Assembly (NCBI GenBank): GCA_043812195.1
Contig: JBDRML010000015.1
Span: forward strand, 1-43,257
DNA: 43,257 nt
Origin: Candidatus Woesearchaeota archaeon
Lineage (GTDB): Archaea > Nanobdellota > Nanobdellia > SCGC-AAA011-G17 > PNOQ01
Direction of reading: 5' to 3'
The notes under the pieces: generated by a model
Told to the model about the DNA's origin: nothing
Database searches by the model: none
What the model saw: only the letters and a program-made list of their open reading frames with translations
Translations under genes and position numbers: made by a program
Shown here: positions 1 through 43,257 of the stretch, one piece after another
How the letters are laid out: each line of letters opens with the position of its first letter
How positions within the stretch are numbered: position 1 is the stretch's first letter

Positions 1-51
1 ATTTCGCACCTAAAACAACCTTTATAAATCTTATTTTTACTTCTAATTTCT

Positions 52-732
52 ATGGAAAAAGACGATACATTTATTTTAATGTCAATGAAAGATAAAAATT
101 CAAAAGAGTTAGCTAATGCTATCTCAAATGAAACTTCAAGAAAAATAATTGCATATTTATCAGATAAGGATGAAGCAACAGAAACACAAATAGCAAAAGA
201 TCTTAATTTACCATTAACTACAATACATTACAATATAAAACTATTATTAAACTCTAAGTTAATACAATCAAAAGAATTCTACTGGAGTAAAAAAGGAAAA
301 GAAATGTTAGTATACAAACTATCTAAGAAATTCATTATAATCGCACCATCAGATTCACCAGGTGCATTAGCAAGACTAAAAAGTCTTTTACCAATTACTT
401 TATTAGCATTAATAGGTTCAGGCATAATTTATTTACTGCAAAAAGGAAAATCTGCAACAATCCAAAGTTTCGAAAAAATAATACCTATTTTAGATGAATC
501 AGGAAATAAAATAGGAGAAACAGTAGATAGTATAACTAAAGGTACAGCAGGAGAAATGGCTTCAGACGCAGGATCACCATTAGTAAATAACATAAGTGGA
601 AACATCCCTAACAAAGCAATCAGAATCATAGAAACAATAATACCAGAGCCAAATTATGCTTTATGGTTTTTACTAGGTGCTTTATTTATAATTCTTTTAG
701 TATTTTTATTCAATTCGAGAAAAAAGAGATAA
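52..732 (+). CDS. Membrane-anchored ArsR-type winged-HTH transcriptional regulator
   Basis: N-terminal ArsR-like HTH (ANAISNETSRKII...TETQIAKDLNLPLTTIHYNIKLL), then two hydrophobic helices (LLPITLLALIGSGIIYLL; YALWFLLGALFIILLVFLF). Confidence 0.8.
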   Translation: MEKDDTFILMSMKDKNSKELANAISNETSRKIIAYLSDKDEATETQIAKDLNLPLTTIHYNIKLLLNSKLIQSKEFYWSKKGKEMLVYKLSKKFIIIAPSDSPGALARLKSLLPITLLALIGSGIIYLLQKGKSATIQSFEKIIPILDESGNKIGETVDSITKGTAGEMASDAGSPLVNNISGNIPNKAIRIIETIIPEPNYALWFLLGALFIILLVFLFNSRKKR

Positions 733-812
733 CTTCAAACAAACTCGCAGTCAAAAAACCATTTATATATTTTTATTTCTATCCTTTCTTATAAAATTCC
801 AAGGAGGAAAAA

Positions 813-1799
813 ATGAAAAAAATATCAGCAATATTTGTTTTACTAGTATTCATAACTTTACCATTAACAAGTGCTAGTGAAACATTCACAGAAGAAACAA
901 TTTGTGGACCAAACGATATAGACTGTCATAGACCAAAAATGGATGTAGTTTTCATTATTGATTCAACAGGATCTATGCATGACGAAATAAGAACCATCAA
1001 AGAATTTTTAATCAACATAGTTGATGAAATTGAGAACGGTTATCCAAAACCAGATGTTAAAGTAGGAGTAGTAGTATACAGAGATTATCCAGATCAAGAA
1101 AGAGAATATCTCTACAAAAAATTAGATTTAACATCAGACCCAAATAAAGCAGTAGAATTCATAAAAGATATAGAAGCAATAGGTGGCGGTGATTATGAAG
1201 AAGCAGTTGAAGCTGGATTAGATGTGGCAATAAATAAACTTAACTGGAGAAGTAATGCTAAAAAAGTTATGTTGTTAATAGGGGATGCACCTCCAAAGCT
1301 TGAACCATATCATAACAACTATGGAAACTTCCCAGAATACTATGAAGGGGAATCTTATTTAATCCAAGAAAGACAATACACTTACAAAGATGCAATTAAA
1401 GACGCAAATGGAAGACAAATAACAATATACACAGCAGCAGGTTCTGGAATGAATTACAGAGGAATACAAATCTGGAAAGAGATAGCAAAAGGAACAGGCG
1501 GATCTTTCATAGAATTAGAATATCAGGTTAAAGATTTAGATCAGTATTATATAGAAGAAAGCATACCTGGTGAGTTTTTAGCAGAAGCAAAAGCTTCAAG
1601 AGATTACGATGCTGCAGATAACACAATAGTAACAAATAATGCCGGAGGATTTGCAAAAGCTGTTCTAAAAAAAGAAGCAGAATCTATTGGAGTAGAATAT
1701 GAAAATCCTTTTGACGAGATAACAGGAGAAGCAACTAGAGAAAACAAAAACATATTTGTAGATTTTTGGGAAACCATAAAAAGTTTCCTTTCTTTTTAA
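813..1799 (+). CDS. Secreted von Willebrand factor A domain protein
   Basis: Signal peptide; MIDAS motif DVVFIIDSTGSM; GGGDYEEAV; LLIGDAPP. Confidence 0.85.
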   Translation: MKKISAIFVLLVFITLPLTSASETFTEETICGPNDIDCHRPKMDVVFIIDSTGSMHDEIRTIKEFLINIVDEIENGYPKPDVKVGVVVYRDYPDQEREYLYKKLDLTSDPNKAVEFIKDIEAIGGGDYEEAVEAGLDVAINKLNWRSNAKKVMLLIGDAPPKLEPYHNNYGNFPEYYEGESYLIQERQYTYKDAIKDANGRQITIYTAAGSGMNYRGIQIWKEIAKGTGGSFIELEYQVKDLDQYYIEESIPGEFLAEAKASRDYDAADNTIVTNNAGGFAKAVLKKEAESIGVEYENPFDEITGEATRENKNIFVDFWETIKSFLSF

Positions 1800-1803
1800 T
1801 TTT

Positions 1804-3570
1804 TTATTCTAAAACAGCCTTTATCCTTCTAATACCAGCAGCAATGCTTTGTTCTTTAACTATTTTAAAATGTCCTAGCTCTTTAGTATTATTTGCATGA
1901 GGACCACCACAGATTTCTTTAGAATAATTCCCAATAGAATAACAAATCACTTTCTTACCATATTTGGCTTCAAAGATTCCACTATATCCTTTCTTTTTAG
2001 CCAAATCATAATTCATTTCTTCTTTTTTAATTAGTAAAGATTCTTTTATTTTTTTATTAACCAGATCCTCAACTTTCTTAATCTCTTCATTAGTCATAGC
2101 CCTATCAAAATTAAAATCAAATCTCATTCTTTCAGAAGTTATATTGCTTCCTCTTTGTTCAATATCTTTACTCAAAACATCTTGCAAAGCCTTCAATAAC
2201 AAATGAGTTGCAGTGTGATATTTTTTAGCCTCTTCAGTACTCTCACCCAAACCACCTTTAAATCTTTTTGTAGCACTTACAGAAGAAACCTTTCTATGTT
2301 TCGAAAATGCATTCTCATAACCTTTCCTATCAATCTTAAAACCTTTTTCTTCAGCCATCTCTTCAGTCAATTCAATTGGAAATCCATAAGTGTCATACAA
2401 CTTAAACACATCACCACCAGGAATAGTTTTAGTTTTCAACTCTTTCATAACTTGTTCTAATAATCTAGTTCCTCTATTCAAACCTTTCAAAAATTTAGCA
2501 TACTCTTCATCAATAATTTTCAAAATATAATCTTTCTTCTTAAGTTTAGGAAATTCATCTTTATACATATCAATAAACAACCCACAAAGAGATAAAACTT
2601 GTTCCTTAGCCAAACCTAATTTATTGCCATACCTAATCATTCTTCTAATAACTCTTCTTAAAACATATCCTTTATCAACTTTTTCAGGCACAACTCCGTC
2701 TCCAATAATAAATACAATAGCCCTACCATGATCTAAAATTATTCTCATAGCTTTATCAACTTCTTTATCCTTGCCAAATTTTTTCTTACATAATTTTTCT
2801 AATTTATTCAAAACAGGTTCAAACAAATCAGTCTCATAAACAGAATTCTTTTTCTGAAGCAACATAGCAAATCTTTCTAATCCAGCTCCAGTATCAACGC
2901 TACTAAAATCTAACTTTTTCAACTTACCTTCACTATCTCTATCAAACTCAATAAATACTAAATTCCAAAACTCAATAAATCGATCACAATCACATCCAGG
3001 TTTACAACTCTTTTTCTCACAACCCTTTCCAGTATCATAATACATTTCAGTGCAAGTTCCACAAGGACCAGTCGGACCTGCAGACCAAAAATTATCATCA
3101 ACACCCAACTCAACAATTCTATTTTTAGGAATACCAATATTTTTCCATATTTTTATTGATTCATTATCTTTAGGAACACTTTTATCACCTTTAAACACAC
3201 TAACCCATATTTTATTTTTATCAAATTTATATTTATTAACAATCAAATCCCATGCTAATTCAATAGTACCAAGTTTCCAATAATCTCCAATACTCCAATT
3301 ACCCATCATAAAGAAAAATGTTAAGCTTCTTGCATTATCTCCCACTTTATCTATATCTCCAGTTCTAAAACATTTCTGAACAGAACATAATCTTCTAGAA
3401 GGGGGTCTTTCTAAACCTAAAAAATATTTCTTCAAAGGCTGCATTCCAGAATTAATAAATAAACTTGAAGGATCATCTTCTTCAGGAATCAAAGAAGCAC
3501 TCTTCAATACTCTGTGTTTTTCTTTTACAAAATAATCTAAATATATATTTGATATATTTTTATAATTCAT
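1804..3570 (-). CDS. alaS: Alanyl-tRNA synthetase, short form lacking C-Ala domain
   Basis: LFINSGMQPLK, QKCFRTGDID, GPTGPCG, EFWNLVF, DTGAGLER; editing motifs HTATH and EICGGPH; ends at AAGIRRIKA. Confidence 0.95.
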   Translation of the reverse strand: MNYKNISNIYLDYFVKEKHRVLKSASLIPEEDDPSSLFINSGMQPLKKYFLGLERPPSRRLCSVQKCFRTGDIDKVGDNARSLTFFFMMGNWSIGDYWKLGTIELAWDLIVNKYKFDKNKIWVSVFKGDKSVPKDNESIKIWKNIGIPKNRIVELGVDDNFWSAGPTGPCGTCTEMYYDTGKGCEKKSCKPGCDCDRFIEFWNLVFIEFDRDSEGKLKKLDFSSVDTGAGLERFAMLLQKKNSVYETDLFEPVLNKLEKLCKKKFGKDKEVDKAMRIILDHGRAIVFIIGDGVVPEKVDKGYVLRRVIRRMIRYGNKLGLAKEQVLSLCGLFIDMYKDEFPKLKKKDYILKIIDEEYAKFLKGLNRGTRLLEQVMKELKTKTIPGGDVFKLYDTYGFPIELTEEMAEEKGFKIDRKGYENAFSKHRKVSSVSATKRFKGGLGESTEEAKKYHTATHLLLKALQDVLSKDIEQRGSNITSERMRFDFNFDRAMTNEEIKKVEDLVNKKIKESLLIKKEEMNYDLAKKKGYSGIFEAKYGKKVICYSIGNYSKEICGGPHANNTKELGHFKIVKEQSIAAGIRRIKAVLE

Positions 3571-3614
3571 ATCAAAAATAACCAGAAATTCTTATTTAAA
3601 GTTATCTATTTGTA

Positions 3615-3636
3615 TAATAAATAATTTTAAAAAGCA
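3615..3636 (+). repeat. 22-bp inverted repeat, left copy (TAATAAATAATTTTAAAAAGCA); contains a BRE/TATA-like sequence upstream of the integrase
   Basis: Exact reverse complement of 8176..8197. Confidence 0.85.
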
Positions 3637-3667
3637 AGCTAATATACTAAAATTTATTGAAAGAAAA

Positions 3668-4930
3668 ATGGGATTAGAAAAGATACGAGAAGAAAAATTA
3701 AAGGAAACAATACAACGAGTATTAAAAGACGACATAAAACCAGCATATAAAAATAAATTTTATATGAACAAAAAGCTAAGTGAAAATAACAAAAAAATAC
3801 TAGTAGACTTCTATAGGGATTTAGTATTAAGTAAAGTTCCATCAAAACATAGAAGAGCATTATCTCTACAGACACACCTATCATATATGAAAACTATAAG
3901 ATTACTAGGATTATTTACTAACAAAGACTATAAAGAAATAGGAATGGAAGATGTAGATAAATATGTGATGTATTATATCGATAGAGGGTCTACACACGGA
4001 ACATTAAACACTCTTAGAAAGTGTGTTAAAGTCTTCTTTCGGTGGTTAGGTAAACCAGAAATTGATGATGGTCTAAAAATTGAGCCAATGTTAATAAAAA
4101 GAAACAGAACTAGCGATTTGTTAACTAGTGAAGACATAAAGACTTTAGTTGGTGCATGTAAGAATTTAAGAGATAAAGTAATAATACAACTATTATATGA
4201 TTCAGGTATGAGAGTTGGCGAATTATTAAATCTTAGAATAAAGGACATTAACTTTGATGACTATGGAGCTGAAATTGAATTAAAAGGAAAAACAGGAGAG
4301 AGAAAGATTAGAGTAGTAGATTCTGTTAGCATCCTTTTACAATTTATTAACCAACATCCATTTAAGAACGACAGGGAACATTGCTTGTTTTATTGTTTTG
4401 GTTCAAAAAAATTTGGTTCACCACTTGAAAGACCTAGTATTCATTCTCTTTTAAGAGAAGTTAAGGACAGAACTGGAATAGAGAAACCAACTAACCCACA
4501 TAATTTTAGACATTCACACTTAGATTATTTAGGTAAATGTGGGTTTAATGAAAGAGATATAATGATGAGAGCAGGTTGGAAGACACCAGACATGGCTAAA
4601 GTTTATCTCCACTATGGAGAAGACCACACAAATAATAAATATGCTGAACTGAAAGGAAAGACAATTATTAAACAGGAACTAAAGACTAATGAATTACAAG
4701 CAGTCATTTGTAAGAGGTGTCAGCAAACTAATAACTTTGATAACTTATATTGTTCTAAATGTGGGTTTGCACTAGGAAAATCACTAAAAGACATTAAAGA
4801 AAAACAGGACAACTTCTTATTAAACCTACAAGATGAAATTAGAAAGCTTAAAGGTGCCATTAATAATATAGGTGAATCACATCTACTTAACCCACCTATC
4901 AAAATGATTAATGAGTTGGAGGTTAATTAA
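3668..4930 (+). CDS. Tyrosine recombinase/integrase with C-terminal Zn ribbon
   Basis: Catalytic residues in LYDSGMRVGE, KGKTGER, HNFRHS, RAGW, KVYLH; C-terminal CKRC...YCSKCG. Confidence 0.92.
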   Translation: MGLEKIREEKLKETIQRVLKDDIKPAYKNKFYMNKKLSENNKKILVDFYRDLVLSKVPSKHRRALSLQTHLSYMKTIRLLGLFTNKDYKEIGMEDVDKYVMYYIDRGSTHGTLNTLRKCVKVFFRWLGKPEIDDGLKIEPMLIKRNRTSDLLTSEDIKTLVGACKNLRDKVIIQLLYDSGMRVGELLNLRIKDINFDDYGAEIELKGKTGERKIRVVDSVSILLQFINQHPFKNDREHCLFYCFGSKKFGSPLERPSIHSLLREVKDRTGIEKPTNPHNFRHSHLDYLGKCGFNERDIMMRAGWKTPDMAKVYLHYGEDHTNNKYAELKGKTIIKQELKTNELQAVICKRCQQTNNFDNLYCSKCGFALGKSLKDIKEKQDNFLLNLQDEIRKLKGAINNIGESHLLNPPIKMINELEVN

Positions 4931-4931
4931 A

Positions 4932-5069
4932 ATGAGCAATCTATGTGAAGTATGTAATAAAAGAATTAAAGACAAATGGAAACAAATAACTTTGAATGTA
5001 AAAACAAAAGAATATTATGTATGTAGTGATAAGTGTTGTTTGAAATTTGTAGAGAAAATAGAAATGTAA
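4932..5069 (+). CDS. Small TRASH/MYM-like Zn-binding protein (45 aa; not in ORF track)
   Basis: MSNLCEVCNKRIKDKWKQITLNVKTKEYYVCSDKCCLKFVEKIEM; starts 1 nt after the integrase stop. Confidence 0.65.
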   Translation: MSNLCEVCNKRIKDKWKQITLNVKTKEYYVCSDKCCLKFVEKIEM

Positions 5070-5074
5070 TTTTT

Positions 5075-5209
5075 TTATTCTTTATTCTTTTTTCTTTTCT
5101 TTAATTTTTTTTGTAACCATCTAATAAAGAGATGCATTCCTACAAATCCTAATATTGTGAATACAATACTTACTATTGCAGTTGGCCAATCTGTTGGTAG
5201 GTTTGACAT
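5075..5209 (-). CDS. Small single-pass membrane protein with basic tail (44 aa; not in ORF track)
   Basis: MSNLPTDWPTAIVSIVFTILGFVGMHLFIRWLQKKLKKRKKNKE. Confidence 0.55.
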   Translation of the reverse strand: MSNLPTDWPTAIVSIVFTILGFVGMHLFIRWLQKKLKKRKKNKE

Positions 5210-5374
5210 ATAATTATTATAATTATAGTTATTATAAACGTTTTTGTTTTAAGGAACCGATCGGAGATATAATAATGTTTAGAGATGTTGGTCTGTGCAA
5301 AATAAGGTATTAAACATTCAGTTCTAAGTTTAAATCACATTGAACCTATTTAAAAATAAGTTGCTGAGAGTGTG

Positions 5375-5410
5375 ATAGGTGTATTATATATCTAATTTAA
5401 ATACACCTAT
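5375..5410. repeat. Perfect 11-bp inverted repeat with 14-nt AT-rich spacer
   Basis: ATAGGTGTATT (5375-5385) and AATACACCTAT (5400-5410). Confidence 0.7.
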
Positions 5411-5479
5411 AGTTGAATTATATGTTTTCGAAAAGGATCTAACAGGGTGAAACTATATGCTCCCTAGTGAATCCTACAG

Positions 5480-5734
5480 CTATGCTGTCATAGGATTATG
5501 AGTATCACCATTTCTTTCGGCTTTTAATTTCTTGAATATGATTAGAGCTACATCCACATCATTCTGTGTCAAGCTTCCTTCTAATGTCAGAGTTAACTCT
5601 GGTGTTACAATATTCACACTCTTTTTAAGAGCTTCAATTTCAGATTTATCTTTAAGAAATAGAACGCGTTGTTCTAGTATTTCTATTCTCTTCTTTAAAC
5701 TATATTCTTTATCTTTTGTTTTAGGGCTTGTCAT
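5480..5734 (-). CDS. Hypothetical coiled-coil protein of the element
   Basis: Overlaps the stop of the upstream ORF; heptad-like LKKRIEILEQRVLFL. Confidence 0.55.
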   Translation of the reverse strand: MTSPKTKDKEYSLKKRIEILEQRVLFLKDKSEIEALKKSVNIVTPELTLTLEGSLTQNDVDVALIIFKKLKAERNGDTHNPMTA

Positions 5735-5946
5735 ACTCTTAACTTCCTTGCTAGTTGTAGTTTGGTTGTAAAATAGTTAGAATGCATATAACAACAGAAT
5801 CTTTCAGTATCATATGAATGTTTAGACGATAAATTATCTAAAGCTATGTCTAGTTTGTCTACCTTGATTTTCTTTCCACAATAAATACATCTCCTACTAC
5901 TATTATCTTCTACCAATTTGTTAGACATTTCTTTATATTTTTTCAT
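5731..5946 (-). CDS. Small Zn-binding (TRASH-like) protein
   Basis: CIYCGK...RFCCYMH; translationally coupled. Confidence 0.55.
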   Translation of the reverse strand: MKKYKEMSNKLVEDNSSRRCIYCGKKIKVDKLDIALDNLSSKHSYDTERFCCYMHSNYFTTKLQLARKLRV

Positions 5947-6064
5947 TGGCTAGTGTTAGTTTGTGTAATAAGTCTCTAATATCTAATAGAGCGATTAGGA
6001 TTCCGTCTGATGTGGATAATGCTCCTATTTCTTTATCTTCTAGTAGACTATTTTTTGTGTCCAT
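5933..6064 (-). CDS. Small hypothetical protein (43 aa; not in ORF track)
   Basis: MDTKNSLLEDKEIGALSTSDGILIALLDIRDLLHKLTLANEKI; overlaps the next ORF start. Confidence 0.45.
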   Translation of the reverse strand: MDTKNSLLEDKEIGALSTSDGILIALLDIRDLLHKLTLANEKI

Positions 6065-6110
6065 TAAGTTGGTGGTGTCCTCCCATTTTGGTAAATGTGA
6101 ATTTCATTAG

Positions 6111-6340
6111 TAGGGACTCCATAATACTCATTATTACTCATATACAACTTTTTCCGGTTGGTCTTCTTATATATCCCTCCAATCCAAAAATGAGTAATAT
6201 GAGTAATAATGAAGAATAGGGGACTCCTATTGATATTATTAATAATTTTACTAAAAATTTTAATACTCATAATACTCATATTACTAACTATCTTTTTAGA
6301 TATTAATTCATTTTGAAAAAGAATAATATGTGTAATAATT
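6111..6340. repeat. Iteron-like cluster, putative replication origin of the element
   Basis: TACTCAT at 6125, 6135, 6264, 6273; inverted ATGAGTA at 6190, 6199; AT-rich spacer; directly downstream of the SF3 helicase gene. Confidence 0.7.
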
Positions 6341-6348
6341 TTCATATT

Positions 6349-7908
6349 TTAATTTACCCCTCTCTTTAATGTCAATCCTAGAATATGTCTACTAGTAGTA
6401 TATTCATTAGTAATTTCATTTTTTACATTCTTAGGTCTTATCTCCCAACCTAATTTTTTAAGTCTCTTACTCAATTCAATTTTTGAAATAGTGTTCTTAT
6501 TATTTTTCTTCAAGAATGACAGGTAAGATATATAAAAAGTAGAAAAGTCTATACTATCATTTGAATCATTACATACACATTCTTTTGAGATAAATATTTC
6601 TTCTTGTGTTATTGCTCTCTCATTGTATCTTTGTCTTCTTATATTAAAATCCCCATCATTAGTAAATATTCGTTCTATATATAACTTCTTAGCAAGTCTT
6701 AAACATTTCTTAGCTAGATTCCTATATTCTTCTTCTGGTATTTTTGATAGTACATCTTTTTCTTTAGTAAAAGTATTAGGAAAATCAATAATCTTAACTC
6801 TTCTAAAGAAACCATCAGAATCATCTTCAGATTTAGGAATCTTATTAGTAGGAATAAGAAACTTAGCATAATTAATAATATCAAATAATGCACCACCTTT
6901 ATACTCAGCAGGTAACGAATCTTCACCACTACCTCTCTTCAAAATATCTGATTTTTTTATTTCATCAACTTCAGTTTCTGATAATGTGACTACTAGTTTT
7001 TTATGAAATTTAGTAGTCTCAAATCTTGGATTATTCATTAACATTTCAATACTTGAAGAAGTTACATTATGAGAACCAATAAATTTTTCTAAAAGTTTAT
7101 CAAATGTAGATTTACCATTTGCTCCACTTCCAAAGAAAAAGAAAACTCTATGAATAAAATATTGGGGTACACAGCAAAAAGCCAAAATTTCATATAGTTC
7201 TTGCTTATGTTCTTCACCTACCCAACTAATAAATAAATTATCAATCTTAGGAGTGTCTTCACTATCACCAACATCAAACATAATAGGATTAGTAACAAAA
7301 TGTTTAGGTTCAGCTTCCATAATTTCATCTGTTTCTATATCATATATTTTATTTTTAAATTGAATCCAAGTATTTTTAGATTCTGATGGAGTATATTTTC
7401 TCCCTAATTGTTTTAGAACATTCAATATTTCAGTTCTAGATTTTGTTTCTATAATCCCTACTTTCATTAAATCTCTAATTTTATTTAAAATTGTTATTTC
7501 ATCTATTGTTTCATAACAGAATTTTTCACTATTCCAAAACCAAAATCTTTTATTTTCATCATAAAAAAATGGTTGATGTTTATAAAATTCTTCTGCTTGT
7601 CCCCATCTACCAAATGAATTAAAAGAATTTTTAACTTCTTTATCCATTTCTTCTTTTCTTTCTGCTAGTTGTTTATGTATATGTTCTGAACCTAATCTAA
7701 TTTTTTTTGATACTTCATCATAATCGGTTGTTATATATGGCAATTCTTTTTTAATCTCTGTAAGTCTTTCTCTTAATTGATTTTCAGCAGCACCTCTAAT
7801 ATAGTTTCTAATTTTACCTCTGTCTTCAGCTCCTAGGTTTGTTAGTTGGGGTAGTATGTCATTTTCTATTTCTTTCTTTAAATCATTGAAATCAATTTCA
7901 GTAGTCAT
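6349..7908 (-). CDS. D5/P4-type superfamily 3 helicase (replication protein); no recognisable primase domain
   Basis: D5_N-like WIQFKNKIYDI; Walker A GSGANGKS; SGEDSLPAEYKG; PTNKIPK; DGFFRRVKIIDF; C-terminal winged-helix-like region. Confidence 0.88.
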   Translation of the reverse strand: MTTEIDFNDLKKEIENDILPQLTNLGAEDRGKIRNYIRGAAENQLRERLTEIKKELPYITTDYDEVSKKIRLGSEHIHKQLAERKEEMDKEVKNSFNSFGRWGQAEEFYKHQPFFYDENKRFWFWNSEKFCYETIDEITILNKIRDLMKVGIIETKSRTEILNVLKQLGRKYTPSESKNTWIQFKNKIYDIETDEIMEAEPKHFVTNPIMFDVGDSEDTPKIDNLFISWVGEEHKQELYEILAFCCVPQYFIHRVFFFFGSGANGKSTFDKLLEKFIGSHNVTSSSIEMLMNNPRFETTKFHKKLVVTLSETEVDEIKKSDILKRGSGEDSLPAEYKGGALFDIINYAKFLIPTNKIPKSEDDSDGFFRRVKIIDFPNTFTKEKDVLSKIPEEEYRNLAKKCLRLAKKLYIERIFTNDGDFNIRRQRYNERAITQEEIFISKECVCNDSNDSIDFSTFYISYLSFLKKNNKNTISKIELSKRLKKLGWEIRPKNVKNEITNEYTTSRHILGLTLKRGVN

Positions 7909-8093
7909 TTTCTAGTCTCCGTTCTAAAATCAATAGTAGTATCTTCTATACTGAGAATATATTTTTTATTTATTGAGTGTATCTTATTACCAGTCTTAAA
8001 GGTAATCCAATCTTGATCTTCACGTAAAATTAAACCAAATAGAACTTTTACTTCATTATTGATAGTATCAATTTTAATTTTTTTACATTTCAT
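7905..8093 (-). CDS. Small Sm/Hfq-like beta-rich protein (tentative)
   Basis: VLFGLILREDQDWITFKTGNKIHSINKKYILSIE follows the Sm1/Sm2 pattern; coupled to the helicase gene. Confidence 0.45.
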   Translation of the reverse strand: MKCKKIKIDTINNEVKVLFGLILREDQDWITFKTGNKIHSINKKYILSIEDTTIDFRTETRK

Positions 8094-8175
8094 TTTATAT
8101 TTCTCTCTACATTTATTTTAATCTTTCAACCTAGAACTTAAATCTTGAATCTTATCTAAAATTAATAATCACATC

Positions 8176-8197
8176 TGCTTTTTAAAATTATTTATTA
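8176..8197 (-). repeat. 22-bp inverted repeat, right copy; promoter-like for the replication operon
   Basis: TGCTTTTTAAAATTATTTATTA is the exact reverse complement of 3615..3636. Confidence 0.85.
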
Positions 8198-8334
8198 AGA
8201 TCTTATGAGAAAATACAAACCCATGAAGATTTCGGTAGTTATGCTTGTGTATAAGCAATAAAGAAGAAGCTTTAAAGAAATATGATAGCTTAAAATAAAA
8301 ATCACTAGATTGATATTTTTAGGTACTATATGTC

Positions 8335-8396
8335 AAATCGCAACCTTTTTAAGACTTAATATTTCCTTAAAAATCATAGATTTAAGGTTTAATATG
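8335..8396 (+). promoter_or_regulatory. Repeated promoter/leader, copy 1
   Basis: CTTTTTAAGACTTAA-N16-ATAGATTTAAGGTTTAA then ATG; both blocks and the spacing recur at 10647..10709. Confidence 0.7.
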
Positions 8397-8801
8397 TCAA
8401 GAAGACACAAATATAAGCAACACAAAAGTAGAAGTGGAAGTTTGTTAAGAAATAGAACTTTAATCAGAACAATCTTGATTATTATTTGTTTGGTTTTATT
8501 AAGTATTTTTTTGATTACATTTAACACGAATATCTTTATTGCTCTAGCATTTGTAGGACTTATTCTATTTATTTATTGGGAAAGTACATTAACACTAGAA
8601 GAAAAGAGAAGGAGAGCTGAGAAACAAGCCAAACAAAGAGAAGAAAGAGAGCATTACAAAAGAGTTGAGAAAGAGGCTTATATTTCTGGAAGAGCTCAAG
8701 AAAGAGGTAGAATGAGAGCTGAGAGAGATGAAGTTCAAAGAAAAGCAGAAGTGGAATACCAAAAAAAACTTAGGAAAAAAATGTTTGGGGGTTGGAGATG
8801 A
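8394..8801 (+). CDS. Two-TM membrane protein with charged coiled-coil tail
   Basis: Start moved to ATG 8394 after the repeated leader; two hydrophobic helices then an E/R/K-rich tail. Confidence 0.65.
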   Translation: MSRRHKYKQHKSRSGSLLRNRTLIRTILIIICLVLLSIFLITFNTNIFIALAFVGLILFIYWESTLTLEEKRRRAEKQAKQREEREHYKRVEKEAYISGRAQERGRMRAERDEVQRKAEVEYQKKLRKKMFGGWR

Positions 8802-9043
8802 ATAAAACATATTTATTCTTAGGAATTGTGATTGTGCTTATTGTTCTTGGTGGGTTTGGAATGGTGGGCGTAATAGGTTATTTATTAGGGGTATTTGCAG
8901 TTATATACATTCTTTATTGGATTTTTTTAAGACCTGTAGTAAAACATAAGGGTTGGGAATGCGAATTCTGTTCAAGAAAGTTTTCAACAGAAGTGGGAGC
9001 AGAAAAACACGAAAAGAAATGTAGTAAGAGGAAGAAGAAATGA
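8798..9043 (+). CDS. Two-TM membrane protein with C-terminal C2HC Zn finger
   Basis: Hydrophobic hairpin, then WECEFCSRKFSTEVGAEKHEKKC. Confidence 0.7.
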   Translation: MNKTYLFLGIVIVLIVLGGFGMVGVIGYLLGVFAVIYILYWIFLRPVVKHKGWECEFCSRKFSTEVGAEKHEKKCSKRKKK

Positions 9044-9459
9044 ATAAAACACTATTAATTGGTATAATCCTATTAGCAGTTGTTATTTCTGGTTGTGATT
9101 ATGAAAGCACAGATTATACAAAAGGAAACTTAGACGGAGATACAAACACAAACACTATATTGGAAGAAACAAGTTTAGAAATAATCAACCACGAACTTAA
9201 AAGCGAAACAACTTATTCAATAAAAACTTGGTTTGTTGAAGGGACAGCCAAGAATACAGGCACAACAACCATAGAAATGGCTACAATTAAAGTAAGGTTC
9301 TTTGATGAAGACGGAACTTTAATTGAAAACGGGTTTGATGTAGTTTCTGATTTAGACCCAGATATGACTTTTAAGTTTAAAGTTTCTTTTATGGGAGATA
9401 TTATGGCTGAAGATAAACCAGCTGATTATGATATCGCTATTGAAGGATTGGATTATTAA
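9040..9459 (+). CDS. Lipoprotein with FxLYD-type Ig-like domain
   Basis: Lipobox VISGC; VEGTAKNTG...IKVRFFDEDG...DLDPDMTFKFKV. Confidence 0.7.
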   Translation: MNKTLLIGIILLAVVISGCDYESTDYTKGNLDGDTNTNTILEETSLEIINHELKSETTYSIKTWFVEGTAKNTGTTTIEMATIKVRFFDEDGTLIENGFDVVSDLDPDMTFKFKVSFMGDIMAEDKPADYDIAIEGLDY

Positions 9460-9467
9460 GGTTTAAG

Positions 9468-10421
9468 ATGTCAAAAACTGAAAAGGAAGGAATTGGATTT
9501 TTCTTAGGATTATTTATAGTCACGCTATTTGTTAGCTCACTTTTTAGTCTTGGACTTTCCATTTCGACCTTTGAAAATGTTGGTTATTCAGGTTTAGGTG
9601 AAGCTATCGGAACTTCTATTTTATTTTTTTTAGCAGGGTTATTTATGTATAGAATAAAACCTTATGCTGTAGAATTCACAAAAATAGTTTTGAGTGTTGT
9701 TCTTGTTGAAAATGTTATTTTACTAATATTTTTCCCAAGTGAGATTACTACTTTGTCTTCATTACCTTATTATATAATTTGGCTTTTCTTCCTTCAATAT
9801 TCCAAAAATGTTGAAAGGGTGTATGGACATCTAAAAGAAAAGAAAGAAGGAACTCAAATTTGGCCTATTTTAGCTATAGTCTTTTCATTTACAGCATTTG
9901 TTCACGCTTTTGTGTTTGGTATTATTGCTTTGAAAAGAATATCAAAGAATAGAAAATTAAAAGGTATGGGTATTGCTGTAATTGGAATAATAATTTCAGT
10001 AATAGTTTTAATTATGATAATGTTATTGGGGGCTTTTGAAGGTTTTACTGAAGAATTAGATAATATTGAAGAAGCGTCTCTTGAAGGAGAAATGGTATGT
10101 AATGATTTTTGTCTTGGTGTCGAGGGAACAGAAACCTATTTAGCTTATGTAAATTTAGATAAAACAATCTGTGAATGTTATGATAGTCAAGAAAATACAT
10201 TAGAATCAATAGAGTTTTCAGAGTCGGATATCGAATCAAGATATGAAGAGATTGTAAATGAATTAACAGGATATACTTGTGAGTATAACGCATATAATTG
10301 CGCCGATTTCTCAACTCACGATGAGGCACAAGCACTATTTGAAGTGTGTGGTGGAATATTTAACGATGTTCATTATTTAGACGGCGATGATGACGGAATA
10401 GCTTGCGAGAGTTTACCTTAA
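9468..10421 (+). CDS. Polytopic membrane protein (DUF4190-like hairpin) with C-terminal Excalibur Ca-binding domain
   Basis: About 6 TM helices; FGIIALKRI...KGMGIAVIGIII; [13 protein letters not shown]...LDGDDDGIACESLP. Confidence 0.75.
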   Translation: MSKTEKEGIGFFLGLFIVTLFVSSLFSLGLSISTFENVGYSGLGEAIGTSILFFLAGLFMYRIKPYAVEFTKIVLSVVLVENVILLIFFPSEITTLSSLPYYIIWLFFLQYSKNVERVYGHLKEKKEGTQIWPILAIVFSFTAFVHAFVFGIIALKRISKNRKLKGMGIAVIGIIISVIVLIMIMLLGAFEGFTEELDNIEEASLEGEMVCNDFCLGVEGTETYLAYVNLDKTICECYDSQENTLESIEFSESDIESRYEEIVNELTGYTCEYNAYNCADFSTHDEAQALFEVCGGIFNDVHYLDGDDDGIACESLP

Positions 10422-10423
10422 AA

Positions 10424-10648
10424 ATGGACGAATTCATATTTTGGCTTATCTTTATTGCTTTAATAGTTATTATTGGAAATCAAACACGAGAACGTCAAGA
10501 AAGAGAAACAAAAGGTATGACTAAAAAACAAAAAGCAAAATATTTTAATGAGATTAAAAAACAGCAAAAAGAGGAATGGGGAAAGGTTTTAGGGTGGATA
10601 ATACTTATTGTGCTCATTTTGATTAGTTTGTTTATTGGTTTGACTTAA
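10424..10648 (+). CDS. Small two-TM membrane protein
   Basis: Likely start MDEFIFWL; hydrophobic ends around a charged loop. Confidence 0.6.
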   Translation: MDEFIFWLIFIALIVIIGNQTRERQERETKGMTKKQKAKYFNEIKKQQKEEWGKVLGWIILIVLILISLFIGLT

Positions 10649-10709
10649 ATCACAAGCTTTTTAAGACTTAACTTTTCACAAATGTTTATAGATTTAAGGT
10701 TTAAGAATG
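10647..10709 (+). promoter_or_regulatory. Repeated promoter/leader, copy 2
   Basis: Same 15-bp and 17-bp blocks as 8335..8396. Confidence 0.7.
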
Positions 10710-10973
10710 GCTGAAACAATAAAAATAAACAATTGGTTTAAATCTCTTATTTTTTTCTTAGGATATCCAATACACGCTTCAATCTTTATGTTATTTGCTT
10801 TAGGAAAAATGGGAGACGATTTAGACAATCCTAAAGAAGAATATCATACTTTTGAGCCCTGGGTTAAAAATGTTGTAATTAAACAAAGTATTGACAAGAT
10901 TAAATACACTTTAGGATTGATAACTTTTGGCCTTATAGTTTTGTTAATACTTGGGTTTTTGTTGAGTTGGTGA
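10707..10973 (+). CDS. Small two-TM membrane protein
   Basis: Two hydrophobic segments; follows the repeated leader. Confidence 0.6.
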   Translation: MAETIKINNWFKSLIFFLGYPIHASIFMLFALGKMGDDLDNPKEEYHTFEPWVKNVVIKQSIDKIKYTLGLITFGLIVLLILGFLLSW

Positions 10974-10980
10974 ACTAAAA

Positions 10981-11106
10981 ATGAATATACAAGATATAGT
11001 AATATTTTTACTACCTTCAAACCCTGTGGATTTGTTAGTAAAGATATTAATTATATGGATAATAGTGCATATAATAAGAAAGAATTGGAAGAGGAAGAAA
11101 AAATGA
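10981..11106 (+). CDS. Small membrane peptide with basic tail (41 aa; not in ORF track)
   Basis: MNIQDIVIFLLPSNPVDLLVKILIIWIIVHIIRKNWKRKKK. Confidence 0.5.
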   Translation: MNIQDIVIFLLPSNPVDLLVKILIIWIIVHIIRKNWKRKKK

Positions 11107-11152
11107 GCAACATAATAGATTTAGTAATAATTCTAAATCATTTATAAACACC

Positions 11153-11259
11153 TAACCCTAATTCCTTTAAATTTATACGTTCTGAGAAACAACATCCAAT
11201 AACCCACTACATTAATCAACGAAATAGACCAATCTATGAACAAAAGAAAGCTTTTTATA
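11153..11259 (+). repeat. About 107-bp non-coding direct repeat, copy 1, ending in BRE/TATA
   Basis: Shares TAACCCTAA, a 21-bp identical core AATTTATACGTTCTGAGAAAC, CATCCAATAA and CAAAAGAAA-(A)-GCTTTTTATA with 19069..19174. Confidence 0.8.
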
Positions 11260-11280
11260 TTTATCAATTAAATTTGATGT

Positions 11281-11877
11281 ATGGATAGAGTGTTTGCATT
11301 ATCTTTGGTTGTATTTTTCTTAATTTTTATTAATGGATGTTCTGAATCTGAATTTGTTGATAAACCAGATAAATTATACAAAGATATTTCTTGGGAATAT
11401 GATAAATATCCTCAATTTACTTTTGGAGTTCAGGAAAGCGTGAGTCCAATAAAATTAGATTTAGTAGATGCTGTTATAGTTAAAAGAGATGCAACTTATT
11501 ATGGGATAGATAATGCTATGAGAATTGGTGCTCCTTGTTCTGCTACGCCAGATAAAATAGATTTTTGTATGAATGCTAAGAAAGCATCGGATATTTTTGG
11601 GAATAAGGAAGCTACTCTTTATGTAGCAATAAATATAGAATGGAATATTGATTTATCTGAAGAAGGAGAACCAATAGAAAACTTAATAGCAGAAACAAAT
11701 GCTAAAAAAATATACAAATTTGATACTTCCATACCACAAACAGATGAAGATGGGTTTGTAGATGATATGGATTTAGTAGATGATACTTGGTGCTGGATTT
11801 GGACTGATGCATGGGAATATGGTGCTAATAAACCAAAATGTGAAGAGTATATATCAACTCTCAAAACAAATTATTAA
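11281..11877 (+). CDS. Acidic lipoprotein, function unknown
   Basis: Lipobox FINGC; Cys/Trp-containing extracellular domain. Confidence 0.65.
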   Translation: MDRVFALSLVVFFLIFINGCSESEFVDKPDKLYKDISWEYDKYPQFTFGVQESVSPIKLDLVDAVIVKRDATYYGIDNAMRIGAPCSATPDKIDFCMNAKKASDIFGNKEATLYVAINIEWNIDLSEEGEPIENLIAETNAKKIYKFDTSIPQTDEDGFVDDMDLVDDTWCWIWTDAWEYGANKPKCEEYISTLKTNY

Positions 11878-11937
11878 ATAATAATCAAAAGAAATCAACT
11901 GGAAATAAAAATAAATCTACATAAGCTATATAATAAA

Positions 11938-13158
11938 TTAACCTTCTATCATCTCAAAATTGTTAAACATTAATAGTTGGCTTTCATATATTTTAAAATA
12001 ATATTGTTCAAGTAATATACTGTAATCGTTAACCCAACTATTGTATTCATAAATTAAATCATTATATTGATTAACATAAAATTGAGAATATTGCCAATCA
12101 AATATTCTAGTTATTTTTGCCAAATCTTCATCAATTTCACCAAGTTTTTCATATATTCTATCTAGTTCTAATCCAATCTCATCAATTTCTAAATATTTAT
12201 TTTCTAAATTATTTGCTAAATCAACTCCATACTTGTTTTCATAATATGTTTTACCATCGCTAAATTTATGATATTCTTGATTTGTTAGTTCCCCTTCTGA
12301 ACCAATTGGAGTAAATTGTGTAGTTTCGACAAAACAAATTTGTTTAGAATTATACTCAAAATTACCTTCTTCACAAGCAATACCCATTAATGCATGAGGT
12401 AAATTTTCAGAATCTCCAAAAATCAAATATGTTTCGAAACCTAAATTTTTTGCGATATTTATTAGAATTACTGTTTTATCTAAACAATTTCCATTTTCTT
12501 CATAAAGAGTTTCATATGGATACTTGTTTGACCAATCGTCACCCAAATCATAAGGTATCGCTTGAACAAAAATTGTAGCTATTTCTAAAATTTCATGGTC
12601 AGAATAGCCAGCATCTCTCAATTTAATAAAATCTCTAGAAATAAAATCAACAAAATTATTATTATACGGATCATCAAAATACCTGCTTTCATAATAATTA
12701 TCACCATAATAACAATCTTGGTTTTTTAACTTAGAAGAAAATTCATATAAATCATTAAACAATCTAATTATATAAGAAAACTCATAATTTTCGTAATTAA
12801 ATCTATATTTTGGCTCAAAATAATTAGTAAAATTTATATCCGTATATTTTGATTCACAATAATCTAAATATCCATCATCATCATATCCTGGAATTAATTC
12901 TAATTCATTAATTTCTGGTGAAAGTCTAACGTCTGCTCCGATTGCATAATCAAAGGAATAATATTTGGGGGAATAGTATATCCTAGTCATCCTATCATAA
13001 TATTCTTCAAATGATTCAATTTCTCTTTCAGAATAAACTAAATCACTTGTAGTAAAATTATAAATATCATCAGGGTTTGTTCCACTATAAATATCACAGC
13101 CACCAATAAATAAACTAATAGAAATAATTAAAATCATCCAAACTGCTTCTTTTTTCAT
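11938..13158 (-). CDS. Lipoprotein with transglutaminase-like (papain-fold) domain and C-terminal coiled coil
   Basis: Lipobox FIGGC; FVQAIPY...YPYETLYEENGNCLDK, HALMGI, FVETT (Cys-His-Glu triad). Confidence 0.75.
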   Translation of the reverse strand: MKKEAVWMILIISISLFIGGCDIYSGTNPDDIYNFTTSDLVYSEREIESFEEYYDRMTRIYYSPKYYSFDYAIGADVRLSPEINELELIPGYDDDGYLDYCESKYTDINFTNYFEPKYRFNYENYEFSYIIRLFNDLYEFSSKLKNQDCYYGDNYYESRYFDDPYNNNFVDFISRDFIKLRDAGYSDHEILEIATIFVQAIPYDLGDDWSNKYPYETLYEENGNCLDKTVILINIAKNLGFETYLIFGDSENLPHALMGIACEEGNFEYNSKQICFVETTQFTPIGSEGELTNQEYHKFSDGKTYYENKYGVDLANNLENKYLEIDEIGLELDRIYEKLGEIDEDLAKITRIFDWQYSQFYVNQYNDLIYEYNSWVNDYSILLEQYYFKIYESQLLMFNNFEMIEG

Positions 13159-13254
13159 AATTTATTTTAGAATTATATATATTTAAATTTAACCACTAAG
13201 CAATTCAATTTTGATTCAAAAGAAAGATTTTTATATTTTTTGGGTGGTAATTAT

Positions 13255-14826
13255 TTAGGTGGTACCTAACATTGACTTTGACAGTTTTGTTAGTTCTCCA
13301 TCTCCATTACAAACTAATGCATATGGAAGGCTAATTCCTTGAGTAGTATCTATTCTAATAGCATAAATAACAATTGGAAATATTTTTTCAACATATGTGC
13401 TCATTCCTTCTCTACCAAATTGTACATCATAAGTTTGAAGACCAAAAATCATACTACCTCTCCATATGTTAAAATACTCTTCTGCATCGGAATCATTATT
13501 AAATTCTTCTTTATCTAAGATTTTTATTTGATGATTATTTTTTAATTCAAATATTCTTATAGCGTCATCTATAGAATTATCACATTTATCCATTAATATT
13601 TCTTCTTGAATATCTTGATTTTTGTCGTCTATAAATGTTTCATAATCTGGCCTATATTCTTTATCTCCAGAATCTTCTTGTATTTCTTCTACTATTTTAA
13701 TTTCTTTTACTTCAAGATAGTATCTTCCATTGTATACTCTACTGTCATCTCTTAAATAAGCAGTAATTTTAACATTTTTGCCTAAATATGTATTATCTGC
13801 ATCTGTAAGTATATTTGCTATAATTTCTTCTCTATCTTTTTGAGTTAAACAAATATTATAATTTTTTATGTTATCAATATTACATTCTGTTAAAACCCCT
13901 GTAGTCTTAATAAATTTATTTATATATGATTCAACATTTCTTATTATTTCTATAAGTTCTTTTTCTTGAGGGATAGTTGATGAAATGATTGCAATGATGC
14001 TAAATATCACTAAAGTTGTTATAATAATTGGCACAATTGGGCTTAATTTTTTCTTTTTTGGTGAATAATTATGAGTTTGTTTTTTCCTCTTTACTATTTC
14101 CTCTTTCCTCTTTTTACTTTTATTGCTCTTTTCAATTTTAGGGTGATATGAATTATGTTTATAATTTGGTTGATAATTTTGTTCTTCTTGTAACCTTTGA
14201 TGTTTGGAACCTAATAAAGATTTAAGAGCTTCGCCATATTTAGCTTCTTGTTTTTCCTCCTTTTCTATTATTTTATTTTGATATACTAAACAAGGGTGAC
14301 CTTTTATATCTGTTAAGTTATTAAAATCTGCTAGTTTTGGTTCAATAGCTTTTTTATGTTTTTTGCAATATAATTTTTTGCAATATTTACATTTATATTT
14401 TCCAATTTCTTTACATGAATGATAATAGCATTCATTCTTTTTGATCCTTCTTTTTAAATTCTTTATATTTTTTGATTTTTCAGTAATATGAACTGTTCCT
14501 GCTGGAGGAGACCACATAGTTCTTTTTACACTTGCGTGTGTAGTGTGGAAATTTGGATCATGTGACCGATTAATCAAATGTGTTGTTTCATGTGAAGCAG
14601 TTTCTTCTATTTTATCAAAACTCATATTTTTAAGAATTTTCTTAGATATACAAATCAGGTTTTGTTCTATGTGGATGTGCGCTATTTCTTCTTCATTAAA
14701 TGGGCATTCTGTATCCCAAAATTTAACCGCAGGCACCCTGACGCCCAATAATCTTGCAGTTTCCTTTACTACAGCTAAAAATCGCTTTTCTTTTAGTTTA
14801 TAAAATGAATTCTGATGGGTCTTCAT
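13255..14826 (-). CDS. Membrane-anchored protein: SprT/WLM/YgjP-like metallopeptidase, AN1-like Zn finger, one TM and an extracellular domain
   Basis: ASHETTHLINRSHDPNFH; CYYHSC...CKYCKKLYCKKH...H; TM IVPIIITTLVIFSIIAIIS; start likely MKTHQ. Confidence 0.7.
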   Translation of the reverse strand: MKTHQNSFYKLKEKRFLAVVKETARLLGVRVPAVKFWDTECPFNEEEIAHIHIEQNLICISKKILKNMSFDKIEETASHETTHLINRSHDPNFHTTHASVKRTMWSPPAGTVHITEKSKNIKNLKRRIKKNECYYHSCKEIGKYKCKYCKKLYCKKHKKAIEPKLADFNNLTDIKGHPCLVYQNKIIEKEEKQEAKYGEALKSLLGSKHQRLQEEQNYQPNYKHNSYHPKIEKSNKSKKRKEEIVKRKKQTHNYSPKKKKLSPIVPIIITTLVIFSIIAIISSTIPQEKELIEIIRNVESYINKFIKTTGVLTECNIDNIKNYNICLTQKDREEIIANILTDADNTYLGKNVKITAYLRDDSRVYNGRYYLEVKEIKIVEEIQEDSGDKEYRPDYETFIDDKNQDIQEEILMDKCDNSIDDAIRIFELKNNHQIKILDKEEFNNDSDAEEYFNIWRGSMIFGLQTYDVQFGREGMSTYVEKIFPIVIYAIRIDTTQGISLPYALVCNGDGELTKLSKSMLGTT

Positions 14827-14980
14827 TTTAAAAATAAATGAATAAAAACACATAAAAATCTTTCTAAATGTTGCACGGAATAGGATAATAGTGTAAGATA
14901 GAAAATTCTTATCACGGACAAGGTTTTGGTTATGTTGAGCAATAAATCAAACCAAATTAAGATTGTTTAAAGATAGTCGT

Positions 14981-15172
14981 TCATTTTTTAACCAAAAGTC
15001 TTGCTAAGTTTATACTTCCCCACAATATAAGCACATAAATCAAGTATCTAAAAAAATTAACAATCGCTATTGAAAACCCACCAAGAGCTAATCCCATACC
15101 CATTATTAAAAGCATTATTCCAACAATCCCCATAAATATTCTATTTAATGTATCTTGCTTTTTCTTAGCTAT
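14981..15172 (-). CDS. Two-TM membrane protein (63 aa) with apparent ATA start; not in ORF track
   Basis: (I)AKKKQDTLNRIFMGIVGIMLLIMGMGLALGGFSIAIVNFFRYLIYVLILWGSINLARLLVKK; GAGGTG 7 nt upstream. Confidence 0.45.
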   Translation of the reverse strand: MAKKKQDTLNRIFMGIVGIMLLIMGMGLALGGFSIAIVNFFRYLIYVLILWGSINLARLLVKK

Positions 15173-15479
15173 TTTCTTTCACCTCACAATAATCTTCATC
15201 ATCATCATCATACGTAAAAACACATTTACAATAAGCAATTTTGTCTTCTAATCTTGGTTTATCTTCTAAAGTTCTATATATTCTACAAGTAGTATCTGAT
15301 ATTGGTTCTCCATCTATAATTACACTACTTTTTGCACACCAATATTTACAATCATTTTCTAATTGATTTAACTCACTTTCACTAACTTTAGTAATTTCTA
15401 CAATCACAAAGAAAATGAGTATAACTAAAAATATCCCTATAGCAATATGTGGTATCTTTGATTTTTTCTTTTTAGGCAT
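15165..15479 (-). CDS. Single-TM protein with Cys-rich extracellular domain
   Basis: Basic N-terminus, TM helix, CKYWC...C...CKC...C. Confidence 0.6.
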   Translation of the reverse strand: MPKKKKSKIPHIAIGIFLVILIFFVIVEITKVSESELNQLENDCKYWCAKSSVIIDGEPISDTTCRIYRTLEDKPRLEDKIAYCKCVFTYDDDDEDYCEVKENS

Positions 15480-15480
15480 T

Positions 15481-15591
15481 TTATTTCTCTTTCTTCAACT
15501 TCTTTCTTTTATATCCATGTGACATCCATCCAATACTTTCATCTTTTCTTTGTTTGACTTTCCTGTCTAAATAATTCTTTCTTTTAGCCAT
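15481..15591 (-). CDS. Small basic peptide (36 aa; not in ORF track)
   Basis: MAKRKNYLDRKVKQRKDESIGWMSHGYKRKKLKKEK; 1-nt gaps to both neighbours. Confidence 0.5.
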   Translation of the reverse strand: MAKRKNYLDRKVKQRKDESIGWMSHGYKRKKLKKEK

Positions 15592-15592
15592 T

Positions 15593-15724
15593 TTAACTCT
15601 CCTTATCCTTAAACTTACCACAAACTTCGCACTTCATAGATTGTCTAAACTTACCATTTCCAATGTTAATATATCCTCCTATCTTAATCCACTTATGTCC
15701 TTTAAATAAACATTTAATTCCCAT
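15593..15724 (-). CDS. Small DUF1660-like Zn-binding protein (43 aa; not in ORF track)
   Basis: MGIKCLFKGHKW...MKCEVCGK (CxxxGHxW...CxxCG). Confidence 0.6.
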   Translation of the reverse strand: MGIKCLFKGHKWIKIGGYINIGNGKFRQSMKCEVCGKFKDKES

Positions 15725-15726
15725 CT

Positions 15727-16029
15727 TTAAGGTAAGCTTTCACAAGCTACTCCATCTCCATCTCCATCTAAATAGTGAACATCATATCCGCACTTTTCAA
15801 GCATAACTTGGGCTTGGGCTTGTGTAGAAAAATCAGCACAATTGTATTTGTTGTAAGAACAATCTGAGTCTACTGCTCTTTTTTCTTTGTAATACCCATC
15901 ATAATTATCTTCATATAAACTTCTCTCATATCTACTTTCCATCATTTCACTTGAAATGAACATAGAAATTATAAAATAAAATGCTAAAATTCCCATAATC
16001 CAACCCCACCAACTTCCTTTCTTATTCAT
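15727..16029 (-). CDS. Membrane-anchored Excalibur Ca-binding domain protein
   Basis: N-terminal TM; [13 protein letters not shown]...[14 protein letters not shown]. Confidence 0.8.
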
Positions 16030-16421
16030 TTTTTCGCCTTCTCAATAACTTCTTTAGCGAGATTTTTAATTTCTTTATCAAGCACTTTCTTCTGTTCATT
16101 TTTATCCAATTTTTGAAAAGCTAATCTTTTATCATATTCAACAAATGTGTTTCTAAGCATAGCTTCTTGTTCGTCTAACTTATCTTGTTTCTTTGGTTCT
16201 AAAAAACCACATATAATAAAAATAACCCCCAAAGAATACAATAACAATATGAATGGTTCATAAATTTCAGACATAACACAACTTTGAACTTCATATGAAG
16301 TTGCAGGGTCAATACCATAAGAACTTTGGCAAGGTATATTGTAAAATTTATCAATAGTTGAAAAACTACTGCCAGCTATTATAAAAAAGATTCCCAAAAT
16401 AAACCATTGTTTTCTATTCAT
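16026..16421 (-). CDS. Two-TM membrane protein with cytoplasmic helical tail
   Basis: Two hydrophobic helices around a loop with 2 Cys; coupled to neighbours. Confidence 0.65.
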
Positions 16422-18143
16422 TTATTTCTCCTTCTTTCCTTTCTTATTCACCCTACAATAATCTTCTCTCATTACAGAAGGTCTAACTAATTTTAATGCA
16501 CCTTTGAAATCTTCATCTGTGATTTTTAATTTGTCTAATGTTTCTTTTGGTATTGTTTGATTATCTTTTAATTTAATCTCTAGAAGTTTTCTTCTGATAG
16601 CATTCATAGTTGCTTCTTTTGCTAGTAATTGTAAGTCTGCTCCAACAAACCCTTGTGTATTTTTTGCTAGTTCTTCTAGGTCTACTGATTTTGTCAAAGG
16701 CATGTTTTTTGTGTGGATTTTTAATATATCTAACCTTCCTTTCTTATCTGGAACATAAAACACTATTTCTCTATCAAATCTTCCTGGTCTTCTTAATTCA
16801 GGATCTAATGAGTTTGGTTTGTTTGTTGCTCCAATAACTACAACCCCTGCTCTTTTGTTTAGACCATCCATCATAGCTAATAATTGTGCTACTACTCTTT
16901 TTTCTACTTCACCATATGTTTCTTTTCTTTTTGATGCTATTACATCTATTTGATCTATGAAAATAATAGAAGGCGCTTTTTCAGTTGCTTCTTCAAATAT
17001 TTTTCTTATTCTTTTTTCAGATTCTCCGTAAAATTTATTCATAATTTCTGGACTATTGACTAAAATGAAATTAGCTTCTGATTCATTTGCTACTGCTTCA
17101 GCTAATAGAGTCTTACCTGTTCCAGGTGGACCGTGTAATAAAACCCCTTTAATAGTTTTACTTCCTAATTTTTGGAATATTTCTGGGTGTGTTAATGGTA
17201 ATTCTACCATTTCTCTTATTTTTTTAATTTCATCATCTAACCCACCTACATCTTCGTAAGTTACATCTAGAAGTAATTCGTCTTCTGTTATCTGCATTGC
17301 TTTTGGACTTACTTTTATTTCTGTGTTTTCTGTTATGATTATTGGTATTCCTACTGGTTTAGTTTTTATTACCTTAAATTTTAAGTCTCCAATTGACCCT
17401 GTAAACTCTTGTGCAAAAGTTTCAAATATGTCATTAAATGGAGTTCCTGAGCATGTGGATTTTCTTCTTTTTTTATCATTTAAAGCAACTATGTCTCCTT
17501 TAACTATAACTCTTCCTAAAAGACCTTTTGTGAATACACTTGGGTCTGCTTGAATCATGATACCTTGCTGTGAAGGTGCTACTGTGATTTTTTTAGCTTC
17601 TTTGACCTGTGCTTTATTCACATTTACGATGGAACCTATCTCAGTTAAAGAGTTTCTTCTTAAAATATTATCCATCCTAATTGTTTGTTCTTTTTCATCT
17701 GACGGATATGCTCTGTCTACAATTCCAACGGTTTTTCTTCCACCTTCTATTTTAACTATATCTCCTGCTCTAACATCTATTTCTTTCATAAATTTAGATG
17801 ATATTCTAACAATACCTGTATTATTTTCTTCTGGTGCTGAATCTTTGACTTTCAAAGCTACACATCTTGGTGATTTTTTATTGTGGGTTTCAAAGAAATC
17901 TTTTGTTGCTTTTGTTTCGATTGGTTTGTAATCTTTTCCTAATGTTTTATCAAGATATTCCTTTTTACATTTCTTTTCGTGTTTTAGAGTCTCTTTTTCA
18001 GTATCAAATACTTTATCACAAAATTCGCACATTTTCCCTTGTTTTTCTTTGAACTCTTTTTCGTGTTTTTCAGCTTCGTGTTTTTCAGCTTCTTTTTTTG
18101 TATCAAATCCTTTATCACAATATTCACATTCCCAATTTGCCAT
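16422..18143 (-). CDS. Zn-finger-fused truncated Cdc48/VAT (N domain + D1 only) with Walker B E->Q
   Basis: Two CxxC...H fingers; Cdc48 N domain (IRMDNILRRN); VTYEDVGGL, ELPLTHPEIF, GPPGTGKT, IIFIDQID, RRPGRFDREI; ends just after ALKLVRPSVMRE. Confidence 0.9.
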   Translation of the reverse strand: MANWECEYCDKGFDTKKEAEKHEAEKHEKEFKEKQGKMCEFCDKVFDTEKETLKHEKKCKKEYLDKTLGKDYKPIETKATKDFFETHNKKSPRCVALKVKDSAPEENNTGIVRISSKFMKEIDVRAGDIVKIEGGRKTVGIVDRAYPSDEKEQTIRMDNILRRNSLTEIGSIVNVNKAQVKEAKKITVAPSQQGIMIQADPSVFTKGLLGRVIVKGDIVALNDKKRRKSTCSGTPFNDIFETFAQEFTGSIGDLKFKVIKTKPVGIPIIITENTEIKVSPKAMQITEDELLLDVTYEDVGGLDDEIKKIREMVELPLTHPEIFQKLGSKTIKGVLLHGPPGTGKTLLAEAVANESEANFILVNSPEIMNKFYGESEKRIRKIFEEATEKAPSIIFIDQIDVIASKRKETYGEVEKRVVAQLLAMMDGLNKRAGVVVIGATNKPNSLDPELRRPGRFDREIVFYVPDKKGRLDILKIHTKNMPLTKSVDLEELAKNTQGFVGADLQLLAKEATMNAIRRKLLEIKLKDNQTIPKETLDKLKITDEDFKGALKLVRPSVMREDYCRVNKKGKKEK

Positions 18144-18144
18144 C

Positions 18145-18309
18145 TCATTTCATCTCCCTTATAACCAATTCACCCCTTTCATTCAAAACAATAGAAACCT
18201 CATCTTTAGGTTTCCAACCTTTCAATTGAGCTATTTGTTTAGGAACAACTACAGCTAATGAGTTTCCTATTCTTTGTATTTTTCTGGTTAGTTCAATTTT
18301 TCCTTTCAT
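18145..18309 (-). CDS. AbrB/MazE/SpoVT-family DNA-binding protein (54 aa; not in ORF track)
   Basis: MKGKIELTRKIQRIGNSLAVVVPKQIAQLKGWKPKDEVSIVLNERGELVIREMK; stop 1 nt before the Cdc48-like start. Confidence 0.8.
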   Translation of the reverse strand: MKGKIELTRKIQRIGNSLAVVVPKQIAQLKGWKPKDEVSIVLNERGELVIREMK

Positions 18310-18311
18310 TT

Positions 18312-18938
18312 TTAATTTCCTGTAATCTTAAGTTCATTTTTATGAAAAAATGTTGGGGTTGATTCTTTTTTCCCAATGTTTATTTTGTACCCGTAAACAG
18401 TAATTTCCCCATTAAATTTATTTTCTCCATTAACTTTTCCATTTACTCTAATTTTTTTAATCCCTTTTAAAGATTTTACAACGTTTAATTTATAATCAAA
18501 ATTTTGTTTACTACCAAAATTTCCAGTAACAAAAGAAATTGTACTAATTGATTGCCCTATCCAAGCTGGAAGTGTAATTAGGTAAGATTCCCATTCTTTA
18601 ACAGTTGGTTCTAAGATTTTTACCCTTTTTAATTTTTTAATGTCAGATAAAACTCTTTTTAATTCATTAATCTTATCTTTATTCTCTTTTTTCCATTCTT
18701 TGTTTAATTCAGGAACTTCTCCAAGATGTTTTTCATAATTTATAACATTTTTTTTAATTATGCTTTTTTTATCTTCATTTAATCTTTTAAAATCTAACCC
18801 TTCCTCATTCATATATTTTTTTAAAAAATTATCTCCATCTGGTTTAATTAAATTTCGCATACATTGATTACATACTTTTTTTCTCTGTATACGAGTAAAA
18901 AAACCTAATTTCTTTTTACAATGTTCACAAACTTCCAT
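18312..18938 (-). CDS. Protein with N-terminal Zn ribbon; first gene of the leftward cargo operon
   Basis: CEHCKKKLGFF...VCNQC; TATA-like sequence about 30 nt upstream. Confidence 0.6.
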   Translation of the reverse strand: MEVCEHCKKKLGFFTRIQRKKVCNQCMRNLIKPDGDNFLKKYMNEEGLDFKRLNEDKKSIIKKNVINYEKHLGEVPELNKEWKKENKDKINELKRVLSDIKKLKRVKILEPTVKEWESYLITLPAWIGQSISTISFVTGNFGSKQNFDYKLNVVKSLKGIKKIRVNGKVNGENKFNGEITVYGYKINIGKKESTPTFFHKNELKITGN

Positions 18939-19068
18939 TTTTAGCCACTAATAGTACTAACAGAAATATTTATATATTTAATGAATTCCCTTATTATAAC
19001 AGAATTAATTCAAGGACAACGAATTATTATGTTAGTCTCTCCTGAGGCTTATATAAATAGTGAACATT

Positions 19069-19174
19069 TAACCCTAAATTCATTAGAATTTATACGTTCT
19101 GAGAAACCCCATCCAATAATGTAGATTAAACAATGAAATATTCTAATCTATAATCAAAAGAAAAGCTTTTTATA
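19069..19174 (+). repeat. About 106-bp non-coding direct repeat, copy 2
   Basis: Homologous to 11153..11259; identical core at 19087..19107. Confidence 0.8.
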
Positions 19175-19181
19175 CCTCAAA

Positions 19182-19574
19182 ATGGGCTTAAAATTAGTAA
19201 AAATGGCTAAAAAAACACTAAAAATAGTAGTAATTATGGTTTTAGTAGTTTTAGCTATGTCCATATTTATTATAAATTTCACAGAGGAAAAAGGAAACCT
19301 AAAAGTTATACAAGAAGATAAAATGGAAGAAAAAATTATAGCAGGAGATAGAGTCCCTATAACTATAGGAAAAGGTAATACTGACAAAGGCCGTGTAGAA
19401 CCAACATCGGAAGAAGATAGAATTAAAGAACTATTAGAATCTATGGGCTATCAAACTGAATTACCTAGCATACCTAATAATTATGAAAATTCAATTACAA
19501 ATAATGAAGAAGACAATACTTTTGAATTTGATATAGAATATTGGAAAAAAAGATTATTAGAAGTAGATATATAA
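19182..19574 (+). CDS. Hypothetical protein (start uncertain: 19182, 19203 or 19257)
   Basis: ORF downstream of the repeat-borne promoter; MSIFIINFTEEKG segment is duplicated at 20042. Confidence 0.5.
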   Translation: MGLKLVKMAKKTLKIVVIMVLVVLAMSIFIINFTEEKGNLKVIQEDKMEEKIIAGDRVPITIGKGNTDKGRVEPTSEEDRIKELLESMGYQTELPSIPNNYENSITNNEEDNTFEFDIEYWKKRLLEVDI

Positions 19575-19664
19575 AAAGAGGAGAAAAATGACAAATATAG
19601 ATGATATAATAGAAAGTACATGTATTGGAGTACTAACAGACTTTTTATGAGATTTTGAGCCAAA

Positions 19665-20000
19665 TTATATATTTCGTTTTAGATATTCTTTGACCGGGGC
19701 AGCAACTGTTTTTTCATTGATATTTTTGGTTATACAATATTTAGTTCTAAACCAATCTGATAGCTTCTTTATACCTCTACTTGAATTACAGCTACCACAA
19801 CAAATAGTTATATCTTGTATTTTCATTCCATCTTTCCAGTAAAATGGTCCGTCAAATTTCAAATGTTCAATAGTTGCAGAATCTTTTTGGTTGTCTCTAG
19901 TGTAGGGGTCAATCATTGTTTTATGACAATATACACATTTCTTATCTCTTGCACGGATTTTTAGCAATTCTTGATCAGGGATTCCAAAATTATTACTCAT
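19665..20000 (-). CDS. HNH endonuclease
   Basis: RARDKKCVYC...ATIEHL...ICCGSCNSSRG. Confidence 0.8.
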   Translation of the reverse strand: MSNNFGIPDQELLKIRARDKKCVYCHKTMIDPYTRDNQKDSATIEHLKFDGPFYWKDGMKIQDITICCGSCNSSRGIKKLSDWFRTKYCITKNINEKTVAAPVKEYLKRNI

Positions 20001-20041
20001 ACAATTTTATTATTGTATGAGATTTATAAATCTTCTTATCT

Positions 20042-20200
20042 ATGTCAATATTTATTATAAATTTTACAGAGGAAAAAGGAGAATTAAAAGTTTTATATGA
20101 AGAAGAAAAGAAGAAGAAAAGAAAATTAACAGGAGTAACCCCTAGATTTTCAAGAACTCAAGACTTTAGTAAGCAAGTATCACAAATGTTAGGTATATAA
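20042..20200 (+). CDS. Short paralog or fragment of the 19182 ORF (52 aa; not in ORF track)
   Basis: MSIFIINFTEEKGELKV...; DNA 20040..20080 is near-identical to 19255..19295. Confidence 0.4.
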   Translation: MSIFIINFTEEKGELKVLYEEEKKKKRKLTGVTPRFSRTQDFSKQVSQMLGI

Positions 20201-20215
20201 TCATTTACTCTGTGT

Positions 20216-20245
20216 GGTAGTGGAGTTTTAGTATTCTCCACTACC
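20216..20245. terminator. GC-rich hairpin between convergent ORFs (possible terminator or binding site)
   Basis: Perfect 10-bp stem GGTAGTGGAG / CTCCACTACC with 10-nt loop. Confidence 0.5.
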
Positions 20246-20487
20246 TAGATAAAAACACTAAGAACTAATTGTTTCTCTTTGGAAAGTTCTTCACCATTTA
20301 TTTTATAATACCCCTTATACTCAAAATTAGATTCATCATACTTAAAAAAACAATCATCACTTTTTTTTCTATACACCATTTTACATATTTTACATCTGTA
20401 TATTCCTCTATCAAAAACAGAATCCCATTCTGCGAATACATTTCTACCTTTACAACATTCTATATTAGGATTTGAATCAAACTTCAT
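20245..20487 (-). CDS. Small Cys-rich hypothetical protein
   Basis: ECC...YRCKIC; TATA-like sequence about 25 nt upstream. Confidence 0.5.
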   Translation of the reverse strand: MKFDSNPNIECCKGRNVFAEWDSVFDRGIYRCKICKMVYRKKSDDCFFKYDESNFEYKGYYKINGEELSKEKQLVLSVFI

Positions 20488-20675
20488 AGAAGTGAAATCA
20501 GGCTCTAATTTTTAAAATTATTGCTGACTAAACACTATTGTTTTGTTTGTATAGCAAAATGGAACGATTTATATATTTAATTATTTATCATTCTTATTAA
20601 CAAATAATTTAATGGAGGCATAAAACTATAGTATATTAGTTAATAAAAATGAAAGTTTTTATTTAAAACTTTCTC

Positions 20676-21059
20676 TTAACCAAGCCTATCTAACTTAGCT
20701 TTTATTTGATCTATTTCTCTATCCAAGTCACTTTTAGCCTTAACAACATGTTTTCTCTGAGCAACAATGGCTTTGCTTTTTCTAACAGTATTCACATCAT
20801 CACCAACATGTGGAAAATGTCTTCTAAAAGCCATTTCTTCTCTGTGTATTCTTCCCATAATTAATTTAAGTTTCTTAACATAAAGCATCTTCTTTTCTTT
20901 AATTCTCTTATAACTTTCCCACCTTTTCAATAAAGTAGTTGCCACCACAGCAGCTTCAAGAATATTCTTTCTAGTAACACTAGGAGTATCTATTTTTACA
21001 AATTGTATATTATCTTCTCTATGCCCAGTCAATTTAACCCTCGAATAGCTTTTTATCAA
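20676..21059 (-). CDS. Hypothetical helical protein (host)
   Basis: Coupled to the upstream ORF; coiled-coil C-terminus. Confidence 0.55.
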   Translation of the reverse strand: MIKSYSRVKLTGHREDNIQFVKIDTPSVTRKNILEAAVVATTLLKRWESYKRIKEKKMLYVKKLKLIMGRIHREEMAFRRHFPHVGDDVNTVRKSKAIVAQRKHVVKAKSDLDREIDQIKAKLDRLG

Positions 21060-21594
21060 CCATTAATAATCTATCTTTAATCTTACCTATGTCATCTCTC
21101 CACTTTTCAAGCTCTCTATTCTCCTCTTCTCTTAACCGATTAATTTCATTTAAGAGAGAATCAGCGTTTTTGCATAGTTCTTTAATGATTTCTAAATTAT
21201 CAAGTGCATCTCTATATTTATCTATTTTAATAAATACAGGTTTACCACCAATTGCCCTTGCTGGCATAGGTCTAGAAGGGGGCATAGATTGAGGTCCCAT
21301 ACTACCACCACTCATAACAGGCATTCTAATCCCCATAGGTGTCATTTGTGGCTTTCTAAGAGGAATATCACTATTAATACCCATCACTTTAGGAGTTCCA
21401 CCAACTTCGGCCTTTATAGAACCAATTTCACTCTCATAACTAGGAAAATTACTCTTTTTTTGCCCATAACTAGGTAATTCAGGCAAATTAGGCATTAATT
21501 TATCAAGACTTTGATTATCAAAATCATCAGAAACAGCCCTTTCCTCTTTTTTATCCTTTTTTTTGTCAAATAAGCCCATATATAACACCTCCAA
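21034..21594 (-). CDS. Hypothetical protein with Pro-rich region and C-terminal coiled coil (host)
   Basis: MGLF start likely; KPVFIKIDKY...coiled coil...VDKKLF. Confidence 0.65.
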   Translation of the reverse strand: MEVLYMGLFDKKKDKKEERAVSDDFDNQSLDKLMPNLPELPSYGQKKSNFPSYESEIGSIKAEVGGTPKVMGINSDIPLRKPQMTPMGIRMPVMSGGSMGPQSMPPSRPMPARAIGGKPVFIKIDKYRDALDNLEIIKELCKNADSLLNEINRLREEENRELEKWRDDIGKIKDRLLMVDKKLFEG

Positions 21595-21735
21595 TAAGTA
21601 AGTATAATCTAAACTAAAACTAATAAAAAGCTTTCCTTATTATTATACTGTAGTAACTCCAAAAAATTTAAAAGAATATCCCTAAAAAACAAAGCTTTTT
21701 AAACCACCAAAATAAGGAGTTATAGGGGAAATTAA

Positions 21736-22254
21736 ATGAAATTAAATCAAAACAAGGTAGATGAACTTATCTTAAATAGGATAGGTGAAGACGTAGTTGA
21801 TATAGTCAGATTTCTCATAAAAAAAGGAGAAAACATCTCAGAATTCATAATTGCTGAAAAACTAGATATCCCAATTAATCAAATAAGAAACATGCTTTAT
21901 AGGTTACAACAACAAAATCTTGTTACTTTCATGAGAAAAAAAGATAAGAAAAAAGGTTGGTATATCTATTACTGGACATTTAATGATAGTCAAGCAGTGT
22001 TACTAGAAAAATCTCTAAAAACAGAGAAAATAGATTCATTAAAACAAAGATTAGGAAAAGAAGAAACAGAAGAATTTTTTGTTTGTCCAAAAAAATGTAT
22101 AAGATTAACATTAATGAGAGCATTAGAAGGAAATTTCAAATGTCCTGAATGTGATAGAATTTTAAAACAAGCTAATAACAAAAAAGTAATAAAAGAAATA
22201 AGAAGAGAGCTTGAAGAATTAGAAGGCGCACAAGAAGCAATTGCAGCTGCTTAA
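21736..22254 (+). CDS. tfe: Transcription factor E alpha
   Basis: Winged helix with IRNMLYRL...KKGWYIYYW; Zn ribbon FVCPKKC...FKCPECD. Confidence 0.9.
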   Translation: MKLNQNKVDELILNRIGEDVVDIVRFLIKKGENISEFIIAEKLDIPINQIRNMLYRLQQQNLVTFMRKKDKKKGWYIYYWTFNDSQAVLLEKSLKTEKIDSLKQRLGKEETEEFFVCPKKCIRLTLMRALEGNFKCPECDRILKQANNKKVIKEIRRELEELEGAQEAIAAA

Positions 22255-22263
22255 TTAAATAAA

Positions 22264-22770
22264 ATGTTTAAAAAATTATTACCATTAACATTAGTAGCTT
22301 TAGTAGGATTAGCACCAAACGTAGCTGCAAAGATTGATGCTAGAGCCAAAGCAGGAATTGGAACATCATCAGATTCCAATAATTCATTTCATGCATACAT
22401 TGGTGCAACATTTTCTCAAAAACTAGGAAAAGGGGTATCAATTGGGTTAGATATGGGTGCTCTATTAGAAAATACTAACTCTGAAACAAGCTATGGTGCA
22501 AAATTGGAAGAAGAGTTTAAAAATTATTCGTTAGGAATAACTTCCGGATTATCAAAAATTAGGTTAAGTAAAACGCTACACATTTCAGATTCCAAAATAA
22601 GTGAGCCAATTCCTGAAAATACATACTTTATTAATGCAGAGATAGGTAGAAAAATATCAGAAAAAGCTAGGATAAAAGCCGTATATCAAAAAAATTTTGT
22701 AAGTGAAGAGATTTCTAATAATAATTATCCATTACACAGAGTTTCTTTAGGATTAGAAACTTTATTTTAA
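22264..22770 (+). CDS. Secreted protein resembling an 8-stranded OmpA-like beta-barrel
   Basis: Signal peptide; eight amphipathic strands; C-terminal VSLGLETLF. Confidence 0.5.
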   Translation: MFKKLLPLTLVALVGLAPNVAAKIDARAKAGIGTSSDSNNSFHAYIGATFSQKLGKGVSIGLDMGALLENTNSETSYGAKLEEEFKNYSLGITSGLSKIRLSKTLHISDSKISEPIPENTYFINAEIGRKISEKARIKAVYQKNFVSEEISNNNYPLHRVSLGLETLF

Positions 22771-22780
22771 TAAAATCTAT

Positions 22781-24040
22781 CTATCTTTCTAAACAATTTG
22801 CTTCTCTCTCCATCCAATCCCAGTTAGAGGTATAATACTCAAGTCCACCAAAACTACCAGTACTAATCCCATGAATTAAATAAGGCATATTTCTCCCCAA
22901 CAAATTACCTTTAATATTTTCAAGCCCATATAATTTTATTCCAAAAATAGAAGGGTTATAATTTGGTCCTATTGAACTACCTATGCTAAATTGATTTTTT
23001 GATTGTAAATTATGGATAAATTCATGCCTAAAAGTAGCCATGATATTTTTTCTACTTCCCATAAATTCTTTATAATCTAAATAACTTATAGCTCCACCAT
23101 AAAAACCAGATTCTCCAGCATAAAATCCGCTCTTTGTAGAAGAAGATTTACCAAAAGATTTTCTAGTGAATATCGGAACCCCCGTTTCTAAAGAACTACT
23201 TAAATCAAACTTATTACCTTCTTCCCCAGCAAAACTTATCAAATCAAATGTCCTTGCTAAATTAAGCCCAGGTTCAAACCCTTCTTTACTAAAAGATAAA
23301 GTAAACATTAAATAATCAAGTTGTATTTCAGTAAGGGGATTTTTATTTTGAATTACATTAGATCTAATCGAACTTAAAAAATTCTCTGCTAATCCAGCAA
23401 ATAAAAAATCAGAATTAGAACTCGCACCTTTCCCCACATTTCTTTTAATCTCGAAAGATCCTAAACCTGTCAAACTACCATAGAAAGTGTTTTTTAAAAT
23501 ATCTTTAGCTGAATCTCCTCTATAAATTCCAGCAAATAGAGGAAATGCAGCAGAAATACCAATGTTCCATGTTCTTAGATTGCCTTCACTTGGTTCTTCT
23601 CTCCAATTTCCACTAGGATCCACATACTTCAAAGGATTATTATTAACATAAGCATAAGGACTTACACCAGAAGAATACATAGGATCTAAAGAAATAAATC
23701 TAGCTATTGAAGGATCATAATATCTAGCTCCATAATAATATAAATCTTCATCTTCTTCCTGTCCAGTAAACTTATAATTATTTTCCAATCCTTCTTTATT
23801 TCCTTCTTCACTAAAATCCTCACCAAAAGGATACTGAACATTCTTACTAATTATTTCACCATCTTCATCACTAACTATTTTATTGCTTCCTAAGAAATCC
23901 TGAGAATAATAAGTAACATCTTCACCTTCTTTACTAGCAATTAACCCATCACCACCATAAATATAGATTTTTTCATTACTAGCAAAAGAAATTGGCATAA
24001 AACAAACTAACAATATTAAAATCATCAGCAATTTTTTCAT
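22781..24040 (-). CDS. Secreted RHS repeat-associated core protein with C-terminal HExxH domain
   Basis: Signal peptide; YKFTGQE, LYYYGARYYDPSIARFISLDP, YAYVNNNPLKYVDPSGN; C-terminal FRHEFIHNLQ...WMEREA. Confidence 0.85.
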   Translation of the reverse strand: MKKLLMILILLVCFMPISFASNEKIYIYGGDGLIASKEGEDVTYYSQDFLGSNKIVSDEDGEIISKNVQYPFGEDFSEEGNKEGLENNYKFTGQEEDEDLYYYGARYYDPSIARFISLDPMYSSGVSPYAYVNNNPLKYVDPSGNWREEPSEGNLRTWNIGISAAFPLFAGIYRGDSAKDILKNTFYGSLTGLGSFEIKRNVGKGASSNSDFLFAGLAENFLSSIRSNVIQNKNPLTEIQLDYLMFTLSFSKEGFEPGLNLARTFDLISFAGEEGNKFDLSSSLETGVPIFTRKSFGKSSSTKSGFYAGESGFYGGAISYLDYKEFMGSRKNIMATFRHEFIHNLQSKNQFSIGSSIGPNYNPSIFGIKLYGLENIKGNLLGRNMPYLIHGISTGSFGGLEYYTSNWDWMEREANCLER

Positions 24041-24072
24041 GTAATAAATAAAGAACTAAGGTTTATATAAAT

Positions 24073-24645
24073 TTATCCACCAGGAGGACCAAATAAAACC
24101 TTAGCACCATCTAAAGGTCCAAATGGAATCATATTAAATATAAATAATATCAAATTAATCATTCTTGTCATCTTCCAACCAGATTTTTGAGTTCTGTTTA
24201 AATTATGACGAGTCTTTAATACTATAGTTGCAGCTAACCATAAAAGTGCATTAATTACAGGACCAGCCAATGCAATCAACCTATAAGCAGTCGGATTAGC
24301 AAATGCAGCAGTTCCTATTTCTACAAATCCAGGAGCAACTAAAATAAATGGAGATCCAACTAATTTTAAAATAACACCAATAGCCAATCCTAATGGAAAT
24401 AATTGAAATGTAGCATCAAAACCAAAACCCATAGCTACAAATTTATGAGCCAATTCATGTAAAACAATAGCAGGAGCAGTAATTAAAACAGCAAATCCTA
24501 AATCTCTCCAATAAAACTTTTTTCTTTTTTTACCCATTTCATAAACAGTTTTCGCCCTATATGTAAATGCACCACTAAATATATATCCAATTATTAAACT
24601 CAAAATTACAAAATACAAAATTTCAGTGAATGTTATTAAAGCCAT
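24073..24645 (-). CDS. Site-2 (M50) intramembrane metalloprotease
   Basis: LHELAHK, IALAGPVIN, FNMIPFGPLDG. Confidence 0.9.
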   Translation of the reverse strand: MALITFTEILYFVILSLIIGYIFSGAFTYRAKTVYEMGKKRKKFYWRDLGFAVLITAPAIVLHELAHKFVAMGFGFDATFQLFPLGLAIGVILKLVGSPFILVAPGFVEIGTAAFANPTAYRLIALAGPVINALLWLAATIVLKTRHNLNRTQKSGWKMTRMINLILFIFNMIPFGPLDGAKVLFGPPGG

Positions 24646-25826
24646 TTGATCAATCTTTCTTGTGTTTTAATTCTATTCAAAAGCTTACTATTCTTTAAAA
24701 TACTTTCTATATCAATTCCAAATTTCTTTTTCAAAACAGCCTTTCCATAATTCAATAATAGTTCCTTATCGCTAAAGATTAAAGGTCTGCTAGCTAGAGA
24801 TTTTTTAGCAGCCTCACGACAAGTCCAAACACCTAAAGGAAATTCATCTTCTTCAGTTATAATCCTAATTACAATAACACCAGCTTGATTTCTCATCTGA
24901 AATAATTTTTCAACTATCGGCAATCTAGCAGCATAGTAAGCTCCCGCCGTCTCATCAACATATTTTTTTCTTCCATCAAAATCCTCAAAATCAGTAGCAT
25001 AAAATTTTCCAGTCTTACTCCATGGGTTACTTTTCAAAGGAGATTCCATCTCAAACAATTCAAAACCCCAAACATCCTTAAACATCATAATCAAATAATG
25101 ATTTCCCATATAGCCTCCAAAAAAAGCACTAGGTTCAACCTCATCAAAATGTCTAATTTCATTAAGAAATTTCTTAGTAATAGAATCATCCGTAGCCGTA
25201 ATACTCCATCTTGTGGGCACTAATTTTCTATTTTTCTTCAGACCAAACAAACCAATAGACAAAGCCTTAGACAAAAAATTTTCACTAACACCTTTATTAT
25301 ATAAACTAAACAAAGCATCTACAGATTTTAAATCATTATCAGAAACAACTTTATCAACCTTAGTTTCAATTTTAGGATTACTAGTTAATTTTATCCTATT
25401 AACAGTCGCACTATTATTTATAGGACTAGTAATATAATTCATCATCAAAGTTTTCGAAGGTTTATTTTTTAAATTTACTTCCATATCAACCGGCTTATAA
25501 GCCATTCCGACTTCTTGAGCAACATCTAACAATTTTCCTTTAAAACTTTTGATCCCACTCTTGAATCTGGAATTAATCAAATTACTTCTTAATCTCAATA
25601 CGTCTCTAGCACTTAAATTTCTATAAGCCCATTCTTCCGGAGCATCATATAACCAAGACCTTTCATCAATTTTAACAGGACTCATAACACCAACATTAAC
25701 ATTAGGATATCCGAATCTACCAACAAACACAGTTGGAGGACTATTTCCACAAAAATCAGTACCTTCCAAATTAATACTCTCTACATTAAACTTTACAATA
25801 TCCCTGCTAGAATAACCTACCCCCAT
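24636..25826 (-). CDS. nreA: Nre-family DNA repair protein
   Basis: SPPTVFVGRFGYPNVNVG, LVPTRWSITATD, GAYYAARL, PLGVW; C-terminal PIP-like QERLIKWL. Confidence 0.88.
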   Translation of the reverse strand: MGVGYSSRDIVKFNVESINLEGTDFCGNSPPTVFVGRFGYPNVNVGVMSPVKIDERSWLYDAPEEWAYRNLSARDVLRLRSNLINSRFKSGIKSFKGKLLDVAQEVGMAYKPVDMEVNLKNKPSKTLMMNYITSPINNSATVNRIKLTSNPKIETKVDKVVSDNDLKSVDALFSLYNKGVSENFLSKALSIGLFGLKKNRKLVPTRWSITATDDSITKKFLNEIRHFDEVEPSAFFGGYMGNHYLIMMFKDVWGFELFEMESPLKSNPWSKTGKFYATDFEDFDGRKKYVDETAGAYYAARLPIVEKLFQMRNQAGVIVIRIITEEDEFPLGVWTCREAAKKSLASRPLIFSDKELLLNYGKAVLKKKFGIDIESILKNSKLLNRIKTQERLIKWL

Positions 25827-25881
25827 TTTAACTATAAAGGTAAACCAAATTTATATAAATATCTTTTTTAAAATATAATAC

Positions 25882-27051
25882 ATGTTCAATTTACATCCAC
25901 CCAATTTAAAATTTATATTTAGCAAAGAACTATCAGAAATATATATTTCAATCATGATAAGGGCACTTGCAGTATCTATGCTTGCTATCTTTATTCCAAT
26001 CTATTTTTTTAAAGATTTAAATTATTCAATTCAAAATATTCTTTATTTTTATATAATAGTATTTTTAACTATTGCAATATTTAGTCCACTAGCAGGAAAA
26101 TTAATATCAAGAATAGGATTCAAACATAACATATTATTAAGTACTTTCTTCTTCATCATCGCATTTCTATTACTTAATTTATTAAAAATTCAAAACAGCC
26201 AAGATCTGTTCTATTTTATACCAATTATATTTGGAATTGGAAACGCCTTGTATTGGAATTCATTTCATATAGATTTAGCAAAATACAGTAAAAAGGGATA
26301 TCGTGGAGAACAGATAGCAGCATGGCAAGTACTTGCAGGTATATCAGCTATAATAGGTCCATTAGTAGCGGGTTTAATTCTAAAATTCTATTCATTTAAT
26401 GTATTGTTTATAGTTGGAAGCTTCATCTTTCTCATATCAGTTATTCCATTATTCTTTTCAAAAGATCAACATATAAAATTTAAATTTTCATACAAATACA
26501 TCTTAAAAAAAGAACATTTTAAAGAAGGACTTACTTTTGCTGTAACAGGAATCAAGCAAGTAGTCTTAACTATTTTATGGCCTTTTTTCATTTATTTAAT
26601 AGTTCTTGATTATCTCAAATTTGGATCAGTAATGACTGCTATAAACATTTTAGCCTTAATAACTTATGGGACAATAGGAAAGTTATCAGACATCAAAAAA
26701 TCTGAAATACTACTTAAATTTGGCGCAATAATCCACTTAACTATATCTTTAGTTATGGGTTTTATAAAGACAATAATTCAAATAATCGGAGCATCTGTAT
26801 TTATAATATCTGGAATATATTTAACAGAATTAAATACAACAAAAAAAGCATATGAAACTGCCAAAAACTCCTCAAACCTAGCAGGCTATATGGTTTTTAG
26901 AGAAGTCGTATTAAATATAGGGAGAGCATTATTAACCCTAATTTTCTTGATTTTAGTAAGTATTCCATTATCAATACAAACATCTTTCATAATAATATTT
27001 ATTATCTCTGGTTTATCAGGATTAATCCACATAATCAGACCAAGAAAATGA
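25882..27051 (+). CDS. MFS transporter
   Basis: About 12 TM helices; motif A-like AGKLISRIGFK and IGKLSD. Confidence 0.85.
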   Translation: MFNLHPPNLKFIFSKELSEIYISIMIRALAVSMLAIFIPIYFFKDLNYSIQNILYFYIIVFLTIAIFSPLAGKLISRIGFKHNILLSTFFFIIAFLLLNLLKIQNSQDLFYFIPIIFGIGNALYWNSFHIDLAKYSKKGYRGEQIAAWQVLAGISAIIGPLVAGLILKFYSFNVLFIVGSFIFLISVIPLFFSKDQHIKFKFSYKYILKKEHFKEGLTFAVTGIKQVVLTILWPFFIYLIVLDYLKFGSVMTAINILALITYGTIGKLSDIKKSEILLKFGAIIHLTISLVMGFIKTIIQIIGASVFIISGIYLTELNTTKKAYETAKNSSNLAGYMVFREVVLNIGRALLTLIFLILVSIPLSIQTSFIIIFIISGLSGLIHIIRPRK

Positions 27052-27112
27052 AAAATCATCAAAACAAAAAATAAGCAACCTTTATAAATCATAAATTTTC
27101 ACAAAAACTAAC

Positions 27113-27679
27113 ATGTTATACCAAAAAATTAGACAACTATGGAAAAGGCCTTCTCCAGAACTATTAAGAGAAAGACTTATCCAATGGAGAAAAGAACCTT
27201 CAATTATAAGAGTTGAAAAGCCAACAAGACTAGACAGGGCTAGATCTTTAGGTTACAAAGCAAAGCACGGTTTTGTTATTGTTAGAACCAGATTATTAAG
27301 GGGTGGAAGACAAAGAGAATTATTCAAAAGTGGTAGAAGATCAAAACACAGAAGAAGAAAGAAAATCGTAGGAAAAAACTATCAAACAATAGCAGAAGAA
27401 AGAGTAGCCAAAAAATTCAAAAATATGGAAGTTCTAAATTCATATCCATTAGCAAAAGATGGAAAACAAGTTTGGTTTGAAATAATTTTAGTAGATCCAA
27501 TGCACCCAAGAATTCAAACAGATAAAAACATAAAATGGATTACAAGACCAGCAAATCAATCTAGAGTTCACAGAGGCCTAACATCAGCAGGTAAGAAATC
27601 TAGAGGTTTAAGAAAGAAAGGCCAAGGTGCAGAAAAGATAAGACCAAGTCAAAGAGCAAACAAAAGAAGAGCTAAATAG
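27113..27679 (+). CDS. rpl15e: 50S ribosomal protein L15e
   Basis: [35 protein letters not shown]. Confidence 0.97.
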
Positions 27680-27908
27680 AGTATAACGTAACAGCAGGAT
27701 AATAAGCTCCCGCTAAAATACAATATTTATTTTCTAAATCCTTTAGGCATTCAATTTTTTCTTCTCTTGTTTTTAAAACAGACATTTGAGTAATATTCAT
27801 ATCTGGAACAGAACTAATCACTCTTAGTTTTGCTTCAACACCAATAGGGTCTCCAGAGCGTAAATACAATGCATCTAGTAAGTCTTGGTCATCATCATAA
27901 ATTACCAT
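27672..27908 (-). CDS. Hypothetical protein
   Basis: ORF with TATA-like sequence upstream; no motif recognised. Confidence 0.4.
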
Positions 27909-27951
27909 AATAGTAGAACAATGATAACATATTTAAAACTATCTTTTTGAT

Positions 27952-28236
27952 CTAATAAGATCTATAAAAACTAAATTTAGGTCCTCTACTAAACCATCTT
28001 TTAAACATCTTTTTATTAATTAAATACAATACTCCACCAAATATAACTAAAGCAAATAAAAACAATAAAAATACAGTGCCTAATAAAATAAACAAACCAC
28101 CCACAATAGGAGCAGCCAATGCTAACAAAATCTTATTTCCTACTTTCATCCTGGCATTAGTTAATAACATAAGCGTAATCAAACTTATCAGTCCAGCCAT
28201 ATAAAGAACAATTTCCTTGACCATATCAAAAAGCAT
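27952..28236 (-). CDS. Small membrane protein
   Basis: 2-3 hydrophobic helices. Confidence 0.55.
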   Translation of the reverse strand: MLFDMVKEIVLYMAGLISLITLMLLTNARMKVGNKILLALAAPIVGGLFILLGTVFLLFLFALVIFGGVLYLINKKMFKRWFSRGPKFSFYRSY

Positions 28237-28265
28237 ATAAAGTTAGAATATAAACTTTTCTATCC

Positions 28266-29294
28266 ATGATAACAAAATCTGAATTAGACGAGATTAGAGA
28301 ATATTTAAGAAAAGCAGAGAATCCATTATTTTTCTTTGATGATGATCAGGATGGATTATGTTCTTATTTATTATTAAAAAAATACATAGATAAAGGAAAA
28401 GGAGTAGTAGTAAAAGCAGAGCCAATATTAAGTGAAAAATTATTGCATAAAGTAAAAGAGATATCTCCAGATTATATTTTTGTTCTAGATATACCAGAAA
28501 TTACTCAAGAATTTGTAGATTCTGTAAATGTTCCTATAATTTGGTTAGATCATCATGAAATATATGACATAAAAGGAGTTCATTATTATAATTCTAGAGT
28601 ACACAATCCAAAAGACAACAGACCAACATCATATTGGGCATATAAAATAACAAATCAAAATATGTGGATATCAGCAATAGGTGTAATATCAGACTGGTAT
28701 ATACCAGAATTTGTAAAAGAGTTTGAAGCATCTTATCCAAATATTCTACCTAAAAATGCAAAAGATCCAGCAGAAATTATGTACGAATCAAAGTTCGGCA
28801 AACTTACAAGATTATTTTCACTATTACTTAAAGGAAAAACAAGCGACGTAAATAAATCAATATCAATATTATCAAAAATTGAGTCTCCAATAGAATTATT
28901 AAATCAAGAAACCTCAAAAGCAAAATACTTATTCAAAAGAGTAAAGAAGTTAGAAGAAGAATATCAAAAAGTTTTAGAGTATTGTCTTAAACAAAAATCA
29001 AAAGACAAAGTATTAGTAATCACTTATCCAATAACAAAAACATCATTCACAAGCGAAATATCAAACGAATTAATGTACAAAAATAAAAATAAAGTAATAA
29101 TAGTTGCAAGAGAAAGTAATGATAGAATAAAATTAAGTATTAGAAGTCAAAAAATAAAAGTAACAGAAGCATTAAGAAAAGCAATAGAAGGATTAGATGG
29201 CTATGGAGGTGGGCACGATTTAGCATGTGGAGGAAATATTTCAAAAGAAGATTTTCCAGAATTTTTAGAAAAGTTTAAAAGTTTGTTAAATTAA
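28266..29294 (+). CDS. DHH/DHHA1 phosphoesterase (RecJ/NrnA-like)
   Basis: DDDQDG, VLD, WLDHH, SDW, GGGHDLACG. Confidence 0.9.
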   Translation: MITKSELDEIREYLRKAENPLFFFDDDQDGLCSYLLLKKYIDKGKGVVVKAEPILSEKLLHKVKEISPDYIFVLDIPEITQEFVDSVNVPIIWLDHHEIYDIKGVHYYNSRVHNPKDNRPTSYWAYKITNQNMWISAIGVISDWYIPEFVKEFEASYPNILPKNAKDPAEIMYESKFGKLTRLFSLLLKGKTSDVNKSISILSKIESPIELLNQETSKAKYLFKRVKKLEEEYQKVLEYCLKQKSKDKVLVITYPITKTSFTSEISNELMYKNKNKVIIVARESNDRIKLSIRSQKIKVTEALRKAIEGLDGYGGGHDLACGGNISKEDFPEFLEKFKSLLN

Positions 29295-29306
29295 AATTCT
29301 TATAAC

Positions 29307-31229
29307 ATGAAAAAATTAATATTATTCATACTTTTAATTTCAATAATTCCACTAACTTCAGCTCAGATAGAAAATTATAATGATTACACAGAATTAACAA
29401 TAGATTACTCTTTAAACACAGATTTAGTCTTAATAGGATCTTCAATGAATTTTTTAGAAGCAGAACTTTTTTTAATACCTTTGAACAATAATAGACAAGA
29501 AGTACAACAATTAAATATAAATTCAAATCCAACTGCAAATATTAATCAAGATTCAGATAAAATCACTTACAGATGGACAAATTACAATCCAACATTAAGT
29601 TTTGGATATAATTCAAGAATTAAAACTAAAAATATTTTATATCCAGTTAGCAAATCATCTTTTCCAATTCTATCAGTACCATCAGAAAACGAACAATATC
29701 TACAAGCAGGAGAAACAATAGATATAACGCCTGCAATAGTTAACAAAGCAGCAGAAATAATAGAAGGTGAAACAGATTTGTACACAGTAGTTTTCAAATT
29801 AGCAGACTGGACAAAAACTAATATTAATTATGATTTAAACACACTTACTGCAGAAGCAGCACAAAAATCTTCTTGGGTATTAAATAATAAAGAAGGTGTA
29901 TGTGATGAAATAACATCATTATTCATATCTTTCTTAAGATCTATAGGAATTCCAGCGAGATTTGTTTCAGGCTCAGTATATTCAAATATAAATTATAGAT
30001 TTGAAAATCATGGTTGGGCAGAAGTTTACTTTCCAGGGCAAGGATGGATTCCATATGATGTTACATTTGGTCAATATGGATGGGTAGATCCTTCACACTT
30101 AGAATTATCAAAAACTCTAGACTCAAAAGTATCATCAGTTAAGTATAGATGGGAGTCAACAAAGTTAGACATAGAGTCAAATCCATTAGAAAGAGAAATA
30201 GTAATAAAAAACCAAGGTTCAAAAATAGATCCAATATTTGATATAGATTTAGAAATACTAAAAAACGAAGTAGGTCCAGGAAGTTATATCCCTTTCAGAG
30301 CCAAAGTTTCAAACCCTTATGATAAATATCTATCAGATTCATTACATGTAACAAAAGCACCTGCAGCCCTAAACCAAAACCAACAGCAAGTCCTATTAAA
30401 ACCAAGTCAAGAAAATTCTGTATTCTGGATAGTTCAAGTACCAAATGATTTATTGCCAAATAGAATATACACATCAAAAATAGAAGTCAAAGATTTATTT
30501 GAATCATCAGATGAAAAAGATTTACAATTTGCAGATTCTTTTGAAGTTTTCACAGAAGAAGAAGCTCTAGATTTAATTGAAAAACTACAAGAAAAAGAAG
30601 AAAAATCATATTCAGAAGAGTTATCTTTAAATTGTGGGCCCTCAAAAAGCTATTATTATTTATTTGAACAACCAGAAATAACATGCAATTTACAAAATAT
30701 AGGAAACACCTTATTAAACAATGTTAACTTATGTATAAATTCTCAATGTCAATCAACAGAACTAAAGATAGCAGAAAAACAGGAAATAAAATTCCAAATA
30801 ACACAAGAACAAGCTAAAAATGAGTTAATAGCAACAGCAACTTTTAATGATAAAACTCTACAATCTTATGTTAATATAAAAATTTTAGAAAAACCAGATT
30901 TAGTAATAACAGGTTTAGATTATCCACAAGAAGTTAATTTCGGAGAAGATTTCATAATGTCTTTTATACTAACTTCAGAAGCAGAAGTTCAGGACGTTTC
31001 CATAGAAATAAATAATCTAGATCATATAATGATAGAAAAACAAGAAAGAGCTGAAGAAATAAGAATAGAAACAAGCTCAAAATACTTCATATCAAACATA
31101 ATAGACATAAAAGTAAAATATAAAGATGAATATGGATCACCATTTGAAGTAACACAGCAAGCTCAGATAAAGATTTTAAATACACCTTGGTATGAAAAAA
31201 TATTAAACTTCTTTAGAAATTTATTTTAA
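29307..31229 (+). CDS. Secreted/surface transglutaminase-like domain protein
   Basis: Signal peptide; GVCDE...RSIGIPARFVSG, HGWAEVY, WIPYDVT; Ig-like C-terminal region. Confidence 0.85.
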   Translation: MKKLILFILLISIIPLTSAQIENYNDYTELTIDYSLNTDLVLIGSSMNFLEAELFLIPLNNNRQEVQQLNINSNPTANINQDSDKITYRWTNYNPTLSFGYNSRIKTKNILYPVSKSSFPILSVPSENEQYLQAGETIDITPAIVNKAAEIIEGETDLYTVVFKLADWTKTNINYDLNTLTAEAAQKSSWVLNNKEGVCDEITSLFISFLRSIGIPARFVSGSVYSNINYRFENHGWAEVYFPGQGWIPYDVTFGQYGWVDPSHLELSKTLDSKVSSVKYRWESTKLDIESNPLEREIVIKNQGSKIDPIFDIDLEILKNEVGPGSYIPFRAKVSNPYDKYLSDSLHVTKAPAALNQNQQQVLLKPSQENSVFWIVQVPNDLLPNRIYTSKIEVKDLFESSDEKDLQFADSFEVFTEEEALDLIEKLQEKEEKSYSEELSLNCGPSKSYYYLFEQPEITCNLQNIGNTLLNNVNLCINSQCQSTELKIAEKQEIKFQITQEQAKNELIATATFNDKTLQSYVNIKILEKPDLVITGLDYPQEVNFGEDFIMSFILTSEAEVQDVSIEINNLDHIMIEKQERAEEIRIETSSKYFISNIIDIKVKYKDEYGSPFEVTQQAQIKILNTPWYEKILNFFRNLF

Positions 31230-31294
31230 AATAATTTTTATTTGTCTAAAATCACAAGAGAAAAAAATTTAAAAGCCATTTAACTCCTAATGCT

Positions 31295-31564
31295 ATGAAA
31301 ATTGGAGATTACAAAATTCAGCTTCCAAAAGGAAGTTATATCTCAGGAAGAGATATCCACAGACTACCAAACGATTTAGAAAAAATAGCAGATAATCTCA
31401 AACAAGAAGAAGAAACAGAAAGAATAATTACAATCATATTAAGTGAAGATGGAAAAAACAGCATAATTGGATATTACGTTTTAGATCAATATAAATCTAC
31501 AAAGATGCTTAATAGAGAACGCCACATATATTGCCATGAAATAGATAATTACCAAAGAAAATAA
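31295..31564 (+). CDS. Hypothetical protein
   Basis: ORF with TATA-like sequence upstream. Confidence 0.45.
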   Translation: MKIGDYKIQLPKGSYISGRDIHRLPNDLEKIADNLKQEEETERIITIILSEDGKNSIIGYYVLDQYKSTKMLNRERHIYCHEIDNYQRK

Positions 31565-31600
31565 TTCTAAATTAATTAGAGAAAAATGAAAAAAGAAGGT

Positions 31601-31846
31601 TTATTTACAAACCTTCCAATTAACTTTAACTGGTTTATCAACTTTTAAACCAACAGAATCGCCTTTCTTAGCACTAGCTATTTTTTTATGCTCCACCTGC
31701 ATAGAACTTACTTTTTGCTCAAAAGCATCTTCGCCATCACCTATAGTAATTTTATCTCCAGCCTTTAAAGTACCTTTCAAATCAATCACTGCAACACTAA
31801 TTTTATCAAAATAATGACTTATTTTTCCAATTTCTTTAGCTGCCAT
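31601..31846 (-). CDS. Small EF-Tu domain II-like beta-barrel protein
   Basis: IGKISHYFDKISVAVI...LKAGDKI...SAKKGDSVGLKV. Confidence 0.75.
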   Translation of the reverse strand: MAAKEIGKISHYFDKISVAVIDLKGTLKAGDKITIGDGEDAFEQKVSSMQVEHKKIASAKKGDSVGLKVDKPVKVNWKVCK

Positions 31847-31899
31847 TAGAGTTACCTCCCTAATACAATAAAATACTATTAATATATAAAACTTATTAA

Positions 31900-33381
31900 T
31901 TAGTAGCTCTTAGCAACATAAACAATATGTTTAGCTTTTTTATTACAAATAACACACTTTTGACCTGTTTTTACTTTGTCTTCTTTTGGATATAAAGTGC
32001 CACTCACATTACCACCTTCAGTTTCTGTTTTAAGAGTTTCAGCACATTTTTCTCCATCTAAATTCATAGAACAAAAAGGTATCTTGATAAAACCACGATA
32101 TTTTTTAATAACATCTTTTAATTCTTTAAGAGACTCCACAGTTCTTGTGCTGTCTTTAAAGTATTTTTTAGCTTTGTTTTTTATATCCTCATCTAATTTC
32201 AAAGAATATTTTTTAATATCATTTTTTAAACTACTAAGTTCAATTTTTCTTTTTTTTGGTTCTGTTCTAAGGGATAATGTCAAAAACCTCCCCTTTAATT
32301 CTTTAGGGCCAATCTCTATTCTCAAAGGGACACCAAAGAGTTCCCAATGGTTATATTTAAATCCAGGACTTCCTTCACTACAATCTAACTTTACCCGATA
32401 ACCAACTTTTTTTAAGTCAGATTCTATTTTTTTAGCTTTAGAAATAATTCTTTCATTCTCTTTTTGATTTTTAGAAAAAGTTACAGGAATTATAACTATT
32501 TGCAAGGGTGCCATATCAAATGGGATTATTAAGCCGTTATCATCACCATGAATCCCTATCAATGCAGCCATTATTCTCCAAATTCCAGGACCAAAACAAG
32601 TTTGCCATGCATAAACTTTATTCTCTTCATTATTCAATACTTTTATATTATATGCTTTCGCGAAATTTTGACCTAAATCATGAGTTGAAGCTAATTGATT
32701 TCGTTTTCCATCTGGCATTAAAGTATCTGGAGTATAGGTATTATCAGCACCCTTAAATTTATCCCATTGAGGTCTTTTAAAATATAAGAAAGGTATCTTT
32801 ACCTTATCATGTATCACTTTTTTACAAGTTTCTAAATCATCTTGAATTTGTTTTTCTACCTCATTATGTGTATTAAAAACATCATGAGTCTCAAAAAATA
32901 AGAACTCCCTTCCTCTTAAAAAAGGCCTAGTAGTCATTTCATTTCTATAAACAGACATTCTGCTTTGGTAACCTTTGAAAGGTAAATCTTTATGGCTTCT
33001 AAACCACAAAGAATACATTGGGTATATCTGAGCTTCTCCTGTAGGCCTCAATGCAAATCTTTCTTCTAATTTTTTGTTTCCACCATGCGTAACCCAAAAG
33101 ACTTCCGGATTAAACCCTGCATGTTCCTTTTCCTTTATTAAATCTTTTTCCTTAACAGATATAGGAAATAAAAACTGCTGATGTCCTTGCTTTTCAACCT
33201 CTTTTTCAAGATAATCATATATCTTTTTAATAATAAAAAATCCCCAAGGTCTATGAACTAAAAAACCTTGAATTCCAAATCTAGTATCTCCTAGTTCAGC
33301 TTTCTGTATAACTTGAGTGTACCACTCTGAGAAATTATCAGACTTCTTTACTGTAATTCCATGCGATTCTTTTTTTTCCAT
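31900..33381 (-). CDS. proS: Prolyl-tRNA synthetase (archaeal/eukaryote type)
   Basis: FSEWYTQVI, LRPTGE, TRPFLRGREF, HDLGQNFAK, HGDDNGL, GVPLRIEIGP; C-terminal AKSY. Confidence 0.95.
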   Translation of the reverse strand: MEKKESHGITVKKSDNFSEWYTQVIQKAELGDTRFGIQGFLVHRPWGFFIIKKIYDYLEKEVEKQGHQQFLFPISVKEKDLIKEKEHAGFNPEVFWVTHGGNKKLEERFALRPTGEAQIYPMYSLWFRSHKDLPFKGYQSRMSVYRNEMTTRPFLRGREFLFFETHDVFNTHNEVEKQIQDDLETCKKVIHDKVKIPFLYFKRPQWDKFKGADNTYTPDTLMPDGKRNQLASTHDLGQNFAKAYNIKVLNNEENKVYAWQTCFGPGIWRIMAALIGIHGDDNGLIIPFDMAPLQIVIIPVTFSKNQKENERIISKAKKIESDLKKVGYRVKLDCSEGSPGFKYNHWELFGVPLRIEIGPKELKGRFLTLSLRTEPKKRKIELSSLKNDIKKYSLKLDEDIKNKAKKYFKDSTRTVESLKELKDVIKKYRGFIKIPFCSMNLDGEKCAETLKTETEGGNVSGTLYPKEDKVKTGQKCVICNKKAKHIVYVAKSY

Positions 33382-33426
33382 CAGACAATTCTTTATTTGG
33401 TGATTTTTAAAAGTTTCTAAATATTA

Positions 33427-33501
33427 TGGGTCTAGAGGGATTCGAACCCCCGATCTTTCGGTCCGAAGCCGAACATTTTATCCAGACTAAACTATAGACC
33501 C
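33427..33501 (-). tRNA. tRNA-Arg(UCG), intronless, CCA not encoded
   Basis: Reverse complement folds as a cloverleaf: acceptor GGGTCTA/TAGACCC, anticodon arm TTCGG-CTTCGGA-CCGAA, T arm GGTTCGAATCC. Confidence 0.93.
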
Positions 33502-33591
33502 ACATAATAAAAAGCAGTTTTTAGTTTAAAAAAGCTTCTAAATCCAAAAAGTTTATATAAACCAAATTCTAAAAAAGTAATAAGAGGTAAA

Positions 33592-33867
33592 ATGGCATTT
33601 TATACTGAAACACTATTGGCAGATTCAGAATTGGTAGCTTTCTTTCTAAATCTGGGAATAGTTGGAATAATAATATCATTTTTAATAATAATATTCTGGA
33701 TATACATTTTAGTTGATTTACTAAAAAGAGATTTCAAAAAAGACATTGACAAATTAATATGGTTCATTTTATTATTAACTACATTCTTTTTTGGAGCAGT
33801 CTTATATTATTTCATAGTAAAGACTAATAAAAAGAAAACTAATAAAAAAAATAACCAAAACAAATAA
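33592..33867 (+). CDS. PLDc_N-like small membrane protein
   Basis: FWIYILVDLLKRDF...KLIWFIL...GAVLYYF. Confidence 0.75.
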   Translation: MAFYTETLLADSELVAFFLNLGIVGIIISFLIIIFWIYILVDLLKRDFKKDIDKLIWFILLLTTFFFGAVLYYFIVKTNKKKTNKKNNQNK

Positions 33868-33892
33868 ATACTCTTATTCTAATTTTTGATTA

Positions 33893-35026
33893 ATGAACAA
33901 CAATAATACTCACACATATAAGGCAGTAGCTGTATTAGCAGGAACAGTAGTTGGTGCAGGAATTCTCGGAATACCTTATGTAATAGCAAAAGCAGGTTTC
34001 TTAACTGGTATAGCAATCATACTAATTCTTGGACTAGCAATTTTAATGTTAAATCTTTTTGTAGGAGAAATAGTTCTAAGAACACCTGGAAATCATCAGC
34101 TTCCAGGATATGCTGGAAAATATTTAGGAAAGTGGGGAAAAATAATTATGACATTCACACTTCTCTTAGGAATATATGGGGCTCTAATAGCCTATATAAT
34201 TGGAGAAGGAGAATCTCTAGCAGCACTTTTCGGCGGAACTCCTTTAGTATTCAGTTTAATCTTTTTTAGCATTGTAGCCATTATAGTTTTTCTCGGATTA
34301 AAAACAGTTGTCAAATCAGAAGCAATATTTGTAACAGGAGTTTCATTATTAATACTTTTAATAGCAGCAGTTGCAATTTTCAGTGGAAAAATGGATTTAT
34401 CTAACCTAGCAGAATTTAATCCATTAAACCTTTTCATTCCATATGGAGTAATATTATTCGCATTTTTAGGAACATCATCTATTCCACAAATGAAAGAATA
34501 CCTATCTCATGACAGAAAGTTAATGAGAAAAGCTATAATCATTGGATCTTTAATCCCAATAGTAGCATATTTATTATTTGCATTTATCACATTAGCAATT
34601 ACAGGCACAACCACAACAGAAATAGCCACAATAGGTTTAGGAAATGCTTTAGGACCAAGCATTGTAATATTTGGAAACTTATTAGCAATATTTGCAATGT
34701 TTACATCTTTCCTTACTCTATCATTAGCAATGAAAGAATTATACCATTATGATTTAAAATTAAACAAACACCTTGGTTGGGCTTTAACTATGTTTGTACC
34801 ATTAATAATATTCTTATTAGGAGTAAAAAGTTTTATACAAGTTATAGGATTAACAGGTGCGTTTGTAGGTGGAATAGATGGAATACTCATAGTATTAATG
34901 TACTGGAGAGCAAGAAAATTAGGAAAAAGACAACCAGAATATAAATTAGGAAAAATGCATTTAGTTGGAATATTTATTATAATCTTATTTATCTTAGGAA
35001 TAATATACCAATTATTTAATCTTTAA
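33893..35026 (+). CDS. Amino-acid permease (Trp/Tyr, HAAAP-like)
   Basis: GTVVGAGILGIPY, YGVILFAF, TSFL; about 11 TM helices. Confidence 0.85.
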   Translation: MNNNNTHTYKAVAVLAGTVVGAGILGIPYVIAKAGFLTGIAIILILGLAILMLNLFVGEIVLRTPGNHQLPGYAGKYLGKWGKIIMTFTLLLGIYGALIAYIIGEGESLAALFGGTPLVFSLIFFSIVAIIVFLGLKTVVKSEAIFVTGVSLLILLIAAVAIFSGKMDLSNLAEFNPLNLFIPYGVILFAFLGTSSIPQMKEYLSHDRKLMRKAIIIGSLIPIVAYLLFAFITLAITGTTTTEIATIGLGNALGPSIVIFGNLLAIFAMFTSFLTLSLAMKELYHYDLKLNKHLGWALTMFVPLIIFLLGVKSFIQVIGLTGAFVGGIDGILIVLMYWRARKLGKRQPEYKLGKMHLVGIFIIILFILGIIYQLFNL

Positions 35027-36306
35027 GGCATATGTCTCAACATAGTTCTCGGAAATGCAATCGCATCCTTAATATTATCCAATCCACAAATCCATGAAAT
35101 CACTCTCTCAACACCCATTCCAAAACCACCATGCGGAATCGAACCATACTTTCTAGTATCAAAATAAAATTCATATTTCTTAGGATCTTCTCCAATAGAC
35201 TTCAAATTCTTTTTTAATTTTTCAATACTTTCCTCTCTTTGAGAAGCACCAATTAATTCTCCATATCCTTCAGGCCCAATCACATCAAAGCCTTCAACCA
35301 CTTTAGAGTTATTAGGATCTTCTCTCATATAAAATGCTTTAACACCTTTAGGATAATGTGTTACAATTATAGGAACGTCATATAAACTAGATAATTTATC
35401 TTCCTCGATAGTTCTCAAATCCTTTCCCCATTGAATTTTCATCTTAGCTTTTTTCTCAAGAACTACAAGAACTTCACTATATGTCATTCTTACAAATTTC
35501 TTTTTAATAGTTGGTTCTAATTTCTTAACATCTCTTTTCAAAATTCCCAATTCTTTTTTATTTTTATTTAAAACTTCTTTAACAATAAATTTGATCAGAT
35601 TTTCAGCATAGTCTTGTAATTCTTCAAAAGTATTCCAACCAACTTCCATTTCACCATGCCAATATTCAGTCAAATGCCTGCTTGTTTTAGATTTCTCTGC
35701 TCTGAATGAAGGAGATAGAGTATATATTTTTTCTAAAGCTTGTACAGCAGGTTCAGCAAACAATTGCCATGTCTGAGCCAAATAAACTGGCTTTCCAAAA
35801 TATTTAACTTCAAATAAAGTAGAACCGCCCTCACATTGCATTGATTGAAAAATAGGGCTTTGATATTCATAAAATCCTTCTTTTCTAAAAAACTCATGAA
35901 TTGCTCCAAAAACAGTGCTTCTTATTTTCATAATAGCAATCATCTTTCTACTTCTTAACCACAAATGTCTATTATCTGCTAAAAATTCTATACTTTGGTC
36001 TTTTCCAATAGGAAAATCTTCAGCAGCATGAACAATATTCAATTTATCTACTTCAACTTCATAACCATTTGGAGCTCTTTTATCTGCATAAATTTTTCCA
36101 GAAATTTCAATAGAACTTTCAATCAACAACTTATCTGCTAAAATAATCAAATGAGGTTTTTTAATAACACATTGAACAATATCAGAAGAATCTCTAAGAA
36201 CAATAAATATCTTATCTTTCATCTTCCTTATTCTATAAATCCATCCCCTAATAGACACTTGTCCAGTTTTTTTCTTTAAGGCACTTTCAACTTCTATGAA
36301 TTTCAT
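35023..36306 (-). CDS. asnS: Asparaginyl-tRNA synthetase
   Basis: OB fold, NRHLWLRS, CEGGSTLF, FRAEKSKTSRHLTEYW, GELIGASQRE, PHGGFGMGVER. Confidence 0.88.
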   Translation of the reverse strand: MKFIEVESALKKKTGQVSIRGWIYRIRKMKDKIFIVLRDSSDIVQCVIKKPHLIILADKLLIESSIEISGKIYADKRAPNGYEVEVDKLNIVHAAEDFPIGKDQSIEFLADNRHLWLRSRKMIAIMKIRSTVFGAIHEFFRKEGFYEYQSPIFQSMQCEGGSTLFEVKYFGKPVYLAQTWQLFAEPAVQALEKIYTLSPSFRAEKSKTSRHLTEYWHGEMEVGWNTFEELQDYAENLIKFIVKEVLNKNKKELGILKRDVKKLEPTIKKKFVRMTYSEVLVVLEKKAKMKIQWGKDLRTIEEDKLSSLYDVPIIVTHYPKGVKAFYMREDPNNSKVVEGFDVIGPEGYGELIGASQREESIEKLKKNLKSIGEDPKKYEFYFDTRKYGSIPHGGFGMGVERVISWICGLDNIKDAIAFPRTMLRHMP

Positions 36307-37658
36307 TTTAATTTCAACCCCAAATCTTTCAACTGTTTATCATTAACTTTTGAAGGAGCACCAGCCATTAAATCCCTAGCATCTTTATTCTTAGGGAATG
36401 CAATTACTTCTTTTATAGAATCGCTTTCAGTAATTAAAGCCATTATTCTATCCAACCCCAAAGCAATACCTGCATGGGGTGGAGCAAATTTCAAAGCATC
36501 CAAGAAAAAACCAAATCTATCTTTTGCTTCTTTATCACTTATTTTCAAAGCCTTAAAAACTTTAGCTTGTAATTCTGTATCATGAATTCTAACACTTCCA
36601 CTTCCAAGCTCCCAACCATTTAATACTAAATCATAAGCTCTTGAATAAGCTTTCTCAGGATTCTTTTCTAATTTACTAAGATCCTTTTCATTTATCCCTG
36701 TAAAAGGATGGTGAGCACTAATATATCTTTTATCTTCCTCGCTCCACTCAAATAAAGGAAAATCAGTAACCCAAACAAACTTATATTTTTCATCTTTTTT
36801 TCTCATATCTGGTTTATCTGATTTATATTTTTTAATAGATTGATCATAAGTTATTCTTTCAAAAGGAATTTTAATATCTACACTCAAAACTTTTTTCCAA
36901 ACATATTTAATCATCTTTTCTAACAAACTGAAAATATCTTCCTCTTCAGCAAAACTCATCTCCAAATCTAACTGTGTAAACTCAGGCTGCCTATCGGCTC
37001 TCAAATCTTCATCTCTCATACATTTAGCAATCTGAAAATACTTATCAAACCCACCAATCATTAATAACTGTTTAAACAACTGCGGACTTTGTGGTAAAGC
37101 ATAAAATTCACCTTTAAATTTCCTACTAGGAACTAAATAATCTCTAGCACCTTCAGGAGTAGATTTAGCCAAAATAGGAGTTTCAATCTCTAAAAAATCC
37201 TCACTATCAAAAAAATCTCTCATAGCTTTAATCATTTTATGCCTTAAAATTATATTCTTCTGCATTTCTTCTCTTCTTAAATCCAAATATCTATACTTCA
37301 ATCTAGTTTCTTCAGTAGATTCAATATCCTCCCCTAATTCTAAAGGCAATTCTTCAGCAGAATTCAAAACTTCTAACTTAGATACAGATACTTCAATTTC
37401 CCCAGTTTTCATTTTATTATTAGCCTGAGGTCTCTTTTTCACAATACCATCAACAGAAATTATAGATTCTCTCTTTAACTTTTGCAATTTTTCAACAAAC
37501 TTACTAGAAAAAAATATCTGAGTAAGCCCATATCTATCTCTTAAGTTCACAAACCCAATTTTACCATGGGTTCTAATGCTATCAATCCATCCAGATAGCT
37601 TGACTTTTTTGTCAATACTATTTTTATCGAGTTGGCCGCATGTGTGTGTTCTAAGCAT
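36303..37658 (-). CDS. aspS: Aspartyl-tRNA synthetase, bacterial type, without GAD insertion
   Basis: LRTHTCG, STPEGARDYLVP, LPQSPQLFKQLLM, RADRQPEFTQLD, HHPFT, PPHAGIALGLDR. Confidence 0.93.
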   Translation of the reverse strand: MLRTHTCGQLDKNSIDKKVKLSGWIDSIRTHGKIGFVNLRDRYGLTQIFFSSKFVEKLQKLKRESIISVDGIVKKRPQANNKMKTGEIEVSVSKLEVLNSAEELPLELGEDIESTEETRLKYRYLDLRREEMQKNIILRHKMIKAMRDFFDSEDFLEIETPILAKSTPEGARDYLVPSRKFKGEFYALPQSPQLFKQLLMIGGFDKYFQIAKCMRDEDLRADRQPEFTQLDLEMSFAEEEDIFSLLEKMIKYVWKKVLSVDIKIPFERITYDQSIKKYKSDKPDMRKKDEKYKFVWVTDFPLFEWSEEDKRYISAHHPFTGINEKDLSKLEKNPEKAYSRAYDLVLNGWELGSGSVRIHDTELQAKVFKALKISDKEAKDRFGFFLDALKFAPPHAGIALGLDRIMALITESDSIKEVIAFPKNKDARDLMAGAPSKVNDKQLKDLGLKLK

Positions 37659-37730
37659 ACCACTAAGTTTTTGTTTTAGTTATTTAAACCTTTCCAAAAT
37701 ATATATAAACCATATAAGTAATTATAATCT

Positions 37731-39107
37731 ATGCTCAAACTATATAACACCTTAACAAGGAAAAAAGAAGAATTTAAACCAATTAAAAATCAAGTAGGAT
37801 TATATTCTTGTGGACCAACTTGTTATTGGTACCAACATATAGGAAATTTAAGAACATACATATTTGTAGATTTATTAAAAAGAGTTTTAGAATATAACAA
37901 ATTCAAGGTAAAGCACGTAATGAATATAACTGATGTAGGTCATTTAACTTCAGATAAAGATGAAGGAGAAGATAAAGTAGAAGCTGCTGCAAAAAAAGAA
38001 GGCAAAACAGCAAAAGAAATTACAAATTATTATTTTAAAGTATTCAAAAAAGATTTCAAAAAATTAAACATTAAAGAACCAAATTTCTGGCCTAGAGCAA
38101 CAGACCACATAAAAGAACAGATAGAATTAATAAAAAAATTAGAAAAAAAAGGATACACCTATAAAACTAAAGATGGAATTTATTTTGACACTTCAAAATT
38201 CAAAGATTATGGAAAATTCTCAAAAATAAATATAGAAGAAATAGAAGCTGGAAAAAGAGTATCTCTAAAAGAGAAAAAGCATCCAACAGATTTCGCCTTA
38301 TGGAAATTCTCAAAAAAACCAGGAGAAAGACAACAAGAATGGAAAACAAAATGGGGTGTTGGTTACCCAGGTTGGCACTTAGAATGCTCAGCAATGTCTA
38401 TGAAATATTTAGGAGAACATTTTGATATCCATACAGGAGGTCAAGAACATATTCAAATTCACCATCAAAATGAAATCGCTCAATCAGAAGCTGCAACAGG
38501 AAAAAAATTCGTTAATTACTGGCTTCATACTGGCTGGTTAACATCTAAGGGAGAAAAAATATCCAAAAGTAAAGGAGGACTTTATACTATCTCAGAACTA
38601 CAAAAAAAAGGATTTGATCCATTAGCATTCAGATACTTAACACTTACAGCCCATTACAAAAAGCCACTAGAATTTAGTTTAGAATCTCTAACAGCAGCTC
38701 AAAGCGCTTATGAAAGATTAAAAGAAAAAGTTCAAGAAATAAAAAGGAAAAAAACTTCAAAAGGAAATACAAAGAAATACCAAGAAAAATTCTTACAAGC
38801 AATCAACGACGACTTAAATGTTTCAAAAGCGTTAGCAATACTACAAGATTTACTAAGAGATAACTCATTAGGAAGCAAACAAAAATATGAACTAATCAAA
38901 AATTTCGACAAAGTTTTAGGATTAGATTTAGACAAAATAAAAAAAGAATCAATCCCAAGCGAAATCACAGAACTAGCAAAAAAAAGAGAAACCTACAGAA
39001 AAAAGAAAGATTTCAAAAATTCAGACAAAATAAGAGAGCAAATAAAGAAAAAAGGATACCTAATAGAAGATTCTAAATATGGATACAAACTTAAAAAATC
39101 TAATTAA
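37731..39107 (+). CDS. cysS: Cysteinyl-tRNA synthetase
   Basis: YSCGPT, HIGN, DFALWK, PGWHLECSAM, HHQNEIAQ, KISKS. Confidence 0.96.
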   Translation: MLKLYNTLTRKKEEFKPIKNQVGLYSCGPTCYWYQHIGNLRTYIFVDLLKRVLEYNKFKVKHVMNITDVGHLTSDKDEGEDKVEAAAKKEGKTAKEITNYYFKVFKKDFKKLNIKEPNFWPRATDHIKEQIELIKKLEKKGYTYKTKDGIYFDTSKFKDYGKFSKINIEEIEAGKRVSLKEKKHPTDFALWKFSKKPGERQQEWKTKWGVGYPGWHLECSAMSMKYLGEHFDIHTGGQEHIQIHHQNEIAQSEAATGKKFVNYWLHTGWLTSKGEKISKSKGGLYTISELQKKGFDPLAFRYLTLTAHYKKPLEFSLESLTAAQSAYERLKEKVQEIKRKKTSKGNTKKYQEKFLQAINDDLNVSKALAILQDLLRDNSLGSKQKYELIKNFDKVLGLDLDKIKKESIPSEITELAKKRETYRKKKDFKNSDKIREQIKKKGYLIEDSKYGYKLKKSN

Positions 39108-39837
39108 TAAAATCAAATCAAAGAAATACAAAACTCTTTCTGATGATTTAATAGAATTAGAAATTGAAAACTATTTAAAATCAAATATCAAAGCAACAGA
39201 AAAGCAAATAATCAAAGCAGTAAAAGGAAGACTTCACAAAATATATGGATCTTTTCAAATTAAAAAAAGAAAAAAAAGAGGAAAATACATTAAAGATCCA
39301 AAAAAAGCTCTAGGAACAAACTTATCTACAAAAGAAAGAATAAATATTTACAAAGAATTATACAAAAAAATATTTCAAATAACTGGTAAACCAAAAACAA
39401 TTCTAGATATTGGGGCAGGCATGAATCCAATTTCCTACAAGTTTTTAGGAGTAAAACCAAAATACATAGCAATAGAGATAGATAAAGAAGATGTCAAATT
39501 CTTAAATAATTTCTTCAAAATAAACAAAATTAATGGAACAGCAATTCTAATGCATATAAATGAAAAAAATATCAAAAAATTACCAAAATCAGACTTAACT
39601 TTCTTATTCAAAGCAATAGATCCAATAGAAATAAAAAAAGGCCACAAATTAGCTGAAAAATTAGTAAAAGAATTAAAGTCAAAATACCTAGTAATTAGCT
39701 TTCCAACAAAGACCATATCACAAAAGCAAATGAAACACCCACACAGGGGATGGATAGAACAAATGCTAAAAAGACTTAAATTAGAATTCAAAATATTAAA
39801 ATACCCAAATGAAATATTCTATATTATTAAAAAATAA
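39079..39837 (+). CDS. FmrO/ArmA/Rmt-like 16S rRNA methyltransferase
   Basis: LHKIYGSF, STKER, ILDIGAGMNP, VISFPTKTI. Confidence 0.75.
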   Translation: MDTNLKNLINKIKSKKYKTLSDDLIELEIENYLKSNIKATEKQIIKAVKGRLHKIYGSFQIKKRKKRGKYIKDPKKALGTNLSTKERINIYKELYKKIFQITGKPKTILDIGAGMNPISYKFLGVKPKYIAIEIDKEDVKFLNNFFKINKINGTAILMHINEKNIKKLPKSDLTFLFKAIDPIEIKKGHKLAEKLVKELKSKYLVISFPTKTISQKQMKHPHRGWIEQMLKRLKLEFKILKYPNEIFYIIKK

Positions 39838-39909
39838 CCAAAACCTTTATAAATACAAAGACTTACTTTTAAATATCTTAACATATTAATAAATATCTGT
39901 ACGTACAAA

Positions 39910-40053
39910 ATGAAAAAGAAAGTCACTCTATCTATATACAAAAAAATTTATAATGAATTTCAGACTTACTGTGGAGAAAGGGGGCTAATATTATCAAGAC
40001 AAGTAGAATTTTTCATGAAAAAAGAGCTAGAGGTGAAAGATCATAAAAAGTAA
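39910..40053 (+). CDS. Ribbon-helix-helix-like small regulator (47 aa; not in ORF track)
   Basis: MKKKVTLSIYKKIYNEFQTYCGERGLILSRQVEFFMKKELEVKDHKK. Confidence 0.65.
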   Translation: MKKKVTLSIYKKIYNEFQTYCGERGLILSRQVEFFMKKELEVKDHKK

Positions 40054-43000
40054 AATTATTTTAGGGGTTGTATTATTACTATTTTTTATAATCCTAAATT
40101 CAAATGCCTCTAATGCTGTAACAATAACGTGGTGGGATACAGATTGGAATTATAGAGTTCCTTTAACTTTAAACGTTTCAGATAATGAATATATCGGAAC
40201 TTTAATTGATCATGAAATTAATTTCACCCCCTTAATAGATGATAATACTGTATCATTTGATTACAATTCCACAAGGATCATAGAATATAATGGAACTAGT
40301 GGAGTAAATATAGATTACAACAGTTCACAAACAGAAATACCATATCAATATTCAAATTTTAGCGGATTTGACTCAACTTCAAATGCATTCATTCGTTTAA
40401 GTTGGATTGCCTCAAATACCTCTGCAAATACAGGAAGAACATTCCACGTATATTTTGATACAAGTGCAAATCCAAGAGCAGCACCTAACTACTCAAGTAG
40501 AGTATCTATAAGTAGTTATGAAATAAGTGTGGATGGAAATAATGTAGCAGATATTGATTCATTAGAAAATTCGTTTTCCCATATAGCTTATGTAACAACT
40601 CCTGCAAGTAATATGGCAAATCCAGGGGACCCAACACCATATAACAGATGGAGATGGGGAATGATCGGTTATGATTTAGATGATGTAGGCGGATGGAGAG
40701 AAGACGCCGTAGATAATTATTCAGTTCAAGTAACAGAAGGGCCACTTTATACCCAGATATACATGAAAACACATATCAATGCAGAACTTCCAGGAGGTGC
40801 AATGTTTAGTGAAAATACTATGAGAGTATATCCATTTCATCAAGACTATATAATGGAGCATAATTTAACTTACAATGCAACAGCCCATAGTTATGGTGGT
40901 TACACAATTCCTAGATCATATTATTCAAATGATTGGTTAGATTGGATGCAATCTTGGAATTTTGCAGATAATTATTGGTCTGGTCAATCTGGTTATTTAA
41001 GAGTTGGTTATAATGATACAGCATGCTCTTCAGGAAATCCAGGCCCATGTAAGTTCACAATAGCAAACCCAAGTTGGAATCAACCAGTTTCAACCTTCCA
41101 AACAGATTGGATGGCGTGGTGTGACGGTAGCAATGAAGAAGTTGGAATAATCTGGAATGGAGTATTTAATGATGATACATATTCTAATTATGGGGCTAGT
41201 TCTTACGGAGATATGGGTGGATTTGATAGAGAAAATTATGATGCAGCGGAATTAAATGCAACAGTATACTGGTTAATAAGTAATCATGGAAAAGATGGAA
41301 ATTTAACTAAAAAAGTATCAAGCTATAAATTAAATGAAGGAAATATCACACAAGGAAGTGTTGATGCAGGATTTACAACTATCAGTTGGGTAAAAACAAC
41401 AAACACAACCAATCATTCGCGTTCATTTTTCGGCAAAGCAGAACAAGTAAGGATAGAAACTAATGTAACTAGCCCACCAACAAATTACCCAAAAGTTAGT
41501 ATTTACTTACCAAATGGAACAGTAAATGTAAGTGAAATTTCTATGATTAATGACACAGCAGGAATATATTATTATGTTTTAAATTTAACAGATGAATCTC
41601 CTGTAGGATATTGGGGTGTAAAAATAGAAGGAAGCTCAGCAAAAGCATTTAAAAGAAATTCATTATTTTATGTAGGAAATCTTTGGAAAGATGTTTGGGA
41701 TAATGGAACATTTTTATACAACAGAGAAATAAATATCACAGAACCAAATATTGTAGAGAGAGTTTTTGAGCCCGTAGACATTCACATAAATTTTACAGGC
41801 AATGCAAATGAAAATTCAACCAGAGTAGTTTTTTACAATGGTTTAAATTACACTGAAATACCTTCTCAATTATATAATATCACTTATTCAGGAGGATATA
41901 TATCTGAAGCTAATATAGTCTTCTTAACAACTATCCAAAAAGGAGAAAATAGAACATACTATGTGTTATGGAAACCATCATCTTTAACAGCAAATTATAC
42001 ATCAGATATTAACATAACAAATGTAACCACAGGAAGGTATCAAGTTACTAACGCATTTTTTAATATAACTTTAAATTCCACTTATGGGGGGCTTATGCAA
42101 GAAGCATTAAGTTTACAAGGTGGAAATTCATCATTATCAGGATTAACTCCAATAGAATACTATCCAGAAGCAAGAATACAAATACCTCCAACCACAACAT
42201 TTACAATAAGAGATTTTACCACTCCCACAGTTTCAATAACTGAGGGCCCTATTTTTGTTGATTATCTTGTTAATGGTTCGTTAAGTGGAAATGCTAATTA
42301 TCCTTATAATTTATCAATGAGGTTTTTCGCAAATAACCCATACTATATTCAAGAAACAAATATTTCAATCCAAGAAGCAAAAACATGGGAATATTTTTAT
42401 GATTATTATTTAGCATGGGTAGATGGAAAATTTACAACTGCAGCATGGAAAAATAGTACTGGAAATATTACAACTACAGTTCTAGCTAGTGGAAATAACA
42501 ATGACAATACTAATTTAGATATTAATTTAAGTTGGTTAAGTGTTTATAACACAGACACTGGAGATGCAATGGGTGATATATTTTTAGAAAGAACACAAAC
42601 ATCAGTTAATTCACCAGTAATTGATTTATATGATGATACTTATGATTATTACCAAAGAAAAATAATAGCTTCAAGTAGTTCAATAAGTTCAGGATCTCAT
42701 TTTTATTCAAAGATAGCAAGAGTATTATGGTATGGTGTAACAAATTATAATACCATTGATGATTTAGAAGATCAATTAAATTATACAATGTCAACATCAA
42801 TAGGAACAAGAGTAGCTTTTGATACCACAAAACCAGGTTATTCTTTATATAATGTCACACCAACAACTCCTAACGATAATCAAAACGTAACTTGTTATTC
42901 AAGTTGGATAGATAATGTAGAAATGGATTATGTGATTGTAGAGGAAAATTTAACAGGAACATTTACAAACCACACAGTATCCATTTCTTCTGGTGTAACT

Positions 43001-43257
43001 GGAGATGGAAATTATACAGTAAATGGAACAAATATTCAAGCCGGAACATATGCTTGCAAATTTCACGGAGTAGATACTGCTGGAAACTTAAATTTAACAG
43101 ATTATGCTGCAGTCACAGTTTCAGATCTAACTGCCCCCTCATTCTCAAACACATCAAATAATCCAACTGAAAATTCATCTCTAGATCCAAATTCAACTAT
43201 AACAATAAATGCAACATTCTTAGAATATTCAACAGTAGATAAAGTAGCAACATATTA
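40043..43257 (+). CDS. Large secreted/surface protein with DUF2341-like repeats; runs off the window; apparent ATA start
   Basis: Frame read open at the 5' end and at spot checks to the window end (>1070 codons); signal peptide then WWDTDWNYRVPL; second similar unit near 41690; many N-x-S/T sequons. Confidence 0.8.
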   Translation, partial: MKSKIILGVVLLLFFIILNSNASNAVTITWWDTDWNYRVPLTLNVSDNEYIGTLIDHEINFTPLIDDNTVSFDYNSTRIIEYNGTSGVNIDYNSSQTEIPYQYSNFSGFDSTSNAFIRLSWIASNTSANTGRTFHVYFDTSANPRAAPNYSSRVSISSYEISVDGNNVADIDSLENSFSHIAYVTTPASNMANPGDPTPYNRWRWGMIGYDLDDVGGWREDAVDNYSVQVTEGPLYTQIYMKTHINAELPGGAMFSENTMRVYPFHQDYIMEHNLTYNATAHSYGGYTIPRSYYSNDWLDWMQSWNFADNYWSGQSGYLRVGYNDTACSSGNPGPCKFTIANPSWNQPVSTFQTDWMAWCDGSNEEVGIIWNGVFNDDTYSNYGASSYGDMGGFDRENYDAAELNATVYWLISNHGKDGNLTKKVSSYKLNEGNITQGSVDAGFTTISWVKTTNTTNHSRSFFGKAEQVRIETNVTSPPTNYPKVSIYLPNGTVNVSEISMINDTAGIYYYVLNLTDESPVGYWGVKIEGSSAKAFKRNSLFYVGNLWKDVWDNGTFLYNREINITEPNIVERVFEPVDIHINFTGNANENSTRVVFYNGLNYTEIPSQLYNITYSGGYISEANIVFLTTIQKGENRTYYVLWKPSSLTANYTSDINITNVTTGRYQVTNAFFNITLNSTYGGLMQEALSLQGGNSSLSGLTPIEYYPEARIQIPPTTTFTIRDFTTPTVSITEGPIFVDYLVNGSLSGNANYPYNLSMRFFANNPYYIQETNISIQEAKTWEYFYDYYLAWVDGKFTTAAWKNSTGNITTTVLASGNNNDNTNLDINLSWLSVYNTDTGDAMGDIFLERTQTSVNSPVIDLYDDTYDYYQRKIIASSSSISSGSHFYSKIARVLWYGVTNYNTIDDLEDQLNYTMSTSIGTRVAFDTTKPGYSLYNVTPTTPNDNQNVTCYSSWIDNVEMDYVIVEENLTGTFTNHTVSISSGVTGDGNYTVNGTNIQAGTYACKFHGVDTAGNLNLTDYAAVTVSDLTAPSFSNTSNNPTENSSLDPNSTITINATFLEYSTVDKVATY

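Follow-up and report, generated by a model that had tools for sequence, protein, structure and literature searches.

Cryptic integrated elements (CIE) of Thaumarchaeota are among the closest described counterparts of the locus treated here. According to a survey of them, their median size is 17 kb, and among 68 elements with a defined site 15 are intergenic and 14 lie in protein genes (Krupovic et al., 2019, PMC6563490). Small archaeal replicons found both free and integrated include pSSVi and pSSVx of Saccharolobus and the pTN3-type plasmids. Integrases of the SSV, pTN3 and pT26-2 types are described as 'suicidal', being split by integration, the pSSVi integrase lies in two moieties after integration, and pSSVx carries a fusellovirus ATPase (PMC8371274; bioRxiv 10.1101/2025.02.15.638363). 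The psiM100 prophage of Methanothermobacter wolfeii, a tailed virus with structural genes, has an AT-rich intergenic att site and not a tRNA gene as its target (PMC8371274). P4 satellite phage and PICI-type islands combine an integrase with an adjoining P4-family helicase (TIGR01613). A 2024 article in Nat Microbiol by Wu, Liu and Ni is said, by its title, to cover DPANN viruses and mobile elements.

The window, that is, the whole stretch of 43,257 nucleotides that was analysed, comes from a metagenome bin of 45 contigs representing a tiny groundwater archaeon of the Woesearchaeota-type DPANN. The preliminary description had called the host DPANN-like, and the nearest helicase-bearing records are indeed labelled Woesearchaeota or Pacearchaeota.

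Positions 3571-20675 of the window probably represent a cryptic integrated element of this archaeon, an integrative plasmid-like replicon, a reading to which we give a probability of about 0.6. Such an element would belong to a kind already known from other archaea, with a non-tRNA target. It resembles the CIE, as that survey portrays them, in being an integrase-bearing multigene insertion without virion or conjugation genes, in its size near their median, and in att sites that are short or hard to find; it differs in its DPANN host, in an integrase subfamily with a C-terminal zinc ribbon, in its target, a promoter spacer ahead of an essential aminoacyl-tRNA synthetase gene, and in a cargo that includes a truncated copy of the host CDC48 (PMC6563490). 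With pSSVi, pSSVx and the pTN3-type plasmids it would share the habit of a small archaeal replicon, free and integrated, but it has no counterpart of the ATPase reported for pSSVx (PMC8371274; bioRxiv 10.1101/2025.02.15.638363). The AT-rich intergenic site recalls psiM100 as characterised in PMC8371274, whereas the element is without any structural gene. The host flanks and the two junctions are as follows.

1804-3570, minus strand: alaS, host flank, 588 aa (PF01411, 7.7e-147)
3571-3667: left junction, comprising the alaS promoter spacer and the integrase upstream region, with the left motif at 3585-3607
20488-20675: right junction, with the right motif at 20651-20674 adjoining the stop codon of the next gene
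20676-21059, minus strand: conserved 127-aa gene of the right host flank, with an intact C-terminus, whose homologues adjoin alaS in relatives

In 8 of the 14 relatives examined, only a few tens of bases part alaS from a homologue of the 20676 gene, and nothing but this homologue stands before the next conserved gene. The empty spacer measures 34-37 bases in the six relatives measured, against 17,105 bp (3571-20675) in the window. This adjacency, a check set beforehand in the preliminary description, identifies 3571-20675 as an insertion in the alaS promoter spacer, as had been proposed. The 5′ end of alaS is intact, alignments with relatives beginning at protein residues 1-13, and beyond the insertion the gene order carries on as in relatives. 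The closest relative compared has only 53% alaS identity, and the insertion may therefore have arisen in several steps. The tetranucleotide composition of the insertion falls inside the host range (27th-83rd percentile), which speaks against an integrated element. The only tRNA of the window is a tRNA-Arg at 33426-33502, so that neither end carries one, as had been noted, and Rfam gave no match in 3000-22000.

The left 4.7 kb of the insertion reads as a replicon module with an integrase, a superfamily 3 (SF3) helicase and a cluster of 8-bp iterons.

3668-4930, plus strand: intact tyrosine integrase, 420 aa (PF00589, 2.5e-26; PF13495)
4911-5069, plus strand: short ORF, Cys-rich and zinc-ribbon-like, 52 aa (45 aa if the second ATG is used)
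5075-5209, minus strand: 44-aa ORF with one hydrophobic helix
5210-5479: non-coding, with a perfect inverted repeat of 11 bp (5375-5385 / 5400-5410) and no Rfam match
5480-5946, minus strand: two small ORFs of 84 aa (5480-5734) and 71 aa (5731-5946), the second Cys-rich
6123-6278: iteron cluster a short way 3′ of the helicase gene, with TGAGTAWT in three tandem pairs (strands minus, plus, minus)
6349-7908, minus strand: P4/D5-type SF3 helicase, 519 aa, with Walker A GSGANGKST and DUF5906/D5_N
7905-8093, minus strand: first ORF of the helicase operon, 62 aa

The integrase faces the minus-strand block of helicase and small ORFs, the convergent layout noted earlier. It consists, in this order, of an N-terminal SAM-like domain, the catalytic domain, a C-terminal zinc ribbon (CxxC...CxxC) and a coiled coil. 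Its score with the NCBIfam XerA model is 131 bits (cutoff 220), and among solved structures its best match is P. abyssi XerA (4a8e, 5.5e-21). Unlike the SSV-, pTN3- and pT26-2-type integrases and that of pSSVi, as those are depicted in PMC8371274 and bioRxiv 10.1101/2025.02.15.638363, its gene is unsplit, and PF00589 but not PF16795 is among the matches listed; we class it by sequence as a XerA-like integrase of the classical, non-suicidal type.

The helicase exceeds the cutoff of TIGR01613 ('phage/plasmid primase, P4 family') with 119.6 bits against 108.7, and no primase domain was recognised in it with Pfam or NCBIfam. The 84-aa and 71-aa ORFs fall into no significant family of Pfam, PHROGs or NCBIfam. 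The 62-aa ORF had been called Sm-like, a label that we do not retain: it has no profile hit in these three collections, and its single-sequence AlphaFold model, all-beta with four strands, reaches a mean pLDDT of only 50.6. The iterons hold up better, since 6 of the 12 copies of TGAGTAWT in the window are packed into 156 bp beside the helicase gene, and whole-window shuffles contain 6.44 copies on average versus the 12 present. Tandem Repeats Finder also reports rows at this cluster, which is a candidate replication origin; the listed ORF 6064-6345 over the iterons is probably spurious. The cluster adjoins an AT-rich stretch.

Both main genes of this module are sporadic in distribution. Of 240 genomes from the order, 14 have a helicase homologue and 44 an integrase homologue, the latter often near contig ends; none of the 24 further genomes from the same family has the helicase. 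Metagenomes yielded 65 further helicase loci at 21-50% identity, 62 of them at least 35%, and the neighbours of the helicase relatives are resolvases, methylases and small integrases. One such locus is a contig of 12.7 kb whose 127-bp terminal direct repeat shows it to be circular (12.5 kb); besides its helicase homologue it encodes a resolvase and a tyrosine integrase. A second integrase and helicase pair, a sister element, lies on contig C45 of the same genome and is bracketed by a 14-mer that is present just twice in 938 kb, the copies being 11,944 bp apart and the right one about 65 nt upstream of the integrase start. The intact integrase, the SF3 helicase with adjacent iterons, the sporadic genes and the circular relative all suit the integrative plasmid that the preliminary description had offered as one possibility.

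Further genes extend from 8.3 to 20.5 kb, bearing out the earlier estimate of about 12 kb of cargo, and encode envelope proteins, proteases, an HNH nuclease and the truncated CDC48.

8310-10973, plus strand: six-gene operon for membrane or secreted proteins, its promoter and leader duplicated (8335-8420 / 10647-10732)
8792-9043, plus strand: protein with a C-terminal zinc finger, in the six-gene operon
9040-9459, plus strand: lipobox protein, in the same operon (phrog_14275, a phage family with no assigned function, 2.2e-09)
9468-10421, plus strand: 5-TM protein ending in an Excalibur domain, also in this operon
11281-13158: lipobox proteins of 198 aa (plus strand) and 406 aa (minus strand)
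13255-14853, minus strand: 532-aa SprT/WLM-like HExxH metalloprotease with a Cys cluster, one TM helix and a C-terminal domain
15165-16421, minus strand: three small membrane proteins, one of which (15727-16029) ends in an Excalibur domain
16422-18143, minus strand: fusion of two C2H2-like zinc fingers with the CDC48 N domain and first AAA domain only
18312-18938, minus strand: 208-aa protein with an N-terminal zinc ribbon and no usable match in Pfam, PHROGs or Atlas
19182-19574, plus strand: 130-aa membrane protein, its promoter region (19077-19174) duplicating 11160-11259
19665-20000, minus strand: HNH endonuclease-like protein, 111 aa (phrog_2214, 5.6e-06, and four further HNH families in PHROGs)
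20245-20487, minus strand: Cys-rich ORF, 80 aa, the last gene of the insertion

The two Excalibur domains are 51-54% identical, and a 5′ fragment of the gene for the 130-aa membrane protein is repeated at 20036-20120. The shared zinc-finger and Excalibur modules and the duplicated promoters tie 8.3-20.1 kb together as cargo. The CDC48 copy is 76.6% identical over 475 aa to the CDC48 of the host (C31:19150-22917) and is its sister in the tree with support of 99/98 and a branch length of 0.39 versus 0.046; on this phylogeny, 16422-18143 is a truncated, fast-evolving copy of the host's own gene. The cargo appears to be accessory and to go with such integrases: of the 240 genomes, 7 have the 532-aa protein and 9 the 406-aa protein, which has a weak transglutaminase-like core, the latter once about 2 kb from an integrase homologue (G002), and genes with an Excalibur domain or like that for the 406-aa protein lie 2-4 kb or nearer to integrase homologues in three other genomes. 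Capsid, terminase, portal and conjugation families were not found in the insertion with Pfam, PHROGs or NCBIfam, as the preliminary description had said of capsid, terminase and conjugation genes.

Module and cargo may have separate origins, an alternative that survives best among those considered but that we hold to be doubtful. An element of ~4.7 kb with integrase, origin and helicase (3.6-8.3 kb) would then have landed beside an independent surface-protein island (8.3-20.6 kb), or brought it in stepwise, the island's place in the alaS spacer having other causes. G012, G031 and G007 have about 0.4, 2.5 and 4.5 kb of unrelated DNA without an integrase at the same spot, as one small gene in the first and as unrelated surface-protein genes in the other two, so the alaS spot varies by other routes too, which argues for a composite and against the integration of one element. 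Searches with the window ORFs found its cargo in none of 71 helicase-bearing loci, many of these contigs being just 4-8 kb, and clustering of the ORFs from such loci likewise gave no cargo gene in common with the window, which bears in the same direction. However, an inner boundary near 8.1-8.4 kb is marked by no repeat or junction signal, the signal of a repeated palindromic cassette was not seen in the insertion, the sister element on C45 also has varied cargo in the about 12 kb between its repeats, and, as stated above, cargo-type genes accompany integrase homologues elsewhere.

A provirus of an undescribed DPANN virus, pleomorphic or spindle-shaped, whose virion proteins would be small membrane proteins missed by profiles, is improbable. 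The many small two-helix membrane proteins, the lipoproteins, among them the one matching phrog_14275, an AAA ATPase, and a helicase homologue on one IMG/VR contig are compatible with it, but no capsid, spike or packaging family was recognised with Pfam, PHROGs or NCBIfam, the AAA ATPase was copied recently from the host CDC48 and is not a viral ATPase, the helicase relatives keep plasmid-like company, and Atlas look-ups gave no usable match.

The preliminary description had also thought of a P4- or PICI-like satellite, which would stay chromosomal until packaged by a helper virus. The layout of integrase, P4-family helicase above the TIGR01613 cutoff, small ORFs and cargo is shared with such elements, as is the size, but the archaeal host and the helicase without a recognised primase domain set the element apart, and genes for exploiting a helper, redirecting capsids, small terminase, packaging ATPase or virion proteins were not found with Pfam or PHROGs. 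We know of no helper virus for this host. The archaeal satellites of bioRxiv 10.1101/2025.02.15.638363, as presented there, have a viral ATPase and/or a capsid gene, and the element has neither; a satellite is very improbable. An artefact of assembly or binning, in which host DNA and a free plasmid were joined at AT-rich promoter-like sequence, is hardly credible: the source is a bin of many contigs, both junctions lie in low-complexity AT-rich DNA and integrase homologues in other bins are frequently at contig ends, but the cargo holds a copy of this host lineage's own CDC48, and one contig holds both host flanks in their conserved order, which would take two chimeric joins independent of each other.

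For the integrated element, the free form would be a circle that replicates from the iterons at 6123-6278 with its own SF3 helicase and the primase and polymerase of the host. The XerA-like integrase would have recombined this circle, at a short AT-rich site, into the spacer that runs from the 127-aa gene's stop codon to the start codon of alaS, and the 12-kb cargo, including the captured zinc-finger/CDC48 N-D1 gene, would travel along; the element may still be able to excise. The two motifs that had been described as a degenerate direct repeat and possible att remnants stand as written and share the 9-bp core TTATTTAAA (3592-3600 and 20659-20667), but as a repeat they are statistically weak. 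They differ by four substitutions and one insertion, and 111 sites in the genome, 7 of them in the window, match the left motif equally well; about 0.012 such sites are expected in the 203-bp right junction, a figure that allows neither for the post-hoc choice of motif nor for the AT richness of intergenic DNA. The right motif, a perfect palindrome of 9 bp (GAAAGTTTT / AAAACTTTC), fits the commonest promoter words of the genome, GAAAGATTTAAATA and GAAAGATTTATAAA. Both are TATA-box-like promoter sites, and sequence statistics do not separate a repeat from ordinary promoter similarity. Three results count against an integrated element here: no statistically supported direct repeat was found flanking the insertion; a profile of alaS-upstream DNA from 18 relatives ranks the left motif 1076th and the right one 764th of 1156 genome hits; and, in likeness to the ancestral spacer, the element-side arms reach no further than the 5.6% tail of control sites.

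Two lines of evidence lean weakly towards att remnants. First, 5 of 32 other loci with an integrase homologue have a same-strand tRNA gene no more than 300 nt upstream of the integrase start, which puts the att site at the position that the alaS spacer has here. Second, a swapped junction, with the left arm of the left junction and the right arm of the right one, scores 13.5 against the spacers of the six relatives, versus 10.67 and 10.83 for the unswapped left and right junctions, and none of the 161 genome sites with the same core reaches 13.5. The crossover would most likely have taken place in or near the alaS TATA box, which would explain a TATA-like site at both ends and an alaS promoter at its normal distance; from TATA box to ATG there are 22 nt here and 21 nt in G015, the one relative counted.

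The host genome comprises 938 kb in 45 contigs with a G+C content of 29%, and the window spans one of these, C15, in its entirety (43,257 bp). The neighbourhoods of alaS in 14 relatives of the same family or order, whose alaS is 45-53% identical, were compared with all ORFs of the window. In eight of the 14 (G039, G021, G002, G016, G015, G008, G017 and G005), only a homologue of the 127-aa gene at 20676-21059, its identity upheld by iterated profile search, lies between alaS and the next conserved gene, and the spacer from the stop codon of this gene to the alaS ATG amounts to a few tens of bases (in the six relatives with a measured value, 34-37). The arrangement anticipated in the preliminary description, with alaS directly abutting the 20676 gene, is therefore found in these eight relatives. 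Past the insertion, relatives keep the gene order of the window (21034-21594, TFE, 24073, 24636 and on beyond 33 kb), and the genes on both sides of the insertion are intact. Because the spacer is empty in relatives, the 17,105 bp at 3571-20675 constitute an insertion into a short promoter spacer. The features on which the following relies are these:

1804-3570, minus strand: alaS, the host flank left of the insertion
3668-4930, plus strand: tyrosine integrase, 420 aa, PF00589 and PF13495, starting 98 nt from the left flank, upstream of the alaS start codon
5480-5946, minus strand: two small ORFs in the same minus-strand block as the helicase
6349-7908, minus strand: P4/D5-type SF3 helicase, 519 aa, TIGR01613 at 119.6 bits against a cutoff of 108.7
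7905-8093, minus strand: 62-aa ORF of the minus-strand block that converges on the integrase, with a structure model of low confidence
16422-18143: ATPase with two C2H2-like zinc fingers, a CDC48 N domain and the first AAA domain only

Three of the remaining six relatives (G012, G031 and G007) carry unrelated DNA of ~0.4, ~2.5 and ~4.5 kb, respectively, in the same spacer. It encodes one 87-aa ORF in G012 (L036 14061-14464), a surface protein of the beta-propeller-type secreted kind in G031 (L022/L023), and large beta-helix-type surface proteins in G007 (L034/L035); no integrase was found in any of the three inserts. In the other three, alaS is inverted (G006), stands in a different context (G033) or lies on a stretch that runs out at a contig end (G014). 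The alaS spacer is thus a recurrent point of variation and gene gain. Tetranucleotide composition does not mark the insertion as foreign relative to the host, and the words sampled from the window occur in four metagenome runs, three of them labelled groundwater, at shares of only 0.06-0.11, which are uninformative by themselves. As had been noted from the sequence, neither end carries a tRNA gene: the sole tRNA gene of the window, for tRNA-Arg, is located at 33.4 kb, and Rfam gave no match over 3000-22000.

The integrase gene is whole and lies at the edge of the insertion. Its product consists of a SAM-like N-terminal domain, a catalytic domain and a C-terminal CxxC...CxxC zinc ribbon, and contains the strings SGMRVGE, HNFRHS, AGW and VYLHY, to which we presume that the catalytic roles belong. 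It is not the chromosomal XerA, a conserved equivalog of ~260-290 aa: it has 420 aa, its score of 131 bits falls short of the cutoff of 220, and its homologues occur in only 44/240 genomes of the order (38/132 genera), several of which have more than one copy. A separate XerA-like gene of the host (264 aa, 201 bits) is found on contig C36. A suicidal integrase of the SSV, pTN3 or pT26-2 type was also rejected; the gene is unsplit, PF00589 is matched, and PF16795 (Phage_integr_3) is absent from the matches at E up to 0.01. The enzyme is of the classical kind, not of the self-splitting SSV/pTN3 kind, as the two are distinguished in the relevant passages of a review (PMC8371274).

No relatives of the integrase were found in IMG/VR. 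Among 32 other loci with an integrase homologue, five have a tRNA gene on the same strand within 300 nt upstream of the integrase start, and the integrase family therefore uses tRNA targets too; in the window, this position is occupied by the alaS spacer. Tyrosine integrase loci with a nearby tRNA gene, which stands beside the integrase gene in five and 1.5 kb off in one, were searched for a partial tRNA repeat. None of at least 14 nt, and none of any length inside the tRNA gene, was found in these six loci, the sole matches being AT-rich 12- and 13-mers from the 30-nt flanks (L189 and L061). A general repeat search likewise found no att repeats in the related elements L061 and L062. In 9 of 20 fetched stretches, the integrase homologue is no more than ~2.4 kb from a contig end; assemblies of genomes with such homologues tend to break at these elements.

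The element has its own replication module, consisting of the SF3 helicase, which exceeds the TIGR01613 cutoff, and an adjoining iteron cluster. The word TGAGTAWT occurs in 12 copies in the window against a shuffle mean of 6.44, and 12 copies were reached in 0/100 shuffles. Half of them (6/12) fall within 156 bp (6123-6278), where they form three tandem pairs oriented minus, plus, minus. Located immediately past the 3′ end of the helicase gene and beside an AT-rich stretch, this cluster bears out the iterons proposed earlier and is a credible candidate for the replication origin; the ORF listed at 6064-6345, which overlies it, is probably not a gene. Since no primase domain was recognised in the 519-aa helicase, priming would be carried out by host enzymes. 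Between the integrase side and the helicase operon, 270 bp (5210-5479) are non-coding and harbor a perfect 11-bp inverted repeat (5375-5385/5400-5410) without an Rfam match, which may be a regulatory or binding site. A scan for bacterial-type promoters and terminators was uninformative, the host being an archaeon.

With an empty site in relatives, an intact integrase at its edge, its own helicase and iterons, and no virion or conjugation genes, the insertion conforms to the integrative-plasmid reading of the preliminary description. Its best match is with the cryptic integrated elements as understood in Thaumarchaeota, for which the pertinent part of the published survey gives a median of 17 kb and an intergenic location for 15 of the 68 elements with a defined site (PMC6563490). 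At the level of sequence profiles, Pfam, PHROGs and NCBIfam revealed no capsid, terminase, portal or conjugation family, in agreement with what had been recognised by eye. A provirus (spindle-shaped, pleomorphic or tailed) whose membrane virion proteins are unrecognisable is improbable. PHROGs gave no profile match for a major capsid or other virion protein; small membrane capsids of unknown archaeal viruses would escape such a search. The likeness to a P4/PICI-like satellite, put forward at first, finds no support: Pfam, PHROGs and NCBIfam gave no match to a capsid-size, small-terminase or packaging family, and no helper virus is known. A pSSVx-type satellite is likewise unsupported, the insertion having no viral ATPase, capsid or packaging gene, and an integron-like cassette array is rejected by the lack of any recurring palindromic unit inside 3571-20675 in a repeat search and a genome 14-mer census.

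Relatives of the helicase are sparse among genomes, being found in 14/240 of the order and 0/24 others of the host's family; the records of the nearest helicase-bearing genomes are titled Woesearchaeota and Pacearchaeota. A metagenome scan yielded 65 loci with a helicase homologue, 62 of them at 35-50% identity. A comparison of the ORFs of the window with 71 helicase-bearing loci gave matches to the helicase in all 71, to the integrase in one and to no other ORF, and in a clustering of ORFs from 73 loci and the insertion, the helicase cluster spans 64 of the 74 sources and the integrase cluster six, the window being counted in both. The other helicase loci encode serine resolvases, small tyrosine integrases, DNA methylases or STAND-like NTPases, and the gene set of helicase-bearing loci is plasmid-like. 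One metagenome contig, L141 (12,667 bp), is circular, because a 127-bp direct repeat stands at its ends; it encodes a 778-aa helicase homologue, a STAND-like NTPase, a serine resolvase, a tyrosine integrase and an 823-aa protein without known family. This distant relative of the window element is a candidate for the free form of such elements.

The cargo at 8.3-20.5 kb consists of ~20 genes, which encode membrane and lipobox proteins, two with Excalibur domains, a SprT/WLM-like metalloprotease, a weakly transglutaminase-like lipoprotein, an HNH nuclease and the zinc-finger/CDC48-like ATPase. The CDC48 part of the last is 76.6% identical over 475 aa to the host CDC48 (C31:19150-22917) and 57-70% identical to the CDC48s of 29 relatives, and a maximum-likelihood tree of 31 rows places it as sister to the host copy with support of 99/98. 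The identity and the sister placement together indicate that the CDC48 fragment was captured from this host lineage. Its branch is 0.39 long versus 0.046 for the host copy, a long branch that calls for caution; taken at face value, these lengths suggest that the fragment has since evolved ~8 times faster than the host copy. The host CDC48 itself has 1255 aa versus ~765-785 aa in most relatives, and the extra stretch is probably an intein, since it splits the second AAA domain and its last residues, ...HN, precede an S. Long CDC48 reading frames in G032, G039 and G038 suggest an intein in these relatives, too.

Several ties run through the cargo. The zinc-finger type of the ATPase recurs at the end of a small membrane protein (8792-9043), and an Excalibur tail is common to 9468-10421 and 15727-16029. 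Promoter-plus-leader segments are duplicated before different cargo genes (8335-8420/10647-10732 and 11160-11259/19077-19174) at 72-88% identity, and a gene fragment at 19251 is repeated at 20036. Thus, the shared domains, the duplicated promoters and the repeated fragment make 8.3-20.1 kb one interlinked, actively rearranging unit. The first promoter pair also points to the ATG at ~8394 as the actual start of the 8310 ORF. The two largest cargo genes without known function occur in 7/240 and 9/240 genomes of the order, and cargo-type genes are located 2-4 kb from integrase homologues in G002, G099 and G073; we infer that module and cargo arrived together. In the ESM Atlas, the 208-aa and 532-aa proteins gave scores below 0.8 and TM below 0.5, save for a short OB-like stretch.

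The two motifs proposed as att remnants do stand at 3585-3607 (left) and 20651-20674 (right). They share a 9-bp core, TTATTTAAA (3592-3600 and 20659-20667), and are otherwise four substitutions and one insertion apart. Genome-wide, 111 sites match the left motif equally well, seven of them in the window; ~0.012 such sites are expected by chance in the right junction, a figure uncorrected for the post hoc choice of the motif and the AT-richness of spacers. The right motif, a perfect palindrome of 9 bp, agrees with the commonest promoter words of the genome. That this palindrome is a copy of a cassette repeat was considered and rejected, since only one other genome site falls within four mismatches of it. 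A profile built from the alaS upstream regions of 18 relatives ranks the left site 1076th and the right site 764th of 1156 genome hits; it responds to promoters in general, and the two motifs do not stand out in it. Local alignment of the left with the right junction scores 25, a value matched by 1.0% of 9,913 genome tiles. Alignment of the junctions with the whole insertion reaches best scores of 29-33 (at least 30 is reached in 151/23,381 genome tiles) and yielded no flanking repeat pair better than the 9-bp core. The many equally good genome sites, the fit to promoter words, the profile ranks and the alignments, none of which rises over background, speak for ordinary promoter similarity of the two motifs.

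The placement of the two motifs can be compared with the relatives that have the empty arrangement, in which there is one TATA box, a few bases past the stop codon that precedes it and ~21 nt ahead of the alaS ATG. The left site of the window keeps the distance from TATA to ATG (22 nt) and the right site that from stop to TATA (8 nt), which speaks for a real duplication. With ~165 nt between it and the next start codon, the right site seems to us poorly placed to be the promoter of the next gene. Joining the left arm of the left site to the right arm of the right site gives a score of 13.5 against the spacers of six relatives, versus 10.67 for the left site alone and 10.83 for the right site alone, and none of 161 control sites containing the core reaches 13.5. 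The reciprocal join scores 8.5, which is reached by 5.6% of controls. As the first join scores well under any insertion model, only the figure of 5.6% bears on a duplication, and it leans that way weakly. A crossover in the TATA box is given a little under even odds. It is unlikely that these threads combine into a single account, namely a DPANN integrative replicon with the TATA box of the essential alaS as its recombination core, which hands over a working promoter and leaves the old one orphaned, and whose host-derived, fast-evolving CDC48 N-D1 and zinc fingers could act as a decoy or dominant-negative partner of the host unfoldase, bending proteostasis to its own use, the element perhaps even being the provirus of an unrecognised membrane-enveloped DPANN virus.

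The same genome harbors a second element of this make-up on another contig:

C45 ~41575-53532 (L058 1576-13533): C45 element, ~11.9 kb, integrase plus helicase

Its helicase is 30% identical to that of the window and its integrase 31% identical over the full length, zinc ribbon included; the window integrase and this sister define a subfamily with a C-terminal zinc ribbon distributed over 38/132 genera. The C45 element also has a serine resolvase, an AbrB-like gene and an HNH-like gene, and the HNH genes of the two elements have no pairwise similarity (E 0.5). Two direct copies of the 14-mer GTAGGCAAGTGTAA, spaced 11,944 bp apart on C45 and the only ones in the genome, bracket the resolvase, helicase and integrase. 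The right copy is ~65 nt upstream of the integrase start, and the left copy overlaps the stop codon of a 313-aa Cys-rich ORF. This pair is a good candidate for the att site of the C45 element, and, through this candidate, C45 would show that short non-tRNA sites just upstream of the integrase gene are used by the integrase family.

Few descriptions exist of the mobile elements of DPANN archaea, whose genomes are tiny. The alaS locus is a clean case, by virtue of conserved gene order, of a replicon-type element that entered a promoter spacer of ~35-40 bp, not a tRNA gene, and the captured CDC48 fragment documents the passage of a host gene into the element and yields a testable hypothesis on the handling of host proteostasis by such elements. 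Knowledge of this kind of element itself is unchanged by the locus. A review of archaeal tyrosine recombinases leaves DPANN and Nanoarchaeota unmentioned (PMC8371274).

Beyond the right flank, 22264-24040 of the window encodes two proteins, one of 168 aa with a signal peptide and one of 419 aa with an RHS repeat-associated core domain (TIGR03696, 80.7 bits). The relatives examined lack this gene pair at the corresponding place. The N-terminal 120-190 aa recur at five other loci of the genome, on contigs C45, C13, C4, C38 and C40, at 66-81% identity. These proteins appear to form a polymorphic-toxin-like family of a DPANN archaeon, with tails that vary. One copy of this RHS family adjoins the C45 element, and in G022 a homologue is found 0.7 kb away from an integrase.

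What the first reader, a model, noticed from the sequence alone, without database searches (positions are those of the whole stretch)
16422..18309. Natural trap-type Cdc48 (N-D1 only, Walker B E->Q, Zn-finger fusion) behind an AbrB/MazE gene
Seen: Walker B reads IIFIDQID (CAA at 16950-16952) while Walker A, the KFYG pore loop and the RPGR fingers are intact; the protein stops just after the D1-D2 linker, gains two N-terminal Zn fingers, and starts 1 nt after an unannotated AbrB/MazE gene. Known: E->Q in Walker B is the standard mutation that allows ATP binding but blocks hydrolysis, and N-D1 is sufficient for p97 hexamerisation. Inference: an element-encoded dominant-negative or retargeting subunit for host Cdc48, possibly a new toxin-antitoxin, abortive-defence or host-manipulation system.
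Basis: partly seen in the sequence, partly recalled or inferred. Interest (0 to 1): 0.85.

Follow-up and report, generated by a model that had tools for sequence, protein, structure and literature searches.

The report
Element-borne dead-ATPase half-copy of host Cdc48
A mobile element inserted in a tiny archaeal genome carries a shortened copy of its host's Cdc48 unfolding machine that can probably bind ATP but not burn it, and similar shortened "dead" copies turn up independently in other archaea, so this looks like a recurring natural way of blocking or redirecting that machine.

Summary
ORF 16422-18143(-) encodes 573 aa: two C2H2-like fingers, the Cdc48 N domain and one AAA module (D1). Its Walker B reads DQ (CAA 16950-16952), and it starts 1 nt after a 54-aa AbrB/MazE gene.

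- **Location.** It lies in a ~17-kb insertion carrying an integrase and a D5-like primase-helicase, between AlaRS and TFIIE.
- **Origin.** The gene is a captured copy of the host lineage's own cdc48 (76% aa). It is cut at the D1-D2 linker and evolves 3-4x faster in dN.
- **Selection.** It remains under selection: branch dN/dS ~0.4-0.7, and the frame would not stay open under neutral change.
- **Walker B.** E is present in 120 of 120 relatives.
- **Recurrence.** Motif scans found independent N-D1-only, DQ-bearing Cdc48 paralogues elsewhere. One Asgard-related pair has dN/dS 0.08-0.19.
- **AbrB.** It is an element cassette, 91% identical in a second element that has no Cdc48. That argues against a dedicated antitoxin.
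- **Host operon.** Host cdc48 is itself preceded by a Zn-ribbon-AbrB gene (104 of 110 cases).

Best reading: a selection-maintained, ATP-locked N-D1 ring-former that interferes with or decoys host Cdc48. The mechanism is inferred, not shown. The CAA codon could not be checked in reads.

The parts
3600..20650 (.). Approximate extent of the integrated mobile element (~17 kb)
   Evidence: AlaRS (1804-3570 -) and TFIIE (21736-22254 +) are 18.2 kb apart here. They are 1.05-1.4 kb apart in 14 of the 20 family genomes that hold both genes on one contig, and 1.8-5.4 kb apart in the other 6. The gene that lies between them in relatives matches window 21040-21447. No att repeat was found, so the ends are approximate.
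3668..4930 (+). Tyrosine integrase (420 aa)
   Evidence: PF00589 2.5e-26; phrog_1 integrase 4.8e-36
6349..7908 (-). D5-like primase-helicase (519 aa)
   Evidence: DUF5906 1.6e-15, D5_N 3.4e-06, phrog_864 DNA primase 5.6e-51. Found in 0 of 24 other family genomes.
8792..9043 (+). 83-aa ORF: membrane helix plus a C2HC finger paralogous to the fingers of the Cdc48-like gene
   Evidence: 57% identity over 21 aa, E 4e-08
18936..18998 (-). TATA-box promoter region of the operon, shared with the second element
   Evidence: 80% nt identity to L022 7617-7680
18312..18938 (-). First operon gene, 208 aa, N-terminal Zn-ribbon pattern, no family match
18145..18309 (-). AbrB/MazE/SpoVT-fold gene (54 aa), an element cassette
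   Evidence: PF04014 41.5 bits. A 91% aa / 86% nt copy lies in the second element on contig C45. Found in 0 of 150 other order genomes.
16422..18143 (-). ZnF-ZnF-N-D1 Cdc48 paralogue (573 aa), no D2
17967..18128 (-). Two C2H2/C2HC-type zinc-finger patterns (residues 6-27 and 39-59)
   Evidence: Pattern read. Pfam scores are below cut-off. A paralogue lies in the same element.
17298..17855 (-). Cdc48 N domain (CDC48_N + CDC48_2, residues 97-282)
16563..17144 (-). D1 AAA module and lid (residues 334-527)
   Evidence: motifs
16950..16952 (-). Walker B codon 398, CAA (Gln) where relatives have Glu
16026..16421 (-). 131-aa membrane protein. Its ATG directly abuts the stop of the Cdc48-like gene.
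15727..16029 (-). 100-aa Excalibur-domain protein, overlapping the previous gene by 4 nt
   Evidence: PF05901 1.8e-09
13255..14853 (-). 532-aa ORF with an HExxH motif; weak SprT-like match; same strand
   Evidence: E 0.0026, below cut-off
19665..20000 (-). HNH endonuclease-like gene (111 aa)
   Evidence: phrog_2214 5.6e-06

Best explanation
A ~17-kb integrated element of a small (0.94 Mb) DPANN-type archaeon captured the 5' two-thirds of its host lineage's cdc48. The captured piece runs from the start codon region to the first residues of the D1-D2 linker. It is fused to two element-type zinc fingers and sits in an element operon.

The product keeps the parts needed for ATP binding and ring formation: Walker A, sensor 1 and the arginine fingers. 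It also keeps the aromatic D1 pore loop. It has lost the catalytic glutamate (E398Q), the D2 motor and the C-terminal tail.

I read it as a selection-maintained, ATP-locked N-D1 ring-former that competes with the host's Cdc48. It could do so in two ways: by co-assembling with host subunits through D1 and poisoning the ring, or by forming its own ring that holds Cdc48 substrates or partners without unfolding them. The fingers add a new target.

The AbrB gene upstream is most likely the operon's DNA-binding regulator, not a cognate antitoxin.

Shown: identity, origin, truncation point, E->Q, element context, selection, and recurrence of the architecture. Inferred: ATP-locked state, ring formation, interference with host Cdc48, and the roles of the fingers and of AbrB.
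For: **Origin.**
- The protein is 76% identical to host Cdc48 over residues 85-562.
- It falls inside the clade of the host, P0002 and P0003 (supports 0.947 and 0.993).

**Changed constraint.**
- 22 of 173 near-invariant columns are changed, against a median of 1 and a maximum of 6 in 120 controls.
- dN on its branch is 0.118-0.124, against 0.030-0.037 on the host branch.

**Still selected.**
- Pairwise dN/dS is 0.26 (NG86) or 0.07 (ML).
- Branch dN/dS is 0.40-0.67, against 0.09-0.13 for the host.
- Under simulated neutral change the frame stays open in 2 of 5000 runs at 10% substitutions and 0 of 5000 at 15-20%. Observed nucleotide difference is 20%.
- No recently converted tract was seen.

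**Motifs.**
- Walker A, pore loop, sensor 1 and Arg fingers are kept. Only the Walker B glutamate is lost.

**Recurrence.**
- Four complete N-D1-only proteins with DQ were found in metagenome contigs: L078, L079, L084 and L076. They sit at three or more separate places in the tree.
- L079 is 62-67% identical to 119 Asgard Cdc48 of 735-742 aa, all of which have DE.
- L078 and L079 are 67% identical to each other with dN/dS 0.19 (NG86) or 0.08 (ML).
- These proteins recur on 9, 5 and 3 contigs.

**Host and operon context.**
- The host has 20S proteasome alpha and beta genes.
- The operon is tightly packed, with 1-nt and 0-nt gene gaps.

**Background.**
- A Walker B E->Q (with D->N) Cdc48-like protein binds nucleotide, does not hydrolyse it and forms hexameric rings (PMC6017811, passages).
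Against: - Selection is clearly relaxed. Branch dN/dS of 0.4-0.7 is compatible with a gene that was useful and has recently become neutral.
- The protein is a singleton. No closer relative exists among 5.8 billion clustered proteins: the next hit is a 761-aa full-length Cdc48 at 78%. No other protein shares its finger region. It was absent from IMG/VR.
- My search for other DQ proteins looked for Q only, so the recurrence is ascertained on Q.
- A close relative of L084 (P0246) has DH at that position.
- One D1-DQ hit (L081) is a pseudogene with two in-frame stops, and two hits (L085, L086) are truncated fragments. DQ therefore also occurs in decaying copies.
- CAA was not confirmed in reads.
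- No assembly, binding or expression evidence exists.
Confidence: 0.5

Rival explanations
1. The protein serves the element itself, with no interplay with host Cdc48. It would be a nucleotide-bound N-D1 ring used as a scaffold or holdase. The zinc fingers would aim it at element DNA, RNA or proteins, for example in replication, partition or particle or membrane assembly.
For: - The fingers are an element-native module. A paralogue lies in ORF 8792-9043.
- The order-invariant N-terminal motif of the N domain is replaced (positions 101-115 among the 22 changed columns). This suggests altered partner binding.
- The gene is embedded in an operon with membrane and secreted-type proteins.
- N-D1-only DQ paralogues in L079 and L084 lie in ordinary chromosomal surroundings. 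Such proteins therefore need not be weapons.
Against: - At 76% identity to host D1, with intact ring-forming motifs, mixing with host subunits is hard to avoid (inference).
- No nucleic-acid or assembly function is known for Cdc48 N-D1.
Confidence: 0.25
2. The gene is a decaying captured fragment. A piece of host cdc48 was picked up by the element, happens still to be open, and E->Q is one of many drift changes.
For: - dN is 3-4x faster than the host's, and 22 invariant positions are changed.
- It is a singleton with no close homologue of the same architecture.
- DQ is also seen in a pseudogene (L081) and in fragments (L085, L086).
- L084's relative has DH rather than DQ.
Against: - An open frame of 573 codons at 20% nucleotide divergence is not expected under neutrality (0 of 5000 runs).
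- dN/dS is below 1.
- All indels are in frame.
- The catalytic-site neighbours are kept or conservatively replaced (R->K three times).
- Both ends of the captured piece fall on domain boundaries, and translational coupling is tight.
- The same architecture is kept under purifying selection in L078/L079.
Confidence: 0.15
3. The pair is a toxin-antitoxin or abortive-infection module. The trap-type Cdc48 would be the toxin and the AbrB protein its antitoxin.
For: - The AbrB/MazE-fold gene lies directly upstream with a 1-nt gap.
- It weakly matches the TIGR02609 'putative addiction module antidote' model (33.3 bits, cut-off 55.9).
- A Walker B trap of an essential unfoldase would plausibly be toxic (inference).
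Against: - The same AbrB gene (91% aa) sits in the second element behind the same promoter. There it is followed by a 72-aa membrane ORF and no Cdc48.
- The ORF lists of L076, L079 and L084 show no small same-strand ORF directly upstream of the gene. Of their neighbours only 10 were scanned with Pfam, and none matched AbrB.
- No PADLOC match beyond generic AAA similarity.
Confidence: 0.08

Closest known systems
Archaeal Cdc48/VAT (e.g. PDB 5g4f) and the host's own Cdc48 (G000 contig C31)
   Same: N domain, D1 module and aromatic D1 pore loop. 76% identity to the host N-D1, and E 9.9e-195 to VAT.
   Different: No D2 and no C-terminal tail. Walker B is DQ. An 84-residue two-finger N-terminal extension is added. 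It scores below the NCBIfam CDC48 cut-off (545.6 vs 802.65 bits). The host gene also carries a LAGLIDADG intein in D2.
Laboratory p97/Cdc48 N-D1 truncations and Walker B E->Q 'trap' mutants
   Same: Same truncation point (end of D1 plus the first linker residues) and the same catalytic substitution. Walker B variants bind nucleotide without hydrolysis and form rings (PMC6017811, passages). Work on p97 N-D1 with the linker and on dominant-negative uncoupled p97 was seen only as search listings and abstract starts (PMC4730245, PMC6637110).
   Different: This one is natural, element-borne, fused to zinc fingers and diverging under selection. Its biochemical behaviour is untested.
N-D1-only, DQ-bearing Cdc48 paralogues in metagenome contigs (L078, L079 = KKN45546.1, L084, L076)
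   Same: CDC48_N (+CDC48_2) plus a single AAA plus lid. Walker A is kept, Walker B is DQ, and the protein ends at the D1 lid or linker.
   Different: They arose independently, at 36-43% identity to this protein. They have no zinc fingers. The pore loop and Arg fingers are partly degenerate. L079 and L084 lie in chromosomal-looking surroundings.
[quoted passage not shown] 2014, PMC4158269)
   Same: A Cdc48-family ATPase carried by archaeal mobile elements (table row seen as a passage).
   Different: The paper's row gives no architecture or Walker B state. I could not test whether those proteins are N-D1-only or catalytically dead. Supplements were not seen.
AAA+ proteins with a naturally degenerate ring
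   Same: One ring serves binding or assembly rather than hydrolysis. Cpa D1 shows 'mild degeneration of the motifs' (PMC6017811, passage). PEX1/PEX6 D1 and NSF D2 are recalled, not seen here.
   Different: Those proteins keep a second, active ring. This protein has none.
AbrB/MazE/SpoVT-fold regulators and antitoxins (PF04014; TIGR02609)
   Same: The 54-aa upstream gene passes the Pfam cut-off.
   Different: It is below the TIGR02609 cut-off. No known toxin partner is present. The cassette recurs with a different downstream gene.

Membership tests
CDC48/VCP/p97 family (type II AAA+, TIGR01243) | Cdc48-type N domain (double-psi barrel + beta-clam: CDC48_N, CDC48_2) | tested here: met
   68.9 and 35.9 bits, both over cut-off
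CDC48/VCP/p97 family (type II AAA+, TIGR01243) | D1 AAA module with Walker A, sensor 1 and arginine fingers | tested here: met
   PF00004 155.1 bits; motifs
CDC48/VCP/p97 family (type II AAA+, TIGR01243) | Catalytic glutamate in Walker B (hhhhDE) | tested here: not met
   Q398 (CAA). E is present in 120 of 120 relatives.
CDC48/VCP/p97 family (type II AAA+, TIGR01243) | Second AAA module (D2) and C-terminal tail | tested here: not met
   One AAA hit only. The alignment ends at VAT residue 459. No D2 match elsewhere on the contig.
CDC48/VCP/p97 family (type II AAA+, TIGR01243) | Score over the curated family cut-off | tested here: not met
   545.6 bits vs 802.65, model positions 2-447 of 733
CDC48/VCP/p97 family (type II AAA+, TIGR01243) | Descent from within the Cdc48 clade | tested here: met
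   Nested with the host, P0002 and P0003
AbrB/MazE/SpoVT fold (PF04014) | Profile match over cut-off | tested here: met
   41.5 bits vs 24.7
Type II toxin-antitoxin pair | Antitoxin gene directly upstream of, and coupled to, the toxin gene | tested here: met
   1-nt gap
Type II toxin-antitoxin pair | The two genes travel together | tested here: not met
   The AbrB cassette occurs without Cdc48 in the second element. The AbrB gene is in 0 of 150 other order genomes.
Type II toxin-antitoxin pair | Direct binding of antitoxin to toxin; toxicity relieved by antitoxin | not testable with these tools
Needs bench work.
Integrated mobile element (tyrosine-integrase type) | Integrase and replication genes; insertion relative to related genomes | tested here: met
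Integrated mobile element (tyrosine-integrase type) | Flanking direct repeats (att) | tested here: inconclusive
   Only 10-nt chance-level matches were found
C2H2 zinc finger | C-x2-C-x12-H-x3-5-H(C) spacing; profile match | tested here: inconclusive
   Spacing is present twice. Pfam scores of 21.5-22.7 bits are below the cut-offs of 25.2-27.

The most novel reading that the evidence does not exclude
Archaea and their mobile elements have repeatedly evolved 'natural Walker-B traps'. These are D2-less, ATP-binding but hydrolysis-dead N-D1 paralogues of Cdc48 that act as built-in or element-delivered inhibitors or holding rings of the Cdc48-proteasome system.

In this DPANN element the trap is made from the host's own gene and re-aimed by zinc fingers to take over or shield against host protein quality control.

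The host's conserved Zn-ribbon-AbrB gene upstream of cdc48 would then be an undescribed Cdc48 partner or regulator. The element's combination of AbrB and a finger-fused N-D1 would echo that pair.
Probability: 0.3. Interest if true: 0.8.

Novelty: new variant of a known kind. Interest (0 to 1): 0.62.

Why it matters
E->Q in Walker B and N-D1 truncation are the standard laboratory tricks for freezing p97/Cdc48. Here both occur together in nature, on a mobile element, in a copy of the host's own gene. Similar forms occur independently in other archaea.

If the mechanism holds, three things follow:
- It would be a natural inhibitor, or substrate-holding form, of an essential and universal unfoldase.
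- It would be a new kind of host-manipulation gene for elements of DPANN archaea, whose biology is almost unknown.
- It would be a ready-made, evolution-tuned tool for trapping archaeal Cdc48 substrates.

The side finding matters too. A Zn-ribbon-AbrB gene sits directly upstream of cdc48 in 104 of 110 strong matches from 151 genomes of the order searched. That points to an unstudied partner or regulator of archaeal Cdc48.

Tried and rejected
**Reads.** The look-up of sequencing runs listed no run and no RNA holder, so CAA was not checked and read laying was not used.

No binding test of AbrB with the finger/N-domain part was made.
The Q-unbiased census of N-D1-only proteins could not be made.

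**Structure.** Single-sequence prediction of the 573-aa protein gave pLDDT 36.7 and was discarded. No fold search was run.

**att sites.** Repeat search and exact-word search found nothing convincing.

**IMG/VR.**
- No relative of the protein was found.
- One D5-like relative (L013, 43%) carries neither the Cdc48-like nor the AbrB gene.
- A profile of N-D1 sequences found 59 loci, mostly giant-virus MAGs. They match only the AAA part, and all 56 Walker B motifs are DE.
- A 24-nt DQ motif scan gave 31 loci, none AAA-like (DnaB-type helicases and short frames).

**Genome searches.**
- Order-level search (151 genomes): no second N-D1-only copy among the 150 listed rows; 216 rows were unlisted. 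G024 has a cdc48 split into two overlapping frames beside a transposase. I did not count it as N-D1-only.
- Class of Methanohalophilus (151 genomes): all 150 listed rows lie in 722-839-aa frames; 376 rows were unlisted.

**Idea rejected: AbrB was co-captured with cdc48 from the host operon.**
- The element AbrB and the host Zn-ribbon-AbrB share only fold-level similarity (BLASTP 38% over 21 aa; hhalign probability 59%).
- The element AbrB has its own near-identical copy in the other element.

**Idea rejected: recent gene conversion with the host copy.** No 30-codon window exceeds 91% nucleotide identity.

**Literature** (CC-licensed PMC plus bioRxiv only).
- No paper linking AbrB and Cdc48 as neighbours: one search gave 5 papers, and I read passages of two.
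- None on natural N-D1-only or Walker-B-dead Cdc48 paralogues. I read passages of PMC4453063, which was irrelevant.
- Supplements were closed and may hold arCOG01308 details.
Full report
**What is there.**

ORF 16422-18143 on the minus strand encodes 573 aa.
- Pfam finds CDC48_N, CDC48_2, one AAA module and one AAA lid, all over cut-off.
- The best solved relative is the archaeal Cdc48 homologue VAT (5g4f, E 9.9e-195). The alignment covers only VAT's N-D1 (query 95-563 to VAT 7-459).
- Walker B reads IIFIDQID, with CAA at 16952-16950.
- Walker A, the KFYG pore loop, sensor 1 and RRPGRFDRE are intact.
- Residues 1-84 hold two C2H2/C2HC spacing patterns. Their Pfam scores fall just below cut-off.
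- A 54-aa AbrB/MazE-fold gene (PF04014, 41.5 bits) ends 1 nt before the ATG.
- The next gene's ATG abuts the stop codon.

**Where it sits.**

The genome (G000) is 0.94 Mb in 45 contigs, and its Cdc48 relatives are named Woesearchaeota or Nanoarchaeota by their sources.
- The window carries a tyrosine integrase (3668-4930), a D5-like primase-helicase (6349-7908), an HNH gene and many ORFs without family.
- The primase-helicase is found in 0 of 24 other genomes of the family.
- AlaRS and TFIIE flank this stretch. They are 1.05-1.4 kb apart in 14 of the 20 family genomes that have both on one contig, and 1.8-5.4 kb apart in the other 6. Here they are 18.2 kb apart.
- The single gene between them in relatives matches window 21040-21447.

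So about 17 kb (roughly 3.6-20.6 kb) is an insertion, and the Cdc48-like gene lies inside it. No att repeat was found.

**Where it came from.**

The host has a full-length cdc48 on contig C31. It encodes 1255 aa and includes a LAGLIDADG intein in D2.
- The element protein is 76% identical to the host's N-D1.
- It falls in a tree inside the small clade of the host, P0002 and P0003 (supports 0.947 and 0.993; same clade).
- Homology starts at about the host's start codon and ends at ...VRPSVMRE, the first residues of the D1-D2 linker. A 13-residue basic tail follows.
- The finger region has no counterpart in the host gene. It does have a paralogue in the same element: an 83-aa ORF at 8792-9043 with a membrane helix and one finger.

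The gene is thus a capture of host-lineage cdc48, trimmed to N-D1 and fused to an element module.

**Is it alive or decaying?**

Signs of changed or relaxed constraint:
- Against the host plus 119 database relatives, the Walker B column is E in 120 and Q only here.
- 22 of 173 near-invariant columns are changed, against a median of 1 and a maximum of 6 in the 120 controls.
- The changes cluster at the N-terminal motif of the N domain. They include several conservative R->K swaps in D1.
- Three-point estimates with three outgroups put dN at 0.118-0.124 on the element branch and 0.030-0.037 on the host branch.

Signs of continuing selection:
- Pairwise dN/dS to the host is 0.26 (NG86) or 0.07 (ML).
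- On the element branch it is about 0.40-0.67, against 0.09-0.13 for the host. These are rough, because dS is partly saturated.
- Starting from the host sequence, neutral substitution keeps the frame open in 94, 11, 2, 0 and 0 of 5000 runs at 5, 8, 10, 15 and 20% changed sites. The observed difference is 20%.
- No stretch looks recently converted.

I read this as relaxed or redirected but real selection. A late switch to neutrality cannot be excluded.

**Are there others like it?**

Close relatives: none.
- The other 119 listed hits of the whole protein are full-length (749-807 aa).
- Nothing else shares the finger region.
- 150 other genomes of the order show no second N-D1-only copy among the listed rows.
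- IMG/VR has none.

Motif scans for a Gln in Walker B gave the main new result.
- In one genome per species (genome contigs), 21 of 22 hits are two-module Cdc48-like proteins with DQ in D2. They come from Dehalococcoidia, Actinomycetes, Acidobacteria, Rhodospirillales and one Methanohalophilus.
- In metagenome contigs, the D1-type motif gave 11 loci:
  - Four complete proteins are N domain plus a single AAA plus lid, with DQ: L078 (445 aa), L079 (443 aa), L084 (450 aa) and L076 (769 aa, with two N domains).
  - One partial (L082) ends after the lid.
  - One is a full-length D2-DQ protein (L080).
  - One is a pseudogene with two in-frame stops and D1-DQ (L081).
  - Two are truncated fragments (L085, L086).
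  - Two are other AAA clades (L077; L083 is MIT plus AAA).

Independent origin and selection of these proteins:
- L079 is 62-67% identical over its whole length to 119 Asgard Cdc48 of 735-742 aa. All of these have DE in D1.
- In a tree the N-D1-only DQ proteins sit at three or more separate places, each on a long branch.
- L078 and L079 are sisters, 67% identical, with dN/dS 0.19 (NG86) or 0.08 (ML). That truncated, DQ-bearing lineage has therefore been kept by selection.
- These proteins recur on 9, 5 and 3 contigs.
- All keep Walker A. All end at the D1 lid or linker. The older ones have degenerate pore loops and Arg fingers.

Caveats:
- The scans asked for Q only.
- A >=90% relative of L084 (P0246) has DH at this position, so the common feature may be 'not acidic' rather than Q.
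- DQ also occurs in decaying copies (L081, L085, L086).
- The ESM Atlas lists clusters of ~450-aa archaeal proteins with CDC48_N and one AAA (132 and 53 members). I could not see their Walker B.

**The AbrB gene.**

It is not tied to the Cdc48-like gene.
- A second element in the same genome (contig C45) has its own integrase, a D5-like gene at 29-30% identity, a resolvase and an HNH gene. It carries the same AbrB gene (91% aa, 86% nt over 178 nt) behind the same TATA-box promoter (80% over 64 nt).
- That element has a different first gene and a 72-aa membrane ORF downstream. It has no Cdc48.
- The AbrB gene is in 0 of 150 other order genomes.
- No defence or toxin family matches the operon beyond generic AAA similarity.

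This favours a promoter-plus-regulator cassette over a dedicated antitoxin.

**An unexpected echo in the host.**

Host cdc48 is preceded, 4 nt upstream, by a 116-aa gene with a Zn-ribbon and an AbrB-like C-terminal half (weak PF04014 hits).
- A profile of five such genes finds it in 122 of 151 genomes of the order.
- 104 of the 110 strong matches lie directly upstream of the Cdc48 N-D1 match on the same strand. The script counted 102. G032 and G127 were confirmed from the ORF lists.
- The element AbrB resembles it only at fold level.

Host and element thus both combine a zinc module, an AbrB fold and a Cdc48 N-D1, in different order. I found no paper on this gene pair. That AbrB's swapped-hairpin barrel and the double-psi barrel of VAT-N are held to be evolutionarily related is recalled (Coles et al.), not read here. 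only listed papers holding those words.

**How it most likely works.**

Established knowledge:
- The Walker B glutamate is the catalytic base.
- E->Q variants bind ATP without hydrolysing it and still form rings (PMC6017811, passages).
- That N-D1 suffices for p97 hexamers, and that archaeal Cdc48 docks on the 20S through its C-terminus, is recalled.

The host has 20S alpha and beta genes.

Inference: the element protein forms ATP-locked rings. At 76% identity in D1 it probably also enters host rings. In either case it lacks the D2 motor and the tail, so it can hold but not process. The fingers give it an extra target.

I give this 0.5. A self-contained element function gets 0.25, decay 0.15 and a toxin-antitoxin pair 0.08.

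**Comparison and novelty.**

Cdc48-family ATPases on archaeal viruses and plasmids are on record (arCOG01308, PMC4158269, table row seen). Degenerate rings in two-ring AAA+ proteins are known. A natural single-ring N-D1 with the 'trap' substitution, made from the host's own gene and recurring in other archaea, was not found in the papers I could search. I rate it a new variant of a known kind, with interest 0.62.

Noticed in passing
G000 contig C31 (L007 5923-6273 -) and 121 other genomes of the order: A ~116-aa Zn-ribbon + AbrB-like gene lies directly upstream of cdc48 on the same strand in 104 of 110 strong matches, and 122 of 151 genomes have the gene. This is a conserved two-gene unit, and I found no paper on it.
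   Followed up: partly
L007 2151-5918 (-), host cdc48: Host Cdc48 (1255 aa) carries an intein with a LAGLIDADG domain in D2 just after the pore loop. Many orthologues in the order lie in open frames of 1200-2600 aa, which suggests inteins at several sites, including D1.
   Followed up: partly
L054-L075 (genome contigs): 21 of 22 motif hits are two-module Cdc48-like proteins with a natural Walker B DQ in D2. The flanking sequence is identical within the Dehalococcoidia hits and within the Actinomycetes hits. One archaeal case is Methanohalophilus sp. RSK. The Cpa paper describes strictly conserved D2 motifs, so these differ from typical Cpa.
   Followed up: partly
G000 contig C45 (L022 about 6600-19500): A second integrated-element-like region in the same genome carries an integrase, a D5-like gene, a serine recombinase, an HNH gene and a PD-(D/E)XK-like ORF. 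It shares only the promoter and the AbrB cassette with the window's element (86% and 80% nt).
   Followed up: partly
L083 (metagenome contig, partial): An MIT-domain + AAA protein (Vps4/CdvC-like) has a natural Walker B DQ.
   Followed up: no
L081 1607-3664 (+): A Cdc48 copy with D1 DQ and a D2 module, interrupted by two in-frame stop codons. It is apparently a pseudogene.
   Followed up: partly
L076 1148-3454 (-): A 769-aa protein with two CDC48_N matches, CDC48_2, one AAA with DQ and a lid: a doubled N domain on a dead single ring. It is seen on 5 contigs.
   Followed up: partly
window 19251-19335 and 20036-20120: An 85-nt direct repeat (81% identity) duplicates the 5' end of two plus-strand ORFs (19182-19574 and 20042-20200).
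   Followed up: no
window 11242, 13218, 19157, 21686: Four copies of an 18-nt motif of the form AAAAGAAAGCTTTTTATA. It looks like a BRE/TATA promoter, and one copy lies just upstream of ORF 19182-19574.
   Followed up: no
window 9468-10421 (+) and 15727-16029 (-): Two Excalibur calcium-binding-domain proteins lie in the element, along with a 532-aa HExxH ORF (13255-14853) that has a weak SprT-like match.
   Followed up: no
L010 (G024 contig C3) 1633-4249: cdc48 is split into two overlapping frames (544 + 336 aa) within the D1 lid, next to IS630-like transposase ORFs. This is either a frameshift or an assembly error.
   Followed up: no
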